DNA from: a virus | Lineage: Duplodnaviria > Heunggongvirae > Uroviricota > Caudoviricetes | Reading direction: 5' to 3' (one strand) | DNA: 64,000 nucleotides | Virus record (IMG/VR): IMGVR_UViG_3300028854_000008 | Location: 63,374 to 127,373 of that record | Shown: positions 1 to 64,000 of the stretch, piece after piece | Layout of the letters: each line of letters starts with the position of its first letter | How positions within the stretch are numbered: position 1 is the stretch's first letter | The notes under the pieces: model-generated | The model's input: only the letters and a program-made list of their open reading frames with translations | Told to the model about the DNA's origin: nothing | Databases searched by the model: none | Translations under genes and position numbers: made by a program

Positions 1-129
1 AGTTTGTCGCGGGGTGCAGGTTGCCGTTTCAGGCTCATAACCTTGAAATGTACGTGAGTTTCGATACTCCCTCCGCATCTTTTGAGCAGACACGCCGCCA
101 TGTTAATAACAAAAGATGCGTGTGAAAGT

Positions 130-390
130 TTAAAATAATAATTTTTTAATTTCCTCAAATGCAGTATCAGGAGAATAAACACCATCATTAAATGATAAAA
201 CTTCCCAACCCGAATTTGTCAATTCTTTGATTTTTATTTTATCTCTGTTTTGAACTTGTTTTAAAGAAAAATTTTTAATTTTTAGTTGTTTGTAATGCCA
301 TGGTCCATTCCAAAGAATAGCAACTTTATAATCATCAAGAATAATTGTTTTGCATTGAAACCTCATATAAATAAAGATATGGCAGGACAA
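130..390 (-). CDS. PD-(D/E)xK nuclease-fold (DUF559/Vsr-like) domain fragment, possibly truncated
   Basis: Motif pattern ..IILDDYKVAILWNGPWHY..D..K...L...GWEVLSF resembles DUF559 endonuclease core; short ORF. Confidence 0.3.
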   Translation of the reverse strand: MSCHIFIYMRFQCKTIILDDYKVAILWNGPWHYKQLKIKNFSLKQVQNRDKIKIKELTNSGWEVLSFNDGVYSPDTAFEEIKKLLF

Positions 391-466
391 ACTTGCAAAA
401 CCTCACAAGTGAACAAATATTCACAAGATATTTGTTCTTGCTGCCAATAGTATTTATCTTTATTAA

Positions 467-537
467 GGCACAGACAAGGATTTGCGCTCACCCTCATAAA
501 GTGGTGCGAGTGGGATTATTCCCCACCTGTGCCACCA
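467..537 (+). tRNA. tRNA-Met-like (anticodon loop CTCATAA, CAT) with weak D-arm and non-canonical T-loop ATTATTC; encoded CCA
   Basis: Acceptor GGCACAG/CTGTGCC perfect 7 bp, T-stem GTGGG/CCCAC, discriminator A then CCA. Confidence 0.45.
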
Positions 538-558
538 AAAATAACTAGGAGTTATCAA

Positions 559-717
559 ATGGCTTATTTACTTAAAAAAGGATATAAAATAGACAAAGGG
601 ATCAGAATATATGATAATGAAGAATCATTATTGCCTTGGTGTGATTTTAAAAATTGTAATACATTGGCGTCTCATAATGCTGATCAATATGTTGAGTTAA
701 AATGCAATAAATGGTAG
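559..717 (+). CDS. hypothetical small protein
   Basis: ATG with AGGAG SD upstream; ORF track 529..717 same frame. Confidence 0.4.
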   Translation: MAYLLKKGYKIDKGIRIYDNEESLLPWCDFKNCNTLASHNADQYVELKCNKW

Positions 718-762
718 AATTGGTTATCATATCCAAAATTTTTATGCAAAGAACAGGAATTA

Positions 763-918
763 ATGGGATGTGATCATCATCCAGTATCTTCAGAAATTGT
801 TTATTTGGATGGACATTCAGAATTTTTTATTAAAATTCCACAAACAAGATGGCATAAACATAAATATGAGTTTATATTAGCTTTGATTTTTGCGGTACTT
901 TGTGCGATAATTATTTAA
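763..918 (+). CDS. hypothetical small membrane-anchored peptide
   Basis: ATG ORF of 51 aa ending in hydrophobic stretch ILALIFAVLCAIII; below the 60-aa cutoff of the ORF track. Confidence 0.25.
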   Translation: MGCDHHPVSSEIVYLDGHSEFFIKIPQTRWHKHKYEFILALIFAVLCAIII

Positions 919-919
919 G

Positions 920-948
920 TTGACAAAAGATTTTAAAAGTTGTATAGT
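920..948 (+). promoter_or_regulatory. sigma70-like promoter TTGACA-N17-TATAGT
   Basis: Exact -35 hexamer, 17-nt spacer, near-consensus -10; sits upstream of tRNA at 1055. Confidence 0.55.
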
Positions 949-1054
949 AAAAGAATAGAGATTTGCAGCACGCCGTAAATGTCTTATGACCTACCTCCAA
1001 TTTGTTATAGACAACGATTCGTGTTGCAAATAAAAGATATTGGTATAATGAGTA

Positions 1055-1125
1055 GTGCTTGTAGCTCAGTGGTAGAGCAGCCCCATTAAGAGGGCTGGTC
1101 GTTGGTTCGATTCCAACCAAGTATC
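1055..1125 (+). tRNA. tRNA with 8-nt anticodon loop CATTAAGA (contains TAA / TTA); class-I body; Leu(TAA)-like or ochre-suppressor-like
   Basis: Acceptor GTGCTTG/CAAGTAT, D-stem GCTC/GAGC, T-arm GTTGG-TTCGATT-CCAAC; anticodon stem AGCCC/GGGCT perfect only if loop has 8 nt. Confidence 0.55.
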
Positions 1126-1407
1126 AAAGTTATACTAGGCGCAGATAGACCATAATTGGTTCGCGGCCATGTTGGGAACGTCTCGTGAAATCCATCGCGC
1201 CCGCGATCTGAAGTAAAGTTTGTGTTAGTTGCTGTATTATTAGCCGAAGGAGCAAGAGCACCAGATGGAAAACTGGAGATTTGGCATTACGCCAACCAAT
1301 TGCGTAATGTGTCTGTGATCTAGCTAGGCGAGATGGGATTATCACTATTGGTAGATAACTCCACTGACTAACACAATTAGATATTAAAAAAAGTAGTGTC
1401 GCTGTAA

Positions 1408-1476
1408 GTATAATGTCGTCTAATGGAAGGATAGCGTGAACGCAAGATGCGAGTTCGACTCTCGCCTTATACTGAA
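1408..1476 (+). ncRNA. tRNA-like element (acceptor plus canonical T-arm, degenerate D and anticodon arms)
   Basis: T-arm GCGAG-TTCGACT-CTCGC followed by acceptor 3' strand pairing with AGTATAA; no foldable anticodon arm. Confidence 0.3.
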
Positions 1477-1483
1477 GACACTT

Positions 1484-1510
1484 GAGAGTTTTCTTTAAAC
1501 GAAAACTCTC
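1484..1510 (+). terminator. 10-bp perfect hairpin GAGAGTTTTC/GAAAACTCTC directly after tRNA-like element
   Basis: Perfect inverted repeat with 7-nt loop; weak T tract. Confidence 0.35.
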
Positions 1511-1860
1511 CGCGATTAGTAATACAAGTATGAAATGTCTGACTTGAAGCGCTCTCTGGCAAGGGCGTAAAGGCCAGATCGATGCAATATCCAAAGGCCA
1601 GAGTGCTGATGGAAGTGCAAAGTTCAAGTCAGACATTTCAGTAATTTTATCGGGGAGAAACTATAGAGTTAGCTATAATGGGGAGAACTAAAGCGATGGC
1701 TGGCGATGGCCCAGAAGGAGCTACTTTAGTTTTATGATCTAGAAATAGTTGCTGGTTTCAACACTAGCGCCCCGCCAATTTAGTAGTGACATTTGTTAGG
1801 CAGAGGTTAACGGTTTAGGGCACTCTGCCTGATGATGGAAAGAAATATACTAAAAAGACT

Positions 1861-2073
1861 GTGCCGAACGAAATATATGAAGCACTACTTGAATATATTG
1901 AAGAGTACAACCTTGATTGTGCTGACAATTTTCGATATTCTCCAAAAAATGATCCAGAAGGAATGGATGAATATTTAACTATTTCTCAACGTGGGTGTTG
2001 TGGTCGTGCTGACTTTTTAGCATGGGAAAATAATGGGCAAGAGTGGGTTATTGGTTGTAATTATGGACATTAA
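1861..2073 (+). CDS. hypothetical protein (Cys-containing)
   Basis: ORF track; GTG start. Confidence 0.4.
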   Translation: MPNEIYEALLEYIEEYNLDCADNFRYSPKNDPEGMDEYLTISQRGCCGRADFLAWENNGQEWVIGCNYGH

Positions 2074-2093
2074 ATTTAACAAAAAAGGAAAAT

Positions 2094-2612
2094 ATGATCA
2101 CATTAGAACAATGGTTAAAAGCAATTAAGTATAGAATCACTGAGGGATCAGATTATAATTGGGAAAGCTATGGACCAAATGCATATAGTTTGGATTATTG
2201 GGATCAACTCCACAATGGAGTTGACACTTCAATAATTATCGATAAATTAACTGGAATTGTTTATCAATGCGAAGTTTGTGATTATGAAAAGAATGTTGCA
2301 TATCGCATTATCAATCCAGCCTTTAAAGACAGTCATATTGGAGAAGCTGAGCAGAAAAATCTTGATCATGGTTATGTTGATGAAGCTTGGGAAAATGTTC
2401 CATATTGTGACTCAGAAGTTGATGATTTCCTAGAGAAACTACATGCCATTGTCAATCATGAATCATACGATACTCGTTCAAGTGTTTCACTAGATTTAGA
2501 TGAAAAAACAACATTTACATTGATGAAGATGGCGCATGAAAAAGATATAACTTTTAATCAATTAATTTGTAATATTTTAAACGAGGTGTTTTTGAATCCA
2601 AATACAACATAA
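2094..2612 (+). CDS. hypothetical protein
   Basis: ATG with AAAGGAAAA SD 8 nt upstream; 172 aa. Confidence 0.55.
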   Translation: MITLEQWLKAIKYRITEGSDYNWESYGPNAYSLDYWDQLHNGVDTSIIIDKLTGIVYQCEVCDYEKNVAYRIINPAFKDSHIGEAEQKNLDHGYVDEAWENVPYCDSEVDDFLEKLHAIVNHESYDTRSSVSLDLDEKTTFTLMKMAHEKDITFNQLICNILNEVFLNPNTT

Positions 2613-2624
2613 CTAGATTTATAT

Positions 2625-2702
2625 GGCTCTATAGCTTAATTAGATTAAAGCACTTCACCGTCAATGAAGGAGATGGGGATGCAACTTCCCTTGGAGCCGC
2701 CA
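2625..2702 (+). tRNA. tRNA-Asp (GTC), CCA encoded
   Basis: Cloverleaf: acceptor GGCTCTA/TGGAGCC, D GCTT/AAGC, anticodon stem CTTCA/TGAAG loop CCGTCAA, T GGGGA-TGCAACT-TCCCT. Confidence 0.8.
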
Positions 2703-2841
2703 ATTTTTAAATAGTCTGGTTAAGTCCAGCAAGCGCAGGATACGCGAGAGTTAATGACTCTTCCACCAGCGCCTTAAATTTAGGAGCAAACTGCCAGAAA
2801 ATTAGGAATTAGTTCTACTGCTATTAGAAAAAGATTAAAAC

Positions 2842-2917
2842 GGCAACTTAACACTGATGGTCAGTGTGCTAGACTGAAAATCTAGAAAACTCAGATCGTT
2901 ACTGAGAGTTGCCACCA
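2842..2917 (+). tRNA. tRNA-Phe (GAA), CCA encoded
   Basis: Acceptor GGCAACT/AGTTGCC, D ACAC/GTGT, anticodon stem CTAGA/TCTAG loop CTGAAAA, T CTCAG-ATCGTTA-CTGAG. Confidence 0.8.
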
Positions 2918-2933
2918 TAAGTTTAGGAGTATT

Positions 2934-3074
2934 ATGACAACAATAACAATTAAGGAAGCAGCGATTCTTTCTTATCTGTCAAAACAGCCAATTGAATCTG
3001 AAAGAATTGAATTAACAAAACGCTTGGGTGTAGAAGCTAAAGAACTTGCTATTTCTTTGATAAATAAAAAATAA
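2934..3074 (+). CDS. hypothetical small protein (46 aa)
   Basis: ATG after AGGAG SD; below ORF-track size cutoff. Confidence 0.3.
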   Translation: MTTITIKEAAILSYLSKQPIESERIELTKRLGVEAKELAISLINKK

Positions 3075-3075
3075 T

Positions 3076-3291
3076 ATGAAAATTGAATTAGATTTGACTG
3101 AAGATGAAATAAAAATGCTCAAAAAGCTTACAACTACTGGTGGAAATAGAGCCGCAGTTTGCAGACCAGTTCATGATTCAGTATATTCAAAAATTTGCAA
3201 GGCAATAAAGTTAGAAAAAGAAAATCAAGAACCAGTTAAATTTCTTGGATTTTCTGGACCATTGATGATTTTTCTGATTATCCATTATTAG
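3076..3291 (+). CDS. hypothetical protein
   Basis: ORF track, ATG start. Confidence 0.45.
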   Translation: MKIELDLTEDEIKMLKKLTTTGGNRAAVCRPVHDSVYSKICKAIKLEKENQEPVKFLGFSGPLMIFLIIHY

Positions 3292-3436
3292 CAGAAAATC
3301 ATAAGAAATAAAATTAAGTTCATTCAGTAATTCATTTATCATAGTAGCGAAGTAACGCATGAGTAAAATCGGAAAAGGTTGTTAGCCAATCCATGATAAA
3401 ATTCTAGATGGAATTACTGAATGTTAGTTTAAATGT

Positions 3437-3513
3437 TGGCTTGTAGCATAATTGGCAATGTGTGACCCTGTTAAGGTCAAAGATGATGGGTTCGAGTCCC
3501 TCTGAGCCAGCCA
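3437..3513 (+). tRNA. tRNA-Asn (GTT), CCA encoded, imperfect T-stem
   Basis: Acceptor TGGCTTG/TGAGCCA, D GCAT/ATGT, anticodon stem TGACC/GGTCA loop CTGTTAA, T-loop TTCGAGT. Confidence 0.7.
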
Positions 3514-3541
3514 AAAATTTAGTTGTTGAAGGGTGTGCCGA

Positions 3542-3931
3542 ATGGCAAGTATGACAAAAGATCAAATTAGATATAATGATCCTACAACTGGAAGAAAAAA
3601 ATATCTTATTAAAAAGGTAACAGATCGCAGAATTACAATTCGCAAAAAAGTAGTAGAAATTTTGGGAGGAAAGTGTTTGCTATGCGGTTATGATAAGTGT
3701 GGAAATGCATTATGCGCACATCATCTTGATCCAAAAGAAAAAGAGTTTGGTTTAAGTTATAAAGGTTTGTGTAGGAGTTGGATTAAAGTTCTTTCTGAAT
3801 TAAAGAAATGCGTTTTGCTTTGCGCTAATTGTCATGCAGAAGTGCATGATGGATTGATTATTCCTAATGAATTAATAATACAAACTAGAAAACGTGTAGA
3901 GTGTGAAGAAAGTTTAGTTGTTCCTTCGTAG
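3542..3931 (+). CDS. HNH homing endonuclease
   Basis: Motifs CGY..ALCAHHLDP and LLCANCHAEVH (His-Me finger, zinc Cys pairs); stop codon lies inside next tRNA-like gene. Confidence 0.8.
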   Translation: MASMTKDQIRYNDPTTGRKKYLIKKVTDRRITIRKKVVEILGGKCLLCGYDKCGNALCAHHLDPKEKEFGLSYKGLCRSWIKVLSELKKCVLLCANCHAEVHDGLIIPNELIIQTRKRVECEESLVVPS

Positions 3932-4047
3932 CTCAATTGGTAGAGCGGGCGGCTGTGCGAGATAGATAATGGAATTTAACCAGTTCAAATCTGGAATCTC
4001 GAAAAGTAACCGTCAGGTTGGGGGATCGTGGCCCTCCGAAGGAGCCA
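3922..4047 (+). tRNA. tRNA-like gene carrying a ~50-nt insertion between anticodon-stem halves (intron-like or pseudo-tRNA), CCA encoded
   Basis: Perfect acceptor TCCTTCG/CGAAGGA, D GCTC/GAGC, T GGGGG-ATCGTGG-CCCTC; anticodon-stem halves GGCGG/CCGTC separated by 57 nt that contain a nested hairpin CGAGAT/ATCTCG around a T-arm-like CCAG-TTCAAAT-CTGG. Confidence 0.4.
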
Positions 4048-4215
4048 AAAATTATAGTGGTGTGTTTTGAACGGATAACAAGTCAGACTCTATGTGTATA
4101 CAACGGTGATATGACACTGATTGGGATGGCCGACTGTTGCGAACGGGAATATGACCGTGAAGTGCCCCAAAGTCTGTGTCTGCCACTATAAATAATTTTA
4201 TACAATTGTCAGTCA

Positions 4216-4494
4216 ATGATTAGGAAAATATTTCAACAAGGAGAAAATATGGTATATATAAATAATAACGGAGTTGTTTTAACAGGAACGGATGCGTGGC
4301 CTGTGAATCCATACAAGTCCGAGTCTACAACAAAAATTTTTGAAAATAATGGAGTATCAGATTTTACGACGGTACATTTTATAGCAGATGATCCTGGTAT
4401 TCCGAGAAAATCAGCACGATATAATAATAAACAGAAATTAATTTCAATTTGTGAAAATAATAACATATTATATGAAGTCGTTCCTGACGAGTAA
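4216..4494 (+). CDS. hypothetical protein
   Basis: ORF track. Confidence 0.45.
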   Translation: MIRKIFQQGENMVYINNNGVVLTGTDAWPVNPYKSESTTKIFENNGVSDFTTVHFIADDPGIPRKSARYNNKQKLISICENNNILYEVVPDE

Positions 4495-4543
4495 AATTAT
4501 ATTTTCTGAAGTTAACATACTATAATTAATCATAAATAATAGT

Positions 4544-4774
4544 ATGAATTATAGTAAACTATATAAAAATATCATTAATAATGCGAAGAATAGAAACAAT
4601 AATTTATGTTATATTGAATCTCATCATATAATTCCGCGATCTTTGGGTGGAGAGAATGGCAGTAATAATTTAATAAATCTTACTGCGATAGAACATTTTA
4701 TATGTCATTTCTTATTGACAAAAATGTATAAAATAATACCGAATTGGTCTAATGGCAATGACGCTTCGCTTTGA
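4544..4774 (+). CDS. small HNH endonuclease
   Basis: Motif ESHHIIPRSLGG...NLINLTAIEHFICH; 3' end overlaps tRNA-Gln by ~37 nt. Confidence 0.7.
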   Translation: MNYSKLYKNIINNAKNRNNNLCYIESHHIIPRSLGGENGSNNLINLTAIEHFICHFLLTKMYKIIPNWSNGNDASL

Positions 4775-4812
4775 ACGAAGAAGCACAGATTCGATTTCTG
4801 TATTCGGTGCCA
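4738..4812 (+). tRNA. tRNA-Gln (TTG), CCA encoded
   Basis: Acceptor ACCGAAT/ATTCGGT, anticodon stem CTTCG/CGAAG loop CTTTGAA, T ACAGA-TTCGATT-TCTGT. Confidence 0.8.
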
Positions 4813-5057
4813 AAATATTATGAAAAATAAACCAAAAGTTGGACAAAAAATTAGATTAAATAAATTTGGAGTTAGGCAAATTTATAATAGTTCTATAGCT
4901 CCGTCTGGTTTACTGAGGCAAGTGTTTACAATTACTGAAGTAGACGAAGAATCAATGACAGAGCCAGAAAAACTTGGATGATTGAAGTTGATGATCCAGA
5001 GTTAAATCAATTTATGCTTGACAACTGGTGTTTTGATTTAGTGTCATAAATATTAGT

Positions 5058-5546
5058 ATGAGATTAAATGAATTTCAAAATAACACAACTTCTACTGAAG
5101 TGACCAATTTTGTTAAAGATATAATGCAAATATTGGGTTTATCATCATTTAAATCTCCAGTAATTATATATGACGATAATTTTCCTGAAAAAACATTGGG
5201 CAATTGTTCATGGTATATTGGAGAAAAAGAAGTTGAAATTCACATTAATATAAAAGTTTTAGATTTCAATGACGAAATGATTTTATTTAGGATTTTGGCA
5301 CATGAATTGTGTCATATGGCAGAATATTTATTGTATTGGATTCCTACTTTAGAAAAACAATTAAAAATTGTTCATGGAAAAGTTGGATATGAAAAAGAAA
5401 AATTTAGAGATTGGTGTAATAACGAAATACAAAAAGCAAGTCATGGACCTCAATGGCAACATTTTGCTGATTTATTAAATAGTGAAGTTCCAAATTTTGT
5501 TACAAAAACATCAGACAAAAGTTATGATTTAACCAGCAAACAGTAG
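5058..5546 (+). CDS. putative zinc metallopeptidase (HExxH motif)
   Basis: Motif AHELCHMAEY; otherwise no recognised similarity. Confidence 0.45.
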   Translation: MRLNEFQNNTTSTEVTNFVKDIMQILGLSSFKSPVIIYDDNFPEKTLGNCSWYIGEKEVEIHINIKVLDFNDEMILFRILAHELCHMAEYLLYWIPTLEKQLKIVHGKVGYEKEKFRDWCNNEIQKASHGPQWQHFADLLNSEVPNFVTKTSDKSYDLTSKQ

Positions 5547-5683
5547 TAAGCAGAATAACAGATAACAAAACTGTAATATGTAAAAAGTAGTTTGCTAAAT
5601 TTGGAGAACGACTGTAGCCTGATAAAAAGTCGTGGCAGCTTGGAGAGACAGCGAAAATAATTTAATATAAATGAAGATTTATC

Positions 5684-5712
5684 TTGACAAAGGATAAATA
5701 AAGATGTATACT
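5684..5712 (+). promoter_or_regulatory. sigma70-like promoter TTGACA-N17-TATACT
   Basis: Consensus -35 and near-consensus -10 with 17-nt spacer. Confidence 0.55.
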
Positions 5713-5717
5713 ACAAG

Positions 5718-5870
5718 AGTAGTCAGAAATTTGGAGAATAAAATGACATTCAGACATACACATATCGAGCCAAGTGACCCACGCATTACAGTCATGGAAC
5801 CCCGTTTCTGTGTCTGAAGCTAGATAGTTTGTATTATCAAACCTTCTGGCAAATGTCAGAAGGTTTTTTG
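5718..5870 (+). ncRNA. candidate small RNA (promoter to intrinsic terminator, no ORF)
   Basis: ~150 nt between strong promoter and hairpin CCTTCTG...CAGAAGG+TTTTTT; no plus-strand ORF; minus-strand ORF 5662..5886 likely spurious. Confidence 0.4.
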
Positions 5871-5878
5871 ATGTTGGA

Positions 5879-6064
5879 GTGAACATGAAAGAATATAGAA
5901 TTACAACTCAGAATATAGATTACGGCCAAGAAAATGATTGCGTTATTGATGAGAATGATCCAATAAACGAGATTAAGAAATCACTCTTGCTTGGTGGGTT
6001 AGGGATGAATAAACCAAAATTGAATACTGAGTTAATTGATAAATTTTGGCCCAAGAAAGATTAG
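5879..6064 (+). CDS. hypothetical small protein
   Basis: ORF track. Confidence 0.35.
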   Translation: MNMKEYRITTQNIDYGQENDCVIDENDPINEIKKSLLLGGLGMNKPKLNTELIDKFWPKKD

Positions 6065-6087
6065 CAGTGAATTTACCTGCAACAAGT

Positions 6088-6176
6088 GTGCTAGAGGCAA
6101 CTATCGGTTTGTTGCGCCAGATTGTGACCCTGGACTCGAAAGAGTATTACGGATTCGACTTCCGCCTAGCACCCCA
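6088..6176 (+). tRNA. tRNA with class-II body (long variable arm) and anticodon GTG (His), discriminator C, CCA encoded
   Basis: Acceptor GTGCTAG/CTAGCAC, D GCAA/TTGC 11-nt loop, anticodon stem CCAG(A)/(C)CTGG loop TTGTGAC, variable arm ACTC-GAAA-GAGT, T CGGA-TTCGACT-TCCG. Confidence 0.55.
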
Positions 6177-6200
6177 TGTTTAGTAGTAAAGTTTAAATGT

Positions 6201-6288
6201 CGGAATGGCGGCAGGCCTGGTTTGCCTCCACGTTTGGGGCGTGGCGTTCGTAAGAACATCGTAGGTTCAAATCCTATCATTCCGACCA
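6201..6288 (+). tRNA. tRNA with class-II body (long variable arm) and anticodon TGG (Pro), CCA encoded
   Basis: Acceptor CGGAATG/CATTCCG, D GGC/GCC, anticodon stem CCACG/CGTGG perfect loop TTTGGGG, variable arm GTTC-GTAA-GAAC, T GTAGG-TTCAAAT-CCTAT. Confidence 0.55.
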
Positions 6289-6329
6289 TAATATTAATAG
6301 TAATGTTTCATGTTTATATAAAGTTTAAT

Positions 6330-6408
6330 CAGAGTGAGGGCCATTTGGAAGGCCACTTGGTCCGGAGCCAAGAAAATCGTGAGAGTTCAAATCTCTCCAC
6401 TCTGACCA
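6330..6408 (+). tRNA. tRNA-Pro (CGG), C at position 33, 8-nt variable loop, CCA encoded
   Basis: Acceptor CAGAGTG/CACTCTG, D GGCC/GGCC, anticodon stem CTTGG/CCAAG loop TCCGGAG, T GAGAG-TTCAAAT-CTCTC. Confidence 0.7.
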
Positions 6409-6439
6409 TTTTAAACTAAATACATCTGGAGGGTTTACT

Positions 6440-6736
6440 ATGTATTCAGATGAATTTAGAAAATATATGAAAGTAGTTGATGATAATTCTGAAGAAGATT
6501 TAGATCAATGGGGTAGACTTGTTAAGAAAATGTTTGGAGAAGATTCTTATGTTGTTAAAGAAAAAACATCATATGGTCCCAAATATAGAGTTTATGCTAG
6601 ATTTTATCCACAAGCAATATTGGGGCTCAAAGGAGAAGATGCTGAAATTGAAAAAGCTGTAGAGAAAGCAAAAGATACTATAGAACATTACAAAACTCCC
6701 AAAAAAGCAGTCATAAAATATGAAGGTGGGTGGTAA
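6440..6736 (+). CDS. hypothetical protein
   Basis: ORF track; GGAGGG SD. Confidence 0.5.
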   Translation: MYSDEFRKYMKVVDDNSEEDLDQWGRLVKKMFGEDSYVVKEKTSYGPKYRVYARFYPQAILGLKGEDAEIEKAVEKAKDTIEHYKTPKKAVIKYEGGW

Positions 6737-7105
6737 ATGAAACTTTGGTTAGATGATATTCGTGATCCAAAGAGATATGGTTATCATGATATGTATTGGG
6801 CTAAAAATTATAATGAAGCGATTGCTGCTTTGAAACTTGGTAAAGTAACATTTGCTTCATTAGATCATGATATTGGTGCTTGTGAAGATTGTGTAAAATC
6901 GTTGTCACACATTGGAGACATGCGCTCGCCTGAGACAACATTTTTTAATCATTGCTCACATGAAAAATCTGGTTACGATGTAATTTGTTTTATGGAAGAT
7001 AATGATATATGGCCAACAGACGGTGTAAAAGTTCATAGTATGAATCCAGTTGGCAAAGAAAGAATGAATCAAGTGATTAGAAAGCAGTATGGAAGAACTT
7101 GGTAG
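6737..7105 (+). CDS. hypothetical protein (N-terminus MKLWLDDIRDP...SLDHD, possibly receiver-like fold)
   Basis: ORF track; 4-nt ATGA-type coupling to upstream ORF. Confidence 0.5.
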   Translation: MKLWLDDIRDPKRYGYHDMYWAKNYNEAIAALKLGKVTFASLDHDIGACEDCVKSLSHIGDMRSPETTFFNHCSHEKSGYDVICFMEDNDIWPTDGVKVHSMNPVGKERMNQVIRKQYGRTW

Positions 7106-7117
7106 GTATTAATTTGT

Positions 7118-7191
7118 GGAGTATTAGATTAACAGTGGATCGTATCCCTTTCAAGGATAAGGAGTGGGGGCAGCACCCACATACTCTACCA
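7118..7191 (+). tRNA. tRNA-Glu (TTC) with non-canonical T-loop GGCAGCA, CCA encoded
   Basis: Acceptor GGAGTAT/ATACTCT, anticodon stem TATCC/GGATA loop CTTTCAA, T GTGGG/CCCAC. Confidence 0.6.
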
Positions 7192-7331
7192 TAAGTTCAA
7201 ATGCATTTTGCGCTACCTTGCACCTGAATATGAATATACTTGTTGTACTTGTAATAAATTATTTAGAACTGATAGAAAGAGAAAAACACAAAATGTTTGT
7301 TGTAGCAGAGAATGTAGTTGGCATCAAAAAT

Positions 7332-7407
7332 GATCTATTAGAATAGTTGGTTAGTTCGCAACTCCCTCAAAGTTGAAACGAGAGTTCAAATCTCTCATAG
7401 ATTACCA
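7332..7407 (+). tRNA. tRNA-Glu (CTC), C33, CCA encoded
   Basis: Acceptor GATCTAT/ATAGATT, D GAAT/GTTC, anticodon stem CAACT/AGTTG loop CCCTCAA, T GAGAG-TTCAAAT-CTCTC. Confidence 0.7.
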
Positions 7408-7425
7408 TAAAGTTTGATGATTTAT

Positions 7426-7501
7426 AGGCCTATAGCTCAAGCGGCAGAGCACACGATTGATAATCGTGAGGTTGAATCTTCGATTGATTCTAGGCCTACC
7501 A
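7426..7501 (+). tRNA. tRNA-Ile (GAT), CCA encoded
   Basis: All four stems perfect: AGGCCTA/TAGGCCT, GCTC/GAGC, CACGA/TCGTG loop TTGATAA, GAATC-TTCGATT-GATTC. Confidence 0.9.
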
Positions 7502-7512
7502 AAAATTAATAT

Positions 7513-7590
7513 GCGCTCGTATGCCGCTTCGCTTCGAACGAAGAGAAAGCTAATGGATACATACAGGTTCGAGTCCTGCCGAGCGTTCCA
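7513..7590 (+). ncRNA. tRNA-like element lacking a D-arm (acceptor + anticodon-like hairpin CTTCG-CTTCGAA-CGAAG (TCG) + T-arm + CCA)
   Basis: Acceptor GCGCTCG/CGAGCGT, T CAGG-TTCGAGT-CCTG, CCA encoded; only 5 nt between acceptor and anticodon hairpin. Confidence 0.35.
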
Positions 7591-7731
7591 CATTGGAGTT
7601 AGAATGAATTGTACTTTATGTAATAAAGAAACAAAAATCCAAAATTTTGTTCGCAATCTTGCTCAGCAAAATTTTCAAATAAAAATAGAGAACGATCTTT
7701 TGATTCACGAGTAAAAATAAGTTCGTCTTTA

Positions 7732-8232
7732 AGAAATTGTAAATCTCTTTCAACAAGTATTGAATGTTCAATTTGTGCTAGGAAATTTTATAAATTTGAG
7801 TCTAAAGGTAGAAAATATTGTAGTCTTAAATGTTGTGGAATTGCAAAGAAAAATAAATTCACTGCTGATTTTTCTCTGAATGGAAAGGGAAATCATAAAA
7901 GAGTGTTAATACATGAGCGTGGTTATAAATGCGAACGATGTAAAAATAGTGAATGGATGGGAATAGAAATTAATTTGCAATTAGAACATAAGGATGGAAA
8001 TCATTTTAATAATGAAAAAACAAATTTAGAGCTTTTATGCCTCAATTGCCATAGTCAAACATTAACATTTAATCGTAAGAAAACAGCAAAACTTATTTCT
8101 GACGATGAATTTTTAAAAGTATTAAATTCATCTAAAAATATTCGTCAATGTTTATTAAAATTAGGTTTGCAGCAAGGTAGCACAAATTATGATAGAGCCA
8201 AAAGATTATTAAGAAGAAATATGCAGCCGTAG
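7732..8232 (+). CDS. HNH homing endonuclease, no canonical start codon upstream of GTG 7903 (non-canonical start or disrupted gene)
   Basis: In-frame zinc-finger N-terminus CSICARKFYKFESKGRKYCSLKCC plus HNH core LEHKDGNHFNN..NLELLCLNCH; frame opens after TAA 7729-7731; stop overlaps tRNA 8223. Confidence 0.55.
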   Translation, partial: RNCKSLSTSIECSICARKFYKFESKGRKYCSLKCCGIAKKNKFTADFSLNGKGNHKRVLIHERGYKCERCKNSEWMGIEINLQLEHKDGNHFNNEKTNLELLCLNCHSQTLTFNRKKTAKLISDDEFLKVLNSSKNIRQCLLKLGLQQGSTNYDRAKRLLRRNMQP

Positions 8233-8309
8233 CCTAGTGGATTCAGGCACCAGTCTACGAAACTGGAGAGGAAACTCTAACGCAAGTTCGAATCTTGTCG
8301 GCTGCACCA
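8223..8309 (+). tRNA. tRNA-Arg (ACG) with long variable arm (class-II-like body), CCA encoded
   Basis: All stems perfect: GCAGCCG/CGGCTGC, GCCT/AGGC, CCAGT/ACTGG loop CTACGAA, variable arm AGAG-GAAA-CTCT, T GCAAG-TTCGAAT-CTTGT. Confidence 0.7.
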
Positions 8310-8320
8310 AAAGTTTAAAT

Positions 8321-8396
8321 GCAATTATAGATTAGCGGCTAAATCGGATGGTCTACACCCATTTCATCACAGGTTCGAGTCCTGTTAATTGCACCA
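8321..8396 (+). tRNA. tRNA-Val (TAC), C33, CCA encoded
   Basis: Acceptor GCAATTA/TAATTGC, D GATT/AATC, anticodon stem GATGG/CCATT loop TCTACAC, T ACAGG-TTCGAGT-CCTGT. Confidence 0.75.
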
Positions 8397-8586
8397 AGTT
8401 TTCTCTGCATCGTGGAATGGACACGAGGCGTTTACCAGGTGATTTGACGCTAAGTTTACTGATTTGCATTGCGATCACGGCAATGCAATGGTTGGTCTAA
8501 GAGACTAGTAAAATAGTGGTAATATATCAGTTTAGCGATTGATAAGTAACCCACCAGAGAAAAATAACTTGTAGCATTATTCTATA

Positions 8587-9603
8587 TTGTGCTATAATAA
8601 AGAAGTAAATCAAAGGAGAAATATATTCGTGAGTACTTTAAGTACTAAATATTTACCACTCCCATCAAAAGTTAATCCGGATAAATTAGAAACTCTTTTA
8701 AAGAAGCAAGGAAACAAAAATAATATTATTCAAGATGTATATTCTGAGGTTATAGATTTCATCACTCAAAATAATCTCATATCAAATGAATTATTAATAC
8801 CAGAAAAACCTCCAATCCGCATGTTAGAAATAGGCAAAGTTCTATTGTGTGTCATTGAAGATTATTCCAAATTTAATACTGAAATGCTCCCCAAAAAATA
8901 TGTGGAGAATTTTCATTTTTCTTGGGTTAAAAAAGGGTATCGAGTAATTTGGATTAAAAGATTTGAGTGGGAAGATTTGAGAAAGCGTAATGTATTACAA
9001 TCTTTAATTCTTCATGCTTGCGGTAAAACAAAAAATAGATTTTTCGCAAGGAAAACATACGCTGAAATTATTCCTAGTAAAGATTTAAGAGAATTTTTTA
9101 ACAATTCTTCTTTTTATGGTTATCGCAATGCTTCGTTTGCTGTTTGTTTAAAAGATAAAAAGACTAATGAAATTTTAATGGCTATGAATTTTGGACACCC
9201 ATATTATGGAAAAAACAAGTATGGAGAAGGCGCTGTAGAATGTATCAGAGCAGCTTCTAAACCTCACACAGTTATTGTTGGCGGAATGTCAAAATTAATG
9301 AAATTTATGATTGAGCAGTTCGGAAATACTTTTAAATCTTGCGTGTATTATATTGACAGTTCCCATTATGGGAGTGGATCGATGGGGGCGGCTGGATTTA
9401 CTTATTCTCATTTTGCTGGAGGAGCGTCACATAATGTTTGGAAAAAAACAGGAAGTATGTTTATGAGAACACCAGCATTACATCAGGAAATAATGTTTAT
9501 GATTAAACAAAACGAAATAGTTGCAGTTCCAGATGTGGGAAATGAAACTTTTATATTTAATACCAGCAACGAAATTGGTAATGCAAGTTCAACAGATACA
9601 TAA
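8587..9603 (+). CDS. hypothetical protein (338 aa; likely real start at GTG 8629 after AAAGGAGAAA SD)
   Basis: ORF track; strong SD before in-frame GTG 8629. Confidence 0.6.
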   Translation: MCYNKEVNQRRNIFVSTLSTKYLPLPSKVNPDKLETLLKKQGNKNNIIQDVYSEVIDFITQNNLISNELLIPEKPPIRMLEIGKVLLCVIEDYSKFNTEMLPKKYVENFHFSWVKKGYRVIWIKRFEWEDLRKRNVLQSLILHACGKTKNRFFARKTYAEIIPSKDLREFFNNSSFYGYRNASFAVCLKDKKTNEILMAMNFGHPYYGKNKYGEGAVECIRAASKPHTVIVGGMSKLMKFMIEQFGNTFKSCVYYIDSSHYGSGSMGAAGFTYSHFAGGASHNVWKKTGSMFMRTPALHQEIMFMIKQNEIVAVPDVGNETFIFNTSNEIGNASSTDT

Positions 9604-9672
9604 AGATTGTGTAAGTATGTATTTTCTTGGATCAAAACCAAAGGATACAAATTTCATGATAAATAATAATGT

Positions 9673-9747
9673 GCCGAAATGGTGAAAGTGGCATCACGAG
9701 ACTCTCGTAAAGTTTAATTACGTCCTCAATTGACGTTTTCGGCTCCA
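9673..9747 (+). tRNA. tRNA-Thr (CGT) with non-canonical T-loop CTCAATT, CCA encoded
   Basis: Acceptor GCCGAAA/TTTCGGC, D GTGA/TCAC, anticodon stem AGACT/AGTTT loop CTCGTAA, T ACGTC/GACGT. Confidence 0.65.
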
Positions 9748-9760
9748 AAGTTTAATATGT

Positions 9761-9837
9761 GGCCCTATAGTCTAGTTGGATCAGGCAACTGCCTTCTAAG
9801 CAGTATCACGGGAGTTCGAGTCTCTCTAGGGTCACCA
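9761..9837 (+). tRNA. tRNA-Arg (TCT), CCA encoded
   Basis: Acceptor GGCCCTA/TAGGGTC, anticodon stem ACTGC/GCAGT loop CTTCTAA, T GGGAG-TTCGAGT-CTCTC. Confidence 0.8.
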
Positions 9838-9849
9838 AAAGTTTACTAT

Positions 9850-9924
9850 GCCTCTTAATAATAGGTAGCGATTTACTTCACTTGTAATGAAGATAGCTCG
9901 GCGCAAGTCCGGGAAGAGGCTCCA
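9850..9924 (+). tRNA. tRNA-Thr (TGT), non-canonical T-loop CGCAAGT, CCA encoded
   Basis: Acceptor GCCTCTT/AAGAGGC, anticodon stem CTTCA/TGAAG loop CTTGTAA, T CTCGG/CCGGG. Confidence 0.7.
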
Positions 9925-9933
9925 AAATATTAT

Positions 9934-10010
9934 GCTCTCGTGGTCTAAATGGAGAAGGCGCTTCTTTCCTAAAGAAGAAGATGGGGATTCAAATTCCTCC
10001 GAGAGTACCA
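9934..10010 (+). tRNA. tRNA-Arg (CCT), CCA encoded
   Basis: Acceptor GCTCTCG/CGAGAGT, anticodon stem CTTCT/AGAAG loop TTCCTAA, T GGGGA-TTCAAAT-TCCTC. Confidence 0.8.
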
Positions 10011-10023
10011 AATTTAAATATAC

Positions 10024-10098
10024 GCCCTTTAATAATAGGTAGCGATTTGCAACTCCAGTAAAGTTGATAGCTCGGCGCAAATCCGGGAAAGGGCTCCA
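10024..10098 (+). tRNA. tRNA-Thr (AGT), paralog of 9850 tRNA, C33, CCA encoded
   Basis: Acceptor GCCCTTT/AAAGGGC, anticodon stem CAACT/AGTTG loop CCAGTAA, T CTCGG-CGCAAAT-CCGGG. Confidence 0.7.
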
Positions 10099-10105
10099 TT
10101 CTATT

Positions 10106-10315
10106 ATGACGAACAAAGAATTTGTTCAATCACTATATCCGCAAGCATATTGTATTCATGCAACGTGGCTTCCTTTTAAATCGTATGTAATATGGTGTGT
10201 TAATTTTAATAATTATCTCCATAATATGACAAATTATTGCTCAACTGAAAATGATGCATGGAAACAAGCGGCAATAAAAATTCATGAAAAATTAATTCAA
10301 AAATTAGAAAAATAA
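10106..10315 (+). CDS. hypothetical protein
   Basis: In-frame ATG inside ORF-track ORF 10064..10315, downstream of tRNA. Confidence 0.45.
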   Translation: MTNKEFVQSLYPQAYCIHATWLPFKSYVIWCVNFNNYLHNMTNYCSTENDAWKQAAIKIHEKLIQKLEK

Positions 10316-10438
10316 TCCTTGACATAAATGAATAAATGATATATCATTAATAGTGAAAGAGATAAAATATAATTTTATCATTGGTAATTCTTCCATTTGT
10401 GATACTTATATGTTTCTGAATTATTATTTGGCAAAAAC

Positions 10439-10663
10439 ATGACTCATAGTGAATTTAAAATCAGTGAAAAATTTACTTGCGGCGATCATATTTGGATGAC
10501 TACTGATGTTGGCTCTCGCGTTATTGTGGCAATTCAAATTGATGAAGTTAATAAATTAAATTATGAGGATGCAAAATCAGAAGGATGGTTTGTTGGTCCT
10601 CCTTATGCTGTAAATGAAACTGTATTTGATGAGTACGATATAGTTTTTTGCAAGAAATATTAA
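10439..10663 (+). CDS. hypothetical protein
   Basis: ORF track. Confidence 0.45.
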   Translation: MTHSEFKISEKFTCGDHIWMTTDVGSRVIVAIQIDEVNKLNYEDAKSEGWFVGPPYAVNETVFDEYDIVFCKKY

Positions 10664-10675
10664 TACGGAGAAATT

Positions 10676-10927
10676 TTGATTATAATTTGTATATTAGTAT
10701 TGGGATTAATAGCGATAATTCTTTATTATTCAATAAAATTGCGAAAAGCAAATAATTGTATAAAGAAAAAACAATTTATTATAGATAACCAATCAAAAGA
10801 ATTGAGCAGATTTCATTTGTCATGGTCTGTCAATCCGCATGTATATAAAAAGAATAAAACTTCAGGGATTGGATTTTGTGATGTTTGCTTTAGTGATGAC
10901 GAAAATGATGGAAACCACATTAAATAA
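10676..10927 (+). CDS. hypothetical membrane protein (N-terminal TM helix)
   Basis: Hydrophobic N-terminus IIICILVLGLIAIILYYSI. Confidence 0.45.
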   Translation: MIIICILVLGLIAIILYYSIKLRKANNCIKKKQFIIDNQSKELSRFHLSWSVNPHVYKKNKTSGIGFCDVCFSDDENDGNHIK

Positions 10928-11022
10928 TAAAGAGAAATGCACTTGCAATTATATATCAAAAACGAGAATGAGTGCAAATTCTTAATAACGAAAAATATTA
11001 ACTATAAATTTAGAGGATAATT

Positions 11023-11970
11023 ATGAAAAATCTGTATTCAATTGTATTACTATTTTCTGCATCTCTTGCTTTGGCTTGCCCTACCCCGCCTCCCACACCA
11101 AAGCCAACTCCTACACCAAAACCAGCCCCAATTTTAACAGTTAATTCAGCATCCAATTCTTCATCAAAATCCAATTCAACTTCAAAATCTAATTCTTCAT
11201 CAAAATCCAACTCAACTGCAACAACAGGAGCAAGCACATCAAATGCAACAACAGGTCCAAGCAGCGCAAATTCAGTAACTGGGCCTAGCACATCATCTGC
11301 TACAACTGGAGATCAGTCTGCGACAACTGGAGATCAAAGTGTTACTTCTGATTCAGGCAACCGAGATGCTATGCTATTCATTCCTTCAGTAGTTCCAGTA
11401 ACACCACCAAGCACATTGGCAGTAGGAAATATTGTTCAAGTCACATCTGCTTGTGGTCCATTACAAAGAATTGTTCAAAATCCAATTAGTGGAACATTTT
11501 TTGGAGTAGTTAAAAAATCACAAATTATTCAAGGAAATACTGATACATTAGCTCCTTACTTAGACGAAAAAGGATTGCCACAATATTATAATGATGTTCC
11601 ATTGAATGATGGCAGAAAAGGATATACTCGTTTCGGCCATCAAGTAACTCAATATACTACAATAGTTGGATTGAGTGGAGTTCGTAATGTTGCGGCTGGC
11701 GCCGGCGGAGGAAGTTCTTGGGGACAAGTTGGTGGAGGATCAAGTGCTTCAATTCAGCAAATTGTAACAACAATTCAATTGCAAATATGCGAAGTTGGTA
11801 CTTTTGTTCAGCCTGCTCCAGTTGTAACTCATACTCTTACACAAGGTCCAATTACTGTCCCAGATGTAACTATTATGGTTGTGGATGAAAACTATACTAA
11901 AAAATTAACTCACAAAAAAGTATCGCCGCAATCTTCAACAGTTAAGAAACCAACCAATTGTGTTAAATAA
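11023..11970 (+). CDS. putative lipoprotein / surface protein with Pro-Thr linker and Ser/Asn-rich low-complexity region
   Basis: Signal peptide ending in lipobox-like LALAC, then PTPPPTPKPTPTPKP and SNSSSKSNSTSKS repeats; AGAGGA SD. Confidence 0.6.
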   Translation: MKNLYSIVLLFSASLALACPTPPPTPKPTPTPKPAPILTVNSASNSSSKSNSTSKSNSSSKSNSTATTGASTSNATTGPSSANSVTGPSTSSATTGDQSATTGDQSVTSDSGNRDAMLFIPSVVPVTPPSTLAVGNIVQVTSACGPLQRIVQNPISGTFFGVVKKSQIIQGNTDTLAPYLDEKGLPQYYNDVPLNDGRKGYTRFGHQVTQYTTIVGLSGVRNVAAGAGGGSSWGQVGGGSSASIQQIVTTIQLQICEVGTFVQPAPVVTHTLTQGPITVPDVTIMVVDENYTKKLTHKKVSPQSSTVKKPTNCVK

Positions 11971-11985
11971 ATTTTAAGGATAAAT

Positions 11986-12303
11986 ATGTTTTTTAGAAAA
12001 ATTCCAGTGGTTATAGAAGCAGTTCAAATCAAAGCATCAGATTTTAATGGATCGACATTTGATGGTTGCCCGTTTTCAGACACGCCAAAATGGTTATTGA
12101 AAGCATTAAAAGATGGAACAGTATCAATATACAAAGATGATCGAGATTATGCAAGATGGCAAATTAAAACTTTAGAAGATGGCCCAAATGGAGAAGCAAA
12201 ACATATTGCAGATCCTGGAGACTGGATCATTAAAGGAGTTAACGATGAATTATATTTCTGTAAACCTGATATATTTAAAAAGACATATGTAACTCTTGAA
12301 TAA
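11986..12303 (+). CDS. hypothetical protein
   Basis: ORF track, AAGGA SD. Confidence 0.5.
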   Translation: MFFRKIPVVIEAVQIKASDFNGSTFDGCPFSDTPKWLLKALKDGTVSIYKDDRDYARWQIKTLEDGPNGEAKHIADPGDWIIKGVNDELYFCKPDIFKKTYVTLE

Positions 12304-12312
12304 AGGATTTCT

Positions 12313-12585
12313 ATGATTAGAATGAATAACAACGATGCAGTTATCATCGCTTGTATTGCTCAATTTTCAAAAATTCCTAAAAAGAATCAAGATGAATTAT
12401 TATCAGAATTGAATGATAAACAATTAAAATCTCTTTGTAAATTTATAATGCATCCTGCTTTAATTGATGGAAAACCAGACTCTGAAGAAGCAAAAGTTGC
12501 AAAATATTTTATAAAATGGGTTGAAAATAATAAAGCCAATAAAGAAAAAAGAAGGAGAATCAATGAATCAAGAATTAAAAAATAA
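12313..12585 (+). CDS. hypothetical protein
   Basis: ORF track. Confidence 0.45.
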   Translation: MIRMNNNDAVIIACIAQFSKIPKKNQDELLSELNDKQLKSLCKFIMHPALIDGKPDSEEAKVAKYFIKWVENNKANKEKRRRINESRIKK

Positions 12586-12904
12586 ATTATTTGAACGATT
12601 CCCCAAAGAATGGTTTCCAGCAGATATATCAATTGGTGACGGTTGGTTTCAAATTCTTTATGACTTATTAGCACAATGGGAATTATTTGTAAAGAACTTT
12701 GGCGAACCAAAATTTAAAATTCTTCAAATAAAACAAAAATTTGGCGGATTAAGAATTTATACAAATCATGGAGCAGAAGAAATTATTCGTCTAACTACCA
12801 ATATGGCAGAAAAAAAATCAAGTATCACTTGTGAAGTTTGTGGCTCTCCTGGAATATTTAGAGAAGATGGTTGGCTTTCTGTTAAATGTGAACAACATAA
12901 ATAA
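12563..12904 (+). CDS. hypothetical protein (zinc-ribbon-like C-terminus CEVCGSPG...CEQH)
   Basis: ATG after GAAGGAGAA SD; overlaps upstream ORF. Confidence 0.5.
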   Translation: MNQELKNKLFERFPKEWFPADISIGDGWFQILYDLLAQWELFVKNFGEPKFKILQIKQKFGGLRIYTNHGAEEIIRLTTNMAEKKSSITCEVCGSPGIFREDGWLSVKCEQHK

Positions 12905-13300
12905 AAGATTCTTTAGGGAAGTTGCCCTGAAAAGGCATCTTTTAAAGAGTAACAAGTGGAGGAAAGTAAGCCTAGCGCGGCAGAAATCAAGAGTCTAGAC
13001 AATGTTTTGAAGATGCACTACAGTCTAGCGTATAACCACAGGGATGTGAAAAAGTACCTAAATTAATCGACAGATGGCTTTATCTCCATAGCAATATGGC
13101 TAGTATCCTCCATCATCGTTAATTCAGCAAATTAGTAGCAAATTATGGTTTTGCCCACCCAGTACGAGAGGAACTGTGGGTTTGATCGAGAACAGGGATT
13201 GAAGACATCTTTACCTTTGTATCGAGACGACCATAATAGCCCTTAGAGTTTTTGGCTGAGAAGCACACCTTTAGATAAATTTAAATAACTGCTTTAATGT
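12905..13300 (+). other. GC-richer non-coding island with sarcin-ricin-loop-like motif AGTACGAGAGGAAC; candidate structured RNA
   Basis: No ORF of 60 aa or more on either strand; local GC well above flanks; contains rRNA-like 14-mer. Confidence 0.3.
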
Positions 13301-13317
13301 CAATGACTTAAAAATCA

Positions 13318-13346
13318 TTGACATTTTGCTTTGGATTTGATATAAT
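13318..13346 (+). promoter_or_regulatory. consensus sigma70 promoter TTGACA-N17-TATAAT, ATG only ~7 nt after -10 (leaderless-type)
   Basis: Perfect hexamers; start codon of 13353 ORF immediately downstream. Confidence 0.6.
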
Positions 13347-13352
13347 GAAAAT

Positions 13353-13952
13353 ATGGAACAATATCCGACAATACTTGGTAGTTCAAAAGCGCCATTAGGA
13401 AAGCCGTGTATTGCTTTCTACAAATATGATGGCAGCAATTTACGTTGGGAATGGAACCCAAAGAAAGGTTGGCATAAATTTGGGACTCGTCACCAATTAT
13501 TTGACTCTTCTAACCCATTGTTTGGCCAAGCAATTCCAATCTTTTTAAACACGATGGGAGATGAAATAGTTGAACGAGTAAAGAAGATCAATAAGAAAAT
13601 ACATAGAATCACTGCGTTCACAGAATTTTTTGGACCATCCAGTTTTGCTGGAAAGCATGAAATTGACGAGCTGAAAGAATTGAGATTGTTTGATGTTTAT
13701 TTGTTTCATCAGGGAATGATGCTGCCAAAAGAATTCGTTAAAACTTTTGGAGATTTGCCTTATACAGCACAAATTGTTTATCAAGGAAATTTAAATAAAC
13801 AATTTATTGATGATGTTCGTACTGGAAAATATCCTGTGATTGAAGGAGTTGTAGCAAAAGGAAATGATTTTAGTGTAAAAATTAAAACAAATTCATATTT
13901 TCAAAAACTAAATGAAGTGTATGGAACTGCATATCGTCAGTATTGGGAATAA
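13353..13952 (+). CDS. small ATP-dependent nucleic-acid ligase-like nucleotidyltransferase (KxDG family)
   Basis: Motif I KYDGS, motif III-like RITAFTEFFG, motif IV EGVVAKG, motif V VKIKTN. Confidence 0.55.
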   Translation: MEQYPTILGSSKAPLGKPCIAFYKYDGSNLRWEWNPKKGWHKFGTRHQLFDSSNPLFGQAIPIFLNTMGDEIVERVKKINKKIHRITAFTEFFGPSSFAGKHEIDELKELRLFDVYLFHQGMMLPKEFVKTFGDLPYTAQIVYQGNLNKQFIDDVRTGKYPVIEGVVAKGNDFSVKIKTNSYFQKLNEVYGTAYRQYWE

Positions 13953-14034
13953 ATAATAGTAATGTGTTCGCAAATAATATGAAAATTTTTGAAAGGAGAA
14001 ATCATATGCAATAGTAAATCAATAAAGGAGAAAA

Positions 14035-14364
14035 TTGCAAATGAGTAAATCTTATCGCAAACCATATTCGTCGCCAACTGGAAGTCTCAGTGCAAAAAAA
14101 GATAAACAAATGGCCAACCGATCAATTAGAAGAACACAAAATAATTATTTAAAATTAAATTGGGATGAAGAGGATTTTTTAATTCCAAATAAGTATGAAT
14201 GCGCAAACAATGAAATTTATGGTTGGAGTAGAGATGGAAATAATCGATATCAAGAACTAAATACATCTTGGAATCGATACTGTTTATTTCTCATTGGAAA
14301 TTATTATTACAAAAACTATAATATTTTTCCTCCAATATGGTACGCTAGATTAGTAAGAAAATAG
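14035..14364 (+). CDS. hypothetical basic protein
   Basis: ORF track. Confidence 0.5.
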   Translation: MQMSKSYRKPYSSPTGSLSAKKDKQMANRSIRRTQNNYLKLNWDEEDFLIPNKYECANNEIYGWSRDGNNRYQELNTSWNRYCLFLIGNYYYKNYNIFPPIWYARLVRK

Positions 14365-14533
14365 GAGTATTATATGAAAAAAGAATTAATTAATATAGAA
14401 GAAGCAGTAATTACTTATTATATAAGTGAAGGAAGAGAAAGAGATTTAATAAATGGGTGTATTTGTTGGTATGACAACGGCGAGTTTGAATTTGATACAA
14501 CTTGCCCAGTTCATTTTGCAAAGGAAATAGAAT

Positions 14534-14716
14534 ATGGCATTGTATGAATATAAATGTAGCAAATGTGGAAATAGATATGAAAAAGTGCAAAGCATGAACT
14601 CAAAATCAGATACTATTTGTTCTAAATGTTATGGAAAAGTTGAAAAAGTGTTATTTCCATCTGCATTGCAATTTAAAGGTTCTGGTTGGTATGTAACAGA
14701 TTACGCTGGCAAATAG
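14534..14716 (+). CDS. FmdB-family zinc-ribbon protein
   Basis: MALYEYKCSKCG...CSKCYG two CxxC pairs, typical FmdB N-terminus. Confidence 0.6.
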   Translation: MALYEYKCSKCGNRYEKVQSMNSKSDTICSKCYGKVEKVLFPSALQFKGSGWYVTDYAGK

Positions 14717-14728
14717 CAAGGAATAAAT

Positions 14729-14805
14729 TGAGGCATAGTTTAATTGGCCAAAACATTCGGCTCTGACCCGAAAGATTCTAGGTTCGACGCCTAGTGCCTC
14801 AGCCA
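14729..14805 (+). tRNA. tRNA-Gln (CTG), CCA encoded
   Basis: Acceptor TGAGGCA/TGCCTCA, D GTTT/AAAC, anticodon stem TTCGG/CCGAA loop CTCTGAC, T CTAGG-TTCGACG-CCTAG. Confidence 0.8.
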
Positions 14806-14975
14806 AAAATTAGAAAGGAAATATTAAATAGGTTTGGGTTGCATTCTTTCTTGACATTTAATTTAAAAGTTGATATAATCATTATATGAAAAGCTATCAA
14901 TGGGCAAATACTCCAAAAATAGCATGAAAACTCATGGTTAGAGATTGAAATTGAATTATTAAGAAAGTTAGAGAA

Positions 14976-15242
14976 ATGACTAAAATAGATAATGAAATTT
15001 TACAATCAATTATTTATTCTCCATCTTTAGAAGAATTTCATGGAGATTGGGATCCTCAATGTAGGTGGGTTAGTAGAATAACATTAATCCAACTTAAATA
15101 TATGATAAAACAAAATTGGATTATATCCAAGTTTGGGATGTACAAAGCAAGTAATAGTTTTGCCTATTTTAATGGATACACAGAAGGAATTGCGTTTACT
15201 CCAGATAAAAACACTGAGCTTTTAATAAAATTAATGAGATGA
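14976..15242 (+). CDS. hypothetical protein
   Basis: ORF track. Confidence 0.45.
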   Translation: MTKIDNEILQSIIYSPSLEEFHGDWDPQCRWVSRITLIQLKYMIKQNWIISKFGMYKASNSFAYFNGYTEGIAFTPDKNTELLIKLMR

Positions 15243-16009
15243 ATTGGATTATTCAAGATTCGATGACTTGGGCGGCATTGCAAAATAATTGCAATCCTCT
15301 CATTACTGCTCTTCAAAAATTGAATAAGAAATTCCATACTTGCGGAGTGATTCCATTTGATAATGTAATTACTGGTATAGAAAATATTGATTTATCAAAA
15401 TCTACTATGTTTTATGGCGGAACATTGCTTCCAATATTGGCCAAAAAATTGAATACTAATTTGGAAATCTTTTGGGAAGATGAATGGTTCTATCCTGCAA
15501 TATGGGCAGCAAATAGAAATGATATGCTTAATCAAGAAATTACAGAAAGAACTATTGGTGATTTAAAAACTAATTGGATTTTCGAGCCCACATTTATTAA
15601 ATCAAAAGAAGTAAAAGAATTAACTGGAATGGTATTAGAAGGTGAAGATAAAGATTGGTGGCTAAAAGAATATTCTGATTTAACGTCTGATGTAGAAATA
15701 TGTTGCTCTCCTGCACAAAATATAGAAAAAGAATGGAGATTCTGGATCATTGACGGAAATATAGTTACTGGATCACAATATAAAAGGAATGGATGTTTAG
15801 CAATAAAATCTCCAATTGAAAACAGTGTTTTCAATAAAGCAATAGAATTATCCAATAGCTGGCTGCCAAACCCAAATATTGTAATGGATATTGCTGAAAT
15901 GCGGAATGGAACTTTCAAAGTTGTTGAATTTAATTCAATTCATTCAAGTGGATTTTACAATGCTAATGTTGAGAATTTCATCAATGCAATGGAAAATAAA
16001 TATGACTGA
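15239..16009 (+). CDS. hypothetical protein, possibly ATP-grasp fold
   Basis: C-terminal pattern ..FWIIDGNIVTGSQY...DIAEMRNGTFKVVEFNSIHSSGFY resembles ATP-grasp C-domain; weak. Confidence 0.4.
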   Translation: MNWIIQDSMTWAALQNNCNPLITALQKLNKKFHTCGVIPFDNVITGIENIDLSKSTMFYGGTLLPILAKKLNTNLEIFWEDEWFYPAIWAANRNDMLNQEITERTIGDLKTNWIFEPTFIKSKEVKELTGMVLEGEDKDWWLKEYSDLTSDVEICCSPAQNIEKEWRFWIIDGNIVTGSQYKRNGCLAIKSPIENSVFNKAIELSNSWLPNPNIVMDIAEMRNGTFKVVEFNSIHSSGFYNANVENFINAMENKYD

Positions 16010-16226
16010 CAAGCAATTTGTAAAATCATTTTATCCAAACGTAAAATTATGTAAAGCAACAAAATTTTATAGAATGAATTTTCCAAAAGATTTAAATATT
16101 TATTGTATCTATCACTATGATTATACAATATTTTTTGATTTACCGTGGGAAAAAACTTCAAAATTAACATGGAAGCACGCTAGAGAAAAAGTTGAAAATA
16201 AATTAATTAAAAAATTATCTTATTAA
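16002..16226 (+). CDS. small protein, member of tandem paralog triplet (YPNxxLxK N-terminus)
   Basis: Shared motifs with 16239 and 16526 ORFs. Confidence 0.45.
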   Translation: MTDKQFVKSFYPNVKLCKATKFYRMNFPKDLNIYCIYHYDYTIFFDLPWEKTSKLTWKHAREKVENKLIKKLSY

Positions 16227-16238
16227 CCAGGAAAAAAC

Positions 16239-16529
16239 ATGAATATACAAGAGCAGATTCGTAATATATATCCAAATGCAGTCTTAATTAAAGATTGTCA
16301 TAATTATGGAAAATTGGAGATAAATTTAAATTACATTGTATTACACGATGTAATTCCATCAGAAAATATTAGTAGCAAAATTAATGATGAAATAATTTTA
16401 GATTTCATGCAAATTAGAAATAAAACAGAAATACATCCTTTATCAACATGGCAATCAACATCTGAAGAAGCATGGCAAGAAGCATGGAGATTAATTCAAT
16501 CTAAAATGGAATCAAAATTAGCATCATGA
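16239..16529 (+). CDS. small protein, paralog triplet member
   Basis: IRNIYPNAVLIKD..AW.EAW...Q.K.E.KLAS. Confidence 0.5.
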   Translation: MNIQEQIRNIYPNAVLIKDCHNYGKLEINLNYIVLHDVIPSENISSKINDEIILDFMQIRNKTEIHPLSTWQSTSEEAWQEAWRLIQSKMESKLAS

Positions 16530-16774
16530 CTTTAGAAGAAAATATACAATTTGTACGAGCAATGTATCCAGATGCAATTGCTATTAAAGGAATCAGTAGG
16601 TATGCAATTATAACTATTTCTCAAAGAACACTAGAAGAAATTGAAAATTATAAACATACTGAATTAACCTCACAAACCTATGAAATTAGCAGATGGGTTA
16701 AAACCATTGATGAAGCTTGGAATGACTCTGCGTATTGCTTAAATAAGAGATTAGAAGATAAACTTGCATATTAA
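16526..16774 (+). CDS. small protein, paralog triplet member
   Basis: VRAMYPDAIAIKG...AW...KRLEDKLAY; ATGA overlap with previous. Confidence 0.5.
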   Translation: MTLEENIQFVRAMYPDAIAIKGISRYAIITISQRTLEEIENYKHTELTSQTYEISRWVKTIDEAWNDSAYCLNKRLEDKLAY

Positions 16775-16794
16775 ATACAGAAAAGAGAAAAACT

Positions 16795-17412
16795 ATGATA
16801 GATTTATCAAAAAAACCAGTATTGGTTCTTAACACTGCATTTGAACCTTTGAATGTATGCAGCGCAAAACGCGCCCTTAAACTTATTGTTAAAGGCAGAG
16901 CGAAAATAGAAGAATCACATTTACAAAAAGTTCATACTACAAAAATGTGGGATGAGCTAACTGGAGAATTTGTTTTAATTGATCTATTTTTGCCAAGTGT
17001 CATTAGATTACTATCCTACAGATTTATTCCTGTACGCACACAACTTCTAACTAGGAAAAATATATTTAGCAGGGATAAAAATACTTGTCAATATTGTAAT
17101 CATGTATTTTCTCCAAAAAATTTAACTCTCGATCACATTTTACCAAGATCAAAAGGCGGAAAATCAACATGGGAAAATCTTGTTGCGTGTTGCCATGAAT
17201 GTAACACGTACAAAGGTGACACATTGCTATGTGATCTTAGAGATATGAAATTAATTAAAAACCCCAAATCAATTAATTCTCATACTTCTAAGCATTTGCT
17301 TAGAAATCAAGGAGCTGATGACCCTTTTTGGCGCAAATATTTATTCTTCGATAATGATAGTGAGGAAAATCAATGGACAGAGGAAATAGGAGATACAAAA
17401 CTCAAAAAATAG
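16795..17412 (+). CDS. HNH endonuclease
   Basis: CQYCNHVF...LDHILPRSKGGKSTWENLVACCHECNTYKG. Confidence 0.8.
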   Translation: MIDLSKKPVLVLNTAFEPLNVCSAKRALKLIVKGRAKIEESHLQKVHTTKMWDELTGEFVLIDLFLPSVIRLLSYRFIPVRTQLLTRKNIFSRDKNTCQYCNHVFSPKNLTLDHILPRSKGGKSTWENLVACCHECNTYKGDTLLCDLRDMKLIKNPKSINSHTSKHLLRNQGADDPFWRKYLFFDNDSEENQWTEEIGDTKLKK

Positions 17413-17621
17413 CAGAACGTAGAGCCAAACAACTGAAAGATTATCATAATAAATTTGGAGTATTTAATATATTACCAGAATCAGAACTAGAAACTGGTTA
17501 TTTTAAAAAAAATAATGGATTTACCATTAAAAAAGAATCTTCCAGATTGTGGAATAAAATACTTAAAAATAAAAAAGCTAAAAGAAAATACGAAAAGAGA
17601 AACCCACTTATTGAAAAATAG
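17373..17621 (+). CDS. hypothetical basic protein
   Basis: ORF track. Confidence 0.45.
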   Translation: MDRGNRRYKTQKIAERRAKQLKDYHNKFGVFNILPESELETGYFKKNNGFTIKKESSRLWNKILKNKKAKRKYEKRNPLIEK

Positions 17622-17638
17622 GTGGGTTTCTCTTTTCG
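17596..17638 (+). terminator. intrinsic terminator (12-bp stem AGAGAAACCCAC / GTGGGTTTCTCT + T tract)
   Basis: Perfect hairpin followed by TTTTCG. Confidence 0.6.
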
Positions 17639-17651
17639 TATAAATAGTAAT

Positions 17652-18134
17652 ATGAATAATACATTCAATAATTCTATTGGTGGCTCATCAATTACTATAA
17701 GTGGCACGACTGCTACTTCTTTCGTCAATGCTGTTAATTCAGCTAACATATATGGCATAACTGCAAATGTGACTGCAAATAAGATCAATATAATTTATGC
17801 AAATCCTGGGCCATTTTATATAAATGAAACTGATACTAAAAATACTCCTCTGGCTAATGCTGGAATAAAAACAGGAGAATATGGAATTTCTTCAAATTTG
17901 ACAGTAATTTCAGGAAATGTAGCAAGTCCATCTTTTAATGCCAATAGTTATTTTAGCTTAGGTGTAAATTGGAATTCCATTATAAATGCCATGCCCAAAT
18001 CTGCTAGAAGAGCATTTAAATGTAGCAACATTGCTACTCCAGAACGAAAAGCAGTTGGCACAATAGGATTTCGATCATTAAATAATTTTGCTAACACCCA
18101 CAGTCCAACAGCAGGCCATCCTTGGAGTACTTAA
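17652..18134 (+). CDS. hypothetical Asn/Ser-rich protein
   Basis: ATG in frame within ORF-track ORF 17622..18134. Confidence 0.5.
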   Translation: MNNTFNNSIGGSSITISGTTATSFVNAVNSANIYGITANVTANKINIIYANPGPFYINETDTKNTPLANAGIKTGEYGISSNLTVISGNVASPSFNANSYFSLGVNWNSIINAMPKSARRAFKCSNIATPERKAVGTIGFRSLNNFANTHSPTAGHPWST

Positions 18135-18211
18135 CTTCTTTAGTATCAAACATATAAATCATACTTGACAAATCTATTTAAGTTTGCTATACTATATTCA
18201 TAGTGTGAATT

Positions 18212-18871
18212 ATGAATAATATTCAGCAAACTCGATATAAATACCCAAGAACTTTCCATTTCCCAGAAAGCCCTGGTGCCATGAATGACGATAGGATTCT
18301 TGATCCAATAGAGTCTTATGCAAAATGGGATCATGAAGTCGTGATTACTGAAAAGAGAGATGGCGAAAATTTTTCAGGATATAATGACGGCTAGCATGTG
18401 AGAAGTTTGGACTATGAAGCGCATCCAAGCAGAAATCGAATCGCTGCACTTCACGCTCGTTTCTCTTATCTTATTCCTGATGGTTGGAGAATTTGCGCAG
18501 AAAATCTTACAGTGAAACACAGCATCAAGTATAAAGATTTGCAAGAAATTTGTGAAGTATTTGGAATTTGGAATGGAGAAACTTGTTTAAGTTGGGACGA
18601 TACTGTGATATTTTCTGCATTATTGGAATTACCAACAGTTCCTATTTTATGGAGAGGAATTTGGAATCCTGAATATTCTAGCGTGTTTGTAGATCAAATT
18701 TCAAGAATGATAAATCCAGAAACTCAAGAAGGATTTGTTGTTCGCCCAACAGCATCATTTCAAATGAAAGATTTTAATCATTTGGTTGGAAAATGGGTTA
18801 GAAAAGGTCACGTTACTTCTGGAGAACATTGGATGCGTTCTCAAATTGAATATAATGAAATCAGTGGTTGA
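18212..18871 (+). CDS. ATP-dependent RNA/DNA ligase-like protein interrupted by in-frame TAG (18392-18394); readthrough candidate or pseudogene
   Basis: Motif I ITEKRDGEN upstream of TAG; downstream same-frame ORF carries EGFVVR (motif IV) and VGKWVRKGH (motif V); ORFs 18212..18394 and 18398..18871 are in the same frame. Confidence 0.5.
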
Positions 18872-18970
18872 CAAAATTTAAGAAAAAGGATAATATGAAA
18901 TATATAGCTTGTATACTTTTACTATTAATTTTGGGATGCACTACTAGCTGAGGCTGGTGAAGGAGCAGAG

Positions 18971-19330
18971 ATGATTCAGCAATACGGGTTTGTTGCAGAC
19001 TTCGATAACGAGACAGAGAATCTAGTTCCTCAAGAATCTGGCGAATGGGTTACTCACGCGGATCACGTTGCGAAGTTGCAGCGGTGGAAGGATGCGCCGA
19101 GCGATCTGGTGGAACAGATGTGCCACGCATACGCTGGGGCTACAGGAGATCACCGCGCAAAGATGACCGCTGCACTCTCTGTAGAACAGTCGCATCCTCC
19201 TTCTGGATGGGTATCAGTGGAGGCAGTGCAAGAGGCTATTGTGAAGTGCTACAAAACATATTGCGGTGAAAGCGAGATCGTATTTGCTGAATATATGTGT
19301 AAGTATCTCTCCTCTGCCAAACCGAAGTAG
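18971..19330 (+). CDS. hypothetical protein on GC-rich island
   Basis: ORF track; local GC far above genome background. Confidence 0.45.
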   Translation: MIQQYGFVADFDNETENLVPQESGEWVTHADHVAKLQRWKDAPSDLVEQMCHAYAGATGDHRAKMTAALSVEQSHPPSGWVSVEAVQEAIVKCYKTYCGESEIVFAEYMCKYLSSAKPK

Positions 19331-19757
19331 CGTGTGACAGTGGAAGCAGAGACAGAGGAGTGCCTTCCATTTGATATTGTTTTGAAATGGAGAAAGATTA
19401 ACCGCAAGTAACCGCTCCCAACGATAAATATTTTAATTTTCATGATGTTTTTATATGAAAAGTTTTCAAAAAATAACAAAATAATGAGTTGACAAGGATA
19501 AATAACTATGATACTATAAATACAGTAAAGAAACACACAAATAATATGATAAACATCAATCAGTAGTGTAAATTTAAAATAAGAAAAATAACTAGTATAA
19601 TAAATATCAATCAGTAGTGTAAAATTAAGGATAAAGAAATGAAAAACAAAATGCGTAATCTCTACAATAGTTTCTGTGTATGGTATTTGAGTTCACCGCT
19701 CTATTGGCTAGTTATGCGTATCGGGATGGGGATGTAAAAGTTCATTAGAACTTTAAA

Positions 19758-19786
19758 AAAGCCCCAATAATATTGGGGCTTTTTAA
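19758..19786 (+). terminator. intrinsic terminator AGCCCCAATA/TATTGGGGCT + TTTTT
   Basis: Perfect 10-bp stem and T run, upstream of tRNA cluster. Confidence 0.6.
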
Positions 19787-19792
19787 TTTTGT

Positions 19793-19870
19793 AGCTGAAT
19801 AGCGCAATTGGCAGGAGGCAACAGACTCAAAATCTGTACAGTGTGGGTTCGAGTCCCACTTCAGCTACCA
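19793..19870 (+). tRNA. tRNA-Leu (CAA) with class-I body (short variable loop), CCA encoded
   Basis: Acceptor AGCTGAA/TTCAGCT, anticodon stem ACAGA/TCTGT loop CTCAAAA, T GTGGG-TTCGAGT-CCCAC, 5-nt variable loop. Confidence 0.65.
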
Positions 19871-19890
19871 AAAGTTTAAATGTAAAATGT

Positions 19891-19968
19891 GCCGTTGTAG
19901 ACCAATTGGAAGGAGTCACTTGACTTAGAATCAAGACAGTATGGGTTCGAATCCCTTGGACGGCACCA
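19891..19968 (+). tRNA. tRNA-Leu (TAG) with class-I body, CCA encoded
   Basis: Acceptor GCCGTTG/GGACGGC, anticodon stem CTTGA/TCAAG loop CTTAGAA, T-loop TTCGAAT, 5-nt variable loop. Confidence 0.6.
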
Positions 19969-19982
19969 AAAGTTTTAAATGT

Positions 19983-20076
19983 ATGAGTGAAGGGCAATCC
20001 GGTTTGGCTCAGCAGTCTCCAAAACTGCCGTCTCTGAGAAGAGCAAATGTAGGTTCAAATCCTACCACTCATGCCA
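19983..20076 (+). tRNA. tRNA with class-II body (20-nt variable arm) and anticodon CCA (Trp), CCA encoded
   Basis: Acceptor ATGAGTG/CACTCAT, D GGGC/GCTC, anticodon stem GCAGT/ACTGC perfect loop CTCCAAA, T GTAGG-TTCAAAT-CCTAC. Confidence 0.6.
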
Positions 20077-20089
20077 AAGTTTTAAATGT

Positions 20090-20180
20090 GCGTTAGCTAG
20101 TGAGACGATGGACACTGACTGGCCGTAACCCAGTTCTCTCTTTGAGAGCGATGGAGGTTTGAATCCTTCCTAACGCACCA
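20090..20180 (+). tRNA. tRNA-Tyr (GTA), canonical class II, C33, CCA encoded
   Basis: Acceptor GCGTTAG/CTAACGC, D AGTG/CACT, anticodon stem ACTGG/CCAGT loop CCGTAAC, long variable arm, T GGAGG-TTTGAAT-CCTTC. Confidence 0.75.
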
Positions 20181-20209
20181 AAAGTTTTAAAATACGAAGG
20201 GGAAATATA

Positions 20210-20494
20210 ATGACACTGGAAAATGAAAAGCTTATTGATTTAGCAACTAATGGATTGGAACTTTCAAATAAAATAAACGATCTTAATGACAGAATTAATA
20301 TTCTTCAAAGAGATTTAAACGAGTTAAATCAAAGAAAAATGAATGCAACTTTTCAAAAGCAAATTATATTAACAGAATTAGTTCGCAGAAAGTGTCATGA
20401 TATTGGCGGAGCGTTAACATTAATTAACAAAGGCGAAATTGACGGAAATAGCACTGAAATTTTTGACAGAGAGAGAAACAAAGTTAAGAAGTAA
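20210..20494 (+). CDS. hypothetical coiled-coil protein
   Basis: ORF track; GAAGGGGAAA SD. Confidence 0.5.
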   Translation: MTLENEKLIDLATNGLELSNKINDLNDRINILQRDLNELNQRKMNATFQKQIILTELVRRKCHDIGGALTLINKGEIDGNSTEIFDRERNKVKK

Positions 20495-20499
20495 AATAA

Positions 20500-20596
20500 G
20501 GGCAGTTGGGGGAGTGGCTTAACCCAAAAGTTTGCTAAACTTTCGGACCAGAATTAAATACTGGTTCCATTCGTTCAAATCGAATACTGCCCGCCA
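20500..20596 (+). tRNA. tRNA-Ser (GCT), class II, CCA encoded
   Basis: Acceptor GGGCAGT/ACTGCCC, D GGG/CCC, anticodon stem AAAGT/ACTTT loop TTGCTAA, 25-nt variable arm, T ATTCG-TTCAAAT-CGAAT. Confidence 0.8.
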
Positions 20597-20625
20597 AGTT
20601 TAAATTTATAAAAGGAGAAAAAGAC

Positions 20626-20796
20626 ATGCTCGATTATCGACTGTTACATTGTGAATGTGCCTGCCACTTTTTTCCAACAGTTATCAAACATACTGAACCT
20701 TGTTGTGATGCAGTAAAATTATTTAAAAAAGACATTGAGATAAAGACTAAGAAAGAAAAGGTAAATACAAAGAAGAATACACAGATGGATGCGTGA
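20626..20796 (+). CDS. hypothetical small Cys-rich protein (56 aa)
   Basis: ATG after AAAGGAGAAAAAGAC; below ORF-track cutoff. Confidence 0.35.
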   Translation: MLDYRLLHCECACHFFPTVIKHTEPCCDAVKLFKKDIEIKTKKEKVNTKKNTQMDA

Positions 20797-20855
20797 GTGG
20801 TTTATACGATCAGTTTATAAAAACTAACAACCCATTCCATCTGATACAAATTAAA

Positions 20856-20942
20856 TGGAGGTATTGGGCATTGGCAAGCCCTTCTGTCTCGAAAACAGAC
20901 GTACCGAAAGGACTTGGGGATTCGACTTCCTCTGCCTCCGCC
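20856..20942 (+). tRNA. tRNA-Ser (CGA), class II, CCA encoded
   Basis: Acceptor GGAGGTA/TGCCTCC, D GGG/CCC, anticodon stem TCTGT/ACAGA loop CTCGAAA, T GGGGA-TTCGACT-TCCTC. Confidence 0.75.
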
Positions 20943-20955
20943 ACTTGGAGAAATA

Positions 20956-21138
20956 ATGGCTTGGACAAATAGAAAATTTTATAAACGACATTCAAAAACG
21001 AATTTTTTAATGCTTTATTTGGAAAAGATTAAAAATGAAGAAAGAAGATTGCATGACATTCTTTGTGAACAACTTGCTTATTTGGAAGACGAAGAATGTA
21101 TAGAAAATTTTAATGATGATGATTGGATAAGTTGCTAA
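20956..21138 (+). CDS. hypothetical protein
   Basis: In-frame ATG within ORF-track ORF 20914..21138 after tRNA. Confidence 0.45.
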   Translation: MAWTNRKFYKRHSKTNFLMLYLEKIKNEERRLHDILCEQLAYLEDEECIENFNDDDWISC

Positions 21139-21651
21139 ATGAAAACTATTTTTTTATTTCTGTTAATATTATCATGCTCTGTTAGCATAGCTCAATCACC
21201 AGATTTTTCTGTCCCTAAAAAACATATTATTCCAATGATTTTTAATTATCCGGGATATAATATAACCAATGATAATAAACAAAGAAAAATGTTATTCATT
21301 GAACGATCAACATTTTTGCTGGATGAAACCACAACTTATATTGCAATTAATAAAACACCAAAGATAATAACATTAGCAGATGGTTCCAACCATACTTTTC
21401 CATTGCAGGAAGGTAATCCCATAATGTCAATATTTGGTAATAGAAATACTATTGGAATTTTGGGTTCTGGTATTTTTTGGGATAGTGTTTATAATATTAG
21501 CACCAGCGAATTATATAAATATTCTGATCATCATTATAGCAATAAAACTAGAAAAGTTATCCATGCTGGAATAATTATTATTGGATGCTATTACACTGAA
21601 GAACATATTAGGGCTGGAATTACGAATATTAATAATATTAAAAATTATTAA
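21139..21651 (+). CDS. hypothetical secreted protein (signal peptide)
   Basis: N-terminus MKTIFLFLLILSCSVSIAQS. Confidence 0.55.
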   Translation: MKTIFLFLLILSCSVSIAQSPDFSVPKKHIIPMIFNYPGYNITNDNKQRKMLFIERSTFLLDETTTYIAINKTPKIITLADGSNHTFPLQEGNPIMSIFGNRNTIGILGSGIFWDSVYNISTSELYKYSDHHYSNKTRKVIHAGIIIIGCYYTEEHIRAGITNINNIKNY

Positions 21652-21653
21652 AT

Positions 21654-21748
21654 GGAGAGGTGGCAGAGAGTCTTATTGCGATAGTCTAGAAAACTATTGG
21701 GCTTACTAATAATAAGTCCCGTGGGTTAAAATCCCACTCTCTCCTCCA
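21654..21748 (+). tRNA. tRNA-Ser (AGA), class II, T-loop TTAAAAT, CCA encoded
   Basis: Acceptor GGAGAGG/TCTCTCC, anticodon stem ATAGT/ACTAT loop CTAGAAA, T GTGGG/CCCAC. Confidence 0.7.
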
Positions 21749-21754
21749 TTTTAT

Positions 21755-21846
21755 GTGCTGATACGGAAGTGGCTTAACCGGGCGGTCTGCAAAATCGCTA
21801 TAATCATTAATTTGATTCGTGGGTTCGAATCCCACTCAGCACTCCA
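21755..21846 (+). tRNA. tRNA with class-II body (20-nt variable arm AATCA-TTAATTT-TGATT) and anticodon GCA (Cys), CCA encoded
   Basis: Acceptor GTGCTGA/TCAGCAC, D CGG/CCG, anticodon stem GCGGT/ATCGC loop CTGCAAA, T GTGGG-TTCGAAT-CCCAC. Confidence 0.6.
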
Positions 21847-21866
21847 AAATTCAAAAAGGAAAAATA

Positions 21867-22805
21867 ATGTTAGATTATTTGCTTTTAATAGTTGCATTGC
21901 TTATCAGTTGCGTTTCTGGTTTTTATTCCATTAGCGGATTAGTAAGCATTTTCTCAGGAGCATTTATTCCTGTAATTCTAATGGGATCAGTTCTTGAATT
22001 AGCAAAAGTAGTGATCGTTTTGTGGTTGCATTCTAATTGGGCAAAAACAAAAACATTTCTGAAAATTTATTTAACATCAGCAATTTTTATCCTAATGCTT
22101 ATTACCAGCATTGGGATTTTTGGTTTTCTCAGCAAGGCGCACGTTGCTCAATCAATCACAGGTTCTGAAATTCAATCTAAAATTTCCATTATTGATGAAC
22201 AAATTGCAAGTATTAAAAATGAAAAAAATGCAAATCAAGCAACATTATTACAATTAGATAATGCAATTACTCAAGTAGTTTCTCAAAGCAAAAATGAAGA
22301 AGGGGCAGCAAAAGCATTAAGAATTCGAAATGACCAGCAAAAAGAAAGAATTCAAATTAATATTTCTTTGAAAGACGAACAGGAAAATATTGTTAAACTT
22401 CAACAACTAGAAACGCCATTACAATTACAATTGGAGAAAAATGAAGTTGATGTTGGCCCAATTAAATATATTGCTGCTATGATTTTTGGAGACAATCCAA
22501 ATAAAAATCTTCTGGAAAGAGCAGTTCGATATATGATTATTTTGCTAGTGGCTGTATTCGATCCATTGGCAGTAGCAATGCTTTTAGCATCTGATTTACA
22601 CAAAACACCAATTGAAAATCCAATTGATATTCCATTAAAAAAGAAAAAGAAAAACTTTGTAAATAAAATTGCAGATAAGTACACAGATGATTTAATCTAT
22701 AAATTATCCAATGAAATAATTACAGTTGATGAACTTTCTGAATCTGAGCAGAACGCGGTTTTGAAAAAATTGAGTAAACAAAACAATGAAAATCGTGAGT
22801 CATAA
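21867..22805 (+). CDS. membrane protein with N-terminal TM helices and long coiled-coil
   Basis: ATG after AAAAAGGAAAAA SD, in frame with ORF-track ORF 21819..22805 (whose first 28 nt overlap the tRNA). Confidence 0.6.
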   Translation: MLDYLLLIVALLISCVSGFYSISGLVSIFSGAFIPVILMGSVLELAKVVIVLWLHSNWAKTKTFLKIYLTSAIFILMLITSIGIFGFLSKAHVAQSITGSEIQSKISIIDEQIASIKNEKNANQATLLQLDNAITQVVSQSKNEEGAAKALRIRNDQQKERIQINISLKDEQENIVKLQQLETPLQLQLEKNEVDVGPIKYIAAMIFGDNPNKNLLERAVRYMIILLVAVFDPLAVAMLLASDLHKTPIENPIDIPLKKKKKNFVNKIADKYTDDLIYKLSNEIITVDELSESEQNAVLKKLSKQNNENRES

Positions 22806-22944
22806 TGAATATATTTTGTAGTCCAAAAGAAGAGACGCTGGCAGTACTCGAAAGACGAAACTGGGGCTAAAAATATCAAATGGTAATTTGCAGTATAGCG
22901 TAACGGAATGAGGGTGCAAGACCCTTCGAAATATATTCATTATA
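22804..22944 (+). other. non-coding segment bracketed by 12-bp inverted repeat ATGAATATATTT / AAATATATTCAT; candidate structured RNA
   Basis: Perfect long-range inverted repeat; interior contains T-arm-like GGGT-GCAAG-ACCC. Confidence 0.25.
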
Positions 22945-22956
22945 AGTTGTTGATTT

Positions 22957-22992
22957 TAAATACTTTATTTTCTTATTGACATTTAAATTTAT
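22957..22992 (+). promoter_or_regulatory. conserved promoter element (TTATTTTCTTATTGACA-N17-TATACT), divergent copy
   Basis: Family of near-identical elements upstream of DUF4116 genes. Confidence 0.5.
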
Positions 22993-23250
22993 TTGGGATA
23001 TACTTTGTATATGAATGAAATTGAACAAATGGCTGCTGTACAACAATATGGCTGTGCAATTCAATACATCAAGAATCCAAGTGAAGCTGTGCAAATGGCT
23101 GCTGTACAACAATATGGCGAAGCAATTGAATATATAAAGAATCCAAGTGAAGCAATGCAAATGGCTGCTGTACAACAAGATGGCCATTTCATTCAATACA
23201 TCAAGAATCCAAGTGTGAATGCCAAATTAATGGCAAAATTGCTCTCATAA
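22993..23250 (+). CDS. DUF4116-type tandem-repeat protein (short, ~3 repeats)
   Basis: Repeats ..MAAVQQYGCAIQYIKNPSEAVQ..; tail INAKLMAKLLS. Confidence 0.6.
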   Translation: MGYTLYMNEIEQMAAVQQYGCAIQYIKNPSEAVQMAAVQQYGEAIEYIKNPSEAMQMAAVQQDGHFIQYIKNPSVNAKLMAKLLS

Positions 23251-23315
23251 GTTGTTAATTTTAAAGACTATATTTTCTTATTGACAGTTGAATTTATTTA
23301 GGATATGCTTTATAT

Positions 23316-23492
23316 ATGACATTGAAAGATAAACTCGAAAAGTATATTGATTCATTGCTAACTGAAGAATGCTTTGATCCAATTAGTTATTCCAGTGATG
23401 CTTATTACAAGAGATGTGAAATAAAAGCAGAAGTGTTAGAAGATGTAATTTATTGTCTGAAAGAGATTCTGAAGGAGAGCAATGAAAATTAA
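23316..23492 (+). CDS. hypothetical small protein (58 aa)
   Basis: ATG directly after conserved promoter element copy at ~23260-23310. Confidence 0.35.
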   Translation: MTLKDKLEKYIDSLLTEECFDPISYSSDAYYKRCEIKAEVLEDVIYCLKEILKESNEN

Positions 23493-23670
23493 TTACACCA
23501 AATTAAGCTATGAAGAAATGGCAGCAATTGTGAAAAACATTTCTGAAGAAACGAAGAATCGAAATCCTCTATTTGTTAATTCATATATGCAAGATTTTTA
23601 TGAAGTTGTGAATATTCTACGTTACTTTCATGAAAGAAAACAAGAAAGCCCTGGATTTGACGAACAATAG
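23482..23670 (+). CDS. hypothetical protein
   Basis: ORF track. Confidence 0.4.
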   Translation: MKINYTKLSYEEMAAIVKNISEETKNRNPLFVNSYMQDFYEVVNILRYFHERKQESPGFDEQ

Positions 23671-23688
23671 AATTCGAAAGGAAAAATA

Positions 23689-24093
23689 ATGTCAATAGCT
23701 GCCAAAGATTTTTGTCGTGTAGTAAAACATGGAGACATTGCTGTTGTTCGTCTCTCAAATCGAGACTCTGCATGTGGCTGCGCTCCTGATTGGTCGCTCA
23801 CCCAAACTGTGAAATTACACGTTCAACGTAGAGAAAGAGCATATAAAGAACGTGGCGTAGTTCACCCCGCTGGAGAAATTTGTGTTTTAGCCATTCAAAA
23901 TGGTGGATGGGCAGAATATCGTGAAGAAGATTGGGAACCAGATTTTGCTTTATTCATTACTGAAGAATATCGCATGGAAATTCAGAGTCTGAATGGTGAA
24001 GATGTTATTCCTGCAAAGCCCTCAATTAATATTCAAAATGAAATTGTTGCCATGCAAAAATCAATTCTAAAAAATTTGAAGGGACAATTATGA
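23689..24093 (+). CDS. hypothetical protein
   Basis: ORF track; GAAAGGAAAAATA SD. Confidence 0.5.
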   Translation: MSIAAKDFCRVVKHGDIAVVRLSNRDSACGCAPDWSLTQTVKLHVQRRERAYKERGVVHPAGEICVLAIQNGGWAEYREEDWEPDFALFITEEYRMEIQSLNGEDVIPAKPSINIQNEIVAMQKSILKNLKGQL

Positions 24094-24284
24094 CATTCAC
24101 AGATGAATTGCTCAGAGTTTTTAGTCTTGCAGCTATTGTAATTGGATTTTTTTGCCTAGTTTCTCTATCGTCATTAGCAATCATGCCTTATCCTGGAATA
24201 TGGCTATTATTTGCCATACCAGGAATTATTTCTGGACTTATTGGTTTAGCATATATTTACTGGAAGGATAAAACTGAGGAATAA
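24090..24284 (+). CDS. small membrane protein (2 TM)
   Basis: ATGA overlap; hydrophobic. Confidence 0.45.
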   Translation: MTFTDELLRVFSLAAIVIGFFCLVSLSSLAIMPYPGIWLLFAIPGIISGLIGLAYIYWKDKTEE

Positions 24285-24288
24285 AATT

Positions 24289-24531
24289 ATGTATGATATT
24301 ATCATAACAAATGCAGATTCCAACAAACCATTAAGAATGTTTGATAGTAATGGTATTACTTGGAATCTATTTGACTGGTGTGTTGAATATTTTGACGAAG
24401 AGCCATCTATTCTTCGCTATGAAGAATATGTTCCAGAAAATGAACAACCCAGTAAATTTATTCATGGCAAATATGGCCCATTTATTCTTGGAAATCTCAC
24501 TGGAGTAGTTTGGTCAAGAAAGAGGAAATAA
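24289..24531 (+). CDS. hypothetical protein
   Basis: ORF track. Confidence 0.45.
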   Translation: MYDIIITNADSNKPLRMFDSNGITWNLFDWCVEYFDEEPSILRYEEYVPENEQPSKFIHGKYGPFILGNLTGVVWSRKRK

Positions 24532-24753
24532 ATGAGTGTTGGAAAGTATTCACCTACAATTCGAGAAATTTATCCTACTCAAGAACTTTTTGATCTGCAA
24601 TTTCATCAGTCGGATAGTTCAATTTATGACGATGATGGTTATGACATGTATGGTTATGATGAAAATGATCTTGATCGAGACGGCCATGATCAATTTTATT
24701 ATGAGCAGGAAGCTTTGCGTGAAGAATTGGGAGAGGATTATGGTTCTTTTTAA
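24532..24753 (+). CDS. hypothetical acidic Asp/Tyr-rich protein
   Basis: ORF track. Confidence 0.45.
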   Translation: MSVGKYSPTIREIYPTQELFDLQFHQSDSSIYDDDGYDMYGYDENDLDRDGHDQFYYEQEALREELGEDYGSF

Positions 24754-24970
24754 AGCAAAAACAAATAAATTAGGAGATAAAAGAACTGTAATCAGTTTTG
24801 CATTATTTCCTACCAGAGTTTCTCAAAATAATACATCATCTGGTCCTATAATTTGGTTGGAACGATACATAAAATTTCAAACTTATTTTATCGCCGAAGG
24901 TGTAAATGAATGGCAAACTTATGATAAGGTAAGATATGACGAAGCATTAATTGAAAAGTTGAGCGAATAA
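24740..24970 (+). CDS. small protein of the IEKLSE-tail family
   Basis: In-frame ATG in ORF 24536..24970; paralog of next gene (FALFPTR/FAWFPTR, IIWLE.YI, ends IEKLSE). Confidence 0.5.
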   Translation: MVLFKAKTNKLGDKRTVISFALFPTRVSQNNTSSGPIIWLERYIKFQTYFIAEGVNEWQTYDKVRYDEALIEKLSE

Positions 24971-24971
24971 A

Positions 24972-25220
24972 ATGATAATTAAATCTCGAAAAATAATCAT
25001 AAAAGTAAAAAATGACCAAATTCGACAGCGAATCAAATTTGCGTGGTTTCCTACAAGAATGAAGTTATCAATAGAAGACAAATATGGCGAAATAATTTGG
25101 TTGGAAAAATATATAATTTTTGAAAAATATCAACATTCTCCATATGATTCTATAAAAGGATGGAAGTTGCATCAGAAAGTAAGAATTTCCGATGCAACTA
25201 TTGAAAAATTGAGCGAATAA
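24972..25220 (+). CDS. small protein of the IEKLSE-tail family
   Basis: Paralog of previous; ends TIEKLSE. Confidence 0.5.
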   Translation: MIIKSRKIIIKVKNDQIRQRIKFAWFPTRMKLSIEDKYGEIIWLEKYIIFEKYQHSPYDSIKGWKLHQKVRISDATIEKLSE

Positions 25221-25230
25221 GGAGAAATAA

Positions 25231-25527
25231 ATGTTTGTAGCATGTTATTTACCAGTTCTATCACCGAATCAAACCGAAGACCCATCACGAAAAGGGTTTA
25301 AAACTAAAAAAGATGCGTGGAAATATGTATTTTCTCAAATGTGCAACATGTGTAAAAATGTTCGGCAAAATGCATTGAATGGCGAAACTTCCAACTCCAA
25401 AGAAGATTGGGAAGATGGACTTGAACCTCCAAATTTGTATCCTGCTTGCACATGTGAGTGGGCAGTTTGCACAGAGCAAGAAATTGATTCAGTTGAACTT
25501 GAAAAATTATTGGTTATTGACATTTAA
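25231..25527 (+). CDS. hypothetical Cys-containing protein
   Basis: ORF track; GGAGAAATAA SD. Confidence 0.45.
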   Translation: MFVACYLPVLSPNQTEDPSRKGFKTKKDAWKYVFSQMCNMCKNVRQNALNGETSNSKEDWEDGLEPPNLYPACTCEWAVCTEQEIDSVELEKLLVIDI

Positions 25528-25562
25528 TATATTTTAAGTTATAATATATTTAGGTGAATAAT

Positions 25563-26645
25563 ATGAATGAAACTACTTGCTCTCTCGAAAATTACCTTAT
25601 TCTTCCTGATAATACAATGGATGAGAGAATCGCCAATGCTAAAAAACAGCTTGGCGATTCTCTCATTATTTTGGGTCATCACTATCAAAGGGATGAAGTC
25701 ATAAGATTTGCTGATGCAATTGGAGATAGCTACAAACTATCTAAAATTGCTGCCGAAACAAACGCAAAATATATTGTATTTTGCGGCGTTCATTTTATGG
25801 CAGAAAGTGCTGATATTTTAAGTAAACCTGAGCAGATAGTAATTTTGCCTGATTTAAATGCTGGTTGTTCCATGGCTGATATGGCGGATATTTCTCAAGT
25901 TGAACATTGCTGGGAAGTTCTTGAACAAATGGGAATAGCAAATCATATAATGCCTATTACATATATGAACAGTTCTGCGGCAATTAAAGCATTCTGCGGA
26001 GAGCATGAAGGATTGGTTTGTACTTCTTCCAATGCTGATAAAGCATTTGCATATGCTTTTGCACATGATAAAAAAATTCTGTTTATTCCTGATCAACATC
26101 TTGGAAGAAATACTGGATCAAAAATGGGAATTTCTTTGAATGAAATGACTATTTGGGACCCTTGGACAATTCAATATGGCAAGAATTTTCTATTCAAAAA
26201 AATTATTTTGTGGAAAGGCCATTGTTCAGTTCATCAGAGATTTCTTCCTTCTCACGTTGAAACAATTCGTGAGAAGTATCCCAACATGAAAATCATTGTT
26301 CATCCTGAATGTAGAATAGAAGTTTGCGAGAAAGCTGACGATATTGGCTCCACTGAAAAATTAATTTCTTTGATTGAATCTGCTCCTGATGGATCATCTT
26401 TTGCAATTGGAACTGAGATACATCTGGTAAATAGGTTAGCTAAAAAATTTCCAAATAAACATATTATTACGTTGGATGACTCTGGTTGTGGATGCCTTTG
26501 CACAACAATGTACAGAATCACTCCTCAGCATTTATGCTGGGTATTGGAAAATCTTGTTGATGGAAAAGTTGTCAATCATATCAAAGTTAAAGACAGCGTT
26601 AAACATTGGGCAAACATTGCTCTAAATAGAATGTTGGAGGTTTAA
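25563..26645 (+). CDS. nadA: quinolinate synthase A
   Basis: Conserved NadA blocks LGHHYQRDEV, IVFCGVHFMAE, LNAGCSMADMA, HPEC, C-terminal Cys triad; full length. Confidence 0.85.
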   Translation: MNETTCSLENYLILPDNTMDERIANAKKQLGDSLIILGHHYQRDEVIRFADAIGDSYKLSKIAAETNAKYIVFCGVHFMAESADILSKPEQIVILPDLNAGCSMADMADISQVEHCWEVLEQMGIANHIMPITYMNSSAAIKAFCGEHEGLVCTSSNADKAFAYAFAHDKKILFIPDQHLGRNTGSKMGISLNEMTIWDPWTIQYGKNFLFKKIILWKGHCSVHQRFLPSHVETIREKYPNMKIIVHPECRIEVCEKADDIGSTEKLISLIESAPDGSSFAIGTEIHLVNRLAKKFPNKHIITLDDSGCGCLCTTMYRITPQHLCWVLENLVDGKVVNHIKVKDSVKHWANIALNRMLEV

Positions 26646-27317
26646 ATGAGTTATTTATATGACAATTGGTTGAATATTCAGTATTCATATAGCTCCTCTT
26701 CTTGGTTTATTTTAAATCAAGCATACTCTGAGCGGCATCGCGCATATCACACTTGGGATCATATCGAAACCATGTTGCGAAGATTAGATGAATTACAACA
26801 TTTAGCTACTGCCCCAAACATAATTAGAAGCGCAATTTTTTGGCATGATTCAGTTTATAACACTGGATCAGTTATTGAAACCAAAAGTGAAAAACACTAT
26901 AATCTCATTCCTGATTCTGTCAATGTAATTCAGAGCGCTGAACTTTTTATGAATCATGAAAAGGCAAAACTTTCTTATTATAAAAATGCTGTCCTTTCCA
27001 TGATTTTGGGAACAGTAGATCACATTCATGCAAGCCCAACGTTTGAATATTATCCTGGATTTTCTAACGACTATAAACTTTTTCTTGATCTTGATCTGAG
27101 TGGTTTTGCTGATTCATACGATAAATTTATGGAAAATGGAAATAATATTCGCAAGGAATTTTCATTCGTATCTGATGAAGATTTTATTGTTGCACGAAAA
27201 CAAATTTATATGAAGTTTTTACATGCTTTTCCGTTATACAAGCTACCAGAAACGAATGAACTTTGGGGCAAAAAAGCATATGATAATTTACTTAAAGGAT
27301 ATAAGGATATAAAATGA
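26646..27317 (+). CDS. HD-domain-like metal-dependent phosphohydrolase (putative)
   Basis: H..WDH ... FWHDSVY motif arrangement; adjacent/overlapping NadA stop. Confidence 0.45.
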   Translation: MSYLYDNWLNIQYSYSSSSWFILNQAYSERHRAYHTWDHIETMLRRLDELQHLATAPNIIRSAIFWHDSVYNTGSVIETKSEKHYNLIPDSVNVIQSAELFMNHEKAKLSYYKNAVLSMILGTVDHIHASPTFEYYPGFSNDYKLFLDLDLSGFADSYDKFMENGNNIRKEFSFVSDEDFIVARKQIYMKFLHAFPLYKLPETNELWGKKAYDNLLKGYKDIK

Positions 27318-27478
27318 CAACTGTTACTTGTGATACAGGAATTGGAGCAGGAACAAAAAATCAATTTATCTGAATCAATTAATATTGATTGTGAAGACGA
27401 TCCCACAGTATATAGTGATTATATTTCTTTAAAAATTGTATCTCAAAATTATTTTAATATAAAAACTGGTGAAAAAGA

Positions 27479-27865
27479 TTGATTAAAAAATTTAAGCATA
27501 TTAGACAGCCAAAAGATTCATTGTTGTGTGGTCAAGCATGTTTAGCAATGATTACAAAACAGTCATTGGAAGAAAGTATTAAACATATTGGTCATTCACA
27601 TGGAACTATAACAAAGGAATTAGTTAAAGTTCTTAAAAAATTCAAATATAAAACTCCCAAAAAACTACTTAGATTATCATATATTCCAAAATATGCAATT
27701 GCCAAAATCCCTCATAAAAATATTAAAGGATATCCAAAAAACGCTCGTGGATGGCACTGGGTAGTTTATTGGAATGGAAAACGTTATGATCCAGATTGGA
27801 ATTCTCCTTCATTTTGCTATAATGTAAAAGCATCATCTTTTTTACCAATTTTAAATTTGAAATAA
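27479..27865 (+). CDS. peptidase C39-like (papain-fold Cys peptidase) domain protein
   Basis: Q-x5-CGQACLAMI catalytic Cys motif and downstream HWVVYWNG..YDPD His/Asp. Confidence 0.55.
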   Translation: MIKKFKHIRQPKDSLLCGQACLAMITKQSLEESIKHIGHSHGTITKELVKVLKKFKYKTPKKLLRLSYIPKYAIAKIPHKNIKGYPKNARGWHWVVYWNGKRYDPDWNSPSFCYNVKASSFLPILNLK

Positions 27866-27904
27866 ATACAATATGAACTTAATTAAATTTCCAATTGATT
27901 AAAA

Positions 27905-28690
27905 ATGAAATATTCAGAAATTAAAAACGGAGATAAAAGAAGCAAATATGTTGATCAGAATGATTATTCTTCTGCTCAAATATTTGCTGCTATGAAGGAA
28001 AATGCTTCAGAAGCTATCGCTGCTTTTAGCACTGGTCATGCAATATTTAAAGGACTGTTTTCAAATAAAAATACTCTTTCGGATATAATGCTATCTGATC
28101 CGAAATTGATAGAAAGAAAAAGCCAAAATACATCAAATCATTATACGGTGTTATTAGACAATTTGCCAAGTTGGAGAAATTTTCCAAAGAGAAGTAGAAG
28201 TTTGATTTGCGCAACTAAAAAATATATTGCATCCGGATTTGGAGACGTATTTTTGGTGTTGCCATTCGATGGAGCAAAAATAGCAGTGTGCCCCGCAGCA
28301 GACATTTGGGCAATTAAATTTGAAAAATTAGGAACTAGTCTAGAAATTTTTAACAATATCATGAGTAAATATCATATATCAGATTATGATTATGAATCTG
28401 TAATTACTACAATATTAATGAACAGAAAAGATATATTATCTAGTACTTCAGCAGAAGATACCTTAGAACCAACCTTTTTGGCTGGGTTAGCTGCATGTAA
28501 AAATAGAAATGATTTAATTTCTTTGTTGAATGATGCGTTGAATCCTATTCCTAATGATTTTGAATTGACTGATATTTTCAACACTCCAGTAGATGAAAAT
28601 AAAGAAGTATGGACTGATAGCAAATCATATCTTGTTGATATTGATTCTAGTTTTTATCAATTAATTCTCGAACATTGTATGTTGATATAA
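27905..28690 (+). CDS. hypothetical protein
   Basis: ORF track. Confidence 0.5.
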   Translation: MKYSEIKNGDKRSKYVDQNDYSSAQIFAAMKENASEAIAAFSTGHAIFKGLFSNKNTLSDIMLSDPKLIERKSQNTSNHYTVLLDNLPSWRNFPKRSRSLICATKKYIASGFGDVFLVLPFDGAKIAVCPAADIWAIKFEKLGTSLEIFNNIMSKYHISDYDYESVITTILMNRKDILSSTSAEDTLEPTFLAGLAACKNRNDLISLLNDALNPIPNDFELTDIFNTPVDENKEVWTDSKSYLVDIDSSFYQLILEHCMLI

Positions 28691-28729
28691 TTTTCTTGAC
28701 ATTTATATCAAGATTTGCTATTATATACT

Positions 28730-28990
28730 TAATGCTTCAAACAAATATAATGTGACCAGCAGGTGAAATTGGTGAGGATGGCAACCAGTATTTTTCTAGA
28801 TTATTCTCCAATTTCAAAAATTTCATTGTGGTGGAATAGACATGCTTGCAGATAATAATTGCCTCTTAATATGGTTAGAAGGATAAAGCAAGCGAAAGTA
28901 GACGCAAGGGTTTGGCACCACGAATCGTTTGGTCAATGGCAAACGGGCCCAAAAATTCCAGAGTGAAACGGTGGAAATCTCTGGCAATGA
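28730..28990 (+). ncRNA. candidate non-coding RNA between two consensus promoters (28693-28721 and 28993-29022)
   Basis: ~260 nt GC-richer segment without ORF downstream of TTGACA-N17-TATATACT promoter. Confidence 0.3.
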
Positions 28991-29072
28991 AATATCTTCT
29001 TTATTTTCAATAACTTAAAAATCATTGACATTTATATTCAGATTTGCTATACTGGATTTGTGATGGTTATCT

Positions 29073-29345
29073 ATGCATGATTTTACTGAAAGACTCAATG
29101 AATTGGCAACAATAGTAGTGGCTCGGAATAGCCCTACTATAACCGAAAAACGATGTAAGAGAATATTTAAAATATTTCCAGTTCCATTGAAAAAGTTGTC
29201 AAATAATTATTTTGAAGGCTATCACAATTCCCATTGGTTTTCTACTGTATATATTTTTCAAGAAAAATTTTCAACTGGTAGAGGCTGGTACACAATGGCA
29301 GTTTTGGACAAAGATAGAGCAATTGAATATTTGCTGGAACGATAG
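29073..29345 (+). CDS. hypothetical protein
   Basis: ORF track. Confidence 0.45.
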   Translation: MHDFTERLNELATIVVARNSPTITEKRCKRIFKIFPVPLKKLSNNYFEGYHNSHWFSTVYIFQEKFSTGRGWYTMAVLDKDRAIEYLLER

Positions 29346-29354
29346 GAGAAACCA

Positions 29355-29975
29355 ATGAAGCAAGATTTTGAAAAGATCAGAATTGCGATACGACATTGGC
29401 AACTTGGTCGTAATTATTTTACTGCTGTTCGTGCAATGAATTTTGCTCAAAGCAAACATGTTGGATTGCGTAAAGATAAGATCACGCCAGAATTTCAACA
29501 TCAAGTATCTCAGACAAACTTTGCCAGAACTTTGATCAATTCATATATGTTTCCAGAAGAAACTCTAGCAACAATCTGGCTGCACGATGTAGTGGAAGAT
29601 TGCGGCGTTACTATTTCAGAAATAGAAAAAATGTTTGGGGCGCGTATTGCTTTCAGCGTTGAATTAATGACCAATCAAGTTTCTGGAGTAAAGAAACCAT
29701 TAGATAAATATTATTCTGCGATGATTGCTGATCCTATTGCAAGTTTAGCGAAGGGAATTGATCGTATGCACAATCACCAATCAATGAATGGAGTTTTCAG
29801 TATTACAAAACAAAAGTCATACATTGAAGAATCTGAAACTTACATTTTTCCTATGCTCAAAGCTGCTCGTAAGACTTTTCCAGAACAGGAAAGTGCATAT
29901 CAAAACATTCGTCATATCCTGCAAATTCAAATTGAACTTGTAAGAGCAATGATTGAAAACTCAGAAAGGGCATAA
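29355..29975 (+). CDS. small alarmone hydrolase, HD-domain (p)ppGpp hydrolase, SpoT/Mesh1-like
   Basis: HD motif WLHDVVEDCGVT..FG..IA..V..T as in RelA/SpoT hydrolase domain; ~200 aa. Confidence 0.7.
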   Translation: MKQDFEKIRIAIRHWQLGRNYFTAVRAMNFAQSKHVGLRKDKITPEFQHQVSQTNFARTLINSYMFPEETLATIWLHDVVEDCGVTISEIEKMFGARIAFSVELMTNQVSGVKKPLDKYYSAMIADPIASLAKGIDRMHNHQSMNGVFSITKQKSYIEESETYIFPMLKAARKTFPEQESAYQNIRHILQIQIELVRAMIENSERA

Positions 29976-30304
29976 TGAAAAATTTAGGTAAATTCGCATT
30001 TCCATATTTCGGAGACTTTTTTCTTCTATTGAAATTTGGATCAGTAGTAGCTATATCGTGGTGGTGGCTAGTCCCGTTATTTATTCTAGATCAAATTATG
30101 GGATCGATTATTATCAAACAAACAGAATCATATTTTAGACTTGCATTTCCATTTTTCTCTGTAATATTTTTGGTGTTGAATTTAACTGCAACTATTTCTG
30201 TGCCGTATTGGTGGCTTATTTGGTTTTTTGCTACTGATTTAACGAGTGTTGGCATTGGGTATATAACTAAAAAAAATAAGAAAGATGCATTGAAAACTGC
30301 ATGA
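29975..30304 (+). CDS. small membrane protein
   Basis: multiple hydrophobic helices. Confidence 0.45.
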   Translation: MKNLGKFAFPYFGDFFLLLKFGSVVAISWWWLVPLFILDQIMGSIIIKQTESYFRLAFPFFSVIFLVLNLTATISVPYWWLIWFFATDLTSVGIGYITKKNKKDALKTA

Positions 30305-30558
30305 CTAGCACTCCACAACAAAGACTTGAAAAATCCAAAAAGTTGCTTTCGATATTAATCGGAGACAATAAAGAATACCTGTTCAGACGAAGACCAAGAA
30401 CTCTTCCTTCTGGCATGAATTTTACTAACCATGAATGGCTTGCTATTAATATGGCTCGTACAGCTACAAACAATATATCAATTAAAACCATATTTGACTT
30501 AGAAGAAATGGTCGAAAAATATAAAAATCCTTTACTTATGGTAAAGTTGGAGAGTTAA
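30301..30558 (+). CDS. hypothetical protein
   Basis: ORF track. Confidence 0.4.
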   Translation: MTSTPQQRLEKSKKLLSILIGDNKEYLFRRRPRTLPSGMNFTNHEWLAINMARTATNNISIKTIFDLEEMVEKYKNPLLMVKLES

Positions 30559-30700
30559 ATTGGGCAATTTTTTCTATTTTTTATTTATCGTTACTTTTAT
30601 GACTTGGGAATTAATCAAAGAATGTATTTGCCATCCCATCAAAACATTATATACATTAATAGTTCATGGCTTTGGAAAATTAAATTAAAGGAGAATTAAA

Positions 30701-31039
30701 TTGAAAATTAGAGATGGTTTTGTATCAAATTCAAGTTCAACAAGTTTTTCGATTTATGGTATTAACATCGACGGATCAAAATTGCGCAGTCTATTATGCG
30801 GTGGACCAGAAGAAGATTTTCCAGATGACGATGGAATTTATGAACTTCTTGAAAATTTAGAAGGATTAAATACCTATCATGATTATGAAAGCGGCGGCGC
30901 ATATATTGGTCTTCCTTGGGATTCAATTAAAGATAATGAAACTGGAAAAGAATTCAAAAATAGAGTTCATGATCTTATAAGAGAACAACTGCACGAAGAT
31001 TTGACTTGTAGCACAATCAGCGAAACAATTAGCTCATAA
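30701..31039 (+). CDS. small protein with conserved N-terminus KIRxGFVSNSSS(T/S)SF (paralog 1 of 3)
   Basis: TTG start after AAAGGAGAA SD; full-length homolog of 32160 ORF (YIGLPWDSIKDNETGKEFKNRVHDLI). Confidence 0.6.
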   Translation: MKIRDGFVSNSSSTSFSIYGINIDGSKLRSLLCGGPEEDFPDDDGIYELLENLEGLNTYHDYESGGAYIGLPWDSIKDNETGKEFKNRVHDLIREQLHEDLTCSTISETISS

Positions 31040-31049
31040 AGGAAGAATA

Positions 31050-32159
31050 ATGAATCGCATTAAAAAAATTTCGTTTCCCGATTACAATCGCATTTTTGAC
31101 CGCAAAACTGGTTTAACAATTGAATATGGAAAAACCATTGATGAAGACCCACCAATGTCTCCTGATGGCCCATCTATTGCTGATATTGAAATTTCTACTA
31201 TTTGTAATGGATTTTCTCCTGATGGTGATATTACAAAAAGCAAACCTTGTGCTTGGTGTTATAAAACAAACACAGCAAAAGGCACAAATATGTCATTGAA
31301 TGAATTCAAACATATTTTGAAATTACTTGGGAATGTAGACCAAGTAGCATTGGGGTTAGGTGATATTGAAAGTAACCCAGATATATGGAATATGTTATCC
31401 TATAGTCGTTCATTGGGAATAATTCCGAATTTGACAGTTAATGGTATGGGAATTACTCCAGAAATTGCAGATAAGTTAGCAAAGTTTTGTGGGGCTGTGG
31501 CGTGTTCTCATTATTCTGACAAAATTTGTTTTAATACTGTAAAAGCACTAACTGATGCTGGGTTAACTCAGGTGAATATTCACGCCCTTCTATCCAAAGA
31601 GACACTATCAAAATGTTTTGATTTGATTGATAAAGTATTCGAGTCAAAAAATGGTGGGGAAGATAAAAGTCTCTCTGGATTAAAAGCAATTGTTTTTCTA
31701 TTGCTCAAACCGAAAGGAGCTAGAAATAAATTTCATCCAGTGGAAAAATTAGAAGATTATAAAAAATTAATGGATTATGCCAGAGAGAAAAATGTTGCAA
31801 TTGGAATGGATTCATGCTCTGCTCCAATGGCGTTGAAAACATTGCCATCTGAGTGCATTCCCTCCATTATTTGTTGTGAGTCAACATACACTTCAATTTA
31901 TATTGACGTGAATTCTGAAGTATTTCCGTGTAGTTTTGCTGCTGGAACCCCAGGTTGGGAAACTGGTATCGATATGAAAAATATCAATAATTTTTTAAAT
32001 GATGTATGGTTTCATACCAAAATGATAAAATGGAGAGATGGATTAATAAAATCATCCAGTGATTGCTCAAATTGTTCAACTCAAAAACATTGCAGAAGTT
32101 GCCAGATTTATGATGTGACTATTTGCAAAACAAAATTAGTTAATTTGGAGGTATTATAA
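31050..32159 (+). CDS. radical SAM / SPASM-domain enzyme with noncanonical Cx14CxxC cluster motif
   Basis: IEISTICNGFSPDGDITKSKPCAWCY, GLGDIESNP (GGE-like), NLTVNGMG, C-terminal 7-Cys SPASM-like cluster CCES..PCSF..DCSNCS..HCRSCQ. Confidence 0.6.
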   Translation: MNRIKKISFPDYNRIFDRKTGLTIEYGKTIDEDPPMSPDGPSIADIEISTICNGFSPDGDITKSKPCAWCYKTNTAKGTNMSLNEFKHILKLLGNVDQVALGLGDIESNPDIWNMLSYSRSLGIIPNLTVNGMGITPEIADKLAKFCGAVACSHYSDKICFNTVKALTDAGLTQVNIHALLSKETLSKCFDLIDKVFESKNGGEDKSLSGLKAIVFLLLKPKGARNKFHPVEKLEDYKKLMDYAREKNVAIGMDSCSAPMALKTLPSECIPSIICCESTYTSIYIDVNSEVFPCSFAAGTPGWETGIDMKNINNFLNDVWFHTKMIKWRDGLIKSSSDCSNCSTQKHCRSCQIYDVTICKTKLVNLEVL

Positions 32160-32462
32160 ATGAAAATTCGGAGCAGCTTCGTAAGCAATTCAAGTTCATC
32201 GAGTTTTTTAATCTATGGAACTTTTATTGAAGATTATAAATTTGATGAGTTAAATGTAAAAGAGAGTGATCTGAAAAAATCCGGTCTTGAAGTAATTTCG
32301 ACTCCTGGGGACGATGATAAATATATTGGGCTATCGTGGGATGCCACAGAAGATAACGAAACGAGGTTGGAATTTAAAGATAGAGTTAAAAATCTTATTA
32401 TATCTTCTTTAGGAAAAGATATGCCATTGGCTACTTACAGCGAAGCGTGGTACGATGGTTAA
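32160..32462 (+). CDS. small protein with conserved N-terminus MKIRSSFVSNSSSSSF (paralog 2)
   Basis: ATG 1 nt after rSAM stop; homolog of 30701 ORF. Confidence 0.6.
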   Translation: MKIRSSFVSNSSSSSFLIYGTFIEDYKFDELNVKESDLKKSGLEVISTPGDDDKYIGLSWDATEDNETRLEFKDRVKNLIISSLGKDMPLATYSEAWYDG

Positions 32463-32473
32463 AGGAGATAATT

Positions 32474-32761
32474 ATGGCAAAAATACGCAAAGGCTTTGTA
32501 AGCAACAGTAGTTCAAGTTCATTCATTATAAAAACACAAAATTTAACTTGTGAGCAAGCAAATATGATTTTAAATCATATGGATTATGCAGAAGAACTGG
32601 GACTCAAAGATGAATATGTTAATGACTATGATGAATGGCACATCTCTTTTATAGGAGAGTCTATTACAGGATATACGTCTATGGATAATTTTAATATGCA
32701 CGAATTTTTAATTAAAATTGGAGTATCTCCAAACAATATTGAAATGGAGTATAATGGCTAA
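32474..32761 (+). CDS. small protein with conserved N-terminus MAKIRKGFVSNSSSSSF (paralog 3, divergent C-terminus)
   Basis: ATG after AAAGGAGATAATT SD; shares only N-terminal ~18 aa with paralogs. Confidence 0.55.
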   Translation: MAKIRKGFVSNSSSSSFIIKTQNLTCEQANMILNHMDYAEELGLKDEYVNDYDEWHISFIGESITGYTSMDNFNMHEFLIKIGVSPNNIEMEYNG

Positions 32762-33818
32762 AATTATTAATGATTTAAAACTTAACTTTGATGATGTATT
32801 AATTGTGCCGAAATCAAGTTCTTTAGATTCTAGAAAAGACGTAAATTTAAATGTAAATTTTAAATTTCCTCATTCCAAAGCAACTTGGAGTGGAATTCCC
32901 ATAATTGCTTCAAATATGACGACTGTTGCAAGTTTTGAAATGGCAAATGCTTTGGCAAAGCATAATATTATGACAGCAATTCACAAGTATTATTCTATTG
33001 AAGAGCTTAAAAACTTTTTTAATACTAAAATTGCTTGTGACTACGCTTGGTATACATTGGGAACCAGCAAAGATGAGTGGGAAAAACTTAAAAAAGTAAA
33101 TACAAATAAGCTAAGTATAGACAAAATTTGTATCGATGTTGCAAATGGATATCGAGATTCATTTGTTGATGCTGTTAAAAAACTTCGTGATGAATATCCA
33201 TTTGTAACTATTATGGCAGGAAATGTTGTTACTCCTGAGCAGACTGCTGTACTAATTAATGCAGGAGCAGACATTATTAAAGTAGGGATTGGCGGGGGAT
33301 CAGGCTGTCTTTCAAGAGTCAAAACAGGAATTGGTTACGGGCAAATTAGCGCAATTTTAGAATGTTCAGAAGCTGCGTATGAACTGGATGCATTTATTTG
33401 TAGTGATGGTGGATGCAGAAATCCCGGAGATGTTTGCAAAGCATTTGGGGCAATGTATGGTAAAAATTTTGTAATGCTTGGTTCAATGCTTGCTGGTCAT
33501 GATGAAACTCAAGCAAAAAAATTTATCAAAGATGGCAAGGAATTTGTAGAATTTTACGGTATGAGCAGCGAAAAAGCAATGAGAGAACACAATAATGGAA
33601 TGGCAGAATATCGAACAAGCGAAGGACGGCATATTTTACTTCCTGCTCGTGGCCCAGTAGAAAATACCATTTTGGACTGTCTCGGTGGAATTCGCAGTTG
33701 TTGCACGTATACAAACACAAAAAATTTGTCTCATCTATCTGAAAACACTACTTTTATACGAGTGAATGAGACTCACAATAAAATCTATGAAAAACTTGAC
33801 TTGAACAATCAAATATGA
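32754..33818 (+). CDS. guaC: GMP reductase
   Basis: Near-collinear with GuaC: DVLIVPKSS, IPIIASNMTTV, GNVVT, GIGGGSGCLSRVKTGIGYGQ, SDGGCRNPGDVCKAFG, GSMLAGHDE, GMSSEKAM, RGPVENT; no CBS insert. Confidence 0.85.
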   Translation: MAKIINDLKLNFDDVLIVPKSSSLDSRKDVNLNVNFKFPHSKATWSGIPIIASNMTTVASFEMANALAKHNIMTAIHKYYSIEELKNFFNTKIACDYAWYTLGTSKDEWEKLKKVNTNKLSIDKICIDVANGYRDSFVDAVKKLRDEYPFVTIMAGNVVTPEQTAVLINAGADIIKVGIGGGSGCLSRVKTGIGYGQISAILECSEAAYELDAFICSDGGCRNPGDVCKAFGAMYGKNFVMLGSMLAGHDETQAKKFIKDGKEFVEFYGMSSEKAMREHNNGMAEYRTSEGRHILLPARGPVENTILDCLGGIRSCCTYTNTKNLSHLSENTTFIRVNETHNKIYEKLDLNNQI

Positions 33819-33844
33819 TATAATTAATACAGATTGGAGCAAAA

Positions 33845-34123
33845 ATGATTGAAAAAGCAGTCAGTCTGCACAATGATATTGGCAACCACGATAAAGTTTA
33901 TTACATTCAAATCGTGTCGGCTGAAAATAATAAGTTTACTGTATGTTTTCAATATGGCAGACGCGGAAAGCATTTGACATATGGCACAAAAACTGACATC
34001 CCAGTATCTCTTTGGGAAGCTGAACGACTTTTTAGTGACAAATTAAATCATGAACTGAAAAAGGGATATCACGTTATTCCAAATCCTGTCGATCTGCTGA
34101 CAATTATTGGATTTTCATACTAA
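33845..34123 (+). CDS. WGR-domain protein
   Basis: KVYYIQIV...FTVCFQYGRRGKHLTYGTK...AERLFSDKLNHELKKGY matches WGR domain pattern. Confidence 0.6.
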   Translation: MIEKAVSLHNDIGNHDKVYYIQIVSAENNKFTVCFQYGRRGKHLTYGTKTDIPVSLWEAERLFSDKLNHELKKGYHVIPNPVDLLTIIGFSY

Positions 34124-34205
34124 AATATGTTGAAAATCCAATTAGAACTTTAAAAATTACGTTACAAAATATTTCCTTAACCAAAATAAAGATGAGGACA
34201 ACTGA

Positions 34206-34940
34206 ATGAATATTACATGGCATACTGAGCAAAAATCACGACCATATCAAGAGGATAGATTTTTTGTCCAGAAGCTGACTTCTGGAGAAACCATTCTTGG
34301 AGTATTTGATGGTCATGGTGATTCTTGGACTTCTGAGTATGCTGCAAAACATACCCCATATATTTTTCGGGCATTATTGAAGAATAATCCTTATTCTTAT
34401 TATTTAACAATGGAAAAAGTAATTAATAGACTTGATAAAAAAACACAAAATCATTATTGCGGAAGCACTGCATCATTGGTTTTGATCGACAAAGATCAAA
34501 AATTTGCATACGTTGCCATTCTTGGCGATAGCCCTGTGATTATTAAAGATGCAGAAGAAAATATTTGGATTGCTCCAGAGCACAATGTTCGATCAAATAA
34601 AGCAGAAGCTGATGCTGCTATAAAAGATGGCAAAGCATTTATTTCTGATGGATATTTATTTGATCGAAGCAAAGGTCGTGATAGCACCGGCTTACAAATG
34701 TCCAGAGCATTAGGGGACAGAAGTTTAGATAATATCTTAAATCGAACTCCAGAAGTTTTTGAAATCGAATTAAATAAAAATAGCTGGATTTTATGTGCAT
34801 CTGATGGCTTAACTGATCCTGGCCATTCTTCATCTAATTTTGATAATATCATTGCAAAAATTTCAACCGCAACTGCTAGAAGCTTAACTAAAGAAGCCGG
34901 AATTTATGACAATGCAACAGCTATTTTAGTAAAACTGTAA
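34206..34940 (+). CDS. PP2C-family Ser/Thr protein phosphatase
   Basis: Motifs QEDRF, GVFDGHGD, ALGDRSLD, CASDGLTD. Confidence 0.8.
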   Translation: MNITWHTEQKSRPYQEDRFFVQKLTSGETILGVFDGHGDSWTSEYAAKHTPYIFRALLKNNPYSYYLTMEKVINRLDKKTQNHYCGSTASLVLIDKDQKFAYVAILGDSPVIIKDAEENIWIAPEHNVRSNKAEADAAIKDGKAFISDGYLFDRSKGRDSTGLQMSRALGDRSLDNILNRTPEVFEIELNKNSWILCASDGLTDPGHSSSNFDNIIAKISTATARSLTKEAGIYDNATAILVKL

Positions 34941-35003
34941 AATTTTTACTTTACGATAAATAAGTATAGATTCAATTTATTTCATAAGCGAGAATTAGCA
35001 AGA

Positions 35004-35192
35004 ATGTTACTTTCAATTTTGAAACATTTACCAATATCTATTTTTATAAGTATATCACTATTATGCCAGAATACTTTGATTTTCAGTATATTGGTATTTT
35101 TATTAATTTGTTTATGTAGTATGTGGTTTTTCTTAGCGTATAAGTTTATTAAATTTCCTTTATTCAAAGCGACTATGTATGAAAAATACTAA
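35004..35192 (+). CDS. hypothetical small membrane peptide
   Basis: ORF track; very hydrophobic; weak. Confidence 0.3.
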   Translation: MLLSILKHLPISIFISISLLCQNTLIFSILVFLLICLCSMWFFLAYKFIKFPLFKATMYEKY

Positions 35193-36456
35193 TCTAGATA
35201 TTAAATGTATTTTCTGTGGCAAAACTAGGGCCGAAAGTTCCAAAATTCTCGTGAGTGGAGAATTTTCAATTTGTGATAAATGTGTGTTACTTTTCAATGG
35301 TCTTTTAGAAAATAGTAAACCTTCAGAAAAAAAAGCTAAAGAGAAAGAAATTAAGCAAGAATCTGAATTAATATCTGAGGAAATTATTCCTCAATTAAAT
35401 TCCATTGAAATTAAAAAATTTCTTGATAAGAATGTTATTGGGCAAGAAGAAGCAAAAATTGCATTGAGCGTTAGTATAGTAAATCACTATAAAAGAATGC
35501 TATATGAAACAACTAATTATACACAATTAGACAAAAGTAATTTAATTATCACTGGACCGAGCGGAAGTGGAAAATCTCTTCTCATTAAAACAATTTCTAA
35601 ATTTTTAAATGTTCCCTTCGTATCAATAGATGCTACTACATTGACCGAAGCTGGTTATATTGGAGAAAATGTAGACACTATCATTTCTCGGCTTCTTGCT
35701 AATGCAGATGGTGATATTGAAGCTGCTCAACAAGGAATTGTTTTTATTGATGAAATAGATAAAATTGCCACTGGAAAAACTAGAAGTAGCACAAGCGACA
35801 AACATGTATCTGGAGTTCAAGCTGCATTATTAAAAATGGTAGAAGGATCTATTGTAAGAATTCCATCGCCTTCAATTAAAAAATCATTTATTCCCCAATT
35901 AGTCGAAGTTGATACAACAAATATATTGTTCATTTGCGGCGGGGCATTTGAGGGATTAAATGAAATAGTTATTAATAGATTGAAAAAGAAATCAGGAATG
36001 GGGTTTACTGATGCTCCTATAAATAATAAAACTTTAGAAACAGAATATTCTACAGAAGATTTTATTGAATATGGAATAATTCCTGAATTTATTGGAAGAT
36101 TTCCATTACATACATATACTACTGCATTGAGTACTGAAGAATTAATTAAAGTTTTAACAGATTTAGACAATAATATGCTTTTTCAATATAAATTTTATTT
36201 TGAAATTGATGATATTGATATAGAATTTACTGATGAATTTATTGCCAAATTAGCCGCAAAAGCAAAAATGAATAAAACTGGAGTTCGTGGCCTTAAAGGA
36301 TTGTGTGATTCAATAATGTCAGATCATTTATTTTTACTTCCTGAATATAAAAAACGTGGAATTTTTAAATTAATATTTGACGAAAGTTGTATAGATAAAA
36401 AATCTATACCCAAATTTGAATTCACTACATTCAAAGAAAAAGTAAAAACTTCTTGA
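35179..36456 (+). CDS. clpX: ATP-dependent Clp protease ATPase subunit ClpX
   Basis: N-terminal C4 zinc finger CIFCGK..CDKCV, Walker A GPSGSGKSLL, DATTLTEAGYIGENVDTII, sensor and C-terminal domain blocks. Confidence 0.85.
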   Translation: MKNTNLDIKCIFCGKTRAESSKILVSGEFSICDKCVLLFNGLLENSKPSEKKAKEKEIKQESELISEEIIPQLNSIEIKKFLDKNVIGQEEAKIALSVSIVNHYKRMLYETTNYTQLDKSNLIITGPSGSGKSLLIKTISKFLNVPFVSIDATTLTEAGYIGENVDTIISRLLANADGDIEAAQQGIVFIDEIDKIATGKTRSSTSDKHVSGVQAALLKMVEGSIVRIPSPSIKKSFIPQLVEVDTTNILFICGGAFEGLNEIVINRLKKKSGMGFTDAPINNKTLETEYSTEDFIEYGIIPEFIGRFPLHTYTTALSTEELIKVLTDLDNNMLFQYKFYFEIDDIDIEFTDEFIAKLAAKAKMNKTGVRGLKGLCDSIMSDHLFLLPEYKKRGIFKLIFDESCIDKKSIPKFEFTTFKEKVKTS

Positions 36457-36516
36457 TAGAAATATTTCAGATACGCTAATACCATAAACAATTAAAATAA
36501 ACTGAAAGAGGATATA

Positions 36517-36819
36517 ATGACAGTAAATACTTTGAAAAAGGTAAAAATTAATATTGATGTAAAAGAACCAACTCTATATCAGGTAGTTTATTACAATGAC
36601 GAAATCACTCCTGCTGTTTTTGTTGCAGAAACATTAATCCAAATTTTCAATTATGAAATTGAAGATGCTGTTGCATTAACTACAGTTATTAATGATTCTG
36701 GGTCAGGTATTGCTGTGAGCGGAATATCAAAAGAATTAGCCACTCATCTGAAGGACCTAGTGTTGGTATCTGCGCAAGTTGCAAAATACCCACTCAAAGT
36801 AGAAGTAAAAGCGAAATAA
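36517..36819 (+). CDS. clpS: ClpS-like adaptor protein
   Basis: YQVVYYNDEITPAVFVAETLIQIFNYEIEDAVALTTVIN pattern typical of ClpS; immediately after clpX. Confidence 0.65.
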   Translation: MTVNTLKKVKINIDVKEPTLYQVVYYNDEITPAVFVAETLIQIFNYEIEDAVALTTVINDSGSGIAVSGISKELATHLKDLVLVSAQVAKYPLKVEVKAK

Positions 36820-36821
36820 AA

Positions 36822-36847
36822 ATGGAGAGTTAAACTCTCCATTTTTA
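36822..36847. terminator. bidirectional intrinsic terminator GGAGAGTT-AA-ACTCTCC with T/A runs both sides
   Basis: Perfect 8-bp stem between convergent genes. Confidence 0.6.
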
Positions 36848-37165
36848 TTTCTTTTTGGATGTAGTTTTTGCTTTTTTTGTTTTACTAATTACAGTATTGT
36901 TTGCAATAGCATTAATCGCGTCTTTTTCAATCTCTGCAACTGTTTCAACCACAATTTTTTTTACTTTTGTCTTTGCAGCCGTGACCACTTCTTTCGCTGC
37001 TGGGGTCGCAATATCAATTAATTCCTGCTCTGCAACCAAAAAAACTTTTGTAGCAGAATTTTTTAAATCTGATTTTTCAGTTTCTTCTGATTCCTCGGAC
37101 CTAATAAACTTAACAATTGCTCCTGCTACTACCAATAAAACCAAAATTATGATAACTGTATACAT
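36845..37165 (-). CDS. membrane-anchored Lys/Ala-rich protein
   Basis: Strong AAGGTGG SD 8 nt before ATG on minus strand; N-terminal TM helix; preferred over overlapping + ORF 36855..37187. Confidence 0.5.
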   Translation of the reverse strand: MYTVIIILVLLVVAGAIVKFIRSEESEETEKSDLKNSATKVFLVAEQELIDIATPAAKEVVTAAKTKVKKIVVETVAEIEKDAINAIANNTVISKTKKAKTTSKKK

Positions 37166-37278
37166 TTTGCACCACCTTATAAAATAATTACAAATCTATT
37201 TATCTTTTTACTTGACATCATGCATCAAACTTGTTACTATTATATATATAGAAACATATATTAAAGGAGAATTAAATT

Positions 37279-37527
37279 ATGGCTTTTACAAATATTCAAG
37301 GAACACAGACTGCGTTTTTGCACAACTATCTTAGGGGTACAAATCGCACACTAACAGAGAAGCAAGCACTTAGTTTGTTCGGGATCAAAAATCTTCGTGC
37401 AAGATTGAGTGAACTTCGTCTTCTTGGTCTTCGAGTTCGCTCTGAAAAGACTCTTGATGGTCGTGCAAAGTATAGCGTGAGCCGTCGAGACGTTTACGGC
37501 AGTGAATTCAGCTTGGTTTCTAAGTAA
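37279..37527 (+). CDS. hypothetical protein (GC-richer)
   Basis: AAAGGAGAATTAAATT SD; promoter TTGACA..TACTAT upstream. Confidence 0.5.
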   Translation: MAFTNIQGTQTAFLHNYLRGTNRTLTEKQALSLFGIKNLRARLSELRLLGLRVRSEKTLDGRAKYSVSRRDVYGSEFSLVSK

Positions 37528-37548
37528 ATTTTTACTTCGATAATCATA

Positions 37549-37580
37549 ATGGCGGGCTAAATTAGCCCGCCATTATATTG
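37549..37580 (+). terminator. intrinsic terminator GGCGGGCTAA/TTAGCCCGCC
   Basis: Perfect 10-bp GC-rich stem. Confidence 0.55.
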
Positions 37581-37591
37581 TTCAAAACAAA

Positions 37592-37641
37592 GCACTTATT
37601 TTCTTATTGACAAATAAATTTATTTAGGATATTCTTTATAT
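37592..37641 (+). promoter_or_regulatory. conserved promoter element AAAGCACTTATTTTCTTATTGACA-N17-TATTCT
   Basis: Near-identical copies at 48040, 53025, 62800; ATG 9 nt after -10. Confidence 0.6.
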
Positions 37642-38343
37642 ATGGATGAAAAAGCACAACTAGCTGCTGTTCAACAAAATGGTTATGCAATTCAATACAT
37701 CGACAAGCCAAGCGAAGCTGTGCAACTGGCTGCTGTTCAACAAAATGGTTGTGCAATTGAATACATCAGCAAGCCAAGCGAAGCTGTGCAACTGGCTGCT
37801 GTTCAACAAAATGGTTGTGCAATTGAATACATCAGCAAGCCAAGCAAAGCTGTGCAACTAGCTGCTGTTCAACAAGATGGTTGGGCAATTGAATACATCA
37901 GAAATCCAAGCGAAGCTGTGCAATTGGCTGCTGTTCAACAAGATGGTTGGGCAATTGAATACATCGACAATCCAAGCGAAGCTGTGCAAATGGCTGCTAT
38001 TCAACAAAATGGTTGGGCAATTGAATACATCGACAATCCAAGCGAAGCTGTGCAAATGGCTGCTATTCAACAAAATGGTCGTGCAATTGAATACATCAGC
38101 AAGCCAAGCGAAGCTGTGCAAATGGCTGCTGTTCAACAAGATGGTTGTGCAATTAAATACATCGACAAACCAAGCGAAGCTGTGCAAATGGCTGCTGTTC
38201 AACAAAATAGTGCGGTAATTCAATACATCGACAAGCCAAGCGAAGCTGTGCAACTGGCTGCTGTTCAAGAAAATAGTGCGGTAATTCAATTCATAAAAAA
38301 TCCAACAATTAATGTCAAATTAGTGGCTAAATTGCTATCTTAA
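37642..38343 (+). CDS. DUF4116-type tandem-repeat protein (~10 x 23-aa repeats)
   Basis: 69-bp DNA tandem repeats encoding AVQLAAVQQNG.AIEYI.KPSE; tail INVKLVAKLLS. Confidence 0.7.
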   Translation: MDEKAQLAAVQQNGYAIQYIDKPSEAVQLAAVQQNGCAIEYISKPSEAVQLAAVQQNGCAIEYISKPSKAVQLAAVQQDGWAIEYIRNPSEAVQLAAVQQDGWAIEYIDNPSEAVQMAAIQQNGWAIEYIDNPSEAVQMAAIQQNGRAIEYISKPSEAVQMAAVQQDGCAIKYIDKPSEAVQMAAVQQNSAVIQYIDKPSEAVQLAAVQENSAVIQFIKNPTINVKLVAKLLS

Positions 38344-38344
38344 C

Positions 38345-38400
38345 ATATTCAAAACAAAGCACTTATTTTCTTATTGACTTTACTCTTAAACGTTGATATA
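38345..38400 (+). promoter_or_regulatory. conserved promoter element, variant with downstream TTTACTCTTAA..TGATATACT
   Basis: Shares AAACAAAGCACTTATTTTCTTATTGAC with other copies; second copy of this variant at 63362. Confidence 0.5.
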
Positions 38401-38645
38401 CTATATTTGTAAGATAAATGGAGTTTTAGGTGTAGTAAAAATCCAAATGCAATTTAAAAGCAGATTTCGCCAAAAACTTATCATAAAGCGTCCACTGCTG
38501 CCAAAGTTTGGTCAGAACATGTATCTTTGTATATAGCACAAGATTTTGTACAGTTTGTTTGGGATTCTGTGCAATACCAACTAGCGTATCAGCGTAGTAT
38601 CAAGATTTTCCAACAAATTCTACCATAATCAAAGGGGAATAAACA

Positions 38646-38825
38646 ATGAAGAAATCAAATCTTGTTGTATCGTCAGAGAATCAAGAACGCAAGCCAATTC
38701 AGACTGAAATAACTGTTGGCATGGCTCATACTATTCGCGGTGAGGGCACTCACATTATCATTCGTCCTGATGGAAAGATCAATCCACTCGATCCAGATAA
38801 CGATTTGGCAATTCTGATCAGCTAA
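38646..38825 (+). CDS. hypothetical small protein (59 aa)
   Basis: ATG after AAAGGGGAATAAACA SD. Confidence 0.35.
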   Translation: MKKSNLVVSSENQERKPIQTEITVGMAHTIRGEGTHIIIRPDGKINPLDPDNDLAILIS

Positions 38826-38857
38826 TTTATATCAATATCAAATAGTGAAAGGAAAAG

Positions 38858-39592
38858 ATGATCGACAAAATATTTCCGCAAGATGAAGTTTGGGCTGCTG
38901 CTGTAGCAGCTCAAAGAATCAATGGCGTATATGTCAAGAGAGTAAACCACTTATATACACGAAATGCATCTTTTATTTCTTTTGATAACCCAAAAAATAT
39001 CGTATCAGAAAATGATTCAAAGCCAACTAATGTTTCTTTAATAAGAGCATTTCTAAATTCTGACAAGTCTAACCTCACACTTGAAGATTTTGAAAATGGT
39101 CAAAAGATTCGTGAATATTTTTGTACTCTAATATCTTTGATATTTTCTGGTGAAGCCAGAGAATATATTAAGATGGCAGTCGCAGCGGCTGCATTGCAAA
39201 CAATTTCTTTGACTGGAAAAGAGCTACCTTTAATTGCTTCAATGCCAGAGGCATATCAAAAGAATATGGAAAGAGAAAAAGTTCGATCTTTTCTTTCAGT
39301 AATGCAAGCAAATAGTGTTTCTATACCAAATTGTTCTAGTGCTTCCCCGAGTAGTTTTATATTTACAGTAGTTGATTGCAAATTTAATAAAAAGTTTTGC
39401 CATACTCCATGGGCAATTAATGCTATCGTTTCAAACAAAGATGGCAGCAATTCTTTAGTGTATTTTTTTGATTTTAAAGAATGGAAAGTTGGACAAACAT
39501 ATTCTGCTAGTGCATATGTAAAAAGAATAAATGAACAAATAACACAACTTGAATATGTAGCTCTGGAAAGTAAAATAAATGACAAAAAATAA
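38858..39592 (+). CDS. hypothetical protein
   Basis: ORF track; GAAAGGAAAAG SD. Confidence 0.55.
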   Translation: MIDKIFPQDEVWAAAVAAQRINGVYVKRVNHLYTRNASFISFDNPKNIVSENDSKPTNVSLIRAFLNSDKSNLTLEDFENGQKIREYFCTLISLIFSGEAREYIKMAVAAAALQTISLTGKELPLIASMPEAYQKNMEREKVRSFLSVMQANSVSIPNCSSASPSSFIFTVVDCKFNKKFCHTPWAINAIVSNKDGSNSLVYFFDFKEWKVGQTYSASAYVKRINEQITQLEYVALESKINDKK

Positions 39593-40199
39593 ATCATATG
39601 TTCAATGGTCAGTGGCCGCTGAATTTTCATTTGAAGAATTTCTAGAATTCTCTGGAGAAGTTGCAGTAAAAATTGAAAATGATTTATATCATGGCAGCAC
39701 TGATTCTACCAGAATCAAATGTATTAAAAGAAGTTGCAAATGTGTCTTGTGTGGAATTACTGCCACTATAGTAAGATTGGAGAGACAAAAAGAAGCAACT
39801 GCTGGCAAACGAGATGGATTTCATTTCAATGTTTACGCAAAAGTTGAAGATAGGTCCAACGAAATTGGATATCGATATGTGTTATTGACTCAAGATCATA
39901 TTTTTCCAAAATCACTTGGAGGGCCAACCACATTGAATAATCTTCAAACAATGTGTTCTGCCTGTAATCATAAAAAAGGAGATATCATAGATTTTAATAA
40001 TCTTCCAGTGTTGGATGAAGATACGAAAAAGAATATCTGGGGGAAATTATGCCATGATGGAACGACTTTCAAAACTATCGCATATCTTTTATGCTCTTCA
40101 AATGTCAAACTAAATCAAGAATTTGCAAAAGAATTGGGATGTGTTAGTTTATCCAGAATGAAACAACCAGAACATCTATTAAAATTGTTTTTAATTTAA
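39579..40199 (+). CDS. HNH endonuclease
   Basis: DHIFPKSLGGPTTLNNLQTMCSACNHKKGD plus upstream zinc Cys pairs. Confidence 0.75.
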   Translation: MTKNKSYVQWSVAAEFSFEEFLEFSGEVAVKIENDLYHGSTDSTRIKCIKRSCKCVLCGITATIVRLERQKEATAGKRDGFHFNVYAKVEDRSNEIGYRYVLLTQDHIFPKSLGGPTTLNNLQTMCSACNHKKGDIIDFNNLPVLDEDTKKNIWGKLCHDGTTFKTIAYLLCSSNVKLNQEFAKELGCVSLSRMKQPEHLLKLFLI

Positions 40200-40211
40200 G
40201 AGGAATATAAT

Positions 40212-41177
40212 ATGGCACACACTCGAAAATTACTTTTGATCCAAGGAGAATCAGGATCTGGAAAATCAACCTTTGCTAAAAAATATGTCGAGGATCATCC
40301 CAATTATATTAGAATAAATCGTGATGATTTACGCATCGAATTGGCTGATGAACCAAATGCCCCAAAAGGCGGAAAATTTGAACGCTTTGTTTCTTTGGTT
40401 GAAAAAAGCAGAGTTGATAAAGCTTTAAAGGAAAATAAATCAGTAATATTAGATAATACTCATTTAAATTCAAACACTGTCGATGGATGGCGTAATTTCG
40501 CTCGTCATAAAGCAGAATTTGATATTTATCGAATGCAAACTCCAATGGAAGAGTGTATTTTGCGTGATTCAAAAAGAATTGGCAAATCACATGTGGGAAC
40601 GGCTGTAATTCATCGTCAATTTCTTATGTCTGGTAGATTGCCCATTGATCTTTCAAAGAAAATAGTGTTGTCTGATGTGGATGGAACTTTGATGGATTGC
40701 CATGGAATCCGCAGCCCATATGATGAAAGCAAAGTGTTGTTAGATAAACCTTTTCAAAATATCATCAATGAAGTTAATAAATATCATGATGCTGGAAATA
40801 CTGTTATTATTGTTTCTGGTCGGCATAGCACTTGCGGAGATGATACCATCACTTCACTTACTAAACATGGTGTAAAATTTGATTTTATTTTTATGCGCCA
40901 CATGTGGGATAATAATCACGATTATATCGTGAAACAACAAATTTTGGACCAATTACTTAATGTTGTCCCAAAAGAGCAAATTATTAAAATATGGGATGAC
41001 CGTCCACAAGTTGTAAAACAAGTGTGGCTCAAAAATAATTTACCAATTCAACCAGTTTTTAAAAATCAATTAATTCCTATCAATGAATGGACTACTGTTC
41101 ATGATAAGAATTGCAAATTCATTGCAACCAATAGATTTGGTCGATGCCCTGATTGTGAAGCATTGGAGGATTTTTAA
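40212..41177 (+). CDS. pnk: polynucleotide 5'-kinase / 3'-phosphatase (T4 Pnk-like)
   Basis: N-terminal P-loop GESGSGKST with RINRDDLR, C-terminal HAD phosphatase motif LSDVDGTLMD and VSGR. Confidence 0.8.
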   Translation: MAHTRKLLLIQGESGSGKSTFAKKYVEDHPNYIRINRDDLRIELADEPNAPKGGKFERFVSLVEKSRVDKALKENKSVILDNTHLNSNTVDGWRNFARHKAEFDIYRMQTPMEECILRDSKRIGKSHVGTAVIHRQFLMSGRLPIDLSKKIVLSDVDGTLMDCHGIRSPYDESKVLLDKPFQNIINEVNKYHDAGNTVIIVSGRHSTCGDDTITSLTKHGVKFDFIFMRHMWDNNHDYIVKQQILDQLLNVVPKEQIIKIWDDRPQVVKQVWLKNNLPIQPVFKNQLIPINEWTTVHDKNCKFIATNRFGRCPDCEALEDF

Positions 41178-41483
41178 ATGGAAGGAAACGCAGTGGTTCC
41201 TTGCCCAAATTGCAAATTTATGCTTAATGTAGAAGAAGATAAACTTGCAAAATCATATGGGAACATTCTAATGGATGATTTTTTGGCTAAAGAAGCAAAA
41301 ATCAATGTAGACCGTCGTGGGGTACTGGATAGTTCTTTGTCATTAACCTCAGAAGTGAATTTTAATTATGATAAATTTAAAATAATCATTACTGCTCATT
41401 GCGGCAGATGTAAATATGACTACCGCTTCAATCACGAAGAAAATATGAAAGATTTGATCTTAATACAAAAATTGGCGAAATAA
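41178..41483 (+). CDS. hypothetical zinc-ribbon protein
   Basis: CPNC ... CGRC. Confidence 0.5.
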   Translation: MEGNAVVPCPNCKFMLNVEEDKLAKSYGNILMDDFLAKEAKINVDRRGVLDSSLSLTSEVNFNYDKFKIIITAHCGRCKYDYRFNHEENMKDLILIQKLAK

Positions 41484-41484
41484 A

Positions 41485-41742
41485 ATGGCAAAATTTGTTG
41501 TAGATTTATGGCTAGATGGATATGATTCTGAAGAAGAAATGATCGTGGCTTGTAAAGAATTCATATATGAATCACTTAATATGACTGCTAGTTCTGTAAA
41601 AGTTGCAGATTTTTATCAATATACAAAAACAGCATGTCCTGCTTGTCTTGCCAATGATCATTCCCAGCATGATACTAGTGTCTATAAATTAGGTTGTCAA
41701 GATCAAACTACAGAAAAACCATGCGAATGCATGGTAGAATAA
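41485..41742 (+). CDS. hypothetical protein
   Basis: ORF track. Confidence 0.5.
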   Translation: MAKFVVDLWLDGYDSEEEMIVACKEFIYESLNMTASSVKVADFYQYTKTACPACLANDHSQHDTSVYKLGCQDQTTEKPCECMVE

Positions 41743-41754
41743 GAGGATATTATT

Positions 41755-42855
41755 ATGGCTTTGTGGCGAACTTTTGCTTGTAAAATTCAATTGCTTCCAC
41801 ATCCAAACGCAGATAGAATGGAAATTGCTCGTTGCAATTTCAATCAACTTGTGGTTGCTAAAGGAAATTATCAAGACGGTGATGTTATTGTCTTCGCACC
41901 AGAACGAGCAATTTTGCCTGATTCTTTGAAAGGCGAATATGTAAATTCTGAAACTGGAATCAGTTATCTTACTGGATCAGAGAAAAATAGAGTCAAAGCT
42001 ATCAAACTGAGAGGAGAACCATCAGACGGAATTTCCCTTCCTATTGAATGGGTATTGGAGCAAGTTCCTGAATGGAATTCTGTCAAAGATATTCCTTTGG
42101 ATATTGACATTTCAGAAAAACTTGGTATTTCAAAGTATGAACCTCCAATTCCTTATAATATGAGCGGAATTGTAAAATCTGTCGATACTTTAAATTTTGC
42201 ACCGAAAGTCGCTCATCACGATGTTGAACAATTTCGTTTGTTCGCTGATGAATTTGATAAAAATGAAGCTGTAATTTGCAGCGAAAAGTTGCACGGAACG
42301 CAAATCAATGTCTTTTTCTCTAAAACTGGAGAAATTGGAGTGTCTAGCAAAGGATTCAATTCCAGAGATTTGATCATTGAACAGGATGCAAAGAATCTCT
42401 ACTGGCAAGCACTGGAAAATTCTGGTCTAATTAATTTTGTTAAATGCGAAATTCTTGAGTCAAATGCTCCAGAACTATACAAATCAGATGTTCAATTGGT
42501 TGGAGAAGTAATTCCTTGCCAAAAGAATTTTACATATGGTCAAACCAAACCAATTCTGAAGCTATTTCGTTTTATTGTAAATGGCAAGGAATATTCAGTT
42601 CTTGATCTTAACAGAATTTATGGAAAACAGTTCTTGAAAGATCATTGGGTGCCAATTCTTTATCACGGAAAATTTGATCCTGAAATATTTGCAAAACTAT
42701 CTTCTGGAAATGAAACTGTCTCTGGAAAAGGTTTGCACATCAAAGAAGGCATTGTTATTGCTCCAGAAATTCCGCGAGTAGCGCGAAGAGGATTTCTCCT
42801 TCTTTTAAAATGGCTAAATAAGAATTATAAACCAACAGATGAGGATTTTTCTTAA
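41755..42855 (+). CDS. RNA ligase, Rnl2-like (KxHGT family) with N-terminal extension
   Basis: Motif I EKLHGTQ (T4 Rnl2 EKIHGTN), motif III QLVGEVIP, motif IV EGIVIAPE, basic motif V. Confidence 0.65.
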   Translation: MALWRTFACKIQLLPHPNADRMEIARCNFNQLVVAKGNYQDGDVIVFAPERAILPDSLKGEYVNSETGISYLTGSEKNRVKAIKLRGEPSDGISLPIEWVLEQVPEWNSVKDIPLDIDISEKLGISKYEPPIPYNMSGIVKSVDTLNFAPKVAHHDVEQFRLFADEFDKNEAVICSEKLHGTQINVFFSKTGEIGVSSKGFNSRDLIIEQDAKNLYWQALENSGLINFVKCEILESNAPELYKSDVQLVGEVIPCQKNFTYGQTKPILKLFRFIVNGKEYSVLDLNRIYGKQFLKDHWVPILYHGKFDPEIFAKLSSGNETVSGKGLHIKEGIVIAPEIPRVARRGFLLLLKWLNKNYKPTDEDFS

Positions 42856-43217
42856 TGTTTAATATTTGTGAAGACGATTTGACCAATTCAAATTTATTAA
42901 CTTTAAATTATACTAGAAGTGGAAAAATTGCATGTGCAATTCGTCAACTGTTTAACTGGTATTGCCATATTCAAAATAAGGAATATAATCTTCCTTATAA
43001 TGATGGGTATATCAACTATATACATGCTGATAAAAATTGGATTAAAGTTGATGGACTTATTAGTGGAAATGAATATCGATGGAATATTCCGATCCCATAT
43101 AGAAATGAAATGAATATCCCTACTAAATGGTTATTTCAGGAAAACTGGAAAGAATTAATTGAACAACAAATTAAACGAGATAAAAATGAATATCTCATAA
43201 AAAAATTAAGTGAATAA
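42855..43217 (+). CDS. hypothetical protein (ends LIKKLSE, tail family)
   Basis: ORF track. Confidence 0.5.
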   Translation: MFNICEDDLTNSNLLTLNYTRSGKIACAIRQLFNWYCHIQNKEYNLPYNDGYINYIHADKNWIKVDGLISGNEYRWNIPIPYRNEMNIPTKWLFQENWKELIEQQIKRDKNEYLIKKLSE

Positions 43218-43441
43218 TGGAGAGTTTTATGATTTTATTTTTAGTAATTTTATATCTAATTTCTACAATTGAAGCCACGTATTTTTTCAGTAAATCTTGG
43301 TTATTCTATAACGATTTATATTTGGGAAATTTGATTTTTTGTTTTATACTGGGACTTTTACCTTGTGCTTTCGTTCCAGCGTTTATATTATATTTAATAA
43401 CATATTCCAAGTTGCCAGCCCTTTTAATAAAGAAGAGATAA
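43217..43441 (+). CDS. small membrane protein
   Basis: two hydrophobic helices. Confidence 0.4.
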   Translation: MESFMILFLVILYLISTIEATYFFSKSWLFYNDLYLGNLIFCFILGLLPCAFVPAFILYLITYSKLPALLIKKR

Positions 43442-43764
43442 TGATTCCAGACGAATTAACGAGAGCATTACAATTGGTGGGGAAAGATCATCAATTAATT
43501 AATAACGAAGTTTCTATAATTTATAAAAAATTTCAAGAACTCAAATTGAAAATTTTGGGATATTCATGGAACAATAAATGTGTGTCTATTTTTGATGTAA
43601 TTGAATTAGATTATAATAATAAATTATTTTTCATTAATAAAAAACGTGGATGTTATTTATCATTTCCAATTCGTTGGCTCAGCGATCCAAATTGGGAAAA
43701 AGAAGCAATAGAAGGGATCAAAATTGAGAGAGATTATGCTCTAATTGACAAACTACAATCATAA
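43441..43764 (+). CDS. hypothetical protein (ends ALIDKLQS)
   Basis: ATG immediately after previous stop. Confidence 0.5.
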   Translation: MIPDELTRALQLVGKDHQLINNEVSIIYKKFQELKLKILGYSWNNKCVSIFDVIELDYNNKLFFINKKRGCYLSFPIRWLSDPNWEKEAIEGIKIERDYALIDKLQS

Positions 43765-43827
43765 GAAAACAAATGATTTATTTTGACTTTTAGGTTTATA
43801 TTTGCTGTTCTAGATTAGAGGATCAAA

Positions 43828-44925
43828 ATGATTGTTTTAAATAAACTGCTGAATGTCGAGACTTTGGAGCAATTAATTGCTGATGGATATATTTCTCGAA
43901 AATTTCACTCCAAATTTCCTTTGGCAATTTTGAACTATTCTCATAAAGCCAACTTTGATCCAAACTTGATATGGGGCAATGAGTTAAATTTCTGCCGAGG
44001 ATTGATTTACAATACTGAAACTTTAGAAATTGTTAGTCGTCCATTTTCCAAATTCTGGAACATTAATGATACTCGCCATCCTGAAACTATGGAAGAGAAT
44101 CTTCCCAACGATATTCCTCTAATCACATCAAAGATGGATGGGAGCATGGGAGTATTTTATCACTGGGATGGTGTAAATTATATTGCAACTCGTGGAAGTT
44201 TTGAGTCTGACCAATCAAATTGGGCCAATGAATGGCTTCATAAAAATTATCCTAATTTGATTCTTCCAAAAAATTATACTCTGCTATCAGAAATCCTTTT
44301 CAAATCTAATAGGATAGTCGTAGAATATGATTTTGAAGGACTTGTAATTTTGGGAGCAGTTCATAAAGAAACTGGCCAGGAATTATCACGTCAAAATCTT
44401 GTAGATTATTGCGATATTACTAATCTAAACATCGTTCAAGACCACACCAAGTCTTTATCTGAGTGTGTTTCTGAAGACTTACCCAATTTTGAGGGATATG
44501 TCTTAACTTATTCAAATGGGTTAAAAGTTAAAATCAAAGAATTGACTTATTGCACCCTCCATAAGATTATTACAGGTCTCAATCCTAAAGCAATTTGGGA
44601 ATTGAAGCGTGATGGAAAAAATGAAACTATTGATAGTTGGTTGAATGATAAAATAATGCCGATTGAATTCAAGAATTGGCTAAACAAGTGGGATGATCAA
44701 TTATCCAATGATTTCTACAAAATATTGATGACGGCTGAATCTATTTTTAATAAGCAACCAAAAACTAATTCTCGTAAGGAAATTGCAACATATTTCTTAC
44801 AAGGAGAAAACAAAGAGTATTCATCTATTTTATTCGGATTATTGGATGGCAAAGATGTTTCTCAAACAATTTGGAGAATGATTGAGCCAAAATTCAATGA
44901 CGTATTTAGAGAAGATGGAGAGTAA
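43828..44925 (+). CDS. rnlA: RNA ligase 1 (T4 RnlA-like tRNA repair ligase)
   Basis: Collinear blocks with T4 Rnl1: NFCRGLIYN, RPFSKFWNIND, motif I LITSKMDGSMGVFY, SEILFKSNRIVVEY, FEGYVLTYSNGLKVKIKELTY. Confidence 0.8.
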   Translation: MIVLNKLLNVETLEQLIADGYISRKFHSKFPLAILNYSHKANFDPNLIWGNELNFCRGLIYNTETLEIVSRPFSKFWNINDTRHPETMEENLPNDIPLITSKMDGSMGVFYHWDGVNYIATRGSFESDQSNWANEWLHKNYPNLILPKNYTLLSEILFKSNRIVVEYDFEGLVILGAVHKETGQELSRQNLVDYCDITNLNIVQDHTKSLSECVSEDLPNFEGYVLTYSNGLKVKIKELTYCTLHKIITGLNPKAIWELKRDGKNETIDSWLNDKIMPIEFKNWLNKWDDQLSNDFYKILMTAESIFNKQPKTNSRKEIATYFLQGENKEYSSILFGLLDGKDVSQTIWRMIEPKFNDVFREDGE

Positions 44926-44946
44926 AATCTCCATCTGATTTTTTAT
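44913..44946. terminator. bidirectional intrinsic terminator AGATGGAGA/TCTCCATCT + T tract
   Basis: Perfect 9-bp stem between convergent genes. Confidence 0.55.
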
Positions 44947-45350
44947 GTAATCCAATATTGATAAAACAAATTATCAGTTGTTGCTGGAACAGTTGTAAAT
45001 GTTATTGTTGTTCCGATTAAGGTATATCCAACACCAGGAATTAATGGAAAATTTTGCCATAAAATTAAAGTATTTGGTATTGGAATTGAAGGCAAAGAAA
45101 ATATATTATTTATGCCATCTTGACTACCAACTGGAACTCCAGCAACTGGGATAATATTTCCGCTTCCCTCAGACACTGTTGTTAAAATTTCTGTATTTCC
45201 AACAAATGGCGCTCCATCATCGATATCACCATTTCCAATAAAAAGTCTCTGAGAATCGATTGCCCAACCAAGTTCTCCAGTAGAAAGTTGCGGCAAATTT
45301 ATTTGCAGTCCGTGGCGAACTTCAATTTTGCTTGTCTGTTTTATGGCCAT
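44943..45350 (-). CDS. hypothetical protein (minus strand)
   Basis: AGAGGA SD before ATG on minus strand; convergent with rnlA. Confidence 0.5.
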   Translation of the reverse strand: MAIKQTSKIEVRHGLQINLPQLSTGELGWAIDSQRLFIGNGDIDDGAPFVGNTEILTTVSEGSGNIIPVAGVPVGSQDGINNIFSLPSIPIPNTLILWQNFPLIPGVGYTLIGTTITFTTVPATTDNLFYQYWIT

Positions 45351-45382
45351 TTGTTAAAATCCTCTATTGTATTTATTCAGAC

Positions 45383-45426
45383 TTGACATTTTGATTTGAT
45401 TTTGGTATACTGTATTTGTAGTGAGA
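45383..45426 (+). repeat. copy 1 of duplicated ~44-bp promoter unit ACTTGACATTTTGATTTGATTTTGGTATACTGTATTTGTAGTG
   Basis: Identical copy at 45645-45688; contains TTGACA-N17-TATACT. Confidence 0.7.
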
Positions 45427-45624
45427 AAGAGAGAAAAAATGGAAAGTGGAAAGTGGAAATATGTATGGTTCGATTTATCTTTTATTTTGTTCATCTTTGC
45501 ATGTACATTTTTGGCGTTTTTTCCTCCTATTGTGGCTGGATTTTGCTTGGGATTTTCTATTTTATGGGCTTTAATGGGAATTGGCGCAACTTTGCAAGAA
45601 ATTCTTGAGCATCTAAAGCGTTGA
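45421..45624 (+). CDS. small hydrophobic membrane protein
   Basis: ORF track. Confidence 0.4.
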   Translation: MRKREKMESGKWKYVWFDLSFILFIFACTFLAFFPPIVAGFCLGFSILWALMGIGATLQEILEHLKR

Positions 45625-45644
45625 TTCTATTCAACTTAAAAAAT

Positions 45645-45688
45645 ACTTGACATTTTGATTTGATTTTGGTATACTGTATTTGTAGTGG
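45645..45688 (+). repeat. copy 2 of duplicated promoter unit
   Basis: Exact direct repeat of 45383-45426. Confidence 0.7.
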
Positions 45689-45700
45689 AAAATAGGAAAA

Positions 45701-45838
45701 TATGAAATTTCTACTTGGAATGGTTATTGGATTTCTTCTGGTACTATTCATTTGGTTTTTCTTGATACCTGTCCTCGAATTTCTTGCAGTAATGGTAAGT
45801 TTGGCTATTATTTGCCTACCTAAGCACCGTTTTGATTG
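45701..45838 (+). CDS. small hydrophobic peptide (45 aa)
   Basis: ATG after second promoter copy; MKFLLGMVIGFLLVLFIWFF... Confidence 0.35.
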
Positions 45839-45968
45839 ACAAACAATTTGGATTCTGTTATACTAATTTTGTATTGTAATATTGCCTTGGATCAACGATT
45901 GATTGGCCAATGAGCAAAACCTCAACTGAGCAACAAAGTTGCTCCAAACCATAAAGGACAAATTATTT

Positions 45969-46529
45969 ATGAGTATTGTATTGGATGCACGCACTTTTTC
46001 GCACGCTGGCTCAACTCTTCACAACGGCACATATAAGGCCCGTTTTGCAAATCATCCTGCTGTTCGCACCAAGATTCTTACTGGAGAGGGACACACAGAA
46101 ATCGTTCTGGTTGAACTTCCAACTCCAATGAGCAAGCTTGAAGCAATTGCTTGGCTAAAGGAAAATAAGCCTGCTGGTGTAAATTTGGCATCACTTGATG
46201 CCAAGGAAAATTACATCAATAACCAGATTGCAACCATCACAAAGCAAAGTCTCCCAAAGACACCAAAGGTTGCGAAGGTGCCATCTGGTCGCAAGCGCGG
46301 TCGCCCTCGTCTGAGTGATGAAGTTAAGGCTGCTCGTCTTGCTGCGAAACGTGCTTCAAATCCAGTAAAGTCAGTAACTCCTGTAGTTGCTGAAGTTGTT
46401 CCAACTGTTGCAACCACCTCAAATCCTGTCGTAACTTCGATTGTTTCTGCTGTGAAGAAGTCGCGGTCAGGGTCAATTCGCGCCAAAGCTGCTTCTGTGG
46501 CTGCTGTAGCTACTGCTAATACAAAGTAA
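45969..46529 (+). CDS. AT-hook-containing basic DNA-binding protein (GC-richer)
   Basis: GRKRGRPR AT-hook, Ala/Lys/Val-rich C-terminus; promoter TTGACA-N17-TATACT at ~45835. Confidence 0.5.
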   Translation: MSIVLDARTFSHAGSTLHNGTYKARFANHPAVRTKILTGEGHTEIVLVELPTPMSKLEAIAWLKENKPAGVNLASLDAKENYINNQIATITKQSLPKTPKVAKVPSGRKRGRPRLSDEVKAARLAAKRASNPVKSVTPVVAEVVPTVATTSNPVVTSIVSAVKKSRSGSIRAKAASVAAVATANTK

Positions 46530-46583
46530 ATTCAAACACAGAGCCAGTAGAATTCACTTTCTGCTGGCTCTGAAAGGTTATAT

Positions 46584-46775
46584 ATGAAACTATTTTGGGG
46601 ATTAATTGAAACTGAGCCTAAACACAAACATACTTTTGATGGTGGTAAGTGGAATAATACAAATACATTGACCATGACTGCTTTTGGACAACCTGCTGGA
46701 AGCATCGATTATTATCAAAATACATGCTTGACTTGCGGAGAGTTAGTTGAAAAGGGATATAAAAGAGTGTCTTAA
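46584..46775 (+). CDS. hypothetical protein
   Basis: ORF track. Confidence 0.4.
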   Translation: MKLFWGLIETEPKHKHTFDGGKWNNTNTLTMTAFGQPAGSIDYYQNTCLTCGELVEKGYKRVS

Positions 46776-47014
46776 TGGAAGATTATCAAAAAGCAGTTGA
46801 ATTAAATTTGACAAAAATCGATAGATGTAGTACTGGTCAAGATCATCATCCAATGTCTGAGCGCATAATGAGATTTTTAGCGGAACATGCTTATAAAGAT
46901 CATAATGATTACTTTTGTTGGAAATTGGGCGGGGATGGAGATAACGGAGAAGAACTAATGTTTGAATTGGATACATTTTTTGAATTATTAAATAAAATTG
47001 AACATAAATTATAG
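46775..47014 (+). CDS. hypothetical protein
   Basis: ORF track. Confidence 0.45.
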   Translation: MEDYQKAVELNLTKIDRCSTGQDHHPMSERIMRFLAEHAYKDHNDYFCWKLGGDGDNGEELMFELDTFFELLNKIEHKL

Positions 47015-47020
47015 AGGACA

Positions 47021-47680
47021 ATGAATAGAGAAATTTTTAAACCTAAAGTAAGTTTGATTTCAATTACTCCAGATGCTGAAAAAGTTATTACTTATATTGC
47101 CAGAGTTTCAAATCCAGATAATCAAAATAATCCAAATATTGCAAAATTATTAAAATATTGTCTCGATGAAGGCCACGTTTCAATTTTTGAGCAAGCGTCT
47201 ATTACAATAGAAGTCGAAACACACTTGGCAATTGCAACTCAAATTTTACGACACAGAAGTTTTTGTTTTCAACAGTTCAGCCAGCGATATGCTGATGTTG
47301 GATTGTTAAATGAAAGTATTCCTTTATTTGAATTAAGAACTCAAGATACAAAAAATCGCCAAAATAGTTTAGACACACTAGACGAAAAAATAAAAGATCA
47401 ATTCTTGTTTAAAATAGAAAATCATTTTGTAGACGCAATGAGATTATATAATGAAATGATTGTATCAGGAATTGCAAAAGAATGCGCTAGATTTGTACTG
47501 CCTCAAGCAACAACAACTAGAATGTATATTACTGGAAATATTAGAAGTTGGATTTTTTATTTACGAGAGCGTCTCAAAGATGGTGTCCAAAAAGAACACC
47601 GAGATGTTGCAAAATTATGCCAAAATATTTTTATAGAACAATTGCCTGTCGTTTCGACAAGCTTAGGATGGAATAAATGA
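47021..47680 (+). CDS. thyX: FAD-dependent thymidylate synthase
   Basis: ThyX signature ILRHRSFCFQQFSQRY (RHRxxSxxxxSxR); size 219 aa. Confidence 0.9.
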   Translation: MNREIFKPKVSLISITPDAEKVITYIARVSNPDNQNNPNIAKLLKYCLDEGHVSIFEQASITIEVETHLAIATQILRHRSFCFQQFSQRYADVGLLNESIPLFELRTQDTKNRQNSLDTLDEKIKDQFLFKIENHFVDAMRLYNEMIVSGIAKECARFVLPQATTTRMYITGNIRSWIFYLRERLKDGVQKEHRDVAKLCQNIFIEQLPVVSTSLGWNK

Positions 47681-47955
47681 CTATTGAACAGCACGAAAAA
47701 ATTGTTGGAAATCGATTCACACTCACGCATTTAATTATCAAAAGAACCAAAGAACTAATGAATGGCGCTAGAAGTTCAAAATCGATATGCCAAAAATTTG
47801 GCATTCGCGGAGAAATTCCTAATCATCTAATGGCCAAAATTGCCTTGGAAGAATTAAGATTAGGAAAGTTACATTGGACTCAATCAAGTAATACAAATCC
47901 AGAACCTCTTATTTCAGATATTGCCAAGTCAAATAGCATTATTTTTGAAGGTTAA
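47677..47955 (+). CDS. hypothetical protein
   Basis: ATGA overlap with thyX. Confidence 0.45.
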   Translation: MTIEQHEKIVGNRFTLTHLIIKRTKELMNGARSSKSICQKFGIRGEIPNHLMAKIALEELRLGKLHWTQSSNTNPEPLISDIAKSNSIIFEG

Positions 47956-47984
47956 TAAAATTTACAAATTAAATTACTTTACAT

Positions 47985-48040
47985 ACATCGACAATCCAAC
48001 AATTAATGTCAAATTAGTGGCTAAATTGCTGTCTTAAAAT
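47985..48040 (+). pseudogene. orphan 3' remnant of a DUF4116 gene (encodes ..YIDNPTINVKLVAKLLS*)
   Basis: Matches C-terminal tails of 37642 and 53087 genes but lacks upstream repeats/start. Confidence 0.5.
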
Positions 48041-48044
48041 ATTC

Positions 48045-48102
48045 AAAACAAAGCACTTATTTTCTTATTGACAAATAAATTTATTTAGGATATTCTTTAT
48101 AT
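48045..48102 (+). promoter_or_regulatory. conserved promoter element copy
   Basis: AAAGCACTTATTTTCTTATTGACAAATAAATTTATTTAGGATATTCTTTATAT. Confidence 0.6.
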
Positions 48103-48768
48103 ATGAATGAAAAAGTACAAATGGCTGCTGTTCGACAATATGGTCGTGCAATTAAATACATCGACAAGCTAAGCGAAGCTGTGCAACTGGCTGTTGTTCG
48201 ACAATATGGTCGTGCAATTAAATACATCGACAAGCCAAGCGAAGCTGTGCAACTGGCTGCTGTTCAACAAAATGGTTGGGTAATTCAATACATCAGCAAG
48301 CCAAGCGAAGCTGTGCAACTGGCTGCTGTTCAACAAAATGGTCGTGCAATTAAATACATCGACAAGCCAAGCGAAGCTGTGCAACTGGCTGTTGTTCAAC
48401 AAAATGGTTATGCAATTTACCACATCAGCAATCCAAGCGAAGCTGTGCAACTGGCTGCTGTTCAACGAAATAGTTGTGCAATTGAATACATCGGAAATCC
48501 AAGCGAAGCTGTGCAACTGGCTGCTGTTCGACAATATTGTTATGCAATTCAATACATCGACAAGCCAAGCGAAGCTGTGCAACTGGCTGCTGTTCAACAA
48601 GATTGTTATGCAATTCAATACATCGACAAGCCAAGCGAAGCTGTGCAACTGGCTGCTGTTCAACAAGATGGTCGTGCAATTAAATACATCGACAAACCAA
48701 GCGAAGCTGTGCAAATGGCTGCTGTTCAACAATATGGTCGTCCAATTAAATACATAAGGAAAAGATAA
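48103..48768 (+). CDS. DUF4116-type tandem-repeat protein
   Basis: ~9.5 x 69-bp repeats. Confidence 0.7.
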   Translation: MNEKVQMAAVRQYGRAIKYIDKLSEAVQLAVVRQYGRAIKYIDKPSEAVQLAAVQQNGWVIQYISKPSEAVQLAAVQQNGRAIKYIDKPSEAVQLAVVQQNGYAIYHISNPSEAVQLAAVQRNSCAIEYIGNPSEAVQLAAVRQYCYAIQYIDKPSEAVQLAAVQQDCYAIQYIDKPSEAVQLAAVQQDGRAIKYIDKPSEAVQMAAVQQYGRPIKYIRKR

Positions 48769-48772
48769 TATT

Positions 48773-49393
48773 ATGATTGTAATTATAGGCGATGTTCATG
48801 GAAAATGGAATGAGTATAGTAAAATACTCAATAAATATCCAAATGAAATAAGTATTCAAATCGGCGACTGTGGTGTTGGCTTCCCAAAATCACCAGAATT
48901 AATATTACCAAAAAATGCATTTTGGTTTAGAGGAAATCATGATAATCCTGATACTGCAAAAAATCACCCCAATCATTTAGGAGACTTCGGATCAAAAATT
49001 ATTGACGGAATAAAGATTTTTTGGGTGGCTGGAAGTTGGAGCATTGATCAACAATTTAGAATTCCTGGATGGACTTGGTGGGAAGACGAAGAATTGTCAA
49101 TCAGAGAACTTGAAACTGCGATGGAGCAATATCTAAAAGTCAAACCAGATGTCATGCTAACTCATGATACTGCTGGACCGTTTGCATCCAAAATATTGTC
49201 AAAATATTCAATTATGGGTGACGGACTTGTTTATCCTACGAGAACTGGTCAAGCATTATCTGCTATGTTTGAAGCTTATCAACCAAAACTTTGGGTTTGC
49301 GGTCATTATCATGCTTCTGTTACTGAAATTATCAAAGGAACAAAATTTATTTGCTTAAACGAATTAGAATCACTGGAACTTACAAATGTTTAA
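48773..49393 (+). CDS. calcineurin-like metallophosphoesterase
   Basis: Motifs IGDVHG, QIGDCG, FRGNHDN, GHYH. Confidence 0.7.
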   Translation: MIVIIGDVHGKWNEYSKILNKYPNEISIQIGDCGVGFPKSPELILPKNAFWFRGNHDNPDTAKNHPNHLGDFGSKIIDGIKIFWVAGSWSIDQQFRIPGWTWWEDEELSIRELETAMEQYLKVKPDVMLTHDTAGPFASKILSKYSIMGDGLVYPTRTGQALSAMFEAYQPKLWVCGHYHASVTEIIKGTKFICLNELESLELTNV

Positions 49394-49512
49394 GAGTTTT
49401 ACATTTATTTCCGTGAAATCTTGTATAACTTGAACAATATATTGTATTATTGCAATGTTCACAAATTTTGGCATTTTTTATTTCTATTGCTTTTAATTAT
49501 TAAAAATTATTA

Positions 49513-49932
49513 ATGAATTGGAGTAGTATGAACTTACAATCATTTGAAATTATTAAAAAAAGCTATTATAATGATAATATTTCTTTAATTTTATCCATTG
49601 AAGAAATTAATACTCTTTGTGCGGCAGTAAATGAAGATCCGAGTTTATTAGCATGGATTTATAATTCCAATGATGATATTCAAATTGCAGCAATTAATTC
49701 AACATCAACAAAGGATTATAAAGATGGAAGAATTCTTCAAGTTATTAAAAATCCGTCTGAAAAAGTTCAATTGATTGCTGTCCAAAAAGATGGAGAATGT
49801 ATTCGTTATTTGAGGAATCCATCTGAAGCTGTTCAACTAGTAGCGATTAATCAAAATAAATTGGCAATTCGATATATTCGAGAACCATTCCAAAGTGTAA
49901 AAAATGCTGCAAAAATTTTTGTAGATAAATAA
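49513..49932 (+). CDS. divergent DUF4116-like repeat protein
   Basis: Repeats VIKNPSEKVQLIAVQKDGECIRYLRNPSEAVQLVAINQN. Confidence 0.5.
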   Translation: MNWSSMNLQSFEIIKKSYYNDNISLILSIEEINTLCAAVNEDPSLLAWIYNSNDDIQIAAINSTSTKDYKDGRILQVIKNPSEKVQLIAVQKDGECIRYLRNPSEAVQLVAINQNKLAIRYIREPFQSVKNAAKIFVDK

Positions 49933-50083
49933 TTATGAATTTTATATCTGAAGACGCATTACGTTATCGTGAATTAATGAAAGTATGGCACGATCAAACA
50001 GCGTATATCAATCTTTCTGGCATCAATGATCATCCAACATTTTATGAAATAATTGAGAATTACTCTTTTGAAGGAAAGAAACG

Positions 50084-50548
50084 ATGATTAAGTACGTGGC
50101 AGGATTTTTGTTTGATGAAGAGCAGAACCATGTAGCGCTGATTCTTAAAAATCGTGGCCCTGCGGTGCTTGTCGGAAAGTGGAACGCTATCGGCGGCAAG
50201 CGGATAGACAATCACGACTTGGGCCTCCCTGACGAAAGCAGCGCAGCGGCGATGTGGCGCGAATTCGCAGAGGAAGCAGGTGTCTATATCGAGAATTGGG
50301 AACCATTTTTGATTCTCAAGGCGAGGGGGCCGAACCCTGAATGGCAAGTGGATTTCTTCCACGCTTTCAGCACTGAAAAACTCGCTCAAGTTAAGACAAT
50401 GGAGCAAGAACAAGTGATGGTTTGGCACCTCGATGAGCTACCGGCTATTGTTCCTAATCTTAGTTGGATCATCCCAATGGCTCTAAACCACAAAAATGAG
50501 CATGTTTGGGTGTACGAAGTGATCGAAAAGGAAACTTTTGCAGCGTAA
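50084..50548 (+). CDS. NUDIX hydrolase (GC-rich, likely recent acquisition)
   Basis: Nudix box GGKRIDNHDLGLPDESSAAAMWREFAEEAGV; local GC ~50%. Confidence 0.75.
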   Translation: MIKYVAGFLFDEEQNHVALILKNRGPAVLVGKWNAIGGKRIDNHDLGLPDESSAAAMWREFAEEAGVYIENWEPFLILKARGPNPEWQVDFFHAFSTEKLAQVKTMEQEQVMVWHLDELPAIVPNLSWIIPMALNHKNEHVWVYEVIEKETFAA

Positions 50549-50711
50549 GGAATCAAGTATATAAGTACCAAATCCCAAAAATAAATTATAGATCAAAGTG
50601 AAATACTAGAAATTTGGTATATTTGAGGTAAAAATAATAATTACTTATAATTAAAAATTTAGGTTGAAAATCATTCCAAACTTTGTTATATGTAATTTAC
50701 TGGAGAAAATT

Positions 50712-50897
50712 ATGAGCAGATCAAAGAAAAAAGACGTTTTCAGCAAAGTGGCGGCTGTGAAATCAAACGCCCGTGATAGAATAGGTATGCCAAAGTCCTC
50801 TTTTGTCATTACTCCCAAAAGTGAAAAACCTGCTCGTTATAAGCCATCACTGAGAGATTTGCTGCGTGATGATTATGAAAATGAAGATAATAAATGA
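50712..50897 (+). CDS. hypothetical basic protein
   Basis: ATG after GGAGAAAATT SD. Confidence 0.4.
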   Translation: MSRSKKKDVFSKVAAVKSNARDRIGMPKSSFVITPKSEKPARYKPSLRDLLRDDYENEDNK

Positions 50898-51075
50898 ATC
50901 TAATTTATATAGTATTTGCGATTTTAATACTTATCAAATTGCCATTTGAAATCATTTCTTTTCGTCGTGATAAAAATGATAAGTTATTCAGAACAAAAAT
51001 TATAAATCATTGGATTACAACCATTGGGTTAATATTAGCTATGTTTATATTAACATTTCTTTAGGAAAGACAAAA

Positions 51076-51264
51076 ATGATATTTTTTCTCACAGTTTATT
51101 TGATGGTTGGTGCAGGAATATCTGCGACTATTTTAGATGGAGTCATTGATTATTTAATTAATCTTGACTCAACAAAGTATACAAATAATTTTTCATTGAA
51201 ATTATTTGTAGTTAGTTTAATTGTATTTTTTTGGCCAATTATTTTTATGTCTGGGAGAAATTAA
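51076..51264 (+). CDS. small membrane protein
   Basis: ATG after GGAAAGACAAAA; 2 TM. Confidence 0.4.
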   Translation: MIFFLTVYLMVGAGISATILDGVIDYLINLDSTKYTNNFSLKLFVVSLIVFFWPIIFMSGRN

Positions 51265-51975
51265 ATGCATTATATTCTTGCAAAATGTTGGAATAATCAT
51301 ACATGGGAAGGCAGAACAACTTCTCTGGAAAAATCAACATCTTTTAATAATCGAGGCGAACTAGAAAAGATGGTTCCTAGATTATGCCCAGAATGTGGCA
51401 ACGCATGTTATAATTATATTCTGGAATATAATGATCCATCATTTATTATTAATAAATTTAATGTTAGGACATTTGCTGGTGTTTTACATACAGATATTCA
51501 GGCCTTAAAAAATTATCCCAGTGATGAAATTTTGCGTGTTCTATATTCTGAAAATTTTGTAATTACAAAAACAGAAGGAAGTTATCCAACCAAAATCTAT
51601 TTAGAAAATAATAAAAAGCAAACTGCAATGATTGAATCTGAATATAGAAAAAAAATTGGAAAATTATATTTGGCTACACCAATAAATGATCCAATTATTA
51701 AAAAAATAAAAGCATCAGTAAAACTTGAAAACCAAAAAATAATAAAAACTAAAATTAAAATTACATCGATGCCAGATGTTATTGGCACTGATTTAAAAAT
51801 TGGAGATTGGGTTGCATTCGTTAAACACAACACTATTAATGTTGCAAAAATTATAAAATTCAATGAAAAGACTCTTGGATTAAAAGATAAAAAAGGGCGC
51901 ACATATTCTGCATATTCTCACAATTCATCTTTGTTAAACGAACAACAACTTTTAGTTTTTCTATTATCTAATTAA
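51265..51975 (+). CDS. hypothetical protein with N-terminal zinc ribbon
   Basis: CPECGNAC. Confidence 0.5.
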   Translation: MHYILAKCWNNHTWEGRTTSLEKSTSFNNRGELEKMVPRLCPECGNACYNYILEYNDPSFIINKFNVRTFAGVLHTDIQALKNYPSDEILRVLYSENFVITKTEGSYPTKIYLENNKKQTAMIESEYRKKIGKLYLATPINDPIIKKIKASVKLENQKIIKTKIKITSMPDVIGTDLKIGDWVAFVKHNTINVAKIIKFNEKTLGLKDKKGRTYSAYSHNSSLLNEQQLLVFLLSN

Positions 51976-52013
51976 ATTTAACCGACAGCAGAGAAGCTGT
52001 ATTGAAAGGTATT

Positions 52014-52894
52014 ATGCGAAAATTATTTACAATTATTATGTTGGCTATTGTATCATATGGAGTTATGGGATGTTCTGTTGCTACACCAGATGCTGGGCAT
52101 CAAGCAGTATGGATGGAAAAACCAATGTTTTTGGTCATGGCGGAGTTGATGCAAATCCAGTGCAAGCTGGGCGTGAATATGGTGCTTTTACGAGCGATGC
52201 TATTGATGTAAATATGCTACCTCAGCGAATGGATATGGAATTTGACGACATGATGACCAAGAGTGGTGTTCCAGTGAATTTTCATGTGGTCGCAACATTT
52301 ACTATTATTGATTCTGTAAAGCTTGTAAGCCATTATGGTGCTGACAGGGAATGGCTATCTTGGCAATGTCCAAAAGCTGGAGAGAGTTGCAATGGAGAGC
52401 CAGAAGGCTGGGGTTTCTGGGATCGAAACATCGATCAGCCTCTTCGTACTGCTGTTCGTGATTCAGTGAAGAAACGCGATATGCAAGAAATGGCAATTTC
52501 ACAAACTGCGGCAGATGTAGTTGGAGTTGAAATTTCAGCAGCAGCTATTAAAATTGTTCAGCAAACTGGAGTTCCAATTCTATTCTCTGCCATTAATGTT
52601 GGTCGTGTAAATCCTCCTGATGCTATTAAAAATTAACGAATTGAAACTGCTGCTCAGGAGCAGAGAGCAATTACTGAACAACAAACTAAGCTTGCTGAAG
52701 ATCAACGAAAAGCAGCAGAGCAAAGTAGAGCCAGCGCAGACAACGCTTACAGGAAAGATATGGAGTTGTCACCAGATCAATTTTTACAACTGGAACGTAT
52801 TAAGATGCAGCGCGATGTTTGCTCACATGGAACAACTTGCACATTTTTCATTAGCGGCGGGCCAAATCCAGTGATCGATGTTGGCAGAAAGTAA
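52014..52894 (+). CDS. SPFH/band-7 (stomatin/HflKC-like) lipoprotein disrupted by a frameshift (~52110-52130, A5 run) and an in-frame TAA (52634-52636); recoding candidate or pseudogene
   Basis: Signal peptide + lipobox VMGC in frame 0; SPFH core and coiled-coil continue in another frame through TAA (..NPPDAIKN*RIETAAQEQRAITEQQ..). Confidence 0.5.
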
Positions 52895-52907
52895 TTAAAA
52901 ATAACCA

Positions 52908-52942
52908 AAAAAATCCCAGCCAAATGGCTGGGATTTTTTTGG
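52908..52942 (+). terminator. intrinsic terminator AAATCCCAGCC/GGCTGGGATTT + T8
   Basis: Perfect 11-bp stem, long T run. Confidence 0.7.
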
Positions 52943-53029
52943 TTATTGAAAATTTTCCTGCTTTATCCTTTTCATAAATTTTCTACCAAAAGTAATATCT
53001 TTAGCTAAAAAATGGTATATTCAACAAAA

Positions 53030-53086
53030 TAAAGAACTTATTTTCTTATTGACAAATAAATTTATTTAGGATATTCTTTATATATG
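53030..53086 (+). promoter_or_regulatory. conserved promoter element copy
   Basis: Same 50-mer as 37592 and 48045. Confidence 0.6.
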
Positions 53087-53258
53087 GATGAAAAAGCACA
53101 ACTGGCTGCTGTTCAACGAAATGGTTGGGCAATTCAATTCATCAGAAATCCAAGCGAAACTGTGCAACTGGCTGCTGTTCAACAAGATGGTCATGCAATT
53201 GAATTTATCGACAATCCAACAATTAATGTCAAATTAATGGCTAAATTGCTGTCTTAAC
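53087..53258 (+). CDS. minimal DUF4116 protein (2 repeats, 57 aa)
   Basis: MDEKAQLAAVQRNGWAIQFIRNPSETVQLAAVQQDGHAIEFIDNPTINVKLMAKLLS. Confidence 0.5.
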
Positions 53259-53261
53259 ATA

Positions 53262-53316
53262 TTCAAAACAAAGCACTTATTTTCTTATTGACAAATCACC
53301 TAAAGTTTAGTATACT
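53262..53316 (+). promoter_or_regulatory. conserved element 5' half fused to different -10 region (TTGACA-N17-TATACT) driving CCA enzyme gene
   Basis: AAAGCACTTATTTTCTTATTGACAAATCACCTAAAGTTTAGTATACT. Confidence 0.55.
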
Positions 53317-53335
53317 TATTTTAGTGGAGAAAACT

Positions 53336-54661
53336 ATGACCAAGATGAATCAAAATGCGCTGGCAGTAATGGAGACTCTTGAAAATGCAGGGTACGATGC
53401 CTTTTTATGCGGGGGCGCGGTCAGAGATTTGCTTCTTGGCTTGACTCCACACGATTGGGATGTAACTACTTCTGCCCCTGCTGAAGTCGTGGATTCTCTC
53501 TTTCCCAATACAAAGATGGTGGGAGAAAATTTTGGCGTTTCTCTTGTTGAATACAATGGAGAAACATTTGAAGTTGCGCGATTCCGTCGTGATGGAGATT
53601 ATAGCGATAATCGCCGCCCAGATTTTGTGGACTTCACTTTGTCTGCTGAAGAAGATGTTGCTAGAAGAGATTTTACCATGAATGCTTTGCTCATGGATCG
53701 AAACGGAAATGTTTACGATTTTGTTGGTGGACAGACTGATTTGCAGAATGGTTTGCTCCGGGCTGTTGGAAATCCTGAAACTCGTTTCACTGAAGATGCA
53801 TTGCGTTTACTTCGAGCTGTCCGTTTCGCAGCGCGATTTAATCTTCGATTTGATCGGGAAACTCATGAAGCAATAGAAAAGAGGGCTTTTTCTGTTGAAA
53901 CTCTTCCGCCTGATCGTGTTAGCGGAGAACTTGTCAAGATGCTGACTGGTGGCAATGTCAATGTTGCTTTCAAGCTTATGGACAACACTGGATTGCTTCA
54001 GCATGTTTTGCCTGAAGTCAATGCAATGCGTGGTGTGGATCAAAATAGCAAATTTCATCCAGAAGGAGATGTTTTTCAGCATACTCTGCTCATGCTGTCT
54101 AAGCTTCCTGCGAATTGCAGCGTCACTCTTGCCTTGTCTGTCCTTCTTCATGATGTGGCAAAACCAACAACTGCTGTTCGTAACGTAAAGACTGGTGAAA
54201 ATCAGTTTTTTGGCCACGAAACAGTCGGTGCTGAAATGGCTGCAAAGATGCTTCGCAATCTTCGATTTTCAAATGAAGTTGTAGATGCTGTTAGCAGCCT
54301 TGTTTCTCAGCACATGAAGTTTTTCAACGTAACGAAGATGAATGATTCCAAGTTGAAGAGATTCGTTCGTCAGGAAAATTTCAGCGAATTGCTTGAACTG
54401 AATCGTCTTGATAGTCTTTGCAGTAATGGTGATCTCACTGATTTCAATTTTGCTGTTGATTTTCTTGCAAGTGTCACTGAAGAGTCTTTGAATCCTGTTC
54501 GTCTGCTTACTGGAAACGATTTGCAGGCAATGGGGTTGAAGCCTGGCCCGATGTTTAAGACTTTGCTTACTGCACTCGAAAATGCGCAGCTTGACGGGCG
54601 TGTAACAACTCGTGACGAAGCTGTATTTTTCGTTGAATCTTTGACTGGCGGAGACAGGTAA
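53336..54661 (+). CDS. cca: CCA-adding tRNA nucleotidyltransferase with HD domain
   Basis: Pol-beta NTase motif CGGAVRDLLLG..DWD, RRD, HD-domain LLHDVAKP; GC-richer than flanks. Confidence 0.85.
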   Translation: MTKMNQNALAVMETLENAGYDAFLCGGAVRDLLLGLTPHDWDVTTSAPAEVVDSLFPNTKMVGENFGVSLVEYNGETFEVARFRRDGDYSDNRRPDFVDFTLSAEEDVARRDFTMNALLMDRNGNVYDFVGGQTDLQNGLLRAVGNPETRFTEDALRLLRAVRFAARFNLRFDRETHEAIEKRAFSVETLPPDRVSGELVKMLTGGNVNVAFKLMDNTGLLQHVLPEVNAMRGVDQNSKFHPEGDVFQHTLLMLSKLPANCSVTLALSVLLHDVAKPTTAVRNVKTGENQFFGHETVGAEMAAKMLRNLRFSNEVVDAVSSLVSQHMKFFNVTKMNDSKLKRFVRQENFSELLELNRLDSLCSNGDLTDFNFAVDFLASVTEESLNPVRLLTGNDLQAMGLKPGPMFKTLLTALENAQLDGRVTTRDEAVFFVESLTGGDR

Positions 54662-54885
54662 ATCCTGTCTCCGCTTTATTTTGGAGGAATAATGCTAATT
54701 AAAACCAATAAAGATTATTCATACTTCTTGAATGTGTACCAAAACAAGACTGGAAAACATCCCACGTTTGTTGAGAGAACTGAAGCATTTTTCTGTGCAA
54801 AGGACGGGACTTTGCCAAATTGGATGTGGTGGTAATATATGAGCCATCACTTACGTTGAGTTCAAAACAGTTAAAAGGAGAAACA

Positions 54886-55098
54886 ATGCTTTATCTTGTA
54901 ATAATTTATGTATTCATCGGTTTTACTGTGGCTGGACTAGCAACTGATTTGACTATTAAAACTACGTTGGATCAAAAGCCTGAACTGACAGAATTAGTTC
55001 AAAAATCCATTTTTATATATAGATCAGTTTTAATTTTGTTTTTTGTAGTTGGTTGGGGGCCAATTCTCATTACATATTTTATTAAAAATAAACAATAA
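54886..55098 (+). CDS. small membrane protein
   Basis: ATG after AAAGGAGAAACA; 2 TM. Confidence 0.45.
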   Translation: MLYLVIIYVFIGFTVAGLATDLTIKTTLDQKPELTELVQKSIFIYRSVLILFFVVGWGPILITYFIKNKQ

Positions 55099-55145
55099 TT
55101 TGGGATATCATTGACTTTCACGATAAATACTGATACACTGTTAGT

Positions 55146-55427
55146 ATGAGGTGGAAAATGAATTGGATTGACGCTATTACCATTGAAAGCAATAAAAAAA
55201 TTCGAGAAGCTGGCAAGCATGTTGTGGTAATTCCTGCTCAAAATGTCTCTGCTCCAATCGATACATTCGATGTATTTGACGGAAATACCTGCCAATTTAT
55301 TGCCACTAATGTTTCAGAAAAGACCGCAAGCGAATTTGCATTAATTTGGAATGGATTGATTGATAATGGAGAAAGTGTGGAAAATATTAGTCGAATCAAT
55401 TTGGGATGGCTGACTGGAGTGAAGTAA
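55146..55427 (+). CDS. hypothetical protein
   Basis: ORF track. Confidence 0.45.
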   Translation: MRWKMNWIDAITIESNKKIREAGKHVVVIPAQNVSAPIDTFDVFDGNTCQFIATNVSEKTASEFALIWNGLIDNGESVENISRINLGWLTGVK

Positions 55428-55610
55428 ATGTATATTCCAGAAGAGATGTTTGCAATTCGTTCACACGCTCCAAACCGAAAATTTGAAATTTTTGGCACAA
55501 TAGTTTGTTTAACTTCTTCTTCTGAAATAGGTAGTATAATTGAAACTTTTAAATTTTCATCTAATCAAGAAGCTAAAGATGCAGTACTTTTGGTGAAATT
55601 ATCAACATGA
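55428..55610 (+). CDS. small protein, divergent member of EAKDFILIEKL-tail family
   Basis: ends NQEAKDAVLLVKLST. Confidence 0.4.
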   Translation: MYIPEEMFAIRSHAPNRKFEIFGTIVCLTSSSEIGSIIETFKFSSNQEAKDAVLLVKLST

Positions 55611-55825
55611 AAATTGATCTACAAGACGATTGTGATTTTCACAATATTGATTTTCATATCGGTAACGCTTGGAGAAGAAAGTTTTCTGTTGACTTATATA
55701 GAAGTTTTTGGTGTGTTAAAGTAACACATATTTCACGAACATTCCTTGCAACTAATTCGTATGTAAAATGTTCTTCAAAACAAGAAGCAACATTATTGGC
55801 ATTAGAATGCTCTTTATCAGAATAG
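55607..55825 (+). CDS. small protein (tail-family-like)
   Basis: ATGA overlap; ends KQEATLLALECSLSE. Confidence 0.4.
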   Translation: MKIDLQDDCDFHNIDFHIGNAWRRKFSVDLYRSFWCVKVTHISRTFLATNSYVKCSSKQEATLLALECSLSE

Positions 55826-55834
55826 AAAGGTAAT

Positions 55835-56029
55835 ATGGAGAAGAAAGTAACGAAAGATTTCTCATCAACAAAAGAAGCATTGGATTTTATCACTGCTCTG
55901 GAAAACCAAAAAATTAATGGTTTACTAAATTGTTTCTTGAACAAGGACAAAACATATAATTGGCTTGTAACATATATCCCAAAAACAACAGTAAAGGAAA
56001 AGAAAAATGAAGATCGAAAGATTGCTTGA
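55835..56029 (+). CDS. hypothetical small protein
   Basis: ORF track. Confidence 0.4.
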   Translation: MEKKVTKDFSSTKEALDFITALENQKINGLLNCFLNKDKTYNWLVTYIPKTTVKEKKNEDRKIA

Positions 56030-56975
56030 AGTTCCAACTGGCCATATTTGTATTGCTCAAGGTAGTGAAGGGAAAATTGAATTTTTATCTCTCGGAGATT
56101 ATGGGCAAGATGTAAATTTGAATCAACACAAAGCTGTTGCTCACCAAGAAATTATGCCTTTAACAGAAAAATGGGTAATTACAGTGTCAACGCAATTTGG
56201 GTGCAGTATGGGATGTAGTTTTTGCGATTGCCCCAAAGTTGGACCTGGAAAGAATGCGTCTTTTTACGATCTCACTGGTCAAATTTTGTGTGCGCTAAAA
56301 CTTCATCCAGAAATTACTGGCACAAAGAGATTGAATGTTCACTTCGCCAGAATGGGAGAACCTACTTGGAATCCTAACGTCCTTGATTGTGGAAAGTGGC
56401 TCCATACTCACATGAACGACACTTTTCATATTCATCCAGTAGTGTCAACAATGATGCCGCGTAGGAATATCTGGTTGAAGACATTCATCCACAACTGGAT
56501 GAGGATGAAGAACCGTTTGTACAACGGAAATGCAGGACTTCAACTGTCGATCAACTCAACGAGTAAGAGTGAGCGCGACAAGATGTTTCATAACAACGCT
56601 TGCACGTTTGAAGAGATCGCAAGGATTATGGAAGGAATTATTCCTGTAGGAAGAAAGATCACTCTCAATTTCGCTGTTGCCGGTTACGAGATTGATCCAA
56701 CCGTGCTATTGAACTACTTCGATCCATCGCTTTACGTGTGCAAGCTAACTCCGATGCATAAGACGCACACTGCTCTTGATAACGGGATTCAAACGGAAGG
56801 TGATTACACTGACTTCCATCCGTACATCCACCACGAGGATGCTTTGAAGAAGGCAGGGTATGATGTGCTCACTTTCATCGCTTCCGTAGAAGAGGATTTA
56901 GGTAGGATCACTTGTGGAAATGCCATTTTAAGTGGAACGCTTCCGCTGGTTGATTATAAAGAGACTTATTTATGA
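56007..56975 (+). CDS. RlmN/Cfr-family radical SAM RNA methyltransferase
   Basis: STQFGCSMGCSFCDC (CxxxCxxC), HFARMGEP, LQLSINSTSKSERDKM, KLTPMH collinear with RlmN blocks. Confidence 0.65.
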   Translation: MKIERLLEVPTGHICIAQGSEGKIEFLSLGDYGQDVNLNQHKAVAHQEIMPLTEKWVITVSTQFGCSMGCSFCDCPKVGPGKNASFYDLTGQILCALKLHPEITGTKRLNVHFARMGEPTWNPNVLDCGKWLHTHMNDTFHIHPVVSTMMPRRNIWLKTFIHNWMRMKNRLYNGNAGLQLSINSTSKSERDKMFHNNACTFEEIARIMEGIIPVGRKITLNFAVAGYEIDPTVLLNYFDPSLYVCKLTPMHKTHTALDNGIQTEGDYTDFHPYIHHEDALKKAGYDVLTFIASVEEDLGRITCGNAILSGTLPLVDYKETYL

Positions 56976-57604
56976 GTAACTTTGATAAACTGAAGAAACA
57001 ATTAGATAAAGCAGAGGAAAATGCTTCTATTAAACGTGAAGAATTTTATGGTTTAATCACAGAAGTATTGTCTGTATTTAATTTGAATAATGATCATTAC
57101 GACGATGTATGGTCAAATGAAACTCATGTAATTGTGAACTATAGCTGGAGGGCTGCTGGATGTAACTGCTCAGATTCTATTACTCTCCCAAAGTCAATTT
57201 TTGATGCTGCTGATCCTGTTGCCGTCGCAAAAATTTATAAAAATGATCTTGATAATAGCAAGAAAAAGTCTGAACGTTCAATAAAATTAGAAGAATTTAA
57301 TGCTTTAAAGAAAGAACTTGGTGTAAAAATAATGAAAGCAACTCATCCAATACAACCATTAGTTAGCGACAAAGTTGGAACAACCAGATTTAAAGAAAAT
57401 GCTATTGTTAGCTATCTTATTGACATTGCAACACAAAAAGGCATAGCAGACATGAATTCTCTGGCTATTATGAATTTCTCAAATGAAGATCGTGAGCAAT
57501 TTGCTCAACTGATTGGATATTCATTGGACGGATTTGGTGAATTATCATATGTAAGTGATGAGACATATGATTTGGCTGCAAAGCAAAAAGTTTTTAAGGA
57601 ATAA
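56972..57604 (+). CDS. hypothetical protein
   Basis: ATGA overlap with upstream gene. Confidence 0.5.
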   Translation: MSNFDKLKKQLDKAEENASIKREEFYGLITEVLSVFNLNNDHYDDVWSNETHVIVNYSWRAAGCNCSDSITLPKSIFDAADPVAVAKIYKNDLDNSKKKSERSIKLEEFNALKKELGVKIMKATHPIQPLVSDKVGTTRFKENAIVSYLIDIATQKGIADMNSLAIMNFSNEDREQFAQLIGYSLDGFGELSYVSDETYDLAAKQKVFKE

Positions 57605-57639
57605 ATACAAGTGTTAAATAACGCTCGTGAAAGGACAGT

Positions 57640-57700
57640 ATAAAATCAACGGACAACACACCGGTTCAACTCCGGTCAGGTCCACCAAATTTATGATTCA
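57640..57700 (+). ncRNA. tRNA-like 3' half (T-arm ACCGG-TTCAACT-CCGGT + acceptor strand CAGGTCC + A + CCA); possible permuted tRNA/tmRNA-like piece
   Basis: Canonical T-arm and encoded CCA; complementary acceptor strand GGGCCTG lies 28 nt downstream, not upstream. Confidence 0.3.
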
Positions 57701-58035
57701 ATGTTTTATTTGGGCCTGTCATGGTATCGATTGACGTGTGGTTGGACTACTGACGAGCCGACTGGTGTGGCCATCGTAAATGGACACATAAACAATAATT
57801 GCTACCTCTGGTATCAATGGCAGTGCAAAGATTTTCACGTATTCTGTGAATCTCCGCAACACTGAGCTAGTAAACGCCTAATAAGCTTTACTCCGAGGAG
57901 TTGTTCCGTCCTTGTAAAAGAAACGGAACTATAAAATTTCCTTTAACAACTCAGTAGATCACTGCATATAGGACAATTTTATTTTGCATCTAGAAAATAA
58001 TGTAGATATTTCATTCTTATAGATAAGTTATCATC

Positions 58036-58218
58036 ATGAAAAAATTAATATATAAAATTCGTTTTGATCTTGGTTTCCTTTATCCATATGTTGTATATAA
58101 CTTTTTAGAAGGAACCACTATGGTTGATGACTTTCCTGAGCATGTGGAACATATAGAATTTTTTAAAACTGAGCAAGAAGCCAAAGATTTTATTCTAATA
58201 GAAAAGTTGGCAGCATGA
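58036..58218 (+). CDS. small protein 1 of tandem array, tail FKTEQEAKDFILIEKLAA
   Basis: ORF track; ATGA-coupled array. Confidence 0.5.
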   Translation: MKKLIYKIRFDLGFLYPYVVYNFLEGTTMVDDFPEHVEHIEFFKTEQEAKDFILIEKLAA

Positions 58219-58391
58219 AAATAATATATACAATCGTCCCTCCATTTGAAGAAGAAATGAAATGGATGGTTATGAAAAGATGGATATCATCACAGGATGC
58301 ATGTGTAGATTATAAAATACCAAGATTTTACAGATTTGAATCTGAGCAAGAAGCTGAAAATTTCATTTTATTAGAAAAGTTAGCATCATGA
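58215..58391 (+). CDS. small protein 2 of array, tail FESEQEAENFILLEKLAS
   Basis: ATG overlapping previous TGA. Confidence 0.45.
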   Translation: MKIIYTIVPPFEEEMKWMVMKRWISSQDACVDYKIPRFYRFESEQEAENFILLEKLAS

Positions 58392-58579
58392 AATACTCAT
58401 ATCGTATAGATCATATTAAATATAGAACAATCTTTCAATGGTCAGTTAGAAAATATTCAAATTATTCTCATCCAAACAATAACAATTCGTGGGCGTGGAA
58501 TTTATTATCAGAAAGTTTTTATTTTGAAACTGAGCAAGAAGCCAAAGATTTTGTTCTAATAGAGAAATTATCATCATGA
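58388..58579 (+). CDS. small protein 3 of array, tail FETEQEAKDFVLIEKLSS
   Basis: ORF track. Confidence 0.5.
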   Translation: MKYSYRIDHIKYRTIFQWSVRKYSNYSHPNNNNSWAWNLLSESFYFETEQEAKDFVLIEKLSS

Positions 58580-58749
58580 AAATAACATATGAGCTACTTG
58601 AATTAGATAATGGATGGGGAGTAGCTGCGCGGCAGCAAAAAACTCCGCAAGATGCATTTCTTCGTCAAGAGGCAAGAACAAATATGTTTTGGTTTTCAAA
58701 TAGAAAAGAAGCAGAAGATTTCATTTTAATAGAAAAGTTGGCAGAATGA
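58576..58749 (+). CDS. small protein 4 of array, tail SNRKEAEDFILIEKLAE
   Basis: ATGA overlap. Confidence 0.45.
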   Translation: MKITYELLELDNGWGVAARQQKTPQDAFLRQEARTNMFWFSNRKEAEDFILIEKLAE

Positions 58750-58931
58750 AAAAATATACAATCATCCCTCCACAGGAATACAATGATAAATGGATAGTCC
58801 GGGAAAGACTATATGTTGGAGATACTGAATGTGTGATTAATACCATTGAACTTAAAATTCCTAAAGTTTATATATTTGATTCTAAGAAAGAAGCAGAAGA
58901 TTTCATTTTAATAGAAAAATTATCATCATGA
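58746..58931 (+). CDS. small protein 5 of array, tail FDSKKEAEDFILIEKLSS
   Basis: ORF track. Confidence 0.5.
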   Translation: MKKYTIIPPQEYNDKWIVRERLYVGDTECVINTIELKIPKVYIFDSKKEAEDFILIEKLSS

Positions 58932-59068
58932 AACGAAAATATAATCTTTATCATCTTACAAAATGGTATGTAGAAGTATGGGCTGAAAGTTTATGCCCTC
59001 TTTTATATTCATTTGATTCTAAGAAAGAAGCAGAAGATTTCATTTTAATAGAAAAATTATCATCATGA
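58928..59068 (+). CDS. small protein 6 of array (46 aa), tail FDSKKEAEDFILIEKLSS; 3' 54 nt identical to gene 5
   Basis: ATGA overlap; recent partial duplication. Confidence 0.4.
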   Translation: MKRKYNLYHLTKWYVEVWAESLCPLLYSFDSKKEAEDFILIEKLSS

Positions 59069-59092
59069 AACTAAGAAAGAGGCAGAAAAATT

Positions 59093-59350
59093 ATGTCAAT
59101 GAAAATTTTATGCACGCCAACAAAATCAGCGAGTGATTTTGGAGAATATAATCCAATCAGAAAATGGAAAATTGAACCAAAAATTTATGAACCAGAAAAA
59201 TTTCTTTACAAAACATGGTTTGAATTAAATAGCGAGGATACTAAAAGAAACTATGGTGTTTCATTCTTACTGGGAACATTATTTACAGCAGAATTCACCT
59301 CCAAAAAAGAAGCTGAAATTTTTTCAGTAATAGATAAACTCATAAGTTGA
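59093..59350 (+). CDS. small protein 7 of array, divergent tail TSKKEAEIFSVIDKLIS
   Basis: ORF track; GAAAGAGGCAGAAAAATT SD. Confidence 0.5.
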   Translation: MSMKILCTPTKSASDFGEYNPIRKWKIEPKIYEPEKFLYKTWFELNSEDTKRNYGVSFLLGTLFTAEFTSKKEAEIFSVIDKLIS

Positions 59351-59361
59351 TAAATACTAAT

Positions 59362-60777
59362 ATGAGATTCAATGAACTATTAACGGAATACAATTCAAGT
59401 CCATCAAATTTGATAAATTTAGCATCTCAAATAGATGCTAGGGTTGGAATTGAATTTGAAATGATAGTTCCAGGAATTTTGAAGAAACTTGTAAAAGAAC
59501 GCGATAGTGATGCTGATGTTTATTGTACATCAATTGATCAAATTGTAGATTTCTTTGATCATGATCAAATAAATTCGCCTCATGATTTGCGATATTTACG
59601 AACTAGCCTTGAAACAAATTTTAGAGAATATCTTGAGAATAAAGCTGACAAAAACTGGGATAAAGAAGAAGATATTGTTCTTCATAAATATGCTGAAGAA
59701 CAAACTGGAGAAGACGAAGAATGCGAGGAGTTATATAACGATCTTCTTCGTGGAAAAAGCAGAGAGTTTTTTAATATTAAAGAAGATTGGATTCAAGAGT
59801 GGATTCTAGATAATAAATATTCTCTGGAATCTGATTGGTTGGACGATGCTGGCTATGTAACTATGGAAGAAGTAAACAGAGAACATGATATTGACTGGCC
59901 ATACTTTCTTGAAGTTAATTCAGGAGGAGATTTGGATTTAGATGATTTGGCTGATGAATTTGAATATGTAATTCAAAATAAAGTATCAGTCAATAATGAA
60001 TATCATAATCAAACCAAAAGATTGGATAGTTGGTATCTAGAGCCTGATGAAAGTATTATTCCCAGCGGGAATGATTCAACTGGCTTGGAATTTGTATCTC
60101 CTCCAATGCCATTTTTAGAAATGGTAGTTTCTATTAACAAAATTATTTCATGGGCAACGAGCAATAACTATTATACTAATAAATCTACTGGACTGCATGT
60201 TAACGTAAGTATAAAAAATGGTAAATTGCTCAACATAGATTATGTCAAATTAGTTCTATTGCTTGGTGATAATTATATTCTAGATAAATTTGGCAGAGGA
60301 GCAAATAGCTACTGTAGACCAGCATTGGGAAAGATTAATGCTGCGATTAAGCTTCATCCAGAAATGATTAGAAATTATTTAATGCAAATGAAACAACAAT
60401 TAAATAATTTTTCTATGAAACTTATAACAACTACAGACAAGTACACCAGCATCAATTTAAAAAGCGGTTATGTTGAATTTAGAAGTCCAGGCGGAAATTG
60501 GTTAAAAGAAGATATTACGGTGCTTCAATCAACCATTGCCAGATTTATTGTTGCATTAGATGCTGCATGTGATCCCACTAAATATCAAAAAGAATACGCA
60601 ACAAAATTATATAAATTAATTCAAGGATCTACACCTACTGATGAAAACTCTGATACTATTTCATATTTTTCTCAGTACGCTGCTGGAAAATTAAGCAAAG
60701 AAGAATTAGTATCAATCATAAAACAAATACAATCTAATAGAAATTATACCAAATATAAACCTACAATAGAAAGTTGA
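59362..60777 (+). CDS. hypothetical large acidic protein
   Basis: ATG in frame within ORF 59347..60777. Confidence 0.55.
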   Translation: MRFNELLTEYNSSPSNLINLASQIDARVGIEFEMIVPGILKKLVKERDSDADVYCTSIDQIVDFFDHDQINSPHDLRYLRTSLETNFREYLENKADKNWDKEEDIVLHKYAEEQTGEDEECEELYNDLLRGKSREFFNIKEDWIQEWILDNKYSLESDWLDDAGYVTMEEVNREHDIDWPYFLEVNSGGDLDLDDLADEFEYVIQNKVSVNNEYHNQTKRLDSWYLEPDESIIPSGNDSTGLEFVSPPMPFLEMVVSINKIISWATSNNYYTNKSTGLHVNVSIKNGKLLNIDYVKLVLLLGDNYILDKFGRGANSYCRPALGKINAAIKLHPEMIRNYLMQMKQQLNNFSMKLITTTDKYTSINLKSGYVEFRSPGGNWLKEDITVLQSTIARFIVALDAACDPTKYQKEYATKLYKLIQGSTPTDENSDTISYFSQYAAGKLSKEELVSIIKQIQSNRNYTKYKPTIES

Positions 60778-60782
60778 AATAC

Positions 60783-61358
60783 ATGTCGCAAAAATTATCA
60801 TCCACTAAAATCCAATATATGGATTTAGAAATGCAATGTTGGGAAGATGGAAATTGCCCCATAGATCAAACAAATCATATAATTCAAATTGGATTAGTTG
60901 AAGTTGATGCAACTGACCTAGTGATAATTCGTCAAGAAAATTATTATATCAGACCAAAAAATAAAAATTTTGATATTAGTAATTATTGTACAAATCTTAC
61001 TGGTATTACCAAAGAAAAAATTATTTCAGAAGGACGAAGATTTTCGGATGTAATGCAGACGATAAAAAATGAATTCAGCCCCAGGAATAAAGTATCATAT
61101 TCTTGGGGATCAGACAATGATGCAATCATAAGTCATTGTAAAGATTATAACTGTTATAATCCATGGCAAAATACAGGAATTTGGGATTTAGGAATTATAT
61201 TTCAAAGTACATTCTTATTGAAACGAAAACTTGCTTTGGGAAAAGCATTGGAATTTTTAAATGTGCCTTTTAATGGCACTCCTCATAATGCTGTTTGGGA
61301 TGCTGCTTCATTGGCTGATTTGCACATAGAAATGATGAAGAGATTGAGAGAGAAATAA
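60783..61358 (+). CDS. DEDDh 3'-5' exonuclease (DnaQ/ERI-1/KapD-like)
   Basis: Exo I YMDLEMQCWE (D-x-E), central D, Exo III HNAVWDAASLADL (H-x4-D). Confidence 0.6.
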   Translation: MSQKLSSTKIQYMDLEMQCWEDGNCPIDQTNHIIQIGLVEVDATDLVIIRQENYYIRPKNKNFDISNYCTNLTGITKEKIISEGRRFSDVMQTIKNEFSPRNKVSYSWGSDNDAIISHCKDYNCYNPWQNTGIWDLGIIFQSTFLLKRKLALGKALEFLNVPFNGTPHNAVWDAASLADLHIEMMKRLREK

Positions 61359-61452
61359 TGATAGAAGATATAGACAGTATTATTCCAATGGAAGCAACAA
61401 CAGAAGAAGATGCATTTCTTTGGTATCTTAATGGAGAGTTGGCGGATAAAAA

Positions 61453-61893
61453 ATGAAAATAGAATTATATCATTCCGAACTTGCTACTTTATTAAAAGCA
61501 TTGAGTCCATTTACTAATCCACAAGAATGGGAAAGCGAAGAATTCGAGAATATTAATAATATTCTAAAAGAAAAAATTGCTGATCCTTTTATTAGAAGTT
61601 GTGCTTCTGGACACGCTAAAATTTTTTATCCTGGTGAATGGAATATTTCTACAATAATTGATACAGTACGAGAAAGAGAATATTTTAATATTTTGATTGT
61701 TGGTGATGAATATAAATATAACGAAATATATAATATCTGCAACTCAGTTGATAATCCACATATAAAAATCGCAAATAAAACAAGAAATTTTATTGATTTT
61801 TATTCAGGGCCAATGTGCCATTTTTTAAATTGTAAAGATGAAAATATTGAAAATAAAATACGAGGTACGAGATACGATTGTATGTTTTTATAA
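61453..61893 (+). CDS. hypothetical protein
   Basis: ORF track. Confidence 0.45.
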   Translation: MKIELYHSELATLLKALSPFTNPQEWESEEFENINNILKEKIADPFIRSCASGHAKIFYPGEWNISTIIDTVREREYFNILIVGDEYKYNEIYNICNSVDNPHIKIANKTRNFIDFYSGPMCHFLNCKDENIENKIRGTRYDCMFL

Positions 61894-61938
61894 TTGACAT
61901 TATGAAAATTTATATGTATGATAAATTAAGAGGAATAA

Positions 61939-62490
61939 ATGAATATTATATATAAAGAAATTGAATTTGATTATGGACATAGAGTTGCACTACATGAAAC
62001 TTTTGACGGCAAGCCAGGAAAATGTAGTTCATGTCATGGCCACAGAGGGAAAGTGATTGCTTATCTTTCTGGAAAATTATTTGAGAGTGGCCCCCAAACT
62101 CAAATGATTTTTGATTATGGTTTTCTAAAAAATTTACTTGTTGAAAATATTGATGCTCATTGCGATCATGCTATGATATTGTCGTTTAAAGATGAAAAAT
62201 TTATGGGAATGGCATATAGTGATCGATTGACTAAAGAAATTTATATAGATTGGCATAATAATATCAAAAAATCAATTAAAATTGATAGTTTTTGGTTTGG
62301 TCAAACAAATTTTGGAAAAACATATATCATAGCAGATTACCCAACAGCAGAATCTTTGGCCAAACATTTTTTTGAAATTTTAAGACCAAAAATTTTAGTT
62401 GCTACAAACAATCAAGCACGACTAGATTCTATAGTATTCAAAGAAACTCCTACTTCTGGCGCTGAATACAAAGGAAATTATGTGGATTAA
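61939..62490 (+). CDS. 6-pyruvoyl-tetrahydropterin synthase / QueD-like protein
   Basis: Zinc motif KCSSCHGHRG (Cx2C-HGH) and EIEFDYGHRV N-terminus typical of PTPS/QueD fold. Confidence 0.5.
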   Translation: MNIIYKEIEFDYGHRVALHETFDGKPGKCSSCHGHRGKVIAYLSGKLFESGPQTQMIFDYGFLKNLLVENIDAHCDHAMILSFKDEKFMGMAYSDRLTKEIYIDWHNNIKKSIKIDSFWFGQTNFGKTYIIADYPTAESLAKHFFEILRPKILVATNNQARLDSIVFKETPTSGAEYKGNYVD

Positions 62491-62683
62491 TCCAACAAAT
62501 GTGACAGGTCCTATTGAATATCACTATGATCGTCGAGAGAAAATTCCTGAAGAACATAGATGCAAACAGTGCGATGGCCTTGGTATATATCGATGGCGAC
62601 ATAGTTGTTTTGTGACAGATGAAGGAGATTGGAAAGAATGTTGGTCTTGTAACGGAAGTGGAATAAAAACTGTACGTTTTTAG
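62480..62683 (+). CDS. small zinc-ribbon protein
   Basis: CKQCDG..., CWSCNGSG Cys pairs. Confidence 0.4.
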   Translation: MWINPTNVTGPIEYHYDRREKIPEEHRCKQCDGLGIYRWRHSCFVTDEGDWKECWSCNGSGIKTVRF

Positions 62684-62799
62684 TTGGCATTTCATGTTTA
62701 TCATGATACTATTACTTCAGTGAGTAAATAAACCACTCATAGATATGCATATAACGCCAAAATCCAGAGCATTTGCTCTGGATTTTCGACATTTGGTTG

Positions 62800-62857
62800 A
62801 TTCTAAAGAACTTATTTTCTTATTGACAAATAAATTTATTTAGGATATTCTTTATAT
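62800..62857 (+). promoter_or_regulatory. conserved promoter element copy
   Basis: GAACTTATTTTCTTATTGACAAATAAATTTATTTAGGATATTCTTTATAT. Confidence 0.6.
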
Positions 62858-63340
62858 ATGAATGAAAAAGCACAACTGGCTGCTGTTCAACAAAATGGTT
62901 ATGCAATTCAATACATCGACAAGCCAAGCGAAGCTATGCAAATGGCTGCTGTTCAACAAAATGGTTGTGCAATTGAATACATCAGCAAGCCAAGCGAAGC
63001 TGTGCAAATGGCTGCTGTTCAACAAAATGGTCGGGCAATTTACTACATCGACAAGCCAAGCGAAGCTGTGCAACTGGCTGCTGTTCAACAAAATGGTTAT
63101 GCAATTGAATACATCGACAAGCCAAGCGAAGCTGTGCAAATGGCTGCTGTTCAACAATATGGTCGTGCAATTGAATACATCAGCAAGCCAAGCGAAGCTG
63201 TGCAAATGGCTGCTGTTCAAGAAGATAGTTGGGCAATTTGCTACATCGACAAGCCAAGCGAAACTGTGCAAATGGCTGCTGTTCAACGAAATTATTGGGC
63301 AATTCAATTCATAAAAAGCCAACAATTAATGTCAAATTAA
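62858..63340 (+). CDS. DUF4116-type tandem-repeat protein (~7 repeats)
   Basis: 69-bp repeats; tail region partly degenerated. Confidence 0.7.
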   Translation: MNEKAQLAAVQQNGYAIQYIDKPSEAMQMAAVQQNGCAIEYISKPSEAVQMAAVQQNGRAIYYIDKPSEAVQLAAVQQNGYAIEYIDKPSEAVQMAAVQQYGRAIEYISKPSEAVQMAAVQEDSWAICYIDKPSETVQMAAVQRNYWAIQFIKSQQLMSN

Positions 63341-63361
63341 TGGCTAAATTGCTGTCTTAAA

Positions 63362-63437
63362 ATATTCAAAACAAAGCACTTATTTTCTTATTGACTTTAC
63401 TCTTAACCTTTGATACAATATATTTATTGGAGAGTAT
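63362..63437 (+). promoter_or_regulatory. conserved promoter element variant (as 38345) driving 63438 gene
   Basis: AAACAAAGCACTTATTTTCTTATTGACTTTACTCTTAACCTTTGATACAAT. Confidence 0.5.
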
Positions 63438-63749
63438 ATGACTGATATGACAGTTGCAAAGACGATTCTAGAACAGCTCGGCGGCCCTCGTTTTTTGGTA
63501 ATGACTGGCGCTCGTGGTCTGGTTGGCTCCGAAAATTCTCTTAGTTTCAAAGTTCCAAATGCCGCAAAGAAGATTACACAAGTGATTATAACTATAATGC
63601 CTTCAGATACTTACAAGATGGAATTCATAAATTGCCGAATGGCGGCGCATGGGTTAAAACGTGAAATTATCAGTTCATTTGATGATGTTTATTGTGATCA
63701 ACTTCAAAAAATCTTCACTGAAGAGACAGCTCTTTATACTCATATTTAA
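63438..63749 (+). CDS. hypothetical protein
   Basis: ORF track; GGAGAGTAT SD. Confidence 0.5.
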   Translation: MTDMTVAKTILEQLGGPRFLVMTGARGLVGSENSLSFKVPNAAKKITQVIITIMPSDTYKMEFINCRMAAHGLKREIISSFDDVYCDQLQKIFTEETALYTHI

Positions 63750-63792
63750 ATTATACATATTATCATATATAATCCATCCATAAAGTAAACAA

Positions 63793-63822
63793 AAGCCCCA
63801 TGAGATTGTCATGGGGCTTTCT
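63793..63822 (+). terminator. intrinsic terminator AGCCCCATGA/TCATGGGGCT
   Basis: Perfect 10-bp stem followed by TTTCTG. Confidence 0.55.
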
Positions 63823-64000
63823 GCTACGCCAAAATACCTTTTTAAGTCATTGATTCTAAAGACCCAAAAACAAGAAAAATGCCCTATAACCCGCTCTAAG
63901 CCCCTCAGACATGTCCAAGTGCCATAAAGCAAATAATATTGCTTAAAAGGCATTTTTAAGCTCTTTGTTTTGTGTTTGTTACAAATTGTTGATTGCAAAG

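Follow-up and report, generated by a model that had tools for sequence, protein, structure and literature searches.

The frameshift suppressors sufD, SufA6, SufB2 and SufJ have eight-membered anticodon loops in which the insertion lies within or 3′ of the anticodon, that is, after U33, and they have kept their original identity. The tRNAAla(CAG) of Pachysolen joins a Leu-box anticodon to alanine identity and, like a similar mitochondrial tRNA of Ashbya gossypii, it replaces the leucine decoder in a genome that has adapted to it. The Ashbya mitochondrial tRNAAla(UAG) combines its Leu-box anticodon with G3:U70 and a discriminator other than A73, reads CUU and CUA as alanine, and remains a good AlaRS substrate when its loop is enlarged to eight nucleotides, the InsU31 variant retaining 42% alanylation efficiency (PMC3874161). 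Yeast mitochondrial tRNAThr1(UAG) has the eight-nucleotide loop UUUUAGGU, laid out as UUU-UAG-GU, and reads CUN codons as ordinary triplets; it is kept in 10 species, where CUN is reassigned and a ThrRS devoted to this tRNA recognises its enlarged loop, and several natural tRNAs with eight-nucleotide loops decode quadruplets (PMC3113583). Phages, too, encode tRNAs whose anticodon loops are altered and so escape the anticodon nucleases of the host, such as the T5 tRNALys set against PARIS, and these are chargeable replacement tRNAs with seven-nucleotide loops (PMC10264068; PMC11464382).

Here, we describe a phage tRNA gene that shares features with each of these systems and lies at positions 1055–1125 of the window, the stretch of 64,000 nucleotides that was analysed as a whole. 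Like yeast tRNAThr1, it specifies a class I tRNA with a Leu-box anticodon, a probable eight-nucleotide loop of 3+3+2 bases, a triplet set between U and a purine, and a discriminator other than A73; like the Ashbya tRNA, it adds G3.U70 to this combination. It differs from tRNAThr1 in that no orthologue was found, no dedicated synthetase was seen, and UUR still means leucine in the phage. An eight-membered loop, if it forms, would be shared with the frameshift suppressors as well, but here the identity set is scrambled and the extra base lies 5′ of U33.

Results

The gene at 1055–1125 is a genuine, structurally intact class I tRNA gene. As the first-pass annotation had proposed from the sequence, both ARAGORN and Rfam call a tRNA here: ARAGORN reports a Leu(taa) of 71 nt on the plus strand, a call that stays the same in its intron and non-standard modes, and the cloverleaf matches RF00005 with 53.1 bits, where 29 is the gathering score (E = 1.4e-8 for the whole window). 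The acceptor stem pairs 1055–1061 with 1118–1124 (G1.U72, U2-A71, G3.U70, C4-G69, U5-A68, U6-A67, G7-C66). In both calls the D arm GCUC-AGUGGUA-GAGC occupies 1064–1078 (+), with A14, G15, G18, G19, U20 and A21 all there, and the 4-nt variable loop GGUC and the T arm GUUGG-UUCGAUU-CCAAC fill 1097–1117 (+); U8, G53, T54, T55, C56, A58 and C61 are likewise in place. The core shows no decay, all stems being paired in the slipped register described below, and the gene has 52% GC against 33% for the genome. The discriminator is C73 (1125), and what comes next is AAAG and not an encoded CCA. This makes it the exception among the 29 ARAGORN-called tRNAs of the phage: the other 28 encode N73-CCA and have discriminators that obey bacterial rules.

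Two registers are available to the anticodon arm (1079–1096, +). ARAGORN and Rfam both force a seven-nucleotide loop, AUUAAGA (1085–1091), on a stem of 1080–1084/1092–1096 that follows A26 and contains a G27.U43 wobble and the non-pair C28xC42, marked 'v' by cmscan and 'c c' by ARAGORN. In the slipped register, 1079–1083/1092–1096, AGCCC and GGGCU pair fully (A26-U43, G27-C42, C28-G41, C29-G40, C30-G39) and enclose the eight-nucleotide loop CAUUAAGA at 1084–1091. The first-pass annotation was thus exact both in naming this as the only perfect five-pair stem and in stating that a seven-nucleotide loop costs a C-C mismatch. In nearest-neighbour energies calculated with ViennaRNA, the cloverleaf with the eight-nucleotide loop reaches −22.9 kcal/mol and the versions with a seven-nucleotide loop −15.9 to −17.8 kcal/mol, which puts the slipped register ahead by 5–7 kcal/mol, with pair probabilities > 0.99; the unconstrained minimum-free-energy structure adopts it as well. 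Among the 274 distinct tRNAs called with seven-nucleotide loops in all fetched loci, full 5′-slipped pairing is found once, in 1055–1125 itself, and a full 3′-slipped register in none, so that the slipped register is no generic accident of tRNA stems. As far as folding models go, the eight-nucleotide-loop register is probably the favoured fold, and the tRNA was rightly called unusual. Of the marks by which the annotation would have recognised an ordinary tRNALeu, a covariance-model fit to a seven-nucleotide loop is present, but with a broken pair, and the Leu identity elements are absent.

Which triplet would such a loop present? We chose the anticodon from the sequence together with the U33/R37 rule, by which U precedes and a purine follows the triplet. 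In the loop C-A-U-U-A-A-G-A the triplet with a 5′ U and a 3′ purine is UAA, which makes UAA at 1087–1089 (+) the likeliest anticodon, reading UUA/UUG, with 1086 in the place of U33, 1090 in that of G37 and 1091 in that of A38. U1086 is followed by the usual five bases, UAA-G-A, and the extra base, C1084 or A1085, lies 5′ of U33; it therefore gives no pointer to a four-base or a stop-reading anticodon. The resulting layout, CAU-UAA-GA, sets a Leu-box anticodon in a body of non-Leu identity (C73). CAU itself was rejected as anticodon, there being no stem that fits such a register. The earlier suggestion of a suppressor had started from the TTA in the loop, and UUA is indeed present (1086–1088), but it follows A1085, whereas an anticodon follows U; an ochre-reading use would put A at position 33. 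The analogy with frameshift suppressors that had been drawn does not hold either, the extra base being 5′ of the anticodon and not within it.

Judged by its identity elements, 1055–1125 is no bacterial Leu tRNA. The elements of bacterial LeuRS are A73, A15-U48 and A20a, and a change of A73 to C73 kills leucylation of a minimal E. coli tRNALeu (PMC9976931). None of these is found here, nor is the class II build of tRNALeu: the tRNA has C73, against A73 in all four resident Leu tRNAs, together with G15-C48, a 7-nt D loop without 20a, and its short variable loop. The UAA triplet is flanked by A32 and G37, compared with A37 in the phage's own Leu(UAA). A canonical Leu(UAA) is resident in the same phage as well, and the Leu part of the first-pass label lacks support.

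The sole strong identity mark of the tRNA is G3.U70 (G1057/U1122). For bacterial AlaRS, G3.U70 is the major element and A73, G2-C71, G4-C69 and G20 are minor ones (PMC9976931); in the place of the minor elements the phage tRNA has C73, U2-A71, C4-G69 and U20, which also sets it apart from the Ashbya and Pachysolen tRNAs. Among 300 tRNA calls, G3.U70 is carried by every tRNAAla and by 1055–1125, the other carriers being a few odd-loop tRNAs from the pattern searches (e.g. in loci L069 and L072) and one tRNAHis that appears to carry it through a numbering artefact; among the 29 ARAGORN-called tRNAs of the phage, 1055–1125 is the only non-Ala tRNA that has it. HisRS uses G-1, C73 and the anticodon GUG (PMC9976931), and of these only C73 is present, position −1 (1054) being A and the anticodon not GUG. 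A tRNAHis ancestry was rejected for the missing G-1 and for a lack of similarity to His tRNAs. By analogy, and on account of G3.U70 with the Ashbya tRNAAla(UAG) as precedent, alanine would be the most plausible amino acid for this tRNA, if it is charged at all.

The window is a single-strand-coded stretch of a large phage, with 33% GC, 23 tRNAs and a permuted tmRNA called by ARAGORN, the last of which is also found by Rfam (73 bits). A 111-kb contig (L001) reaches 7.9 kb upstream of the window and adds Ala(AGC), Ala(UGC), Lys(UUU), Lys(CUU), Gly(UCC) and the canonical class II Leu(UAA), which is 86 nt long with the loop CUUAAAA (5611–5696 of that contig). Two further Leu tRNAs of the phage, Leu(CAA) and Leu(UAG), are likewise built without the long variable arm. 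Proteins encoded in the window include polynucleotide kinase-phosphatase (Pnkp), two RNA ligases, ClpX, NadA, ThyX, a GMP-reductase/IMPDH-like protein and a CCA-adding enzyme (53288–54661, +; PolyA_pol head domain at 7.9e-33, RNA-binding domain, tRNA_NucTran2_2, HD). The phage carries strikingly unorthodox tRNAs along with a full tRNA-repair kit. A CCA-adding enzyme, whether the phage's or the host's, would be needed for maturing the CCA-less 1055–1125, and we mention the phage enzyme as context only. NadA is 70–73% identical to NadA of Acidobacteriota, e.g. Terracidiphilus, and because of this kinship the host is probably an acidobacterium. We assume that such a host is GC-rich and that UUA is rare there; if so, this would account for the near-complete tRNA set of an AT-rich phage.

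No recoding signal is visible in stop usage, in the NadA columns or in protein lengths. TTA (29/1000) and TTG (20/1000) are the two commonest Leu codons, together making up 49/1000, and all 14 TTA/TTG codons of NadA fall in columns in which, among 119 homologues, Leu is predominant or the main alternative to Met; with its TTA/TTG columns aligned to Leu in this way, UUR still stands for leucine. TAA is the stop of 60 of the 85 ORFs (71%), and NadA, ClpX, the CCA-adding enzyme, the RNA ligases and IMPDH have normal lengths under the standard code. Long in-frame extensions past stops were rejected as a sign of readthrough, as those compared with ORF coordinates belong to a following gene that shares the frame. 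The two events that mark sense-codon reassigners such as tRNAThr1 and the Ashbya and Pachysolen tRNAs, codon reassignment and loss of the canonical leucine decoder, are not found in the phage, which retains Leu(UAA) and makes heavy use of TTA and TTG for leucine. Given this stop usage, the normal lengths of the conserved proteins and UAA as the triplet that follows U33, the proposal of a candidate suppressor lacks support; in our view the tRNA does not suppress stop codons or frameshifts, and no sign of a suppressor role was seen.

Where does this tRNA come from? The nearest bodies come from unrelated phages, Ile(GAU) tRNAs being 79–80% identical, Met(CAU) 79% and Asn 78%, and none of the 25 nearest belongs to the phage's own set. 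Kuttervirus Cba120 tRNA-Met and Bacillus phage Izhevsk tRNA-Ile, with bodies 79–84% identical to the target, both adjoin homing endonucleases (two of the three neighbours inspected). The former shares the anticodon stem GCCCC...GGG, in which 28:42 does not pair, and the latter, like the target, lacks an encoded CCA; in contrast to the target, their loops (CUCAUAA and UUGAUAA, respectively) sit in normal seven-nucleotide registers, and their variable loops have 5 nt. A relative phage, found by way of the neighbouring genes, with 58–66% protein identity to them, has the same gene and tRNA order, the shared array running Gly, Lys, a 173-aa gene, Asp, Phe, Gln, SprT-like, cREC, R2K and HNH. Its four contigs hold no counterpart of the target or of window positions 1126–1395, and its equivalent interval has no canonical tRNA by ARAGORN or Rfam, while the flanking RNA elements are kept: a mini tRNA-like element at 1396–1500 of the window is 84% identical there, with compensatory changes, and an RNA element at 9–79 is 96% identical. 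The tRNA therefore appears to be lineage-specific, and this, along with D and T loops of 'bacterial' consensus, a GC content of 45–52% and the lack of CCA, points to a recent horizontal gain, which on the sequence evidence was probably made in the lineage of this phage. Alternatively, the ancestor may have had the gene and the relative lost it.

Searches for homologues were made in several collections. Neither megablast nor blastn of the region against the 50,697 phage records of INPHARED gave a similar record, and for the tRNA itself all matches among them were generic tRNAs (Ile, Met, Asn and Thr). Copies that are 100% identical occur in several metagenome assemblies from soil or peat, and the contig is carried by samples such as ENA ERZ27248620 and Logan SRR8554894; as all 10 of the 10 metagenome copies are identical, they hold no population signal on constraint. 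Exact and degenerate DNA patterns run over viral, metagenome and genome contigs gave no homologue of 1055–1125 and returned assorted irregular tRNAs with short arms, whose loops of 5–8 nt include UUAAG. Four 16-mer matches in viral contigs were not tRNAs, and an AUUAAGA arm in locus L026 was rejected as a family member for its poor acceptor stem, its broken G53-C61 and a loop match within chance. Around the IMG/VR loci that hold homologues of the 172-aa neighbour there are no tRNAs nearby, and IMG/VR gave no relatives of the SprT-like protein. Aberrant tRNAs among the pattern matches include some with 6-nt CUUUAA loops, a tRNA-Ala body of a Peribacteria MAG whose loop is UUAAGAC, and a tRNA in a Filomicrobium MAG with the eight-nucleotide loop AUUAAGCU and G3.U70; no kinship to the target could be shown for any of them.

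A sigma-70-like promoter, TTGACA-N17-TATAGT, lies at 920–948 (+), 107 nt upstream of the tRNA, and with 11 of 12 consensus matches it bears out the consensus promoter that had been placed about 100 nt upstream. Near-consensus sites with 17-nt spacing number 19 on the plus and 4 on the minus strand of the window. A candidate extended −10-like motif, TGGTATAAT at 1042–1049 (+), would set the start at about position +1 of the tRNA; such motifs occur 9 times on the plus strand against about 5 expected by chance from a composition estimate, and this one may be fortuitous. The tRNA heads a non-coding region of about 0.8 kb with 45% GC and a fold z-score of −3.3, which includes the conserved mini tRNA-like element. 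The downstream 725 nt have no Rfam match down to E = 10, which argues against a T-box, a group I intron, an RNase P RNA or a fragment of an rRNA operon, and the non-coding stretch of about 0.7 kb downstream has no match in the phage collection.

Discussion

We read 1055–1125, with a probability of about one half, as a recently gained passenger or decaying tRNA that is neither a leucine tRNA nor a suppressor and that would be, at most and after CCA addition, a weak alanine-accepting reader of UUR. A tRNA foreign to the phage's own set would have been gained in a region rich in homing-endonuclease genes. It would be transcribed from the promoter at 920–948, trimmed at the 5′ and 3′ ends and provided with CCA, and the transcript would fold with the stem from A26-U43 to C30-G39 and the eight-nucleotide loop C-A-U-[UAA]-G-A, so that the mature tRNA would read UUA/UUG with UAA, a triplet anticodon of the normal kind. 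LeuRS would probably reject it because of C73 and the missing Leu hinge elements, and it may be a poor AlaRS substrate at best, since G3.U70 is its only strong identity mark. A Leu-to-Ala mis-decoder or an ochre suppressor would harm a phage that is rich in TTA and ends its genes with TAA, and for this reason we favour a neutral passenger or a tRNA in decay that decodes little or nothing. What we infer in this account is that the gene is expressed, how its transcript folds in the cell, how it is charged and that it lacks a function; its footing is the gene with its two registers and their energies, its inventory of identity elements, its absence from the relative and the standard meaning of UUR. 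A useless gene in a streamlined array, with a strong promoter upstream, would be somewhat unexpected, unless the gain was very recent.

Could the tRNA serve the phage without decoding? It might be a mimic, acting as decoy or competitive inhibitor of a host defence nuclease directed at tRNALeu(UAA), which would be rare in a GC-rich host, or a punctuation mark for RNase P or RNase Z that releases the structured RNA downstream, and we consider this rather unlikely but worth weighing. The setting would suit it, in that the phage is rich in genes of tRNA conflict (Pnkp, two RNA ligases, the CCA-adding enzyme and about 30 tRNAs) and the gene stands at the head of a structured non-coding region with its conserved mini tRNA-like element. 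The tRNA itself has no CCA and should not be chargeable with leucine, yet carries the Leu(UAA) loop sequence. Defences that target tRNAs, and phage tRNAs that counter them, are well documented (PMC10264068; PMC11464382), and the target resembles the latter in its altered loop (A32, G37 and loop size) and in belonging to a phage with tRNA-repair enzymes. The known counter-measures, however, are functional replacement tRNAs and not decoys, whereas the target has no cognate identity and is not conserved. Moreover, nucleases turn over, which would make stoichiometric decoys inefficient, and both the nuclease and its target are hypothetical here. Against punctuation, as against mimicry, speaks the relative, which keeps the downstream mini tRNA-like element without the tRNA.

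A decoder of switched identity, charged with alanine through G3.U70 and reading UUA/UUG as triplets in a tolerated or even deliberate Leu-to-Ala exchange, seems to us improbable. It can call on a mark that, among the normally built tRNAs of the 300 calls, is otherwise confined to tRNAAla, and each of its parts has a precedent: the Ashbya tRNA(UAG) for alanylation through G3:U70, also with an eight-nucleotide loop (PMC3874161), and yeast tRNAThr1 for triplet reading from a 3+3+2 loop (PMC3113583). The cost of such an exchange, however, would fall on the phage itself, at 49/1000 codons, and UUR is leucine at all 14 NadA sites. The other bacterial Ala elements are missing, and the canonical Leu(UAA) tRNA would compete for the same codons. 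Only as a long shot would we see in 1055–1125 either a phage parallel of the yeast-mitochondrial tRNA(UAG) switches, that is, an alanine-charged mis-decoder of UUA/UUG, matured by the CCA-adding enzyme of the phage, or an intermediate of reassignment, or an uncleavable mimic of tRNALeu(UAA) directed at an anticodon nuclease of the host.

Very doubtful is a working Leu tRNA that adopts the seven-nucleotide-loop fold, tolerates its mismatches and acts as a nuclease-resistant spare decoder of UUR. ARAGORN and Rfam do fit a seven-nucleotide loop with the anticodon UAA, and the phage's Leu(CAA) and Leu(UAG) are short-armed too. E. coli LeuRS can do without the anticodon and without the long arm, and human mitochondrial tRNALeu(UUR) functions despite a floppy anticodon stem (PMC9976931). 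What a bacterial LeuRS does look for is replaced or missing here, as set out above for A73, A15-U48 and A20a, and the body is unrelated to the short Leu tRNAs of the phage. The absence of CCA, the presence of G3.U70 and a fold that is 5–7 kcal/mol worse weigh against a working Leu tRNA as well.

An ochre suppressor, in which UUA at loop positions 3–5 would pair with UAA, and with UAG by wobble, and so insert an amino acid at stops, is most improbable. Counted from the 5′ side, UUA does stand in the place of an anticodon, and a non-Leu identity and a promoter of its own would suit such a role; but the base before it is A instead of the near-universal U33, three bases are left on its 3′ side, and TAA closes most ORFs of the window, with conserved proteins of normal length under the standard code and in-frame extensions that, where compared with ORF coordinates, just run into the following gene. 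We know of no reassignment of UAA in phages. A quadruplet, +1 frameshifting decoder of UUAA or CUUA with a four-base anticodon is just as hard to credit, for although the predicted loop has eight nucleotides and natural and selected tRNAs with such loops can shift frame, the extra base precedes U33 and the standard five bases follow it, the classic suppressors have their insertions in or 3′ of the anticodon, and an efficient shifter would be toxic in an AT-rich genome where UUA-A is very common.

What would the tRNA mean under these readings? If 1055–1125 is a passenger only, it illustrates that anticodon labels of the type 'tRNA-Leu(taa)' can hide contradictory identity elements, and that a seven-nucleotide loop forced by software can conceal a slipped stem. 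Should the tRNA be expressed and charged, we know of no earlier viral case that would join a sense anticodon and a foreign identity determinant to an anticodon loop of enlarged size, and it would offer a tractable system for the origin and tolerance of the kind of tRNAs that lie behind codon reassignment in yeast mitochondria. The odd tRNAs of this phage, together with its repair kit, bear on the arms race with defence systems that target tRNAs.

tRNA-like elements and tRNAs missed by standard calling

Comparison with a relative phage delimits a tRNA-like element of 70 nt at window 9-79, which is 96% identical to positions 7600-7670 of L081, a contig of that syntenic relative, while the flanking sequence has diverged. 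The element starts with CGCGGGG, carries the loop CUCAUAA and ends in CCUCCGCA, and on these three features it resembles an initiator tRNA, including the C1xA72 mismatch; the tRNA covariance model gave it no score, even at E = 10. A further candidate lies at window 468-540 (GGCACAG...CUCAUAA...GUGGG-AUUAUUC-CCCAC-CUGUGCC-A-CCA), called by neither ARAGORN nor Rfam, which is probably a non-canonical tRNA(CAU) carrying an encoded CCA. Default settings furthermore overlook a Glu(UUC) tRNA with an odd T loop (window 7118-7188), which was found by Rfam only (44.6 bits), and an 89-nt His(GUG) tRNA (window 6088-6176), which was found by ARAGORN only, at a relaxed threshold.

Odd short-armed tRNAs recur in public MAG and viral contigs that our pattern searches retrieved (L047, L070, L036, L044 and others, as well as L072 and L069). 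Some of these are Lys-like with a 6-nt loop, CUUUAA, two of them in Acidobacteriaceae MAGs. The Peribacteria contig L072 contains a perfect tRNA-Ala body (GGGGCCA...UGGCUCC-A-CCA) in which the loop UUAAGAC gives the anticodon AAG, and the Filomicrobium contig L069 combines an 8-nt loop, AUUAAGCU, with G3.U70.

A mini tRNA-like element in a structured non-coding stretch

What kind of RNA is encoded at window 1396-1500? Fold features and comparison with the relative phage define a mini tRNA-like element with a 7-bp acceptor stem (AGUAUAA/UUAUACU), a GG within the D arm and a canonical T arm (GCGAG-UUCGACU-CUCGC). Where an anticodon arm would be expected there is a 3-bp hairpin; the element has no CCA, and a GUGUC/GACAC helix surrounds it as a whole. 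Its counterpart in the relative phage (L081 8601-8706) is 84% identical and differs by compensatory changes in each of the two helices; the element is probably a functional small RNA.

It lies within a non-coding stretch (window 1126-1395 and 1500-1850) that is set apart by its GC content, approximately 45% versus 33% for the genome, and by a fold z-score of -3.3. Two features in this stretch are an inverted repeat of 18 bp with perfectly matching arms (1531-1548/1623-1640) and a hairpin of 13 bp (1484-1510); nothing in Rfam or the phage database matches the stretch. An ORF of 168 aa called here on the - strand looks spurious.

Host clues, transcription and tRNA maintenance

The NadA encoded at window 25554-26645 is 70-73% identical to NadA of Acidobacteriota (Terracidiphilus), which suggests that the phage captured this gene recently from its host and provides a clue to host identity; upstream, the metagenome contig L001 of the same phage carries a NAMPT gene. 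Near-consensus promoters (TTGACA-N17-TATAxT) number 19 on the + strand against 4 on the - strand in the whole window, an imbalance suggesting that host sigma70 would drive transcription of the tRNA-rich region.

A polynucleotide kinase-phosphatase, two RNA ligases, one of them T4 Rnl1-like, and a CCA-adding enzyme (window 40212-41177, 41755-42855, 43828-44925 and 53288-54661) make up a phage tRNA repair and maturation kit that, as predicted from these genes, is complete. The phage also encodes a permuted, two-piece tmRNA (window 57591-57972), found by ARAGORN and by Rfam (tmRNA_permuted, 73.1 bits, window 57623-57828).

Swapped architecture of the resident tRNAs

An exact 64-nt repeat (L001 7049-7112 and window 3426-3489) covers the leader of tRNA-Asn and the 5' portion of the tRNA itself, the L001 copy being located approximately 4.3 kb upstream of the tRNA-Asn gene. 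Among the resident tRNAs, arm architecture is swapped (window 19793-19968, 6201-6288, 8223-8309, 19983-20076 and 21755-21846; L001 5041-5133 and 7550-7634): Leu(CAA) and Leu(UAG) are built without the long variable arm, and a long extra arm is present in Pro(UGG), Arg(ACG), Trp, Cys, Ala(UGC) and Gly(UCC). Such an arrangement is highly unusual among bacterial-type tRNAs, and it may be linked to evasion of tRNA-targeting defences.

Follow-up and report, generated by a model that had tools for sequence, protein, structure and literature searches.

The window, by which we mean the whole 64,000-nucleotide stretch of DNA analysed here, is part of the genome of a T4-like jumbo phage that has not been cultivated, and contains a tRNA island adjoining genes for RNA repair and maturation; all features given below lie on the plus strand. 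A cREC_REC (cyclic-phosphate-processing receiver) protein is encoded within the island itself (6737-7105; Pfam PF20274, E = 3e-21). The neighbouring genes encode a polynucleotide kinase-phosphatase (PNKP, RNA repair; 40212-41177; Pfam HAD_PNKP 5e-25, plus AAA_33), an RNA ligase of the Rnl2-like/PHA02142 type (41755-42855; Pfam RNA_ligase 2e-13), a T4 Rnl1-like RNA ligase (43828-44925; Pfam RNA_lig_T4_1 2.5e-14) and a CCA-adding enzyme (tRNA nucleotidyltransferase; 53288-54661; Pfam PolyA_pol 8e-33, PolyA_pol_RNAbd and tRNA_NucTran2_2). Besides the two full RNA ligases, the window holds a ligase fragment and an RNase T-like gene.

The first-pass annotation had assigned long variable (V) arms to tRNAs with the anticodons GTG, TGG, ACG, CCA and GCA, and ARAGORN indeed produced cloverleaves with V hairpins of 15-20 nt for all five, four of them with default settings and tRNA-His at -ps90 only. 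The default calls comprise tRNA-Pro(UGG) (6201-6288; 88 nt, 17-nt V hairpin UUCG-UAA-GAAC, acceptor end C1:G72 and A73; ARAGORN 103.0, Rfam 31.2 bits), tRNA-Arg(ACG) (8223-8309; 87 nt, 15-nt V hairpin AGAG-GAAA-CUCU, A73, Arg-type D-loop with A20; 119.0, 58.4 bits), tRNA-Trp(CCA) (19983-20076; 94 nt, 20-nt V region with the 4-bp stem CUCU/AGAG, A1:U72, G73, A8; 107.8) and tRNA-Cys(GCA) (21755-21846; 92 nt, 19-nt V hairpin with a 5-bp stem, U73, G1:C72; 121.5, 49.5 bits). The best Rfam alignment of tRNA-Trp is to tRNA-Sec, at 40.7 bits and thus below the gathering score of 47. The body nearest to tRNA-Arg(ACG) among the tRNAs of the window is that of tRNA-Arg(UCU). ARAGORN draws tRNA-Pro(UGG) as 8/4, but it could just as well fold as 7/5 with G8.

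The tRNA-His(GUG) candidate (6088-6176; 15-nt V hairpin CUC-GAAA-GAG) is the weakest of the five long-arm genes and falls just under the default ARAGORN thresholds (98.2 at -ps90). Its Rfam tRNA score is 24.1 bits, short of the gathering threshold of 29, and the alignment puts the insertion in the variable region; the minimum free energy structure of the gene is a five-arm cloverleaf (z = -3.06). It has C73 and an encoded CCA, along with two A.C mismatches; position -1 is T, so that G-1 is not encoded. Rfam and ARAGORN retain the anticodons originally proposed for the long-arm genes and assign the additional nucleotides to the variable region, and not to an intron. Relative to phage tRNAs sampled in database order, long V regions on class-I isotypes are about ninefold enriched in the window (5/20 versus 25/711, p = 8e-4).

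The converse claim, that Leu tRNAs have short arms, held for two of three genes. The tRNA-Leu(CAA) (19793-19870; ARAGORN 116.0, Rfam 54.6 bits; AAUUGGCAGGA), which has a Leu-type D-loop, and tRNA-Leu(UAG) (19891-19968; 112.9, 46.1 bits) are class-I molecules, each 78 nt long, in which the V loop has 5 nt (ACAGU) and the discriminator is A73. The tRNA with the Leu anticodon UAA (1055-1125; 112.7, 53.1 bits) is also class I and has a Gly-like 7-nt D-loop; its Leu identity is doubtful because of C73, G3.U70, an anticodon-stem mismatch and a CCA that is not encoded. Short tRNALeu genes are already annotated in many cultured phages, where genes of 74-78 nt share 82-87% identity with tRNA-Leu(CAA), and A73 was found in 17/17 short Leu tRNAs, with the Leu-type D-loop kept. 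The long arm is dispensable for E. coli LeuRS (PMC9976931). The tRNAs for Ser and Tyr are canonical class II, as had been described: tRNA-Tyr(GUA) (20090-20180; C33, T-loop UUUGAAU; ARAGORN 104.3), tRNA-Ser(GCU) (20500-20596; G73; 122.8), tRNA-Ser(CGA) (20857-20943; G73; 104.8) and tRNA-Ser(AGA) (21654-21748; U73, T-loop UUAAAAU; 118.1, Rfam 45.4 bits).

Unusual positions are not confined to the variable region. C33 had been reported for five tRNAs and was recovered in all of them, by ARAGORN in tRNA-Pro(CGG) (6330-6408; 8-nt variable loop, A8; ARAGORN 104.5, Rfam 45 bits), tRNA-Glu(CUC) (7332-7407; 110.5, 58.5 bits), tRNA-Val(UAC) (8321-8396; 114.8, 58.9 bits) and the tRNA-Tyr, and by manual folding in tRNA-Thr(AGU) (10024-10098; T-loop CGCAAAU, U73, encoded CCA). 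ARAGORN added tRNA-Asp(GUC) (2625-2702; T-loop UGCAACU; 105.5, 52.7 bits). This amounts to 6/27 in the window versus 23/868 in the database-order phage sample, an approximately 10-fold enrichment (p = 1e-4), and C33 is shared with tRNA-Val(UAC) of the relative L007 and tRNA-Tyr of the relative L004. T-loops lacking TTC occur in the tRNAs for Asp, Tyr and Ser(AGA), in tRNA-Phe(GAA) (2842-2917; AUCGUUA; 100.6, 51.9 bits), tRNA-Glu(UUC) (7118-7191; GGCAGCA, 3' ACCA; Rfam 44.6 bits, minimum free energy cloverleaf), which has a D-loop without GG and was missed by ARAGORN, and tRNA-Thr(CGU) (9673-9747; CUCAAUU, U73; ARAGORN 104.0), as well as in the manually folded tRNA-Thr(AGU) and tRNA-Thr(UGU) (9850-9924; CGCAAGU, U73, encoded CCA). 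The latter two were called by neither ARAGORN nor Rfam; these paralogues show compensatory changes at acceptor pairs 4:69 and 5:68, and their 5-bp anticodon stems differ in sequence while pairing stays complete. A further T-loop of this kind had been listed at 467, and this candidate was not confirmed as a tRNA: its acceptor stem is perfect and ACCA is present, but its D region is degenerate and none of the tools supported the candidate. The remaining tRNAs are those for Asn(GUU) (3437-3513; 113.6, 48.2 bits), Gln(UUG) (4738-4812; 108.6, 63.6 bits), Ile(GAU) (7426-7501; 115.0, 63 bits), Arg(UCU) (9761-9837; class I; 114.5, 55.5 bits), Arg(CCU) (9934-10010; class I; 111.4, 55.5 bits) and Gln(CUG) (14729-14805; 120.6, 61.7 bits).

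The remodelling of the variable arm is real and conserved. The V-arm stem of tRNATrp differs between orthologues by compensatory changes, reading CUCU/AGAG in this phage, UUCC/GGAA in the related phage L003 and GGC/GCC in L004, and the Cys orthologue of L003 also has a long arm (94 nt). When 23 long-arm tRNATrp sequences from phages are aligned, covariation extends over the entire cloverleaf and takes in the extra helix: 98.5% of the cells are paired, the covariation score is 0.89 versus 0.24 for shuffles, and both partners change in 3/3 pairs of the V helix. The folding energy of the V region, for 91 distinct sequences, is -4.1 kcal/mol versus -0.9 for shuffles. The compensatory changes indicate that the hairpin, once present, is kept by selection. 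The features had been taken as peculiar to this genome; they recur across many phages, and the window is an extreme case. Phages commonly carry a long-arm tRNATrp: at least 68 distinct sequences occur among the first 120 IMG/VR matches, the long-arm share of phage tRNATrp genes is about 8% in a database-order sample, and one is found in the cultured Caulobacter phage CcrColossus. A search of 185,579 species genomes returned only 46 pattern matches, those of the Trp type mostly in dense phage-like tRNA arrays, and the distribution of long-arm tRNAs thus points to phages.

It had been suggested that the altered bodies might signify altered identity or mischarging. This is disfavoured, since the discriminators match the anticodons (G73 for Trp, U73 for Cys, A73 for Pro and Arg, C73 for His), and acceptor ends track the anticodon and not Ser, Leu or Tyr identity. 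Of the phage long-arm tRNATrp, 54/67 carry A1:U72 or G1.U72 and 60/67 carry G73, unlike co-resident tRNASer with G1:C72 in 37/37 and G2:C71 in 33/37, and the long-arm His genes of other phages encode G-1 and have C73. With the arm deleted, the Cys body best matches a class-I phage tRNACys (E = 1e-4), and the top annotated matches of the Trp body are tRNATrp, albeit weak (E about 0.2). In the phage enzymes NadA, ClpX, GMP reductase and ThyX, the conserved positions for Cys, His, Trp, Arg and Pro use the normal codons. Because the acceptor ends fit the anticodon and conserved Trp, Cys and His residues are normally encoded, cognate aminoacylation of the long-arm tRNAs is likely and mischarging unlikely. 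The tRNA-Cys(GCA) may be charged dually with Ser and Cys, its arm being Ser-like in geometry, with a 5-bp stem, a single unpaired 3' nucleotide and U73. The proposal that the tRNAs act as decoys gained no specific support.

Weak constraint might also underlie the gain and loss of arms, whose presence varies among closely related phages: the Cys tRNA is of the normal form in L004, as are those for Arg, Trp and Pro in L005, and among the relatives only L007 has a Gly tRNA with a long arm. An arms race fits this pattern equally well. Long-arm tRNAs lack U8 3.6-fold more often, which hints at structural compensation instead of evasion, and the tRNA-His(GUG) gene, given its sub-threshold score and lack of G-1, may be decaying. 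Among three purposes, evasion of tRNA-targeting defences fits best, as we infer from the RNA-repair cluster, the distribution in phage-type arrays and published precedents. That these are genuine, cognate-charged phage tRNAs with a variable region remodelled most likely for evading enzymes that read tRNA shape is therefore advanced tentatively, with slightly less than even confidence.

On this reading the tRNAs most likely accept the amino acid specified by the anticodon and serve phage translation. The normally class-I tRNAs for Trp, Cys, Pro, Arg and His have gained a short hairpin (3-5 bp, often with a GNRA-type loop), and tRNALeu has lost a long arm that bacterial LeuRS does not require. 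In the L-shaped tRNA the variable region occupies the outer corner, and the long arms of class-II Leu, Ser and Tyr tRNAs are tolerated by EF-Tu and the ribosome; because both already accept long arms at this site, decoding can survive the gain or loss of an arm. If evasion is the purpose, the remodelling, along with C33 and the altered T-loops, would render phage tRNAs structurally unlike host isoacceptors. Enzymes that read tRNA shape include defence nucleases and nucleotidyltransferases, some of which target variable arms or class-II tRNAs. We know of no defence enzyme that an extra variable arm on Trp, Cys, Pro, Arg or His tRNA would hinder. A usable phage tRNA pool would be retained while host tRNAs are attacked, and remodelling would complement repair by the nearby PNKP, RNA-ligase and CCA-enzyme genes.

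The cluster is a rich example of a widespread phage-tRNA habit, and a literature search found no published description of this habit or of its proposed defence-evasion purpose. Related cases have been published: anticodon-loop changes let phage tRNAs escape anticodon nucleases (PMC10264068), and the AbiEii and MenT3 toxins appear to favour class-II tRNAs (bioRxiv 10.64898/2026.01.19.700257).

The class-II-like architecture that the first-pass annotation had assigned by manual folding was reproduced exactly by ARAGORN at default settings (23 tRNAs in the window) for four plus-strand genes: tRNA-Pro(UGG) (6201-6288, 88 nt, variable region of 17 nt), tRNA-Arg(ACG) (8223-8309, 87 nt, variable region of 15 nt with the sequence AGAG-GAAA-CUCU), tRNA-Trp(CCA) (19983-20076, 94 nt, variable region of 20 nt) and tRNA-Cys(GCA) (21755-21846, 92 nt, variable region of 19 nt). 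Their ARAGORN scores range from 103 to 121 (107.8 for Trp), and Pro, Arg and Cys, with 31.2, 58.4 and 49.5 bits, respectively, lie above the gathering score of 29 of the Rfam tRNA model (RF00005). The weakest of the five long-arm genes is tRNA-His(GUG) (6088-6176, plus strand), which ARAGORN reports only with a slightly relaxed threshold (98.2), which scores 24.1 bits with the Rfam model, below the gathering score of 29, and which has C73, a T at position -1 in place of an encoded G-1, and two A.C mismatches; its unconstrained minimum free energy structure is a five-arm cloverleaf (z = -3.06). All five carry a variable region of at least 10 nt that forms a stem-loop (15-20 nt, stems of 3-5 bp), the D-arms have 3-4 bp and loops of 9-11 nt, and Pro(UGG), drawn by ARAGORN with an 8/4 branch, can alternatively be folded as 7/5. 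The variable stems of His (6133-6147), Arg (8267-8281), Trp (20029-20048) and Tyr (20136-20152) are all built from CTC(T)/(A)GAG; a sequence-specific motif was considered and rejected, because it is not kept in the related phage contigs L003 and L004, and the common sequence may reflect local homogenisation or chance.

The two short-arm Leu genes, Leu(CAA) (19793-19870) and Leu(UAG) (19891-19968), are class I tRNAs of 78 nt with a variable loop of 5 nt, and both combine A73 with the Leu-type D-loop AAUUGG(C/A)AGGA, as expected of LeuRS substrates, whose D-loop is defined by A14, A20a and the position of G18G19. The gene at 1055-1125, which has the Leu anticodon UAA, lacks this combination and contains C73, G3.U70 and a Gly-like D-loop but no encoded CCA. 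A G3.U70 pair is the identity pair of tRNAAla, and the Leu identity of this gene is doubtful in view of C73, G3.U70 and the missing CCA. The occurrence of C33 and of non-canonical T-loops, both also claimed earlier, was borne out by ARAGORN, which places C33 in Asp, Pro(CGG), Glu(CUC), Val and Tyr and finds several T-loops that lack TTC; Rfam added a Glu(UUC) gene at 7118 with the T-loop GGCAGCA. Two candidates proposed at 9850 and 10024, called in the window neither by ARAGORN nor by Rfam, can be read directly as paralogous Thr genes, Thr(UGU) (9850-9924, T-loop CGCAAGU) and Thr(AGU) (10024-10098, C33, T-loop CGCAAAU), in which the acceptor pairs 4:69 and 5:68 have changed compensatorily and the 5-bp anticodon stem differs in sequence and is fully paired in both. 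No support was obtained for a tRNA proposed at 467; the stretch 467-537 combines a CAU anticodon, an acceptor stem of 7 bp without mismatches, ACCA and the T-loop AUUAUUC with a D region of 12 nt that is degenerate, and thus represents either a pseudogene or a tRNA of reduced form. The window thus contains at least 27 tRNA genes, nearly all with an encoded CCA, and an all-against-all comparison of their bodies revealed no recent duplication with a shift of the anticodon (maximum identity 0.72).

Gains and losses of the arm have occurred within short evolutionary distances, and they affect differing isotypes. Among contigs of related phages, L003 (79% protein identity) has it on Trp (92 nt) and Cys (94 nt), L004 (73%) has it on Trp (93 nt) together with a normal Cys (76 nt) and Leu genes of both the long and the short type, L007 (76%) has a Gly(UCC) of 90 nt with a 6-bp arm, and in L005 (64%) Arg(ACG), Trp and Pro(UGG) are all normal. 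C33 of Tyr is common to the window and L004, and C33 of Val is common to the window and L007. The stems of the Trp arm, CUCU/AGAG in the window, UUCC/GGAA in L003 and GGC/GCC in L004, differ by compensatory replacements, and therefore the arm is a maintained structure. The extra helix is real, and purifying selection acts to keep it paired: in a MAFFT alignment of 23 phage long-arm tRNATrp sequences every helix covaries, the extra helix included, with 98.5% of cells paired, a covariation score of 0.89 versus 0.24 for shuffles (0 of 500 shuffles as high), and changes on both sides in three of three pairs of the variable helix. The variable regions of long-arm tRNATrp from viral contigs also fold more stably than shuffles (-4.1 versus -0.9 kcal/mol).

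The 64-kb window has a G+C content of 33.5% and is transcribed nearly entirely from the plus strand. No close relative was found among GenBank phages, nor in IMG/VR when it was queried with two local window proteins. The protein encoded at 8587-9603, inside the tRNA region, has homologues of graded similarity in metagenomes, on contigs that encode T4-type gp23, gp15 and terminase, a gene content from which it follows that the window is part of an uncultivated T4-like jumbo phage; NadA, GMP reductase, ClpX, PNKP, RNA ligases, a CCA-adding enzyme and tmRNA are also encoded on these contigs. Synteny around this gene is poor, and no tRNAs were recovered from the short contigs of its closest homologues (P0003, P0011, P0012). 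A metagenome scan with the cREC protein yielded only the same phage and one short contig, so that orthologues of the His, Pro and Arg genes were not obtained. A contig of 3 kb identical to the window is present in a JGI metagenome. Another homologue of the 8587-9603 protein is found on a 54-kb contig (L010) of GCA_902386595.1, labelled 'uncultured archaeon', which also carries a Gp53-like baseplate domain, a SegE GIY-YIG endonuclease, DnaJ and ClpB and is probably a phage contig mis-binned as an archaeon.

Genes for RNA repair and maturation are concentrated in the window: a cREC_REC protein (6737-7105), an RNA-ligase fragment (18398-18871) downstream of an HNH endonuclease gene (16795-17412), PNKP (40212-41177, directly after an HNH endonuclease gene), an Rnl2-like ligase (41755-42855), an Rnl1-like ligase (43828-44925), a CCA-adding enzyme (53288-54661) and an RNase T-like exonuclease (60774-61358). 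A permuted, two-piece tmRNA is encoded at 57591-57972 (Rfam RF04321, 73 bits; tag peptide according to ARAGORN ATSGINGSAKIFTYSVNLRNTELVNA), and the related contig L004 has a tmRNA with a different tag, AEVDALPIAA, at 13715-14073. Permuted tmRNAs are typical of alpha-proteobacteria and cyanobacteria, and the present one may hint at the host of the phage. Near the tmRNA lie genes for a QueD-like 6-pyruvoyl-tetrahydropterin synthase (61939-62490) and an amidoligase-family protein (59347-60777), which may belong to a 7-deazaguanine pathway of DNA or tRNA modification. Paralogous proteins with DUF4116 repeats are scattered in the window (37642-38343, 48103-48768, 62858-63340), and a similar repeat was seen by eye in the open reading frame 22993-23250 (MAAVQQYG...IQYIKNPS).

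An IMG/VR search for the anticodon loop of tRNATrp followed after 22-34 nt by a T-arm gave at least 120 matches; among the matches listed, at least 87 are long tRNATrp genes according to ARAGORN, at least 68 of them distinct, with highly diverse hairpins of which about one third have a GNRA loop. When the gap was widened to take in ordinary tRNATrp, about 8% of the tRNATrp genes in the resulting database-order sample were long. In this sample, variable regions of at least 10 nt occur in 25 of 711 tRNAs of class I isotypes (3.5%), mainly Asn, Ile(UAU), Met and Lys, tRNALeu is short in 24 of 77 cases (about 30%), and C33 has a frequency of 2.6%; relative to this baseline the window is enriched about 9-fold in long arms and about 10-fold in C33. 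No long arm was found on Ala or Asp (0 of 33 and 0 of 38, then 0 of 26 and 0 of 22). Phage arrays repeatedly contain Ile(UAU) genes with a long arm and a length of 91-96 nt (6 of 41 Ile genes; L199, L220, L229, L244, L255, L285), five of the six with the D-arm GUUUAAUGGUAAAAC, and long-arm Asn is also frequent in phage arrays (7 of 46). Cultured phages are among the carriers. The tRNATrp of the Caulobacter phage CcrColossus has 86 nt, A1:U72, G73 and the arm GGC-GCAA-GCC, and long tRNALys(CUU) genes are present in CcrColossus (90 nt; L180 5768-5857) and CcrBL9 (87 nt; L181 2996-3082). These two tRNALys genes have a Ser-like D-arm, an acceptor start of G1-G2-G3 and U73 instead of the A73 usual for Lys, features that make them candidates for non-cognate charging with Ser. 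Annotated tRNA-Trp genes of Brevundimonas jumbo phages match the long-arm query and are candidates for the same trait, and short tRNALeu genes 82-87% identical to those of the window are annotated in Felix-O1-like, Gordonia, Streptomyces and mycobacterial phages.

In cellular genomes the trait is rare. A stricter pattern, applied to one genome each of 185,579 species, matched only 46 loci, and the Trp-type matches lie mainly in dense tRNA arrays on contigs of metagenome-assembled genomes from many phyla; the long-arm trait is concentrated in tRNA arrays of the phage type. The cellular singletons are of another kind, with a CCA anticodon on tRNASer bodies (G1:C72, G2:C71, G73, 6-bp arm) or on tRNALeu bodies (A73). 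Such Ser- or Leu-bodied singletons occur in Acidobacteria, Dehalococcoidia, a Saccharibacteria chromosome and a Pelagibius isolate (GTDB loci L143, L146, L151, L154, L156, L168, L173, L176 and L177), and they could translate UGG as Ser or Leu.

With regard to the amino acid carried, the identity elements of the long-arm tRNAs follow the anticodon. In E. coli the determinants are G73 and A1:U72 for Trp, U73 for Cys, A73 and G72 for Pro, A20 and A/G73 for Arg, and G-1:C73 for His. Determinants of this type are present in the window's Trp, Cys, Pro and Arg tRNAs, and His has C73 without an encoded G-1; the acceptor ends have A1:U72 in Trp, C1:G72 and A73 in Pro, A73 in Arg, C73 in His, and G1:C72 with U2:A71 in Cys. 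None of the five displays the set of elements characteristic of tRNASer (G73/U73, G1:C72, G2:C71, A3:U70). The same holds for other phages: position 1:72 of long-arm tRNATrp is A:U in 37 and G.U in 17 of 67 genes, and 60 of the 67 have G73, whereas co-resident tRNASer always has G1:C72 and mostly G2:C71 (33 of 37). When the 68 distinct long-arm Trp genes of viral contigs and relatives are sorted by these acceptor features, 55 fall into the Trp-like and one into the Ser-like category. Long-arm His genes of other phages have an encoded G-1 and C73, and the discriminators of further long-arm isotypes are U73 in Gly, G73 in Asn and A73 (with C1:G72) in Pro. After deletion of the arm, the body of the window Cys tRNA is most similar to class I tRNACys of Bacillus phages (E = 1e-4), that of Trp has tRNATrp as top annotated, albeit weak, matches (E about 0.2), and that of Arg has ambiguous matches to Leu, Met and Gln; the Arg tRNA has an Arg-type D-loop, and its nearest body in the window is Arg(UCU). 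Phage short tRNALeu retains A73 (17 of 17) and the Leu-type D-loop, in agreement with the finding that E. coli LeuRS does not require the long arm of tRNALeu (PMC9976931). Cognate charging is therefore the best reading of these elements, and mischarging with Ser appears unlikely; it is least excluded for Cys, owing to U73, a 5-bp arm and a single unpaired 3' nucleotide.

It should be noted that deliberate mistranslation, as proposed for nev-tRNAs and allo-tRNAs, would make a different prediction: the arm would recruit SerRS (or LeuRS or TyrRS), so that Ser, Leu or Tyr would be inserted at Trp, Cys, Pro, Arg and His codons. SerRS indeed recognises its tRNAs by the long arm rather than by the anticodon (PMC7609411, PMC5389517), cellular genomes contain clear examples of Ser- or Leu-bodied tRNAs with a CCA anticodon, the window Cys tRNA shares U73 with the window Ser(AGA) and has a Ser-like arm geometry, and the D-arms of many other long-arm Trp genes of phages are Ser-like, with the genes 75-82% identical to phage tRNASer. 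Some of these Trp genes have probably arisen from tRNASer(CGA) by a change of G35 to C and conversion of the acceptor end to the Trp type. Nevertheless, we regard mischarging as very unlikely, because phage-type acceptor stems have A1:U72 and G73 instead of the G1:C72, G2:C71 and A3:U70 of co-resident tRNASer, the discriminators track the anticodon across His, Gly, Asn and Pro, and the arms are shorter than in Ser-bodied CCA-anticodon tRNAs (4.1 versus 6.0 bp) with more unpaired 3' nucleotides (2.6 versus 1.45). In addition, in NadA, ClpX, GMP reductase and ThyX the codons in question specify Cys residues that are Fe-S ligands, zinc-finger ligands or catalytic, an RHR motif and conserved Trp and His residues, and a codon reassignment was rejected since the usual codons are found at conserved Cys, His, Trp, Arg and Pro positions. 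That the genes specify non-translational RNAs, be it decoys or sponges for nucleases, regulatory RNAs or uncharged decaying pseudogenes, is unlikely: the His gene is below threshold, with two stem mismatches and no G-1, the genes at 467 and 1055 are aberrant, and irregular tRNAs can be charged and yet remain unused in translation (Mukai et al., PMC5389517), but four of the five score like ordinary tRNAs, CCA is still encoded, anticodon loops are intact and identity elements remain cognate, each is the sole tRNA with its anticodon within the window, which is part of the phage genome, and Trp and Cys are conserved in relatives. A prediction artefact, in which an intron, a wrongly assigned anticodon arm or a fold arising by chance would have been taken for a variable arm, is extremely improbable. 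The scores of Pro(UGG) and His with the general Rfam model are low (31 and 24 bits), and Trp fits the tRNA-Sec model slightly better, but ARAGORN and Infernal assign the same anticodon and place the insertion at the same site, and the extra helix covaries. An intron was rejected, as the insert has only 13-20 nt, is located in the variable region outside the anticodon loop, forms a covarying helix and is unlike a bacterial group I intron. Genuine tRNASec has a UCA anticodon, a 13-bp acceptor/T branch (8/5) and a 6-bp D-stem, and the tRNA-Sec reading of Trp was likewise rejected, since its 40.7 bits are below the gathering score of 47 and it has a CCA anticodon, a 7/5 branch and a 4-bp D-stem.

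The main rival to a selected function is neutral or compensatory drift, a possible explanation in which fast-evolving, AT-rich phage tRNAs gain hairpins or lose the Leu arm, to no adaptive end, in the variable loop, the only part of a tRNA that is tolerant of insertions and deletions. Alternatively, the hairpin would support a core made less stable by C33, a degenerate elbow or the loss of U8. Under drift, pairing would be retained only to avoid misfolding. In favour of drift, gain and loss are patchy across isotypes and among close relatives, about 3.5% of phage tRNAs of class I isotypes, in a sample unselected for arm length, have variable regions of at least 10 nt on many isotypes, the stem sequences are unconserved, and nucleotides other than U8 are more common in long-arm tRNAs (20% versus 6%, odds ratio 3.6, p = 3e-6), including A8 in the window's Trp and His and G8 in its Pro(UGG). 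On the other hand, tRNATrp is strikingly over-represented among long-arm isotypes and its arm keeps to a recognisable form, with about 4 bp in the stem, a GNRA loop and about three unpaired nucleotides on the 3' side, Ala and Asp are always armless, and the trait is rare in cellular genomes, where the mutational opportunity is equal. We infer instead that the tRNAs, which are probably charged cognately, have been remodelled under selection and would thereby differ in structure from those of the host for enzymes that recognise the shape of a tRNA. The window couples the long arms with variants of the anticodon loop and T-loop and with a set of RNA repair and maturation genes. PtuAB of Retron-Eco7 and Septu cuts the variable arm of tRNATyr, and tRNATyr of phage T5 is resistant by virtue of a distinctive variable loop (PMC13096335); loop mutations enable phage tRNAs to evade anticodon nucleases (PMC10264068); and the toxins AbiEii and MenT3 appear to favour class II tRNAs (bioRxiv 10.64898/2026.01.19.700257), so that an armless tRNALeu would be at an advantage. 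Bacterial Schlafen was considered as a class-II-specific nuclease and rejected, as published cleavage is in the anticodon arm and a preference for class II is not given. Tentatively, phages might repeatedly have built a separate class of tRNAs, comprising above all Trp, but also Cys, His, Lys, Asn, Met, Ile(UAU), Arg, Pro and Gly as well as armless Leu, in which the variable arm would be a mark of self versus non-self that leaves cognate charging intact and blocks or redirects immunity enzymes. Such a mark could also allow the phage's own nucleases to destroy host tRNAs and spare those of the phage, and, if this reading is true, the variable arm would be a previously unrecognised arena of the arms race between phages and hosts over tRNAs.

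According to reviews, only the tRNAs for Leu, Ser and bacterial Tyr have a long variable arm, and tRNALeu has one everywhere except in animal mitochondria (PMC9976931, PMC4033280). The window and its relatives demonstrate that both statements fail in phages, and the exceptions are not rare in the database-order sample of IMG/VR. Full-text literature searches, with few subscription journals covered, yielded no account of class-II-shaped tRNATrp or armless tRNALeu in phages; such genes are present in GenBank phage annotations, where we found no comment on them. The long-arm and armless trait of phage tRNAs is real and general, while its function is one that we infer. If charging is cognate, TrpRS, CysRS, ProRS, ArgRS and HisRS must tolerate an extra arm, a tolerance that, if true, would be useful for tRNA engineering and for the design of orthogonal tRNA-synthetase pairs, and the variable arm would be a testable candidate for protecting phage translation from tRNA-targeting defences. 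The cultured Caulobacter phages offer a system in which the trait can be tested. For genome annotation it is relevant that isotype models may call such genes mismatches or pseudogenes, and that several window tRNAs are missed entirely by ARAGORN or Rfam.

Several known systems resemble the window tRNAs in part. In tRNase-resistant phage tRNAs, an isoacceptor differs at the site read by the defence and thereby restores translation (PMC13096335, PMC11555353, PMC10264068); the window has C33 and anticodon-loop variants in addition, along with genes for tRNA repair. The known resistance changes are small, affecting the anticodon loop or the existing variable loop of tRNATyr. We know of no defence system that has been tied to the gain of a whole arm on class I tRNAs or to the loss of the Leu arm. 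Canonical class II tRNAs, i.e. bacterial tRNALeu, tRNASer and tRNATyr, likewise have a stem-loop that exceeds 10 nt and separates the anticodon arm from the T arm, and their 3-bp D-stem recurs in several of the window tRNAs; EF-Tu and the ribosome accept class II long arms. In contrast to them, the window has arms on Trp, Cys, Pro, Arg and His with the acceptor identity of the own isotype, these arms (3-5 bp) are shorter than in the window's Ser tRNAs, and its tRNALeu is armless. The nev-tRNAs of nematodes are charged according to the body and not the anticodon, in contrast to the anticodon-matching identity elements retained in the phage tRNAs. In both groups a class II shape is combined with class I anticodons, which in nev-tRNAs are those for Gly and Ile, and the variable arms of nev-tRNAs are described as typical of tRNASer and tRNALeu (PMC4033280).

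Class I tRNALeu and tRNASer of animal mitochondria and a minimal armless E. coli tRNALeu (PMC9976931) have in common with the window Leu tRNAs that a tRNALeu lacking the long arm can still be recognised by A73 and by features of the D-loop and elbow, but the window genes are phage-encoded, used in a bacterial cytoplasm and members of a family conserved over phages as different as the Felix-O1-like, Gordonia and Streptomyces phages. The allo-tRNAs and (8/4) tRNASer/tRNAHis (PMC5389517) are also non-standard, occur in phage tRNA clusters and combine a long variable arm with non-Ser anticodons, and the 8/4 drawing of the window Pro(UGG) adds to the likeness. However, allo-tRNAs have 8/4 or 9/3 acceptor/T branches, a tRNASec-like D-arm (long stem, tetraloop) and Ser identity via G73/U73 (PMC5389517), while the window tRNAs are 7/5 (Pro being ambiguous) and have ordinary D-arms and cognate discriminators. 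Membership in the allo-tRNAs was rejected on these grounds: only Pro(UGG) is drawn as 8/4, and can also be folded as 7/5, the D-arms have 3-4 bp with loops of 9-11 nt, and the discriminators are not of the Ser type. The selC* tRNACys resembles the window Cys in its GCA anticodon, U73 and long variable arm, and it is predicted to be a substrate of CysRS because U73 and GCA are the main identity elements (PMC5389517, PMC7609411); selC* tRNACys is found in anaerobic bacteria, whereas the window Cys is phage-encoded and 7/5, with an arm-deleted body like that of class I phage tRNACys. Thus, the phage tRNAs are set apart from nev-tRNAs, from allo-tRNAs and (8/4) tRNASer/tRNAHis, and from selC* tRNACys by their 7/5 branch, ordinary D-arms, short arms and anticodon-matching identity.

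Follow-up and report, generated by a model that had tools for sequence, protein, structure and literature searches.

A phage radical-SAM/SPASM enzyme genomically coupled to diverse proteins that share an N-terminal tag

Introduction

To our knowledge, nearly all described radical-SAM/SPASM maturases belong to pathways for bacterial peptide natural products, the remainder serving a few cofactors, and we know of no SPASM/twitch peptide modifier that uses adaptor proteins. In phage T4, the internal proteins IPI-III are diverse small proteins that share a short N-terminus and are encoded in tandem arrays. Among radical-SAM (rSAM) systems, FxsB, XyeB and GrrB have been reported to form cyclophanes on precursor peptides (PMC10114670), and an rSAM-SPASM enzyme is the partner of the FxSxx peptides, small proteins that diverge fast while keeping F-x-S-x-x (PMC7159879).

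Here we describe a cassette from a 64-kb stretch of viral DNA (the whole of the sequence analysed, called the window below), in which an enzyme of this class is flanked by small proteins that begin with one Ser-rich sequence, the tag. The same enzyme class is found here as a widespread phage module that probably serves whole proteins of over 100 unrelated families, which have only the invariant N-terminal tag in common.

Results

Three tagged proteins surround the enzyme gene

An earlier inspection of the window, made without database searches (the sequence-only reading), had pointed to three ORFs with near-identical starts around a 369-aa enzyme. All of them are indeed present (Table 1), and JGI gene calls made independently for other contigs return genes of the same 112, 369, 100, 95 and 354 aa. 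In the window, a degenerate DNA pattern that encodes KIRxxFVSNSSSSSF has three exact matches, at 30704, 32163 and 32480, all on the + strand, against 0.00 matches expected from 100 shuffles; with this count, and since 1.05 Mb of related loci contain no match on the opposite strand, we rejected the idea that the tag is a chance or low-complexity artefact. Two of the small proteins had been called homologous past the tag, and proteins A and B do show 52% identity over their C-terminal 42 residues (E 5e-13), while protein C has the tag alone in common with them, its body belonging to a different family. The body of protein A falls in the largest body family, with the conserved sequence YIGxSWDxVxDDETGKEFK ... 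EAWYDG. In some environmental variants protein C is frameshifted, an A3 run having become A4.

The genes are tightly packed: protein B starts at the base directly 3' of the enzyme stop codon, and at the end of the cassette a GMP reductase gene had been described as coupled to protein C by an overlapping ATG. The overlap stands, and the product is a true GMP reductase (454.3 bits against the NCBIfam equivalog NF003470, cut-off 397); what we correct is the position of the ATG, which lies at 32754, and the extent of its overlap with the protein C stop codon, which is 8 nt (ATGGCTAA).

Table 1. Features of the cassette, in coordinates of the window
Feature	Coordinates	Strand	Remarks
Tagged protein A, 112 aa	30701..31039	+	TTG start 7 nt after AAGGAG
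Tag of protein A	residues 1-16		MKIRDGFVSNSSSTSF
Tag-coding segment of protein A, 17 codons	30701..30751	+	
Radical-SAM/SPASM enzyme, 369 aa	31050..32159	+	
Tagged protein B, 100 aa, paralogue of A	32160..32462	+	ATG start, Shine-Dalgarno; tag MKIRSSFVSNSSSSSF
Tagged protein C, 95 aa	32474..32761	+	ATG start, Shine-Dalgarno; tag (M)AKIRKGFVSNSSSSSF
GMP reductase GuaC	32754..33818	+	overlaps protein C stop by 8 nt, translationally coupled

The tag is selected as a peptide and heads many kinds of body

The tag is a Ser-rich sequence of 17 residues with the consensus M-K-[IV]-R-x-G-F-V-S-N-S-S-S-[ST]-S-F-[IVLC]-[IVLC], and its start coincides with residue 1 of the protein in 244 of 257 cases and with residue 2 in 12. 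F7 is present in 213 of 216 sequences and V or I at position 8 in 216/216, and two hydrophobic residues follow F16; in the 216-sequence set the search pattern itself dictated position 9, but the HMM-derived alignment A2 likewise shows no variation at Ser9. Every Ser position of the tag draws on all six Ser codons. Because every one of these positions uses both AGY and TCN codons, selection acts on the tag peptide and not on DNA or RNA, and the free choice of Ser codons, together with the many synonymous sites that differ among the three copies in the window, rules out conservation as a recombination site or a translation element.

In the structural model of protein A, low confidence is confined to residues 1-10, which are the most conserved, and a partner-binding arm would be expected to look like this. 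The tag is not wholly free, since its second half (SSSF and the hydrophobic residues) is predicted to form beta strand 1 of the body. The tag profile matches about 9,600 protein clusters (50% identity). They far outnumber the 177 enzyme homologues that were retrieved, in searches of different sensitivity. The tag motif is contained in no paper that we found, and neither the tag nor its pairing with the enzyme is named by any Pfam or NCBIfam model or by any paper found, in keeping with the earlier impression that the system had not been described.

Behind the tag, 441 bodies of 74-423 aa form 120 BLAST clusters. Comparison of the profiles of the 14 largest clusters with hhalign gave probabilities of at most 48%, and mostly under 5%, and thus lent no support to the idea that all tagged proteins are one divergent superfamily. 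By these comparisons the tag heads at least 120 body families without detectable mutual similarity. The recognisable bodies are one LRR domain and one STAS-like DUF4325; Pfam, PADLOC and PHROG annotation of 48 + 10 + 8 body representatives added essentially nothing else, the exceptions being phrog_7397 (unknown function) and a weak match to phrog_132 ('head-tail adaptor'). No structural relative was found. Some body families have similar C-terminal endings (W[YF]DG, GRNG, GGY).

The enzyme model is closest to peptide-modifying SPASM/twitch enzymes

The model of the enzyme (pLDDT 92.3) shows the partial TIM-barrel fold of rSAM enzymes, and the nearest solved structures are SuiB, SkfB, anSME, CteB, ChlB, TigE and PqqE, nearly all of which are SPASM/twitch enzymes with peptides or proteins as known substrates. 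This is in keeping with the initial assignment to the radical-SAM/SPASM class. The profile searches suggested for this gene gave a divided answer: the window enzyme lies below the curated thresholds of PF04055 (22.5 vs 29.5 bits, gathering threshold), PF13186 (18.0 vs 21.5) and TIGR04085 (23.1 vs 27), but its homologues carry precomputed PF04055 and PF13186 matches, with PF04055 on many of 45-58% identity, and the structural match is unambiguous. An NCBIfam scan at E <= 0.1 returned only MftC, NirJ2, the SPASM domain, AhbD and PqqE, each well short of its cut-off, and neither single-sequence nor profile searches (E 0.01) found a relative of the enzyme in the PDB. The N-terminus holds a short, conserved, predicted three-stranded beta sheet (residues 4-26), and Pfam gave no PqqD (RRE) match in the enzyme. 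In PHROGs, the enzyme and a single tagged family are entered as 'unknown function'.

The cluster triad is C52-x14-C67-x2-C70, and the three Cys are invariant in 43/43 and 5/5 aligned homologues. Its first spacing varies among the 43, with CX3 in 8, CX6-8 in 9, CX12 in 23 and CX14 in 2, the last pair including the window enzyme. Judged from these alignments, the Cx14 spacing is a lineage-specific loop insertion, and the term noncanonical, which had been applied to the enzyme, overstates the Cys spacing because the family has canonical CX3CX2C members. Towards the C-terminus there are eight conserved Cys (256, 276, 294, 339, 342, 348, 351 and 359), and the block C339-x2-C342-x5-C348-x2-C351 reads CX2CX5CX2C where the SPASM 7-Cys motif has CX2CX5CX3C. 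The L004, Vibrio and T4-like members keep part of these Cys, with 256, 276, 294 and 342 invariant in all five; as only some are kept, these members may be twitch-like.

Enzyme and tag occur together across viral genomes

Searching viral contigs by enzyme alone yielded 80 loci, which correspond to 68 lineages at 90% identity. A tagged ORF lies within 8 kb of the enzyme in 61/68 lineages (90%) and within 1.5 kb in 47/68 (69%), with one to eleven tagged genes within 8 kb per paired lineage. The tagged ORFs, 233 in all, are on the same strand as the enzyme (203 downstream, 30 upstream), and none was found on the opposite strand in the 1.05 Mb of enzyme loci. The pairing, for which a search of other phage genomes had been proposed from the window alone, is general. 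No other gene family comes near the tag's frequency beside the enzyme, and no recurrent protease family was detected in the neighbourhoods. About 10% of the enzyme lineages have no tag within 8 kb. Starting from the tagged proteins, the enzyme was found within 10 kb in 5/7 long contigs and in 37/104 tag-bearing stretches of about 8 kb; a genome has one enzyme and up to 12 tagged proteins. Two tag arrays (L006 and L230) showed no enzyme within 6-10 kb, and DUF4419, considered as an alternative enzyme at arrays lacking the rSAM gene, was not recurrent.

The combination of genes first proposed for the cassette shrinks on comparison. Among the 118 tag-selected loci that were tested, none has a counterpart of the WGR or PP2C gene, and both were rejected as parts of the module. 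GuaC does recur beside tag genes, in a minority of lineages, as an optional companion of the arrays and not a core part. A vWA protein lies between two tagged genes in the RB16 clade; as a third component it was rejected, being confined to that clade and one other lineage.

Cultured phages show the same association. In Escherichia coli phage RB16 and about 170 relatives, the enzyme gene lies some 20 kb from the genes of two tagged proteins, and all three occupy the same set of genomes: of 50,697 cultured-phage records, 172 contain the enzyme, 174 the one RB16-type tagged protein and 175 the other. The counts for enzyme and the two tagged proteins are 110/114/115 in Klebsiella phages, 20/20/20 in Enterobacter, 14/14/14 in Cronobacter, 11/11/11 in Citrobacter and 9/9/9 in Escherichia phages, and this near-identical distribution over host genera bears out the coupling suggested by the window. 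No DNA near-identical to the window was found in cultured phages. A tblastn search of them with protein A returned nothing, and it also missed the one relative known among them that shares only the tag, in Vibrio phage D479, probably because the low-complexity filter of BLAST masks the tag. A cellular origin was rejected, as 185,579 species genomes gave 19 matches, all on MAG contigs and 0 in isolates. No virion proteome of the KP15 group was found in the literature.

Discussion

The explanation that we favour, with a probability of roughly 0.6, is a two-component phage module that consists of a dedicated rSAM/SPASM enzyme and of clients bearing one N-terminal tag, the tag being the putative substrate. 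The flexible N-terminal arm of a client (about residues 1-12) would enter the enzyme barrel, where the [4Fe-4S]/SAM site would make a 5'-deoxyadenosyl radical and a H atom would be taken from a tag residue; the electron would be taken up by the SPASM auxiliary clusters, and the covalent modification would stay in the tag. The leading candidate for its chemistry would be a carbon-carbon macrocycle on an aromatic residue, such as a three-residue cyclophane of Phe7-Val8-Ser9 in the manner of FxsB, another example being a Lys/Arg-to-Phe link as with SuiB, while conversion of Ser to formylglycine (as by anSME) or epimerisation would be less likely. Such a modification could give a fast-evolving phage repertoire one common property, be it stability, a docking handle or localisation, and the tagged proteins are probably host-takeover or counter-defence effectors. 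The data show the genomic and phyletic coupling, the protein-level selection on the tag, the unrelated bodies and the fold class of the enzyme, while the tag as substrate, the chemistry and the role are inferred. Several observations count against this explanation: the tenth of the enzyme lineages with no tag nearby, the two tag arrays with no enzyme nearby, the distance between the genes in the RB16 clade, the sub-threshold profile scores, the part of the tag predicted as a beta strand, and the excess of tagged clusters over enzyme homologues.

If the enzyme does modify the tag, this would represent a new type of viral post-translational modification and a first functional clue for thousands of uncharacterised phage proteins, and it might provide a short, genetically encodable tag/enzyme pair for protein engineering. 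We advance only tentatively the wider proposal of a general viral tagging system, in which a portable 17-residue tag, radical-cyclised or otherwise covalently altered, would be the shared handle of more than 100 effector families; it would amount to a viral 'barcode' without a described counterpart and possibly to new crosslink chemistry on whole proteins. The system is directly testable because it is found in culturable phages, namely RB16, RB43 and the KP15/KP27/Miro/Matisse group of Klebsiella phages.

Three other explanations deserve mention. The tag might be a trafficking or fate signal (for capsid targeting, ejection, degradation or stability) that is independent of the enzyme, which would share the early-gene region with the tagged proteins but act elsewhere, for example on a nucleotide, a cofactor or DNA. 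We consider this unlikely. The architecture of T4 IPI-III is indeed similar, many carriers of the tag are T4-like, and in one locus (L229) Portal_T4, Gp23 and the prohead protease adjoin the module, but the tag is without the Glu-containing cleavage motif of the T4 type of signal. The 20-kb separation of enzyme and tagged genes in the RB16 clade would also suit a separate role of the enzyme; however, the match in phyletic distribution among cultured phages is near-perfect, and the proximity of tag and enzyme in most lineages exceeds what co-location in an early region would give. Similarly, the GuaC/IMPDH-like gene that recurs within tag arrays speaks for this explanation, whereas the modifiers of peptides and proteins that predominate among the enzyme's structural relatives speak against it. 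ClpX and ClpS-like genes, identified by eye, lie nearby in the window, but no such gene is present in the annotated RB16 and Klebsiella regions that were viewed.

More improbable again, in our view, is that the tag is a docking motif, and the tagged proteins are F-box-like adaptors that bring host targets to the enzyme. One invariant short motif on many unrelated bodies would agree with this, as would the excess of tagged proteins over enzymes and the fact that the recognisable bodies are protein-interaction modules. Against it, in the SPASM/twitch peptide modifiers described so far it is the substrate peptide that is threaded into the barrel, and a disordered, invariant peptide of about 12 residues is better suited to a substrate. 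Least probable of all is one very divergent superfamily in which the tag is an active-site or ligand motif (a beta strand with a Ser-rich phosphate-binding loop) and the enzyme an unrelated neighbour or a ligand supplier: the predicted first strand, the similar C-terminal endings and the common use of Ser-rich loops after a first strand as nucleotide-binding elements would fit, but the body profiles show no similarity to each other, the body lengths are widely spread and include the LRR protein, residues 1-10 are not placed in the modelled fold, the search for structural relatives was negative, and neither the strict position at residue 1 nor the coupling to the enzyme would be explained.

Comparison with known systems

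The two-component module that we favour resembles several described systems in part. The comparison with RiPP maturases made in the sequence-only reading holds in so far as an rSAM/SPASM enzyme is coupled to a shared N-terminal region, with the putative substrate genes beside the maturase gene at the distances given above. The classical picture of a leader and a released small core does not fit, because the conserved part (residues 1-18) heads clients of 74-423 aa with a predicted folded body, and there is no conserved protease. Nor does the module correspond to a glycyl-radical protein with its activase, for which an R-V-x-G-[FYW] glycine loop with an invariant Gly and a PflA-type activase would be expected. 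The tag lacks the anSME/AtsB target, (C/S)-x-(P/A)-x-R, none of its Ser being followed by Pro/Ala-x-Arg, and anSME serves one client family, the sulfatases, whereas here at least 120 unrelated families accompany a phage-encoded enzyme.

The T4 proteins IPI, IPII and IPIII share with the tagged proteins a short common N-terminal peptide on diverse, fast-evolving small proteins, tandem arrangement and occurrence in T4-like phages. The two sequences are unrelated, however; in T4 the prohead protease cuts the signal off after Glu, while no conserved Glu site ([LIV]-x-E) follows the tag, and the T4 system has no dedicated modifying enzyme. Close, too, are SuiB/StrB, the rSAM-SPASM enzyme that forms the Lys-Trp crosslink of streptide, and related streptococcal rSAM RiPP maturases, but SuiB is only 18% identical to the window enzyme and has a full RRE domain where the window enzyme has just the predicted three-stranded sheet. 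Streptide precursors are short peptides from which the leader is cut off; the clients here are whole proteins conserved at their extreme N-terminus.

Lastly, the FxSxx systems are actinobacterial and cellular, whereas the tag system is phage-borne. Their motif ends the protein at its C-terminus and is set free by a metallopeptidase, in contrast to the N-terminal tag, and they are linked to vWA proteins, a link seen here in two lineages only. The case for cyclophane chemistry is a resemblance of five residues, since the NCBIfam models of FxsB, XyeB and GrrM, enzymes of the triceptide type, gave no match to the enzyme at E <= 0.1. In both systems, nonetheless, an rSAM-SPASM enzyme goes with rapidly diverging small proteins, and the tag holds F7-V8-S9-N10-S11, of which F7-V8-S9 is an aromatic-X-X sequence of the kind used as substrate by the cyclophane-forming enzymes FxsB, XyeB and GrrM.

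Three tagged proteins around a radical-SAM enzyme

The region of the window considered here is AT-rich (~33% GC), codes on one strand and belongs to a large phage. Three small proteins (A, B and C) lie around a 369-aa radical-SAM (rSAM)/SPASM protein, hereafter the enzyme, and begin with a Ser-rich tag of about 17 residues: A starts with MKIRDGFVSNSSSTSF, B with MKIRSSFVSNSSSSSF and C with (M)AKIRKGFVSNSSSSSF. A degenerate DNA pattern for the tag peptide gave 3 matches in the window versus 0 in 100 shuffles, confirming the near-identical N-termini noticed in the sequence-only reading. That reading was also right that two of the three are full-length homologues, with A and B paralogous throughout and C sharing the tag only, and that GuaC follows directly with an overlapping ATG. 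On independent contigs of this phage, JGI gene calling yields an identical gene set. Promoter-like and terminator-like sites within the block were not above chance, so we read the block as a probable single transcription unit.

Genes of the block and its surroundings in the window
Feature	Position	Strand	Remarks
HD-domain protein	29355-29975	+	
Small ORFs	between HD-domain protein and tagged protein A	+	
Tagged protein A	30701-31039	+	TTG start
Radical-SAM/SPASM enzyme, 369 aa	31050-32159	+	
Tagged protein B	32160-32462	+	first base directly after enzyme stop codon
Tagged protein C	32474-32761	+	
GuaC	ATG at 32754	+	overlaps stop of C by ATGGCTAA
WGR protein, then PP2C phosphatase	downstream of GuaC	+	
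ClpX-like ATPase	35179-36456	+	zinc-ribbon N-terminus, Walker A GPSGSGKS; by eye from translation
ClpS-like adaptor, 100 aa	36517-36819	+	3' of ClpX-like gene; by eye from translation

In gene C, an A3 run (window 32604-32607) is A4 in 2/4 environmental contigs of the same phage (L234, L235), which frameshifts the protein after residue 44; population variation and an error in assembly are both possible causes. Elsewhere the window holds 23 tRNA genes on the + strand (1055-21846 and 57591-57972) that cover most amino acids and include three tRNA-Ser, and ARAGORN also called a permuted tmRNA-like gene with tag peptide ATSGINGSAKIFTYSVNLRNTELVNA; a translation-related gene set this large is typical of huge phages. 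A 233-aa protein (37642-38343) is built from a unit of roughly 23 residues (AVQLAAVQQNGxAIEYIxxPSE) repeated in tandem about nine times; the repeat gives rise to long antisense ORFs.

Pairing of tag and enzyme

With the enzyme as sole query, IMG/VR yielded 80 loci, which collapsed to 68 lineages. The search of other phage genomes for the tag beside rSAM genes came out positive: 61/68 lineages carry one or more tagged ORFs no further than 8 kb from the enzyme, and 47/68 do so within 1.5 kb. All 233 tagged ORFs (1 to 11 per locus) are on the strand of the enzyme, 203 of them downstream, and 1.05 Mb of enzyme loci contained no tagged ORF on the opposite strand. Among seven long contigs chosen by their tagged proteins, five encode the enzyme no more than 10 kb away, with 12 tagged genes on one of the five, and the enzyme is present in 37/104 tag-bearing stretches of ~8 kb. 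Both the tag and its pairing with the enzyme are thus general. On one 42-kb contig (L231, 9005-14630), twelve tagged genes occupy <6 kb around the rSAM gene, and a second, shorter radical-SAM gene (317 aa) lies ~8 kb upstream.

A constant tag on unrelated bodies

Of 257 tagged ORFs, 244 have the motif from residue 1 onwards and 12 from residue 2. Its logo reads M-K-[IV]-R-x-G-F-V-S-N-S-S-S-[ST]-S-F, and a pair of hydrophobic residues comes next. Its two aromatics and its Arg are invariant, Lys and Gly nearly so, and the serines form a run. All six codons are in use at every serine position, so the constraint acts on the peptide. Some loci that at first seemed tag-less have variant tags adjoining the enzyme (MKVRAGFVSNSSVSSF, MKRRIGFVSNSSTYSY, MKIRLGFVSNSSTVNF and MRIRLGFVSNSSTASF), and these reduce the core to [KR]-x-[RK]-x-G-F-V-S-N-S-S.

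Pooling all loci gives 456 unique tagged proteins, 74-423 aa long. Once the tag is cut away, BLAST groups 441 bodies into 120 clusters, of which 85 contain a single body; no relationship emerged when the profiles of the 14 largest were compared with one another, and none of 48 body representatives had a Pfam match. The recognisable exceptions to this blank are one LRR protein and one STAS-like domain. In the model of protein A, whose fold had no known relative in a structure search, the invariant residues 1-10 are the sole low-confidence part, while SSSF and the hydrophobic pair open the first strand.

The enzyme family

The enzyme has the triad C52-x14-C67-x2-C70 and eight C-terminal cysteines. 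The HMM check gave a divided answer: matches of the window protein to PF04055, PF13186 and TIGR04085 are all sub-threshold, and its homologues do bear Pfam domains. It strongly matches phrog_7293, a PHROG listed with unknown function. The first Cys spacing in the family is the canonical CX3 in 8/43, CX12 in 23/43 and CX14 in 2/43, so the window spacing is a loop insertion and not another kind of site; the earlier label 'noncanonical' is therefore dropped.

The rSAM gene is repeatedly flanked or invaded by selfish elements, the usual pattern for important, conserved genes. One homologue (P0191) carries Hint/intein domains, homing-endonuclease genes abut the rSAM gene in Vibrio phage D479 and on L228 (11387-12313), and L001 6058-6786 is listed among such cases. 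The gene is split in two in Cronobacter phage leB (H4), and likewise in Kpn35c1 (PMC9960720).

Distribution and neighbouring genes

Thousands of metagenomic proteins, none with a Pfam domain, match a profile built from the small proteins; an exhaustive HMMER search gave 9,612 representatives (50% identity) at E <= 1e-3 and 2,515 at <= 1e-10. Cultured phages contribute 172 records with the enzyme, nearly all from the T4-like RB16/RB43/Slopekvirus group, plus Vibrio phage D479. In RB16 two tagged proteins are encoded ~20 kb away from the enzyme; queried without the tag, their bodies recur in 174 and 175 records, and the host spectrum is that of the enzyme. In 185,579 species genomes the enzyme family had only 19 matches, every one on a MAG contig (L208-L226) and none in an isolate. 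Many of these contigs are labelled as archaea (Promethearchaeota, Heimdallarchaeota, Bathyarchaeia, Thermoplasmata, Woesearchaeota) and may represent archaeal viruses or phage contigs that were binned wrongly; one is 793 kb long (L211), several carry variant tags, and L213 carries a 423-aa tagged LRR protein.

The sequence-only reading had included GuaC, WGR and PP2C in the combination. A GuaC/IMPDH-like gene is present in seven distinct lineages, within ~1 kb of tag genes in 5/7, window included, but as a neighbour in a minority of all lineages it is no part of the module. WGR and PP2C fall away, with no counterpart in 118 tag-selected loci tested. In RB16 (L162 2410-6800) and the Slopekvirus phages, the stretch between the two tagged genes encodes a 739-aa von Willebrand A (vWA) protein and holds two small conserved genes, and a 27%-identical vWA protein lies ~3 kb from tag genes on an unrelated 307-kb contig (the vWA observation is listed under L162, L207 and L111). 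Since it recurs in just this one other lineage, vWA was rejected as a module part; vWA proteins are reported also with FxSxx/rSAM-SPASM peptide systems (PMC7159879). NAD-salvage genes (NAPRTase, NAD synthase, nicotinamidase-like) often adjoin the module in metagenomic jumbo-phage contigs, as with the Pfam-annotated NAPRTase and NAD synthase of L004 (1625-3647) and, by eye from translations, NadE-like and nicotinamidase-like genes in L129 and L158.

A putative maturase-client system

The simplest account of the enzyme and the tagged proteins is a maturase-client system, in which a single rSAM/SPASM enzyme would recognise and modify the flexible, invariant arm at the N-terminus of many phage proteins that are otherwise unrelated. 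We give action of the enzyme on the tag a probability of about 0.6. Of the RiPP-like precursor/maturase idea proposed earlier, the coupling of a conserved N-terminus to an rSAM/SPASM enzyme stands, whereas the putative clients are whole proteins of 74-423 aa. Alternatively, the tag may be a docking motif on adaptor proteins, which would be consistent with the interaction-type bodies but lacks precedent within this enzyme class. A second alternative, that the tag directs trafficking or fate independently of the enzyme, akin to the T4 internal-protein signal, is weakened by the strong enzyme-tag coupling and by the tag having no cleavage site. The profile comparisons and the size range contradict a third alternative, one divergent superfamily with an N-terminal active-site loop.

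As to the chemistry of a maturase acting on the tag, thioethers are excluded because the tag has no cysteine, and Ser-to-formylglycine oxidation (anSME-like) or epimerisation is possible. By analogy, the closest precedents for the predicted modification would be cyclophanes or C-C crosslinks. The enzyme model has SuiB as its best match in structure, cyclophane formation is reported for FxsB, XyeB and GrrB (PMC10114670), and the phage tag, with its F-V-S-N-S, resembles the FxSxx peptides paired with an rSAM-SPASM enzyme (PMC7159879). In an NCBIfam scan the enzyme was no member of the FxsB, XyeB or GrrB families, so the cyclophane idea stays an analogy with a testable prediction. The small proteins, of unknown function, form large sets that turn over fast and lie in early-type regions, beside NAD-salvage and nucleotide-metabolism genes; this pattern suggests host-takeover or counter-defence effectors that need a common modification.

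That the combination is undescribed agrees with our searches: neither Pfam nor NCBIfam contains a model of the tagged proteins, the tag motif was absent from the literature searched, and in PHROGs only phrog_7397 is a tagged-protein family, its function listed as unknown. We rate the system as of an already known kind, an rSAM/SPASM maturase with genetically linked substrates; its phage origin, whole-protein clients and single portable N-terminal tag are unusual.
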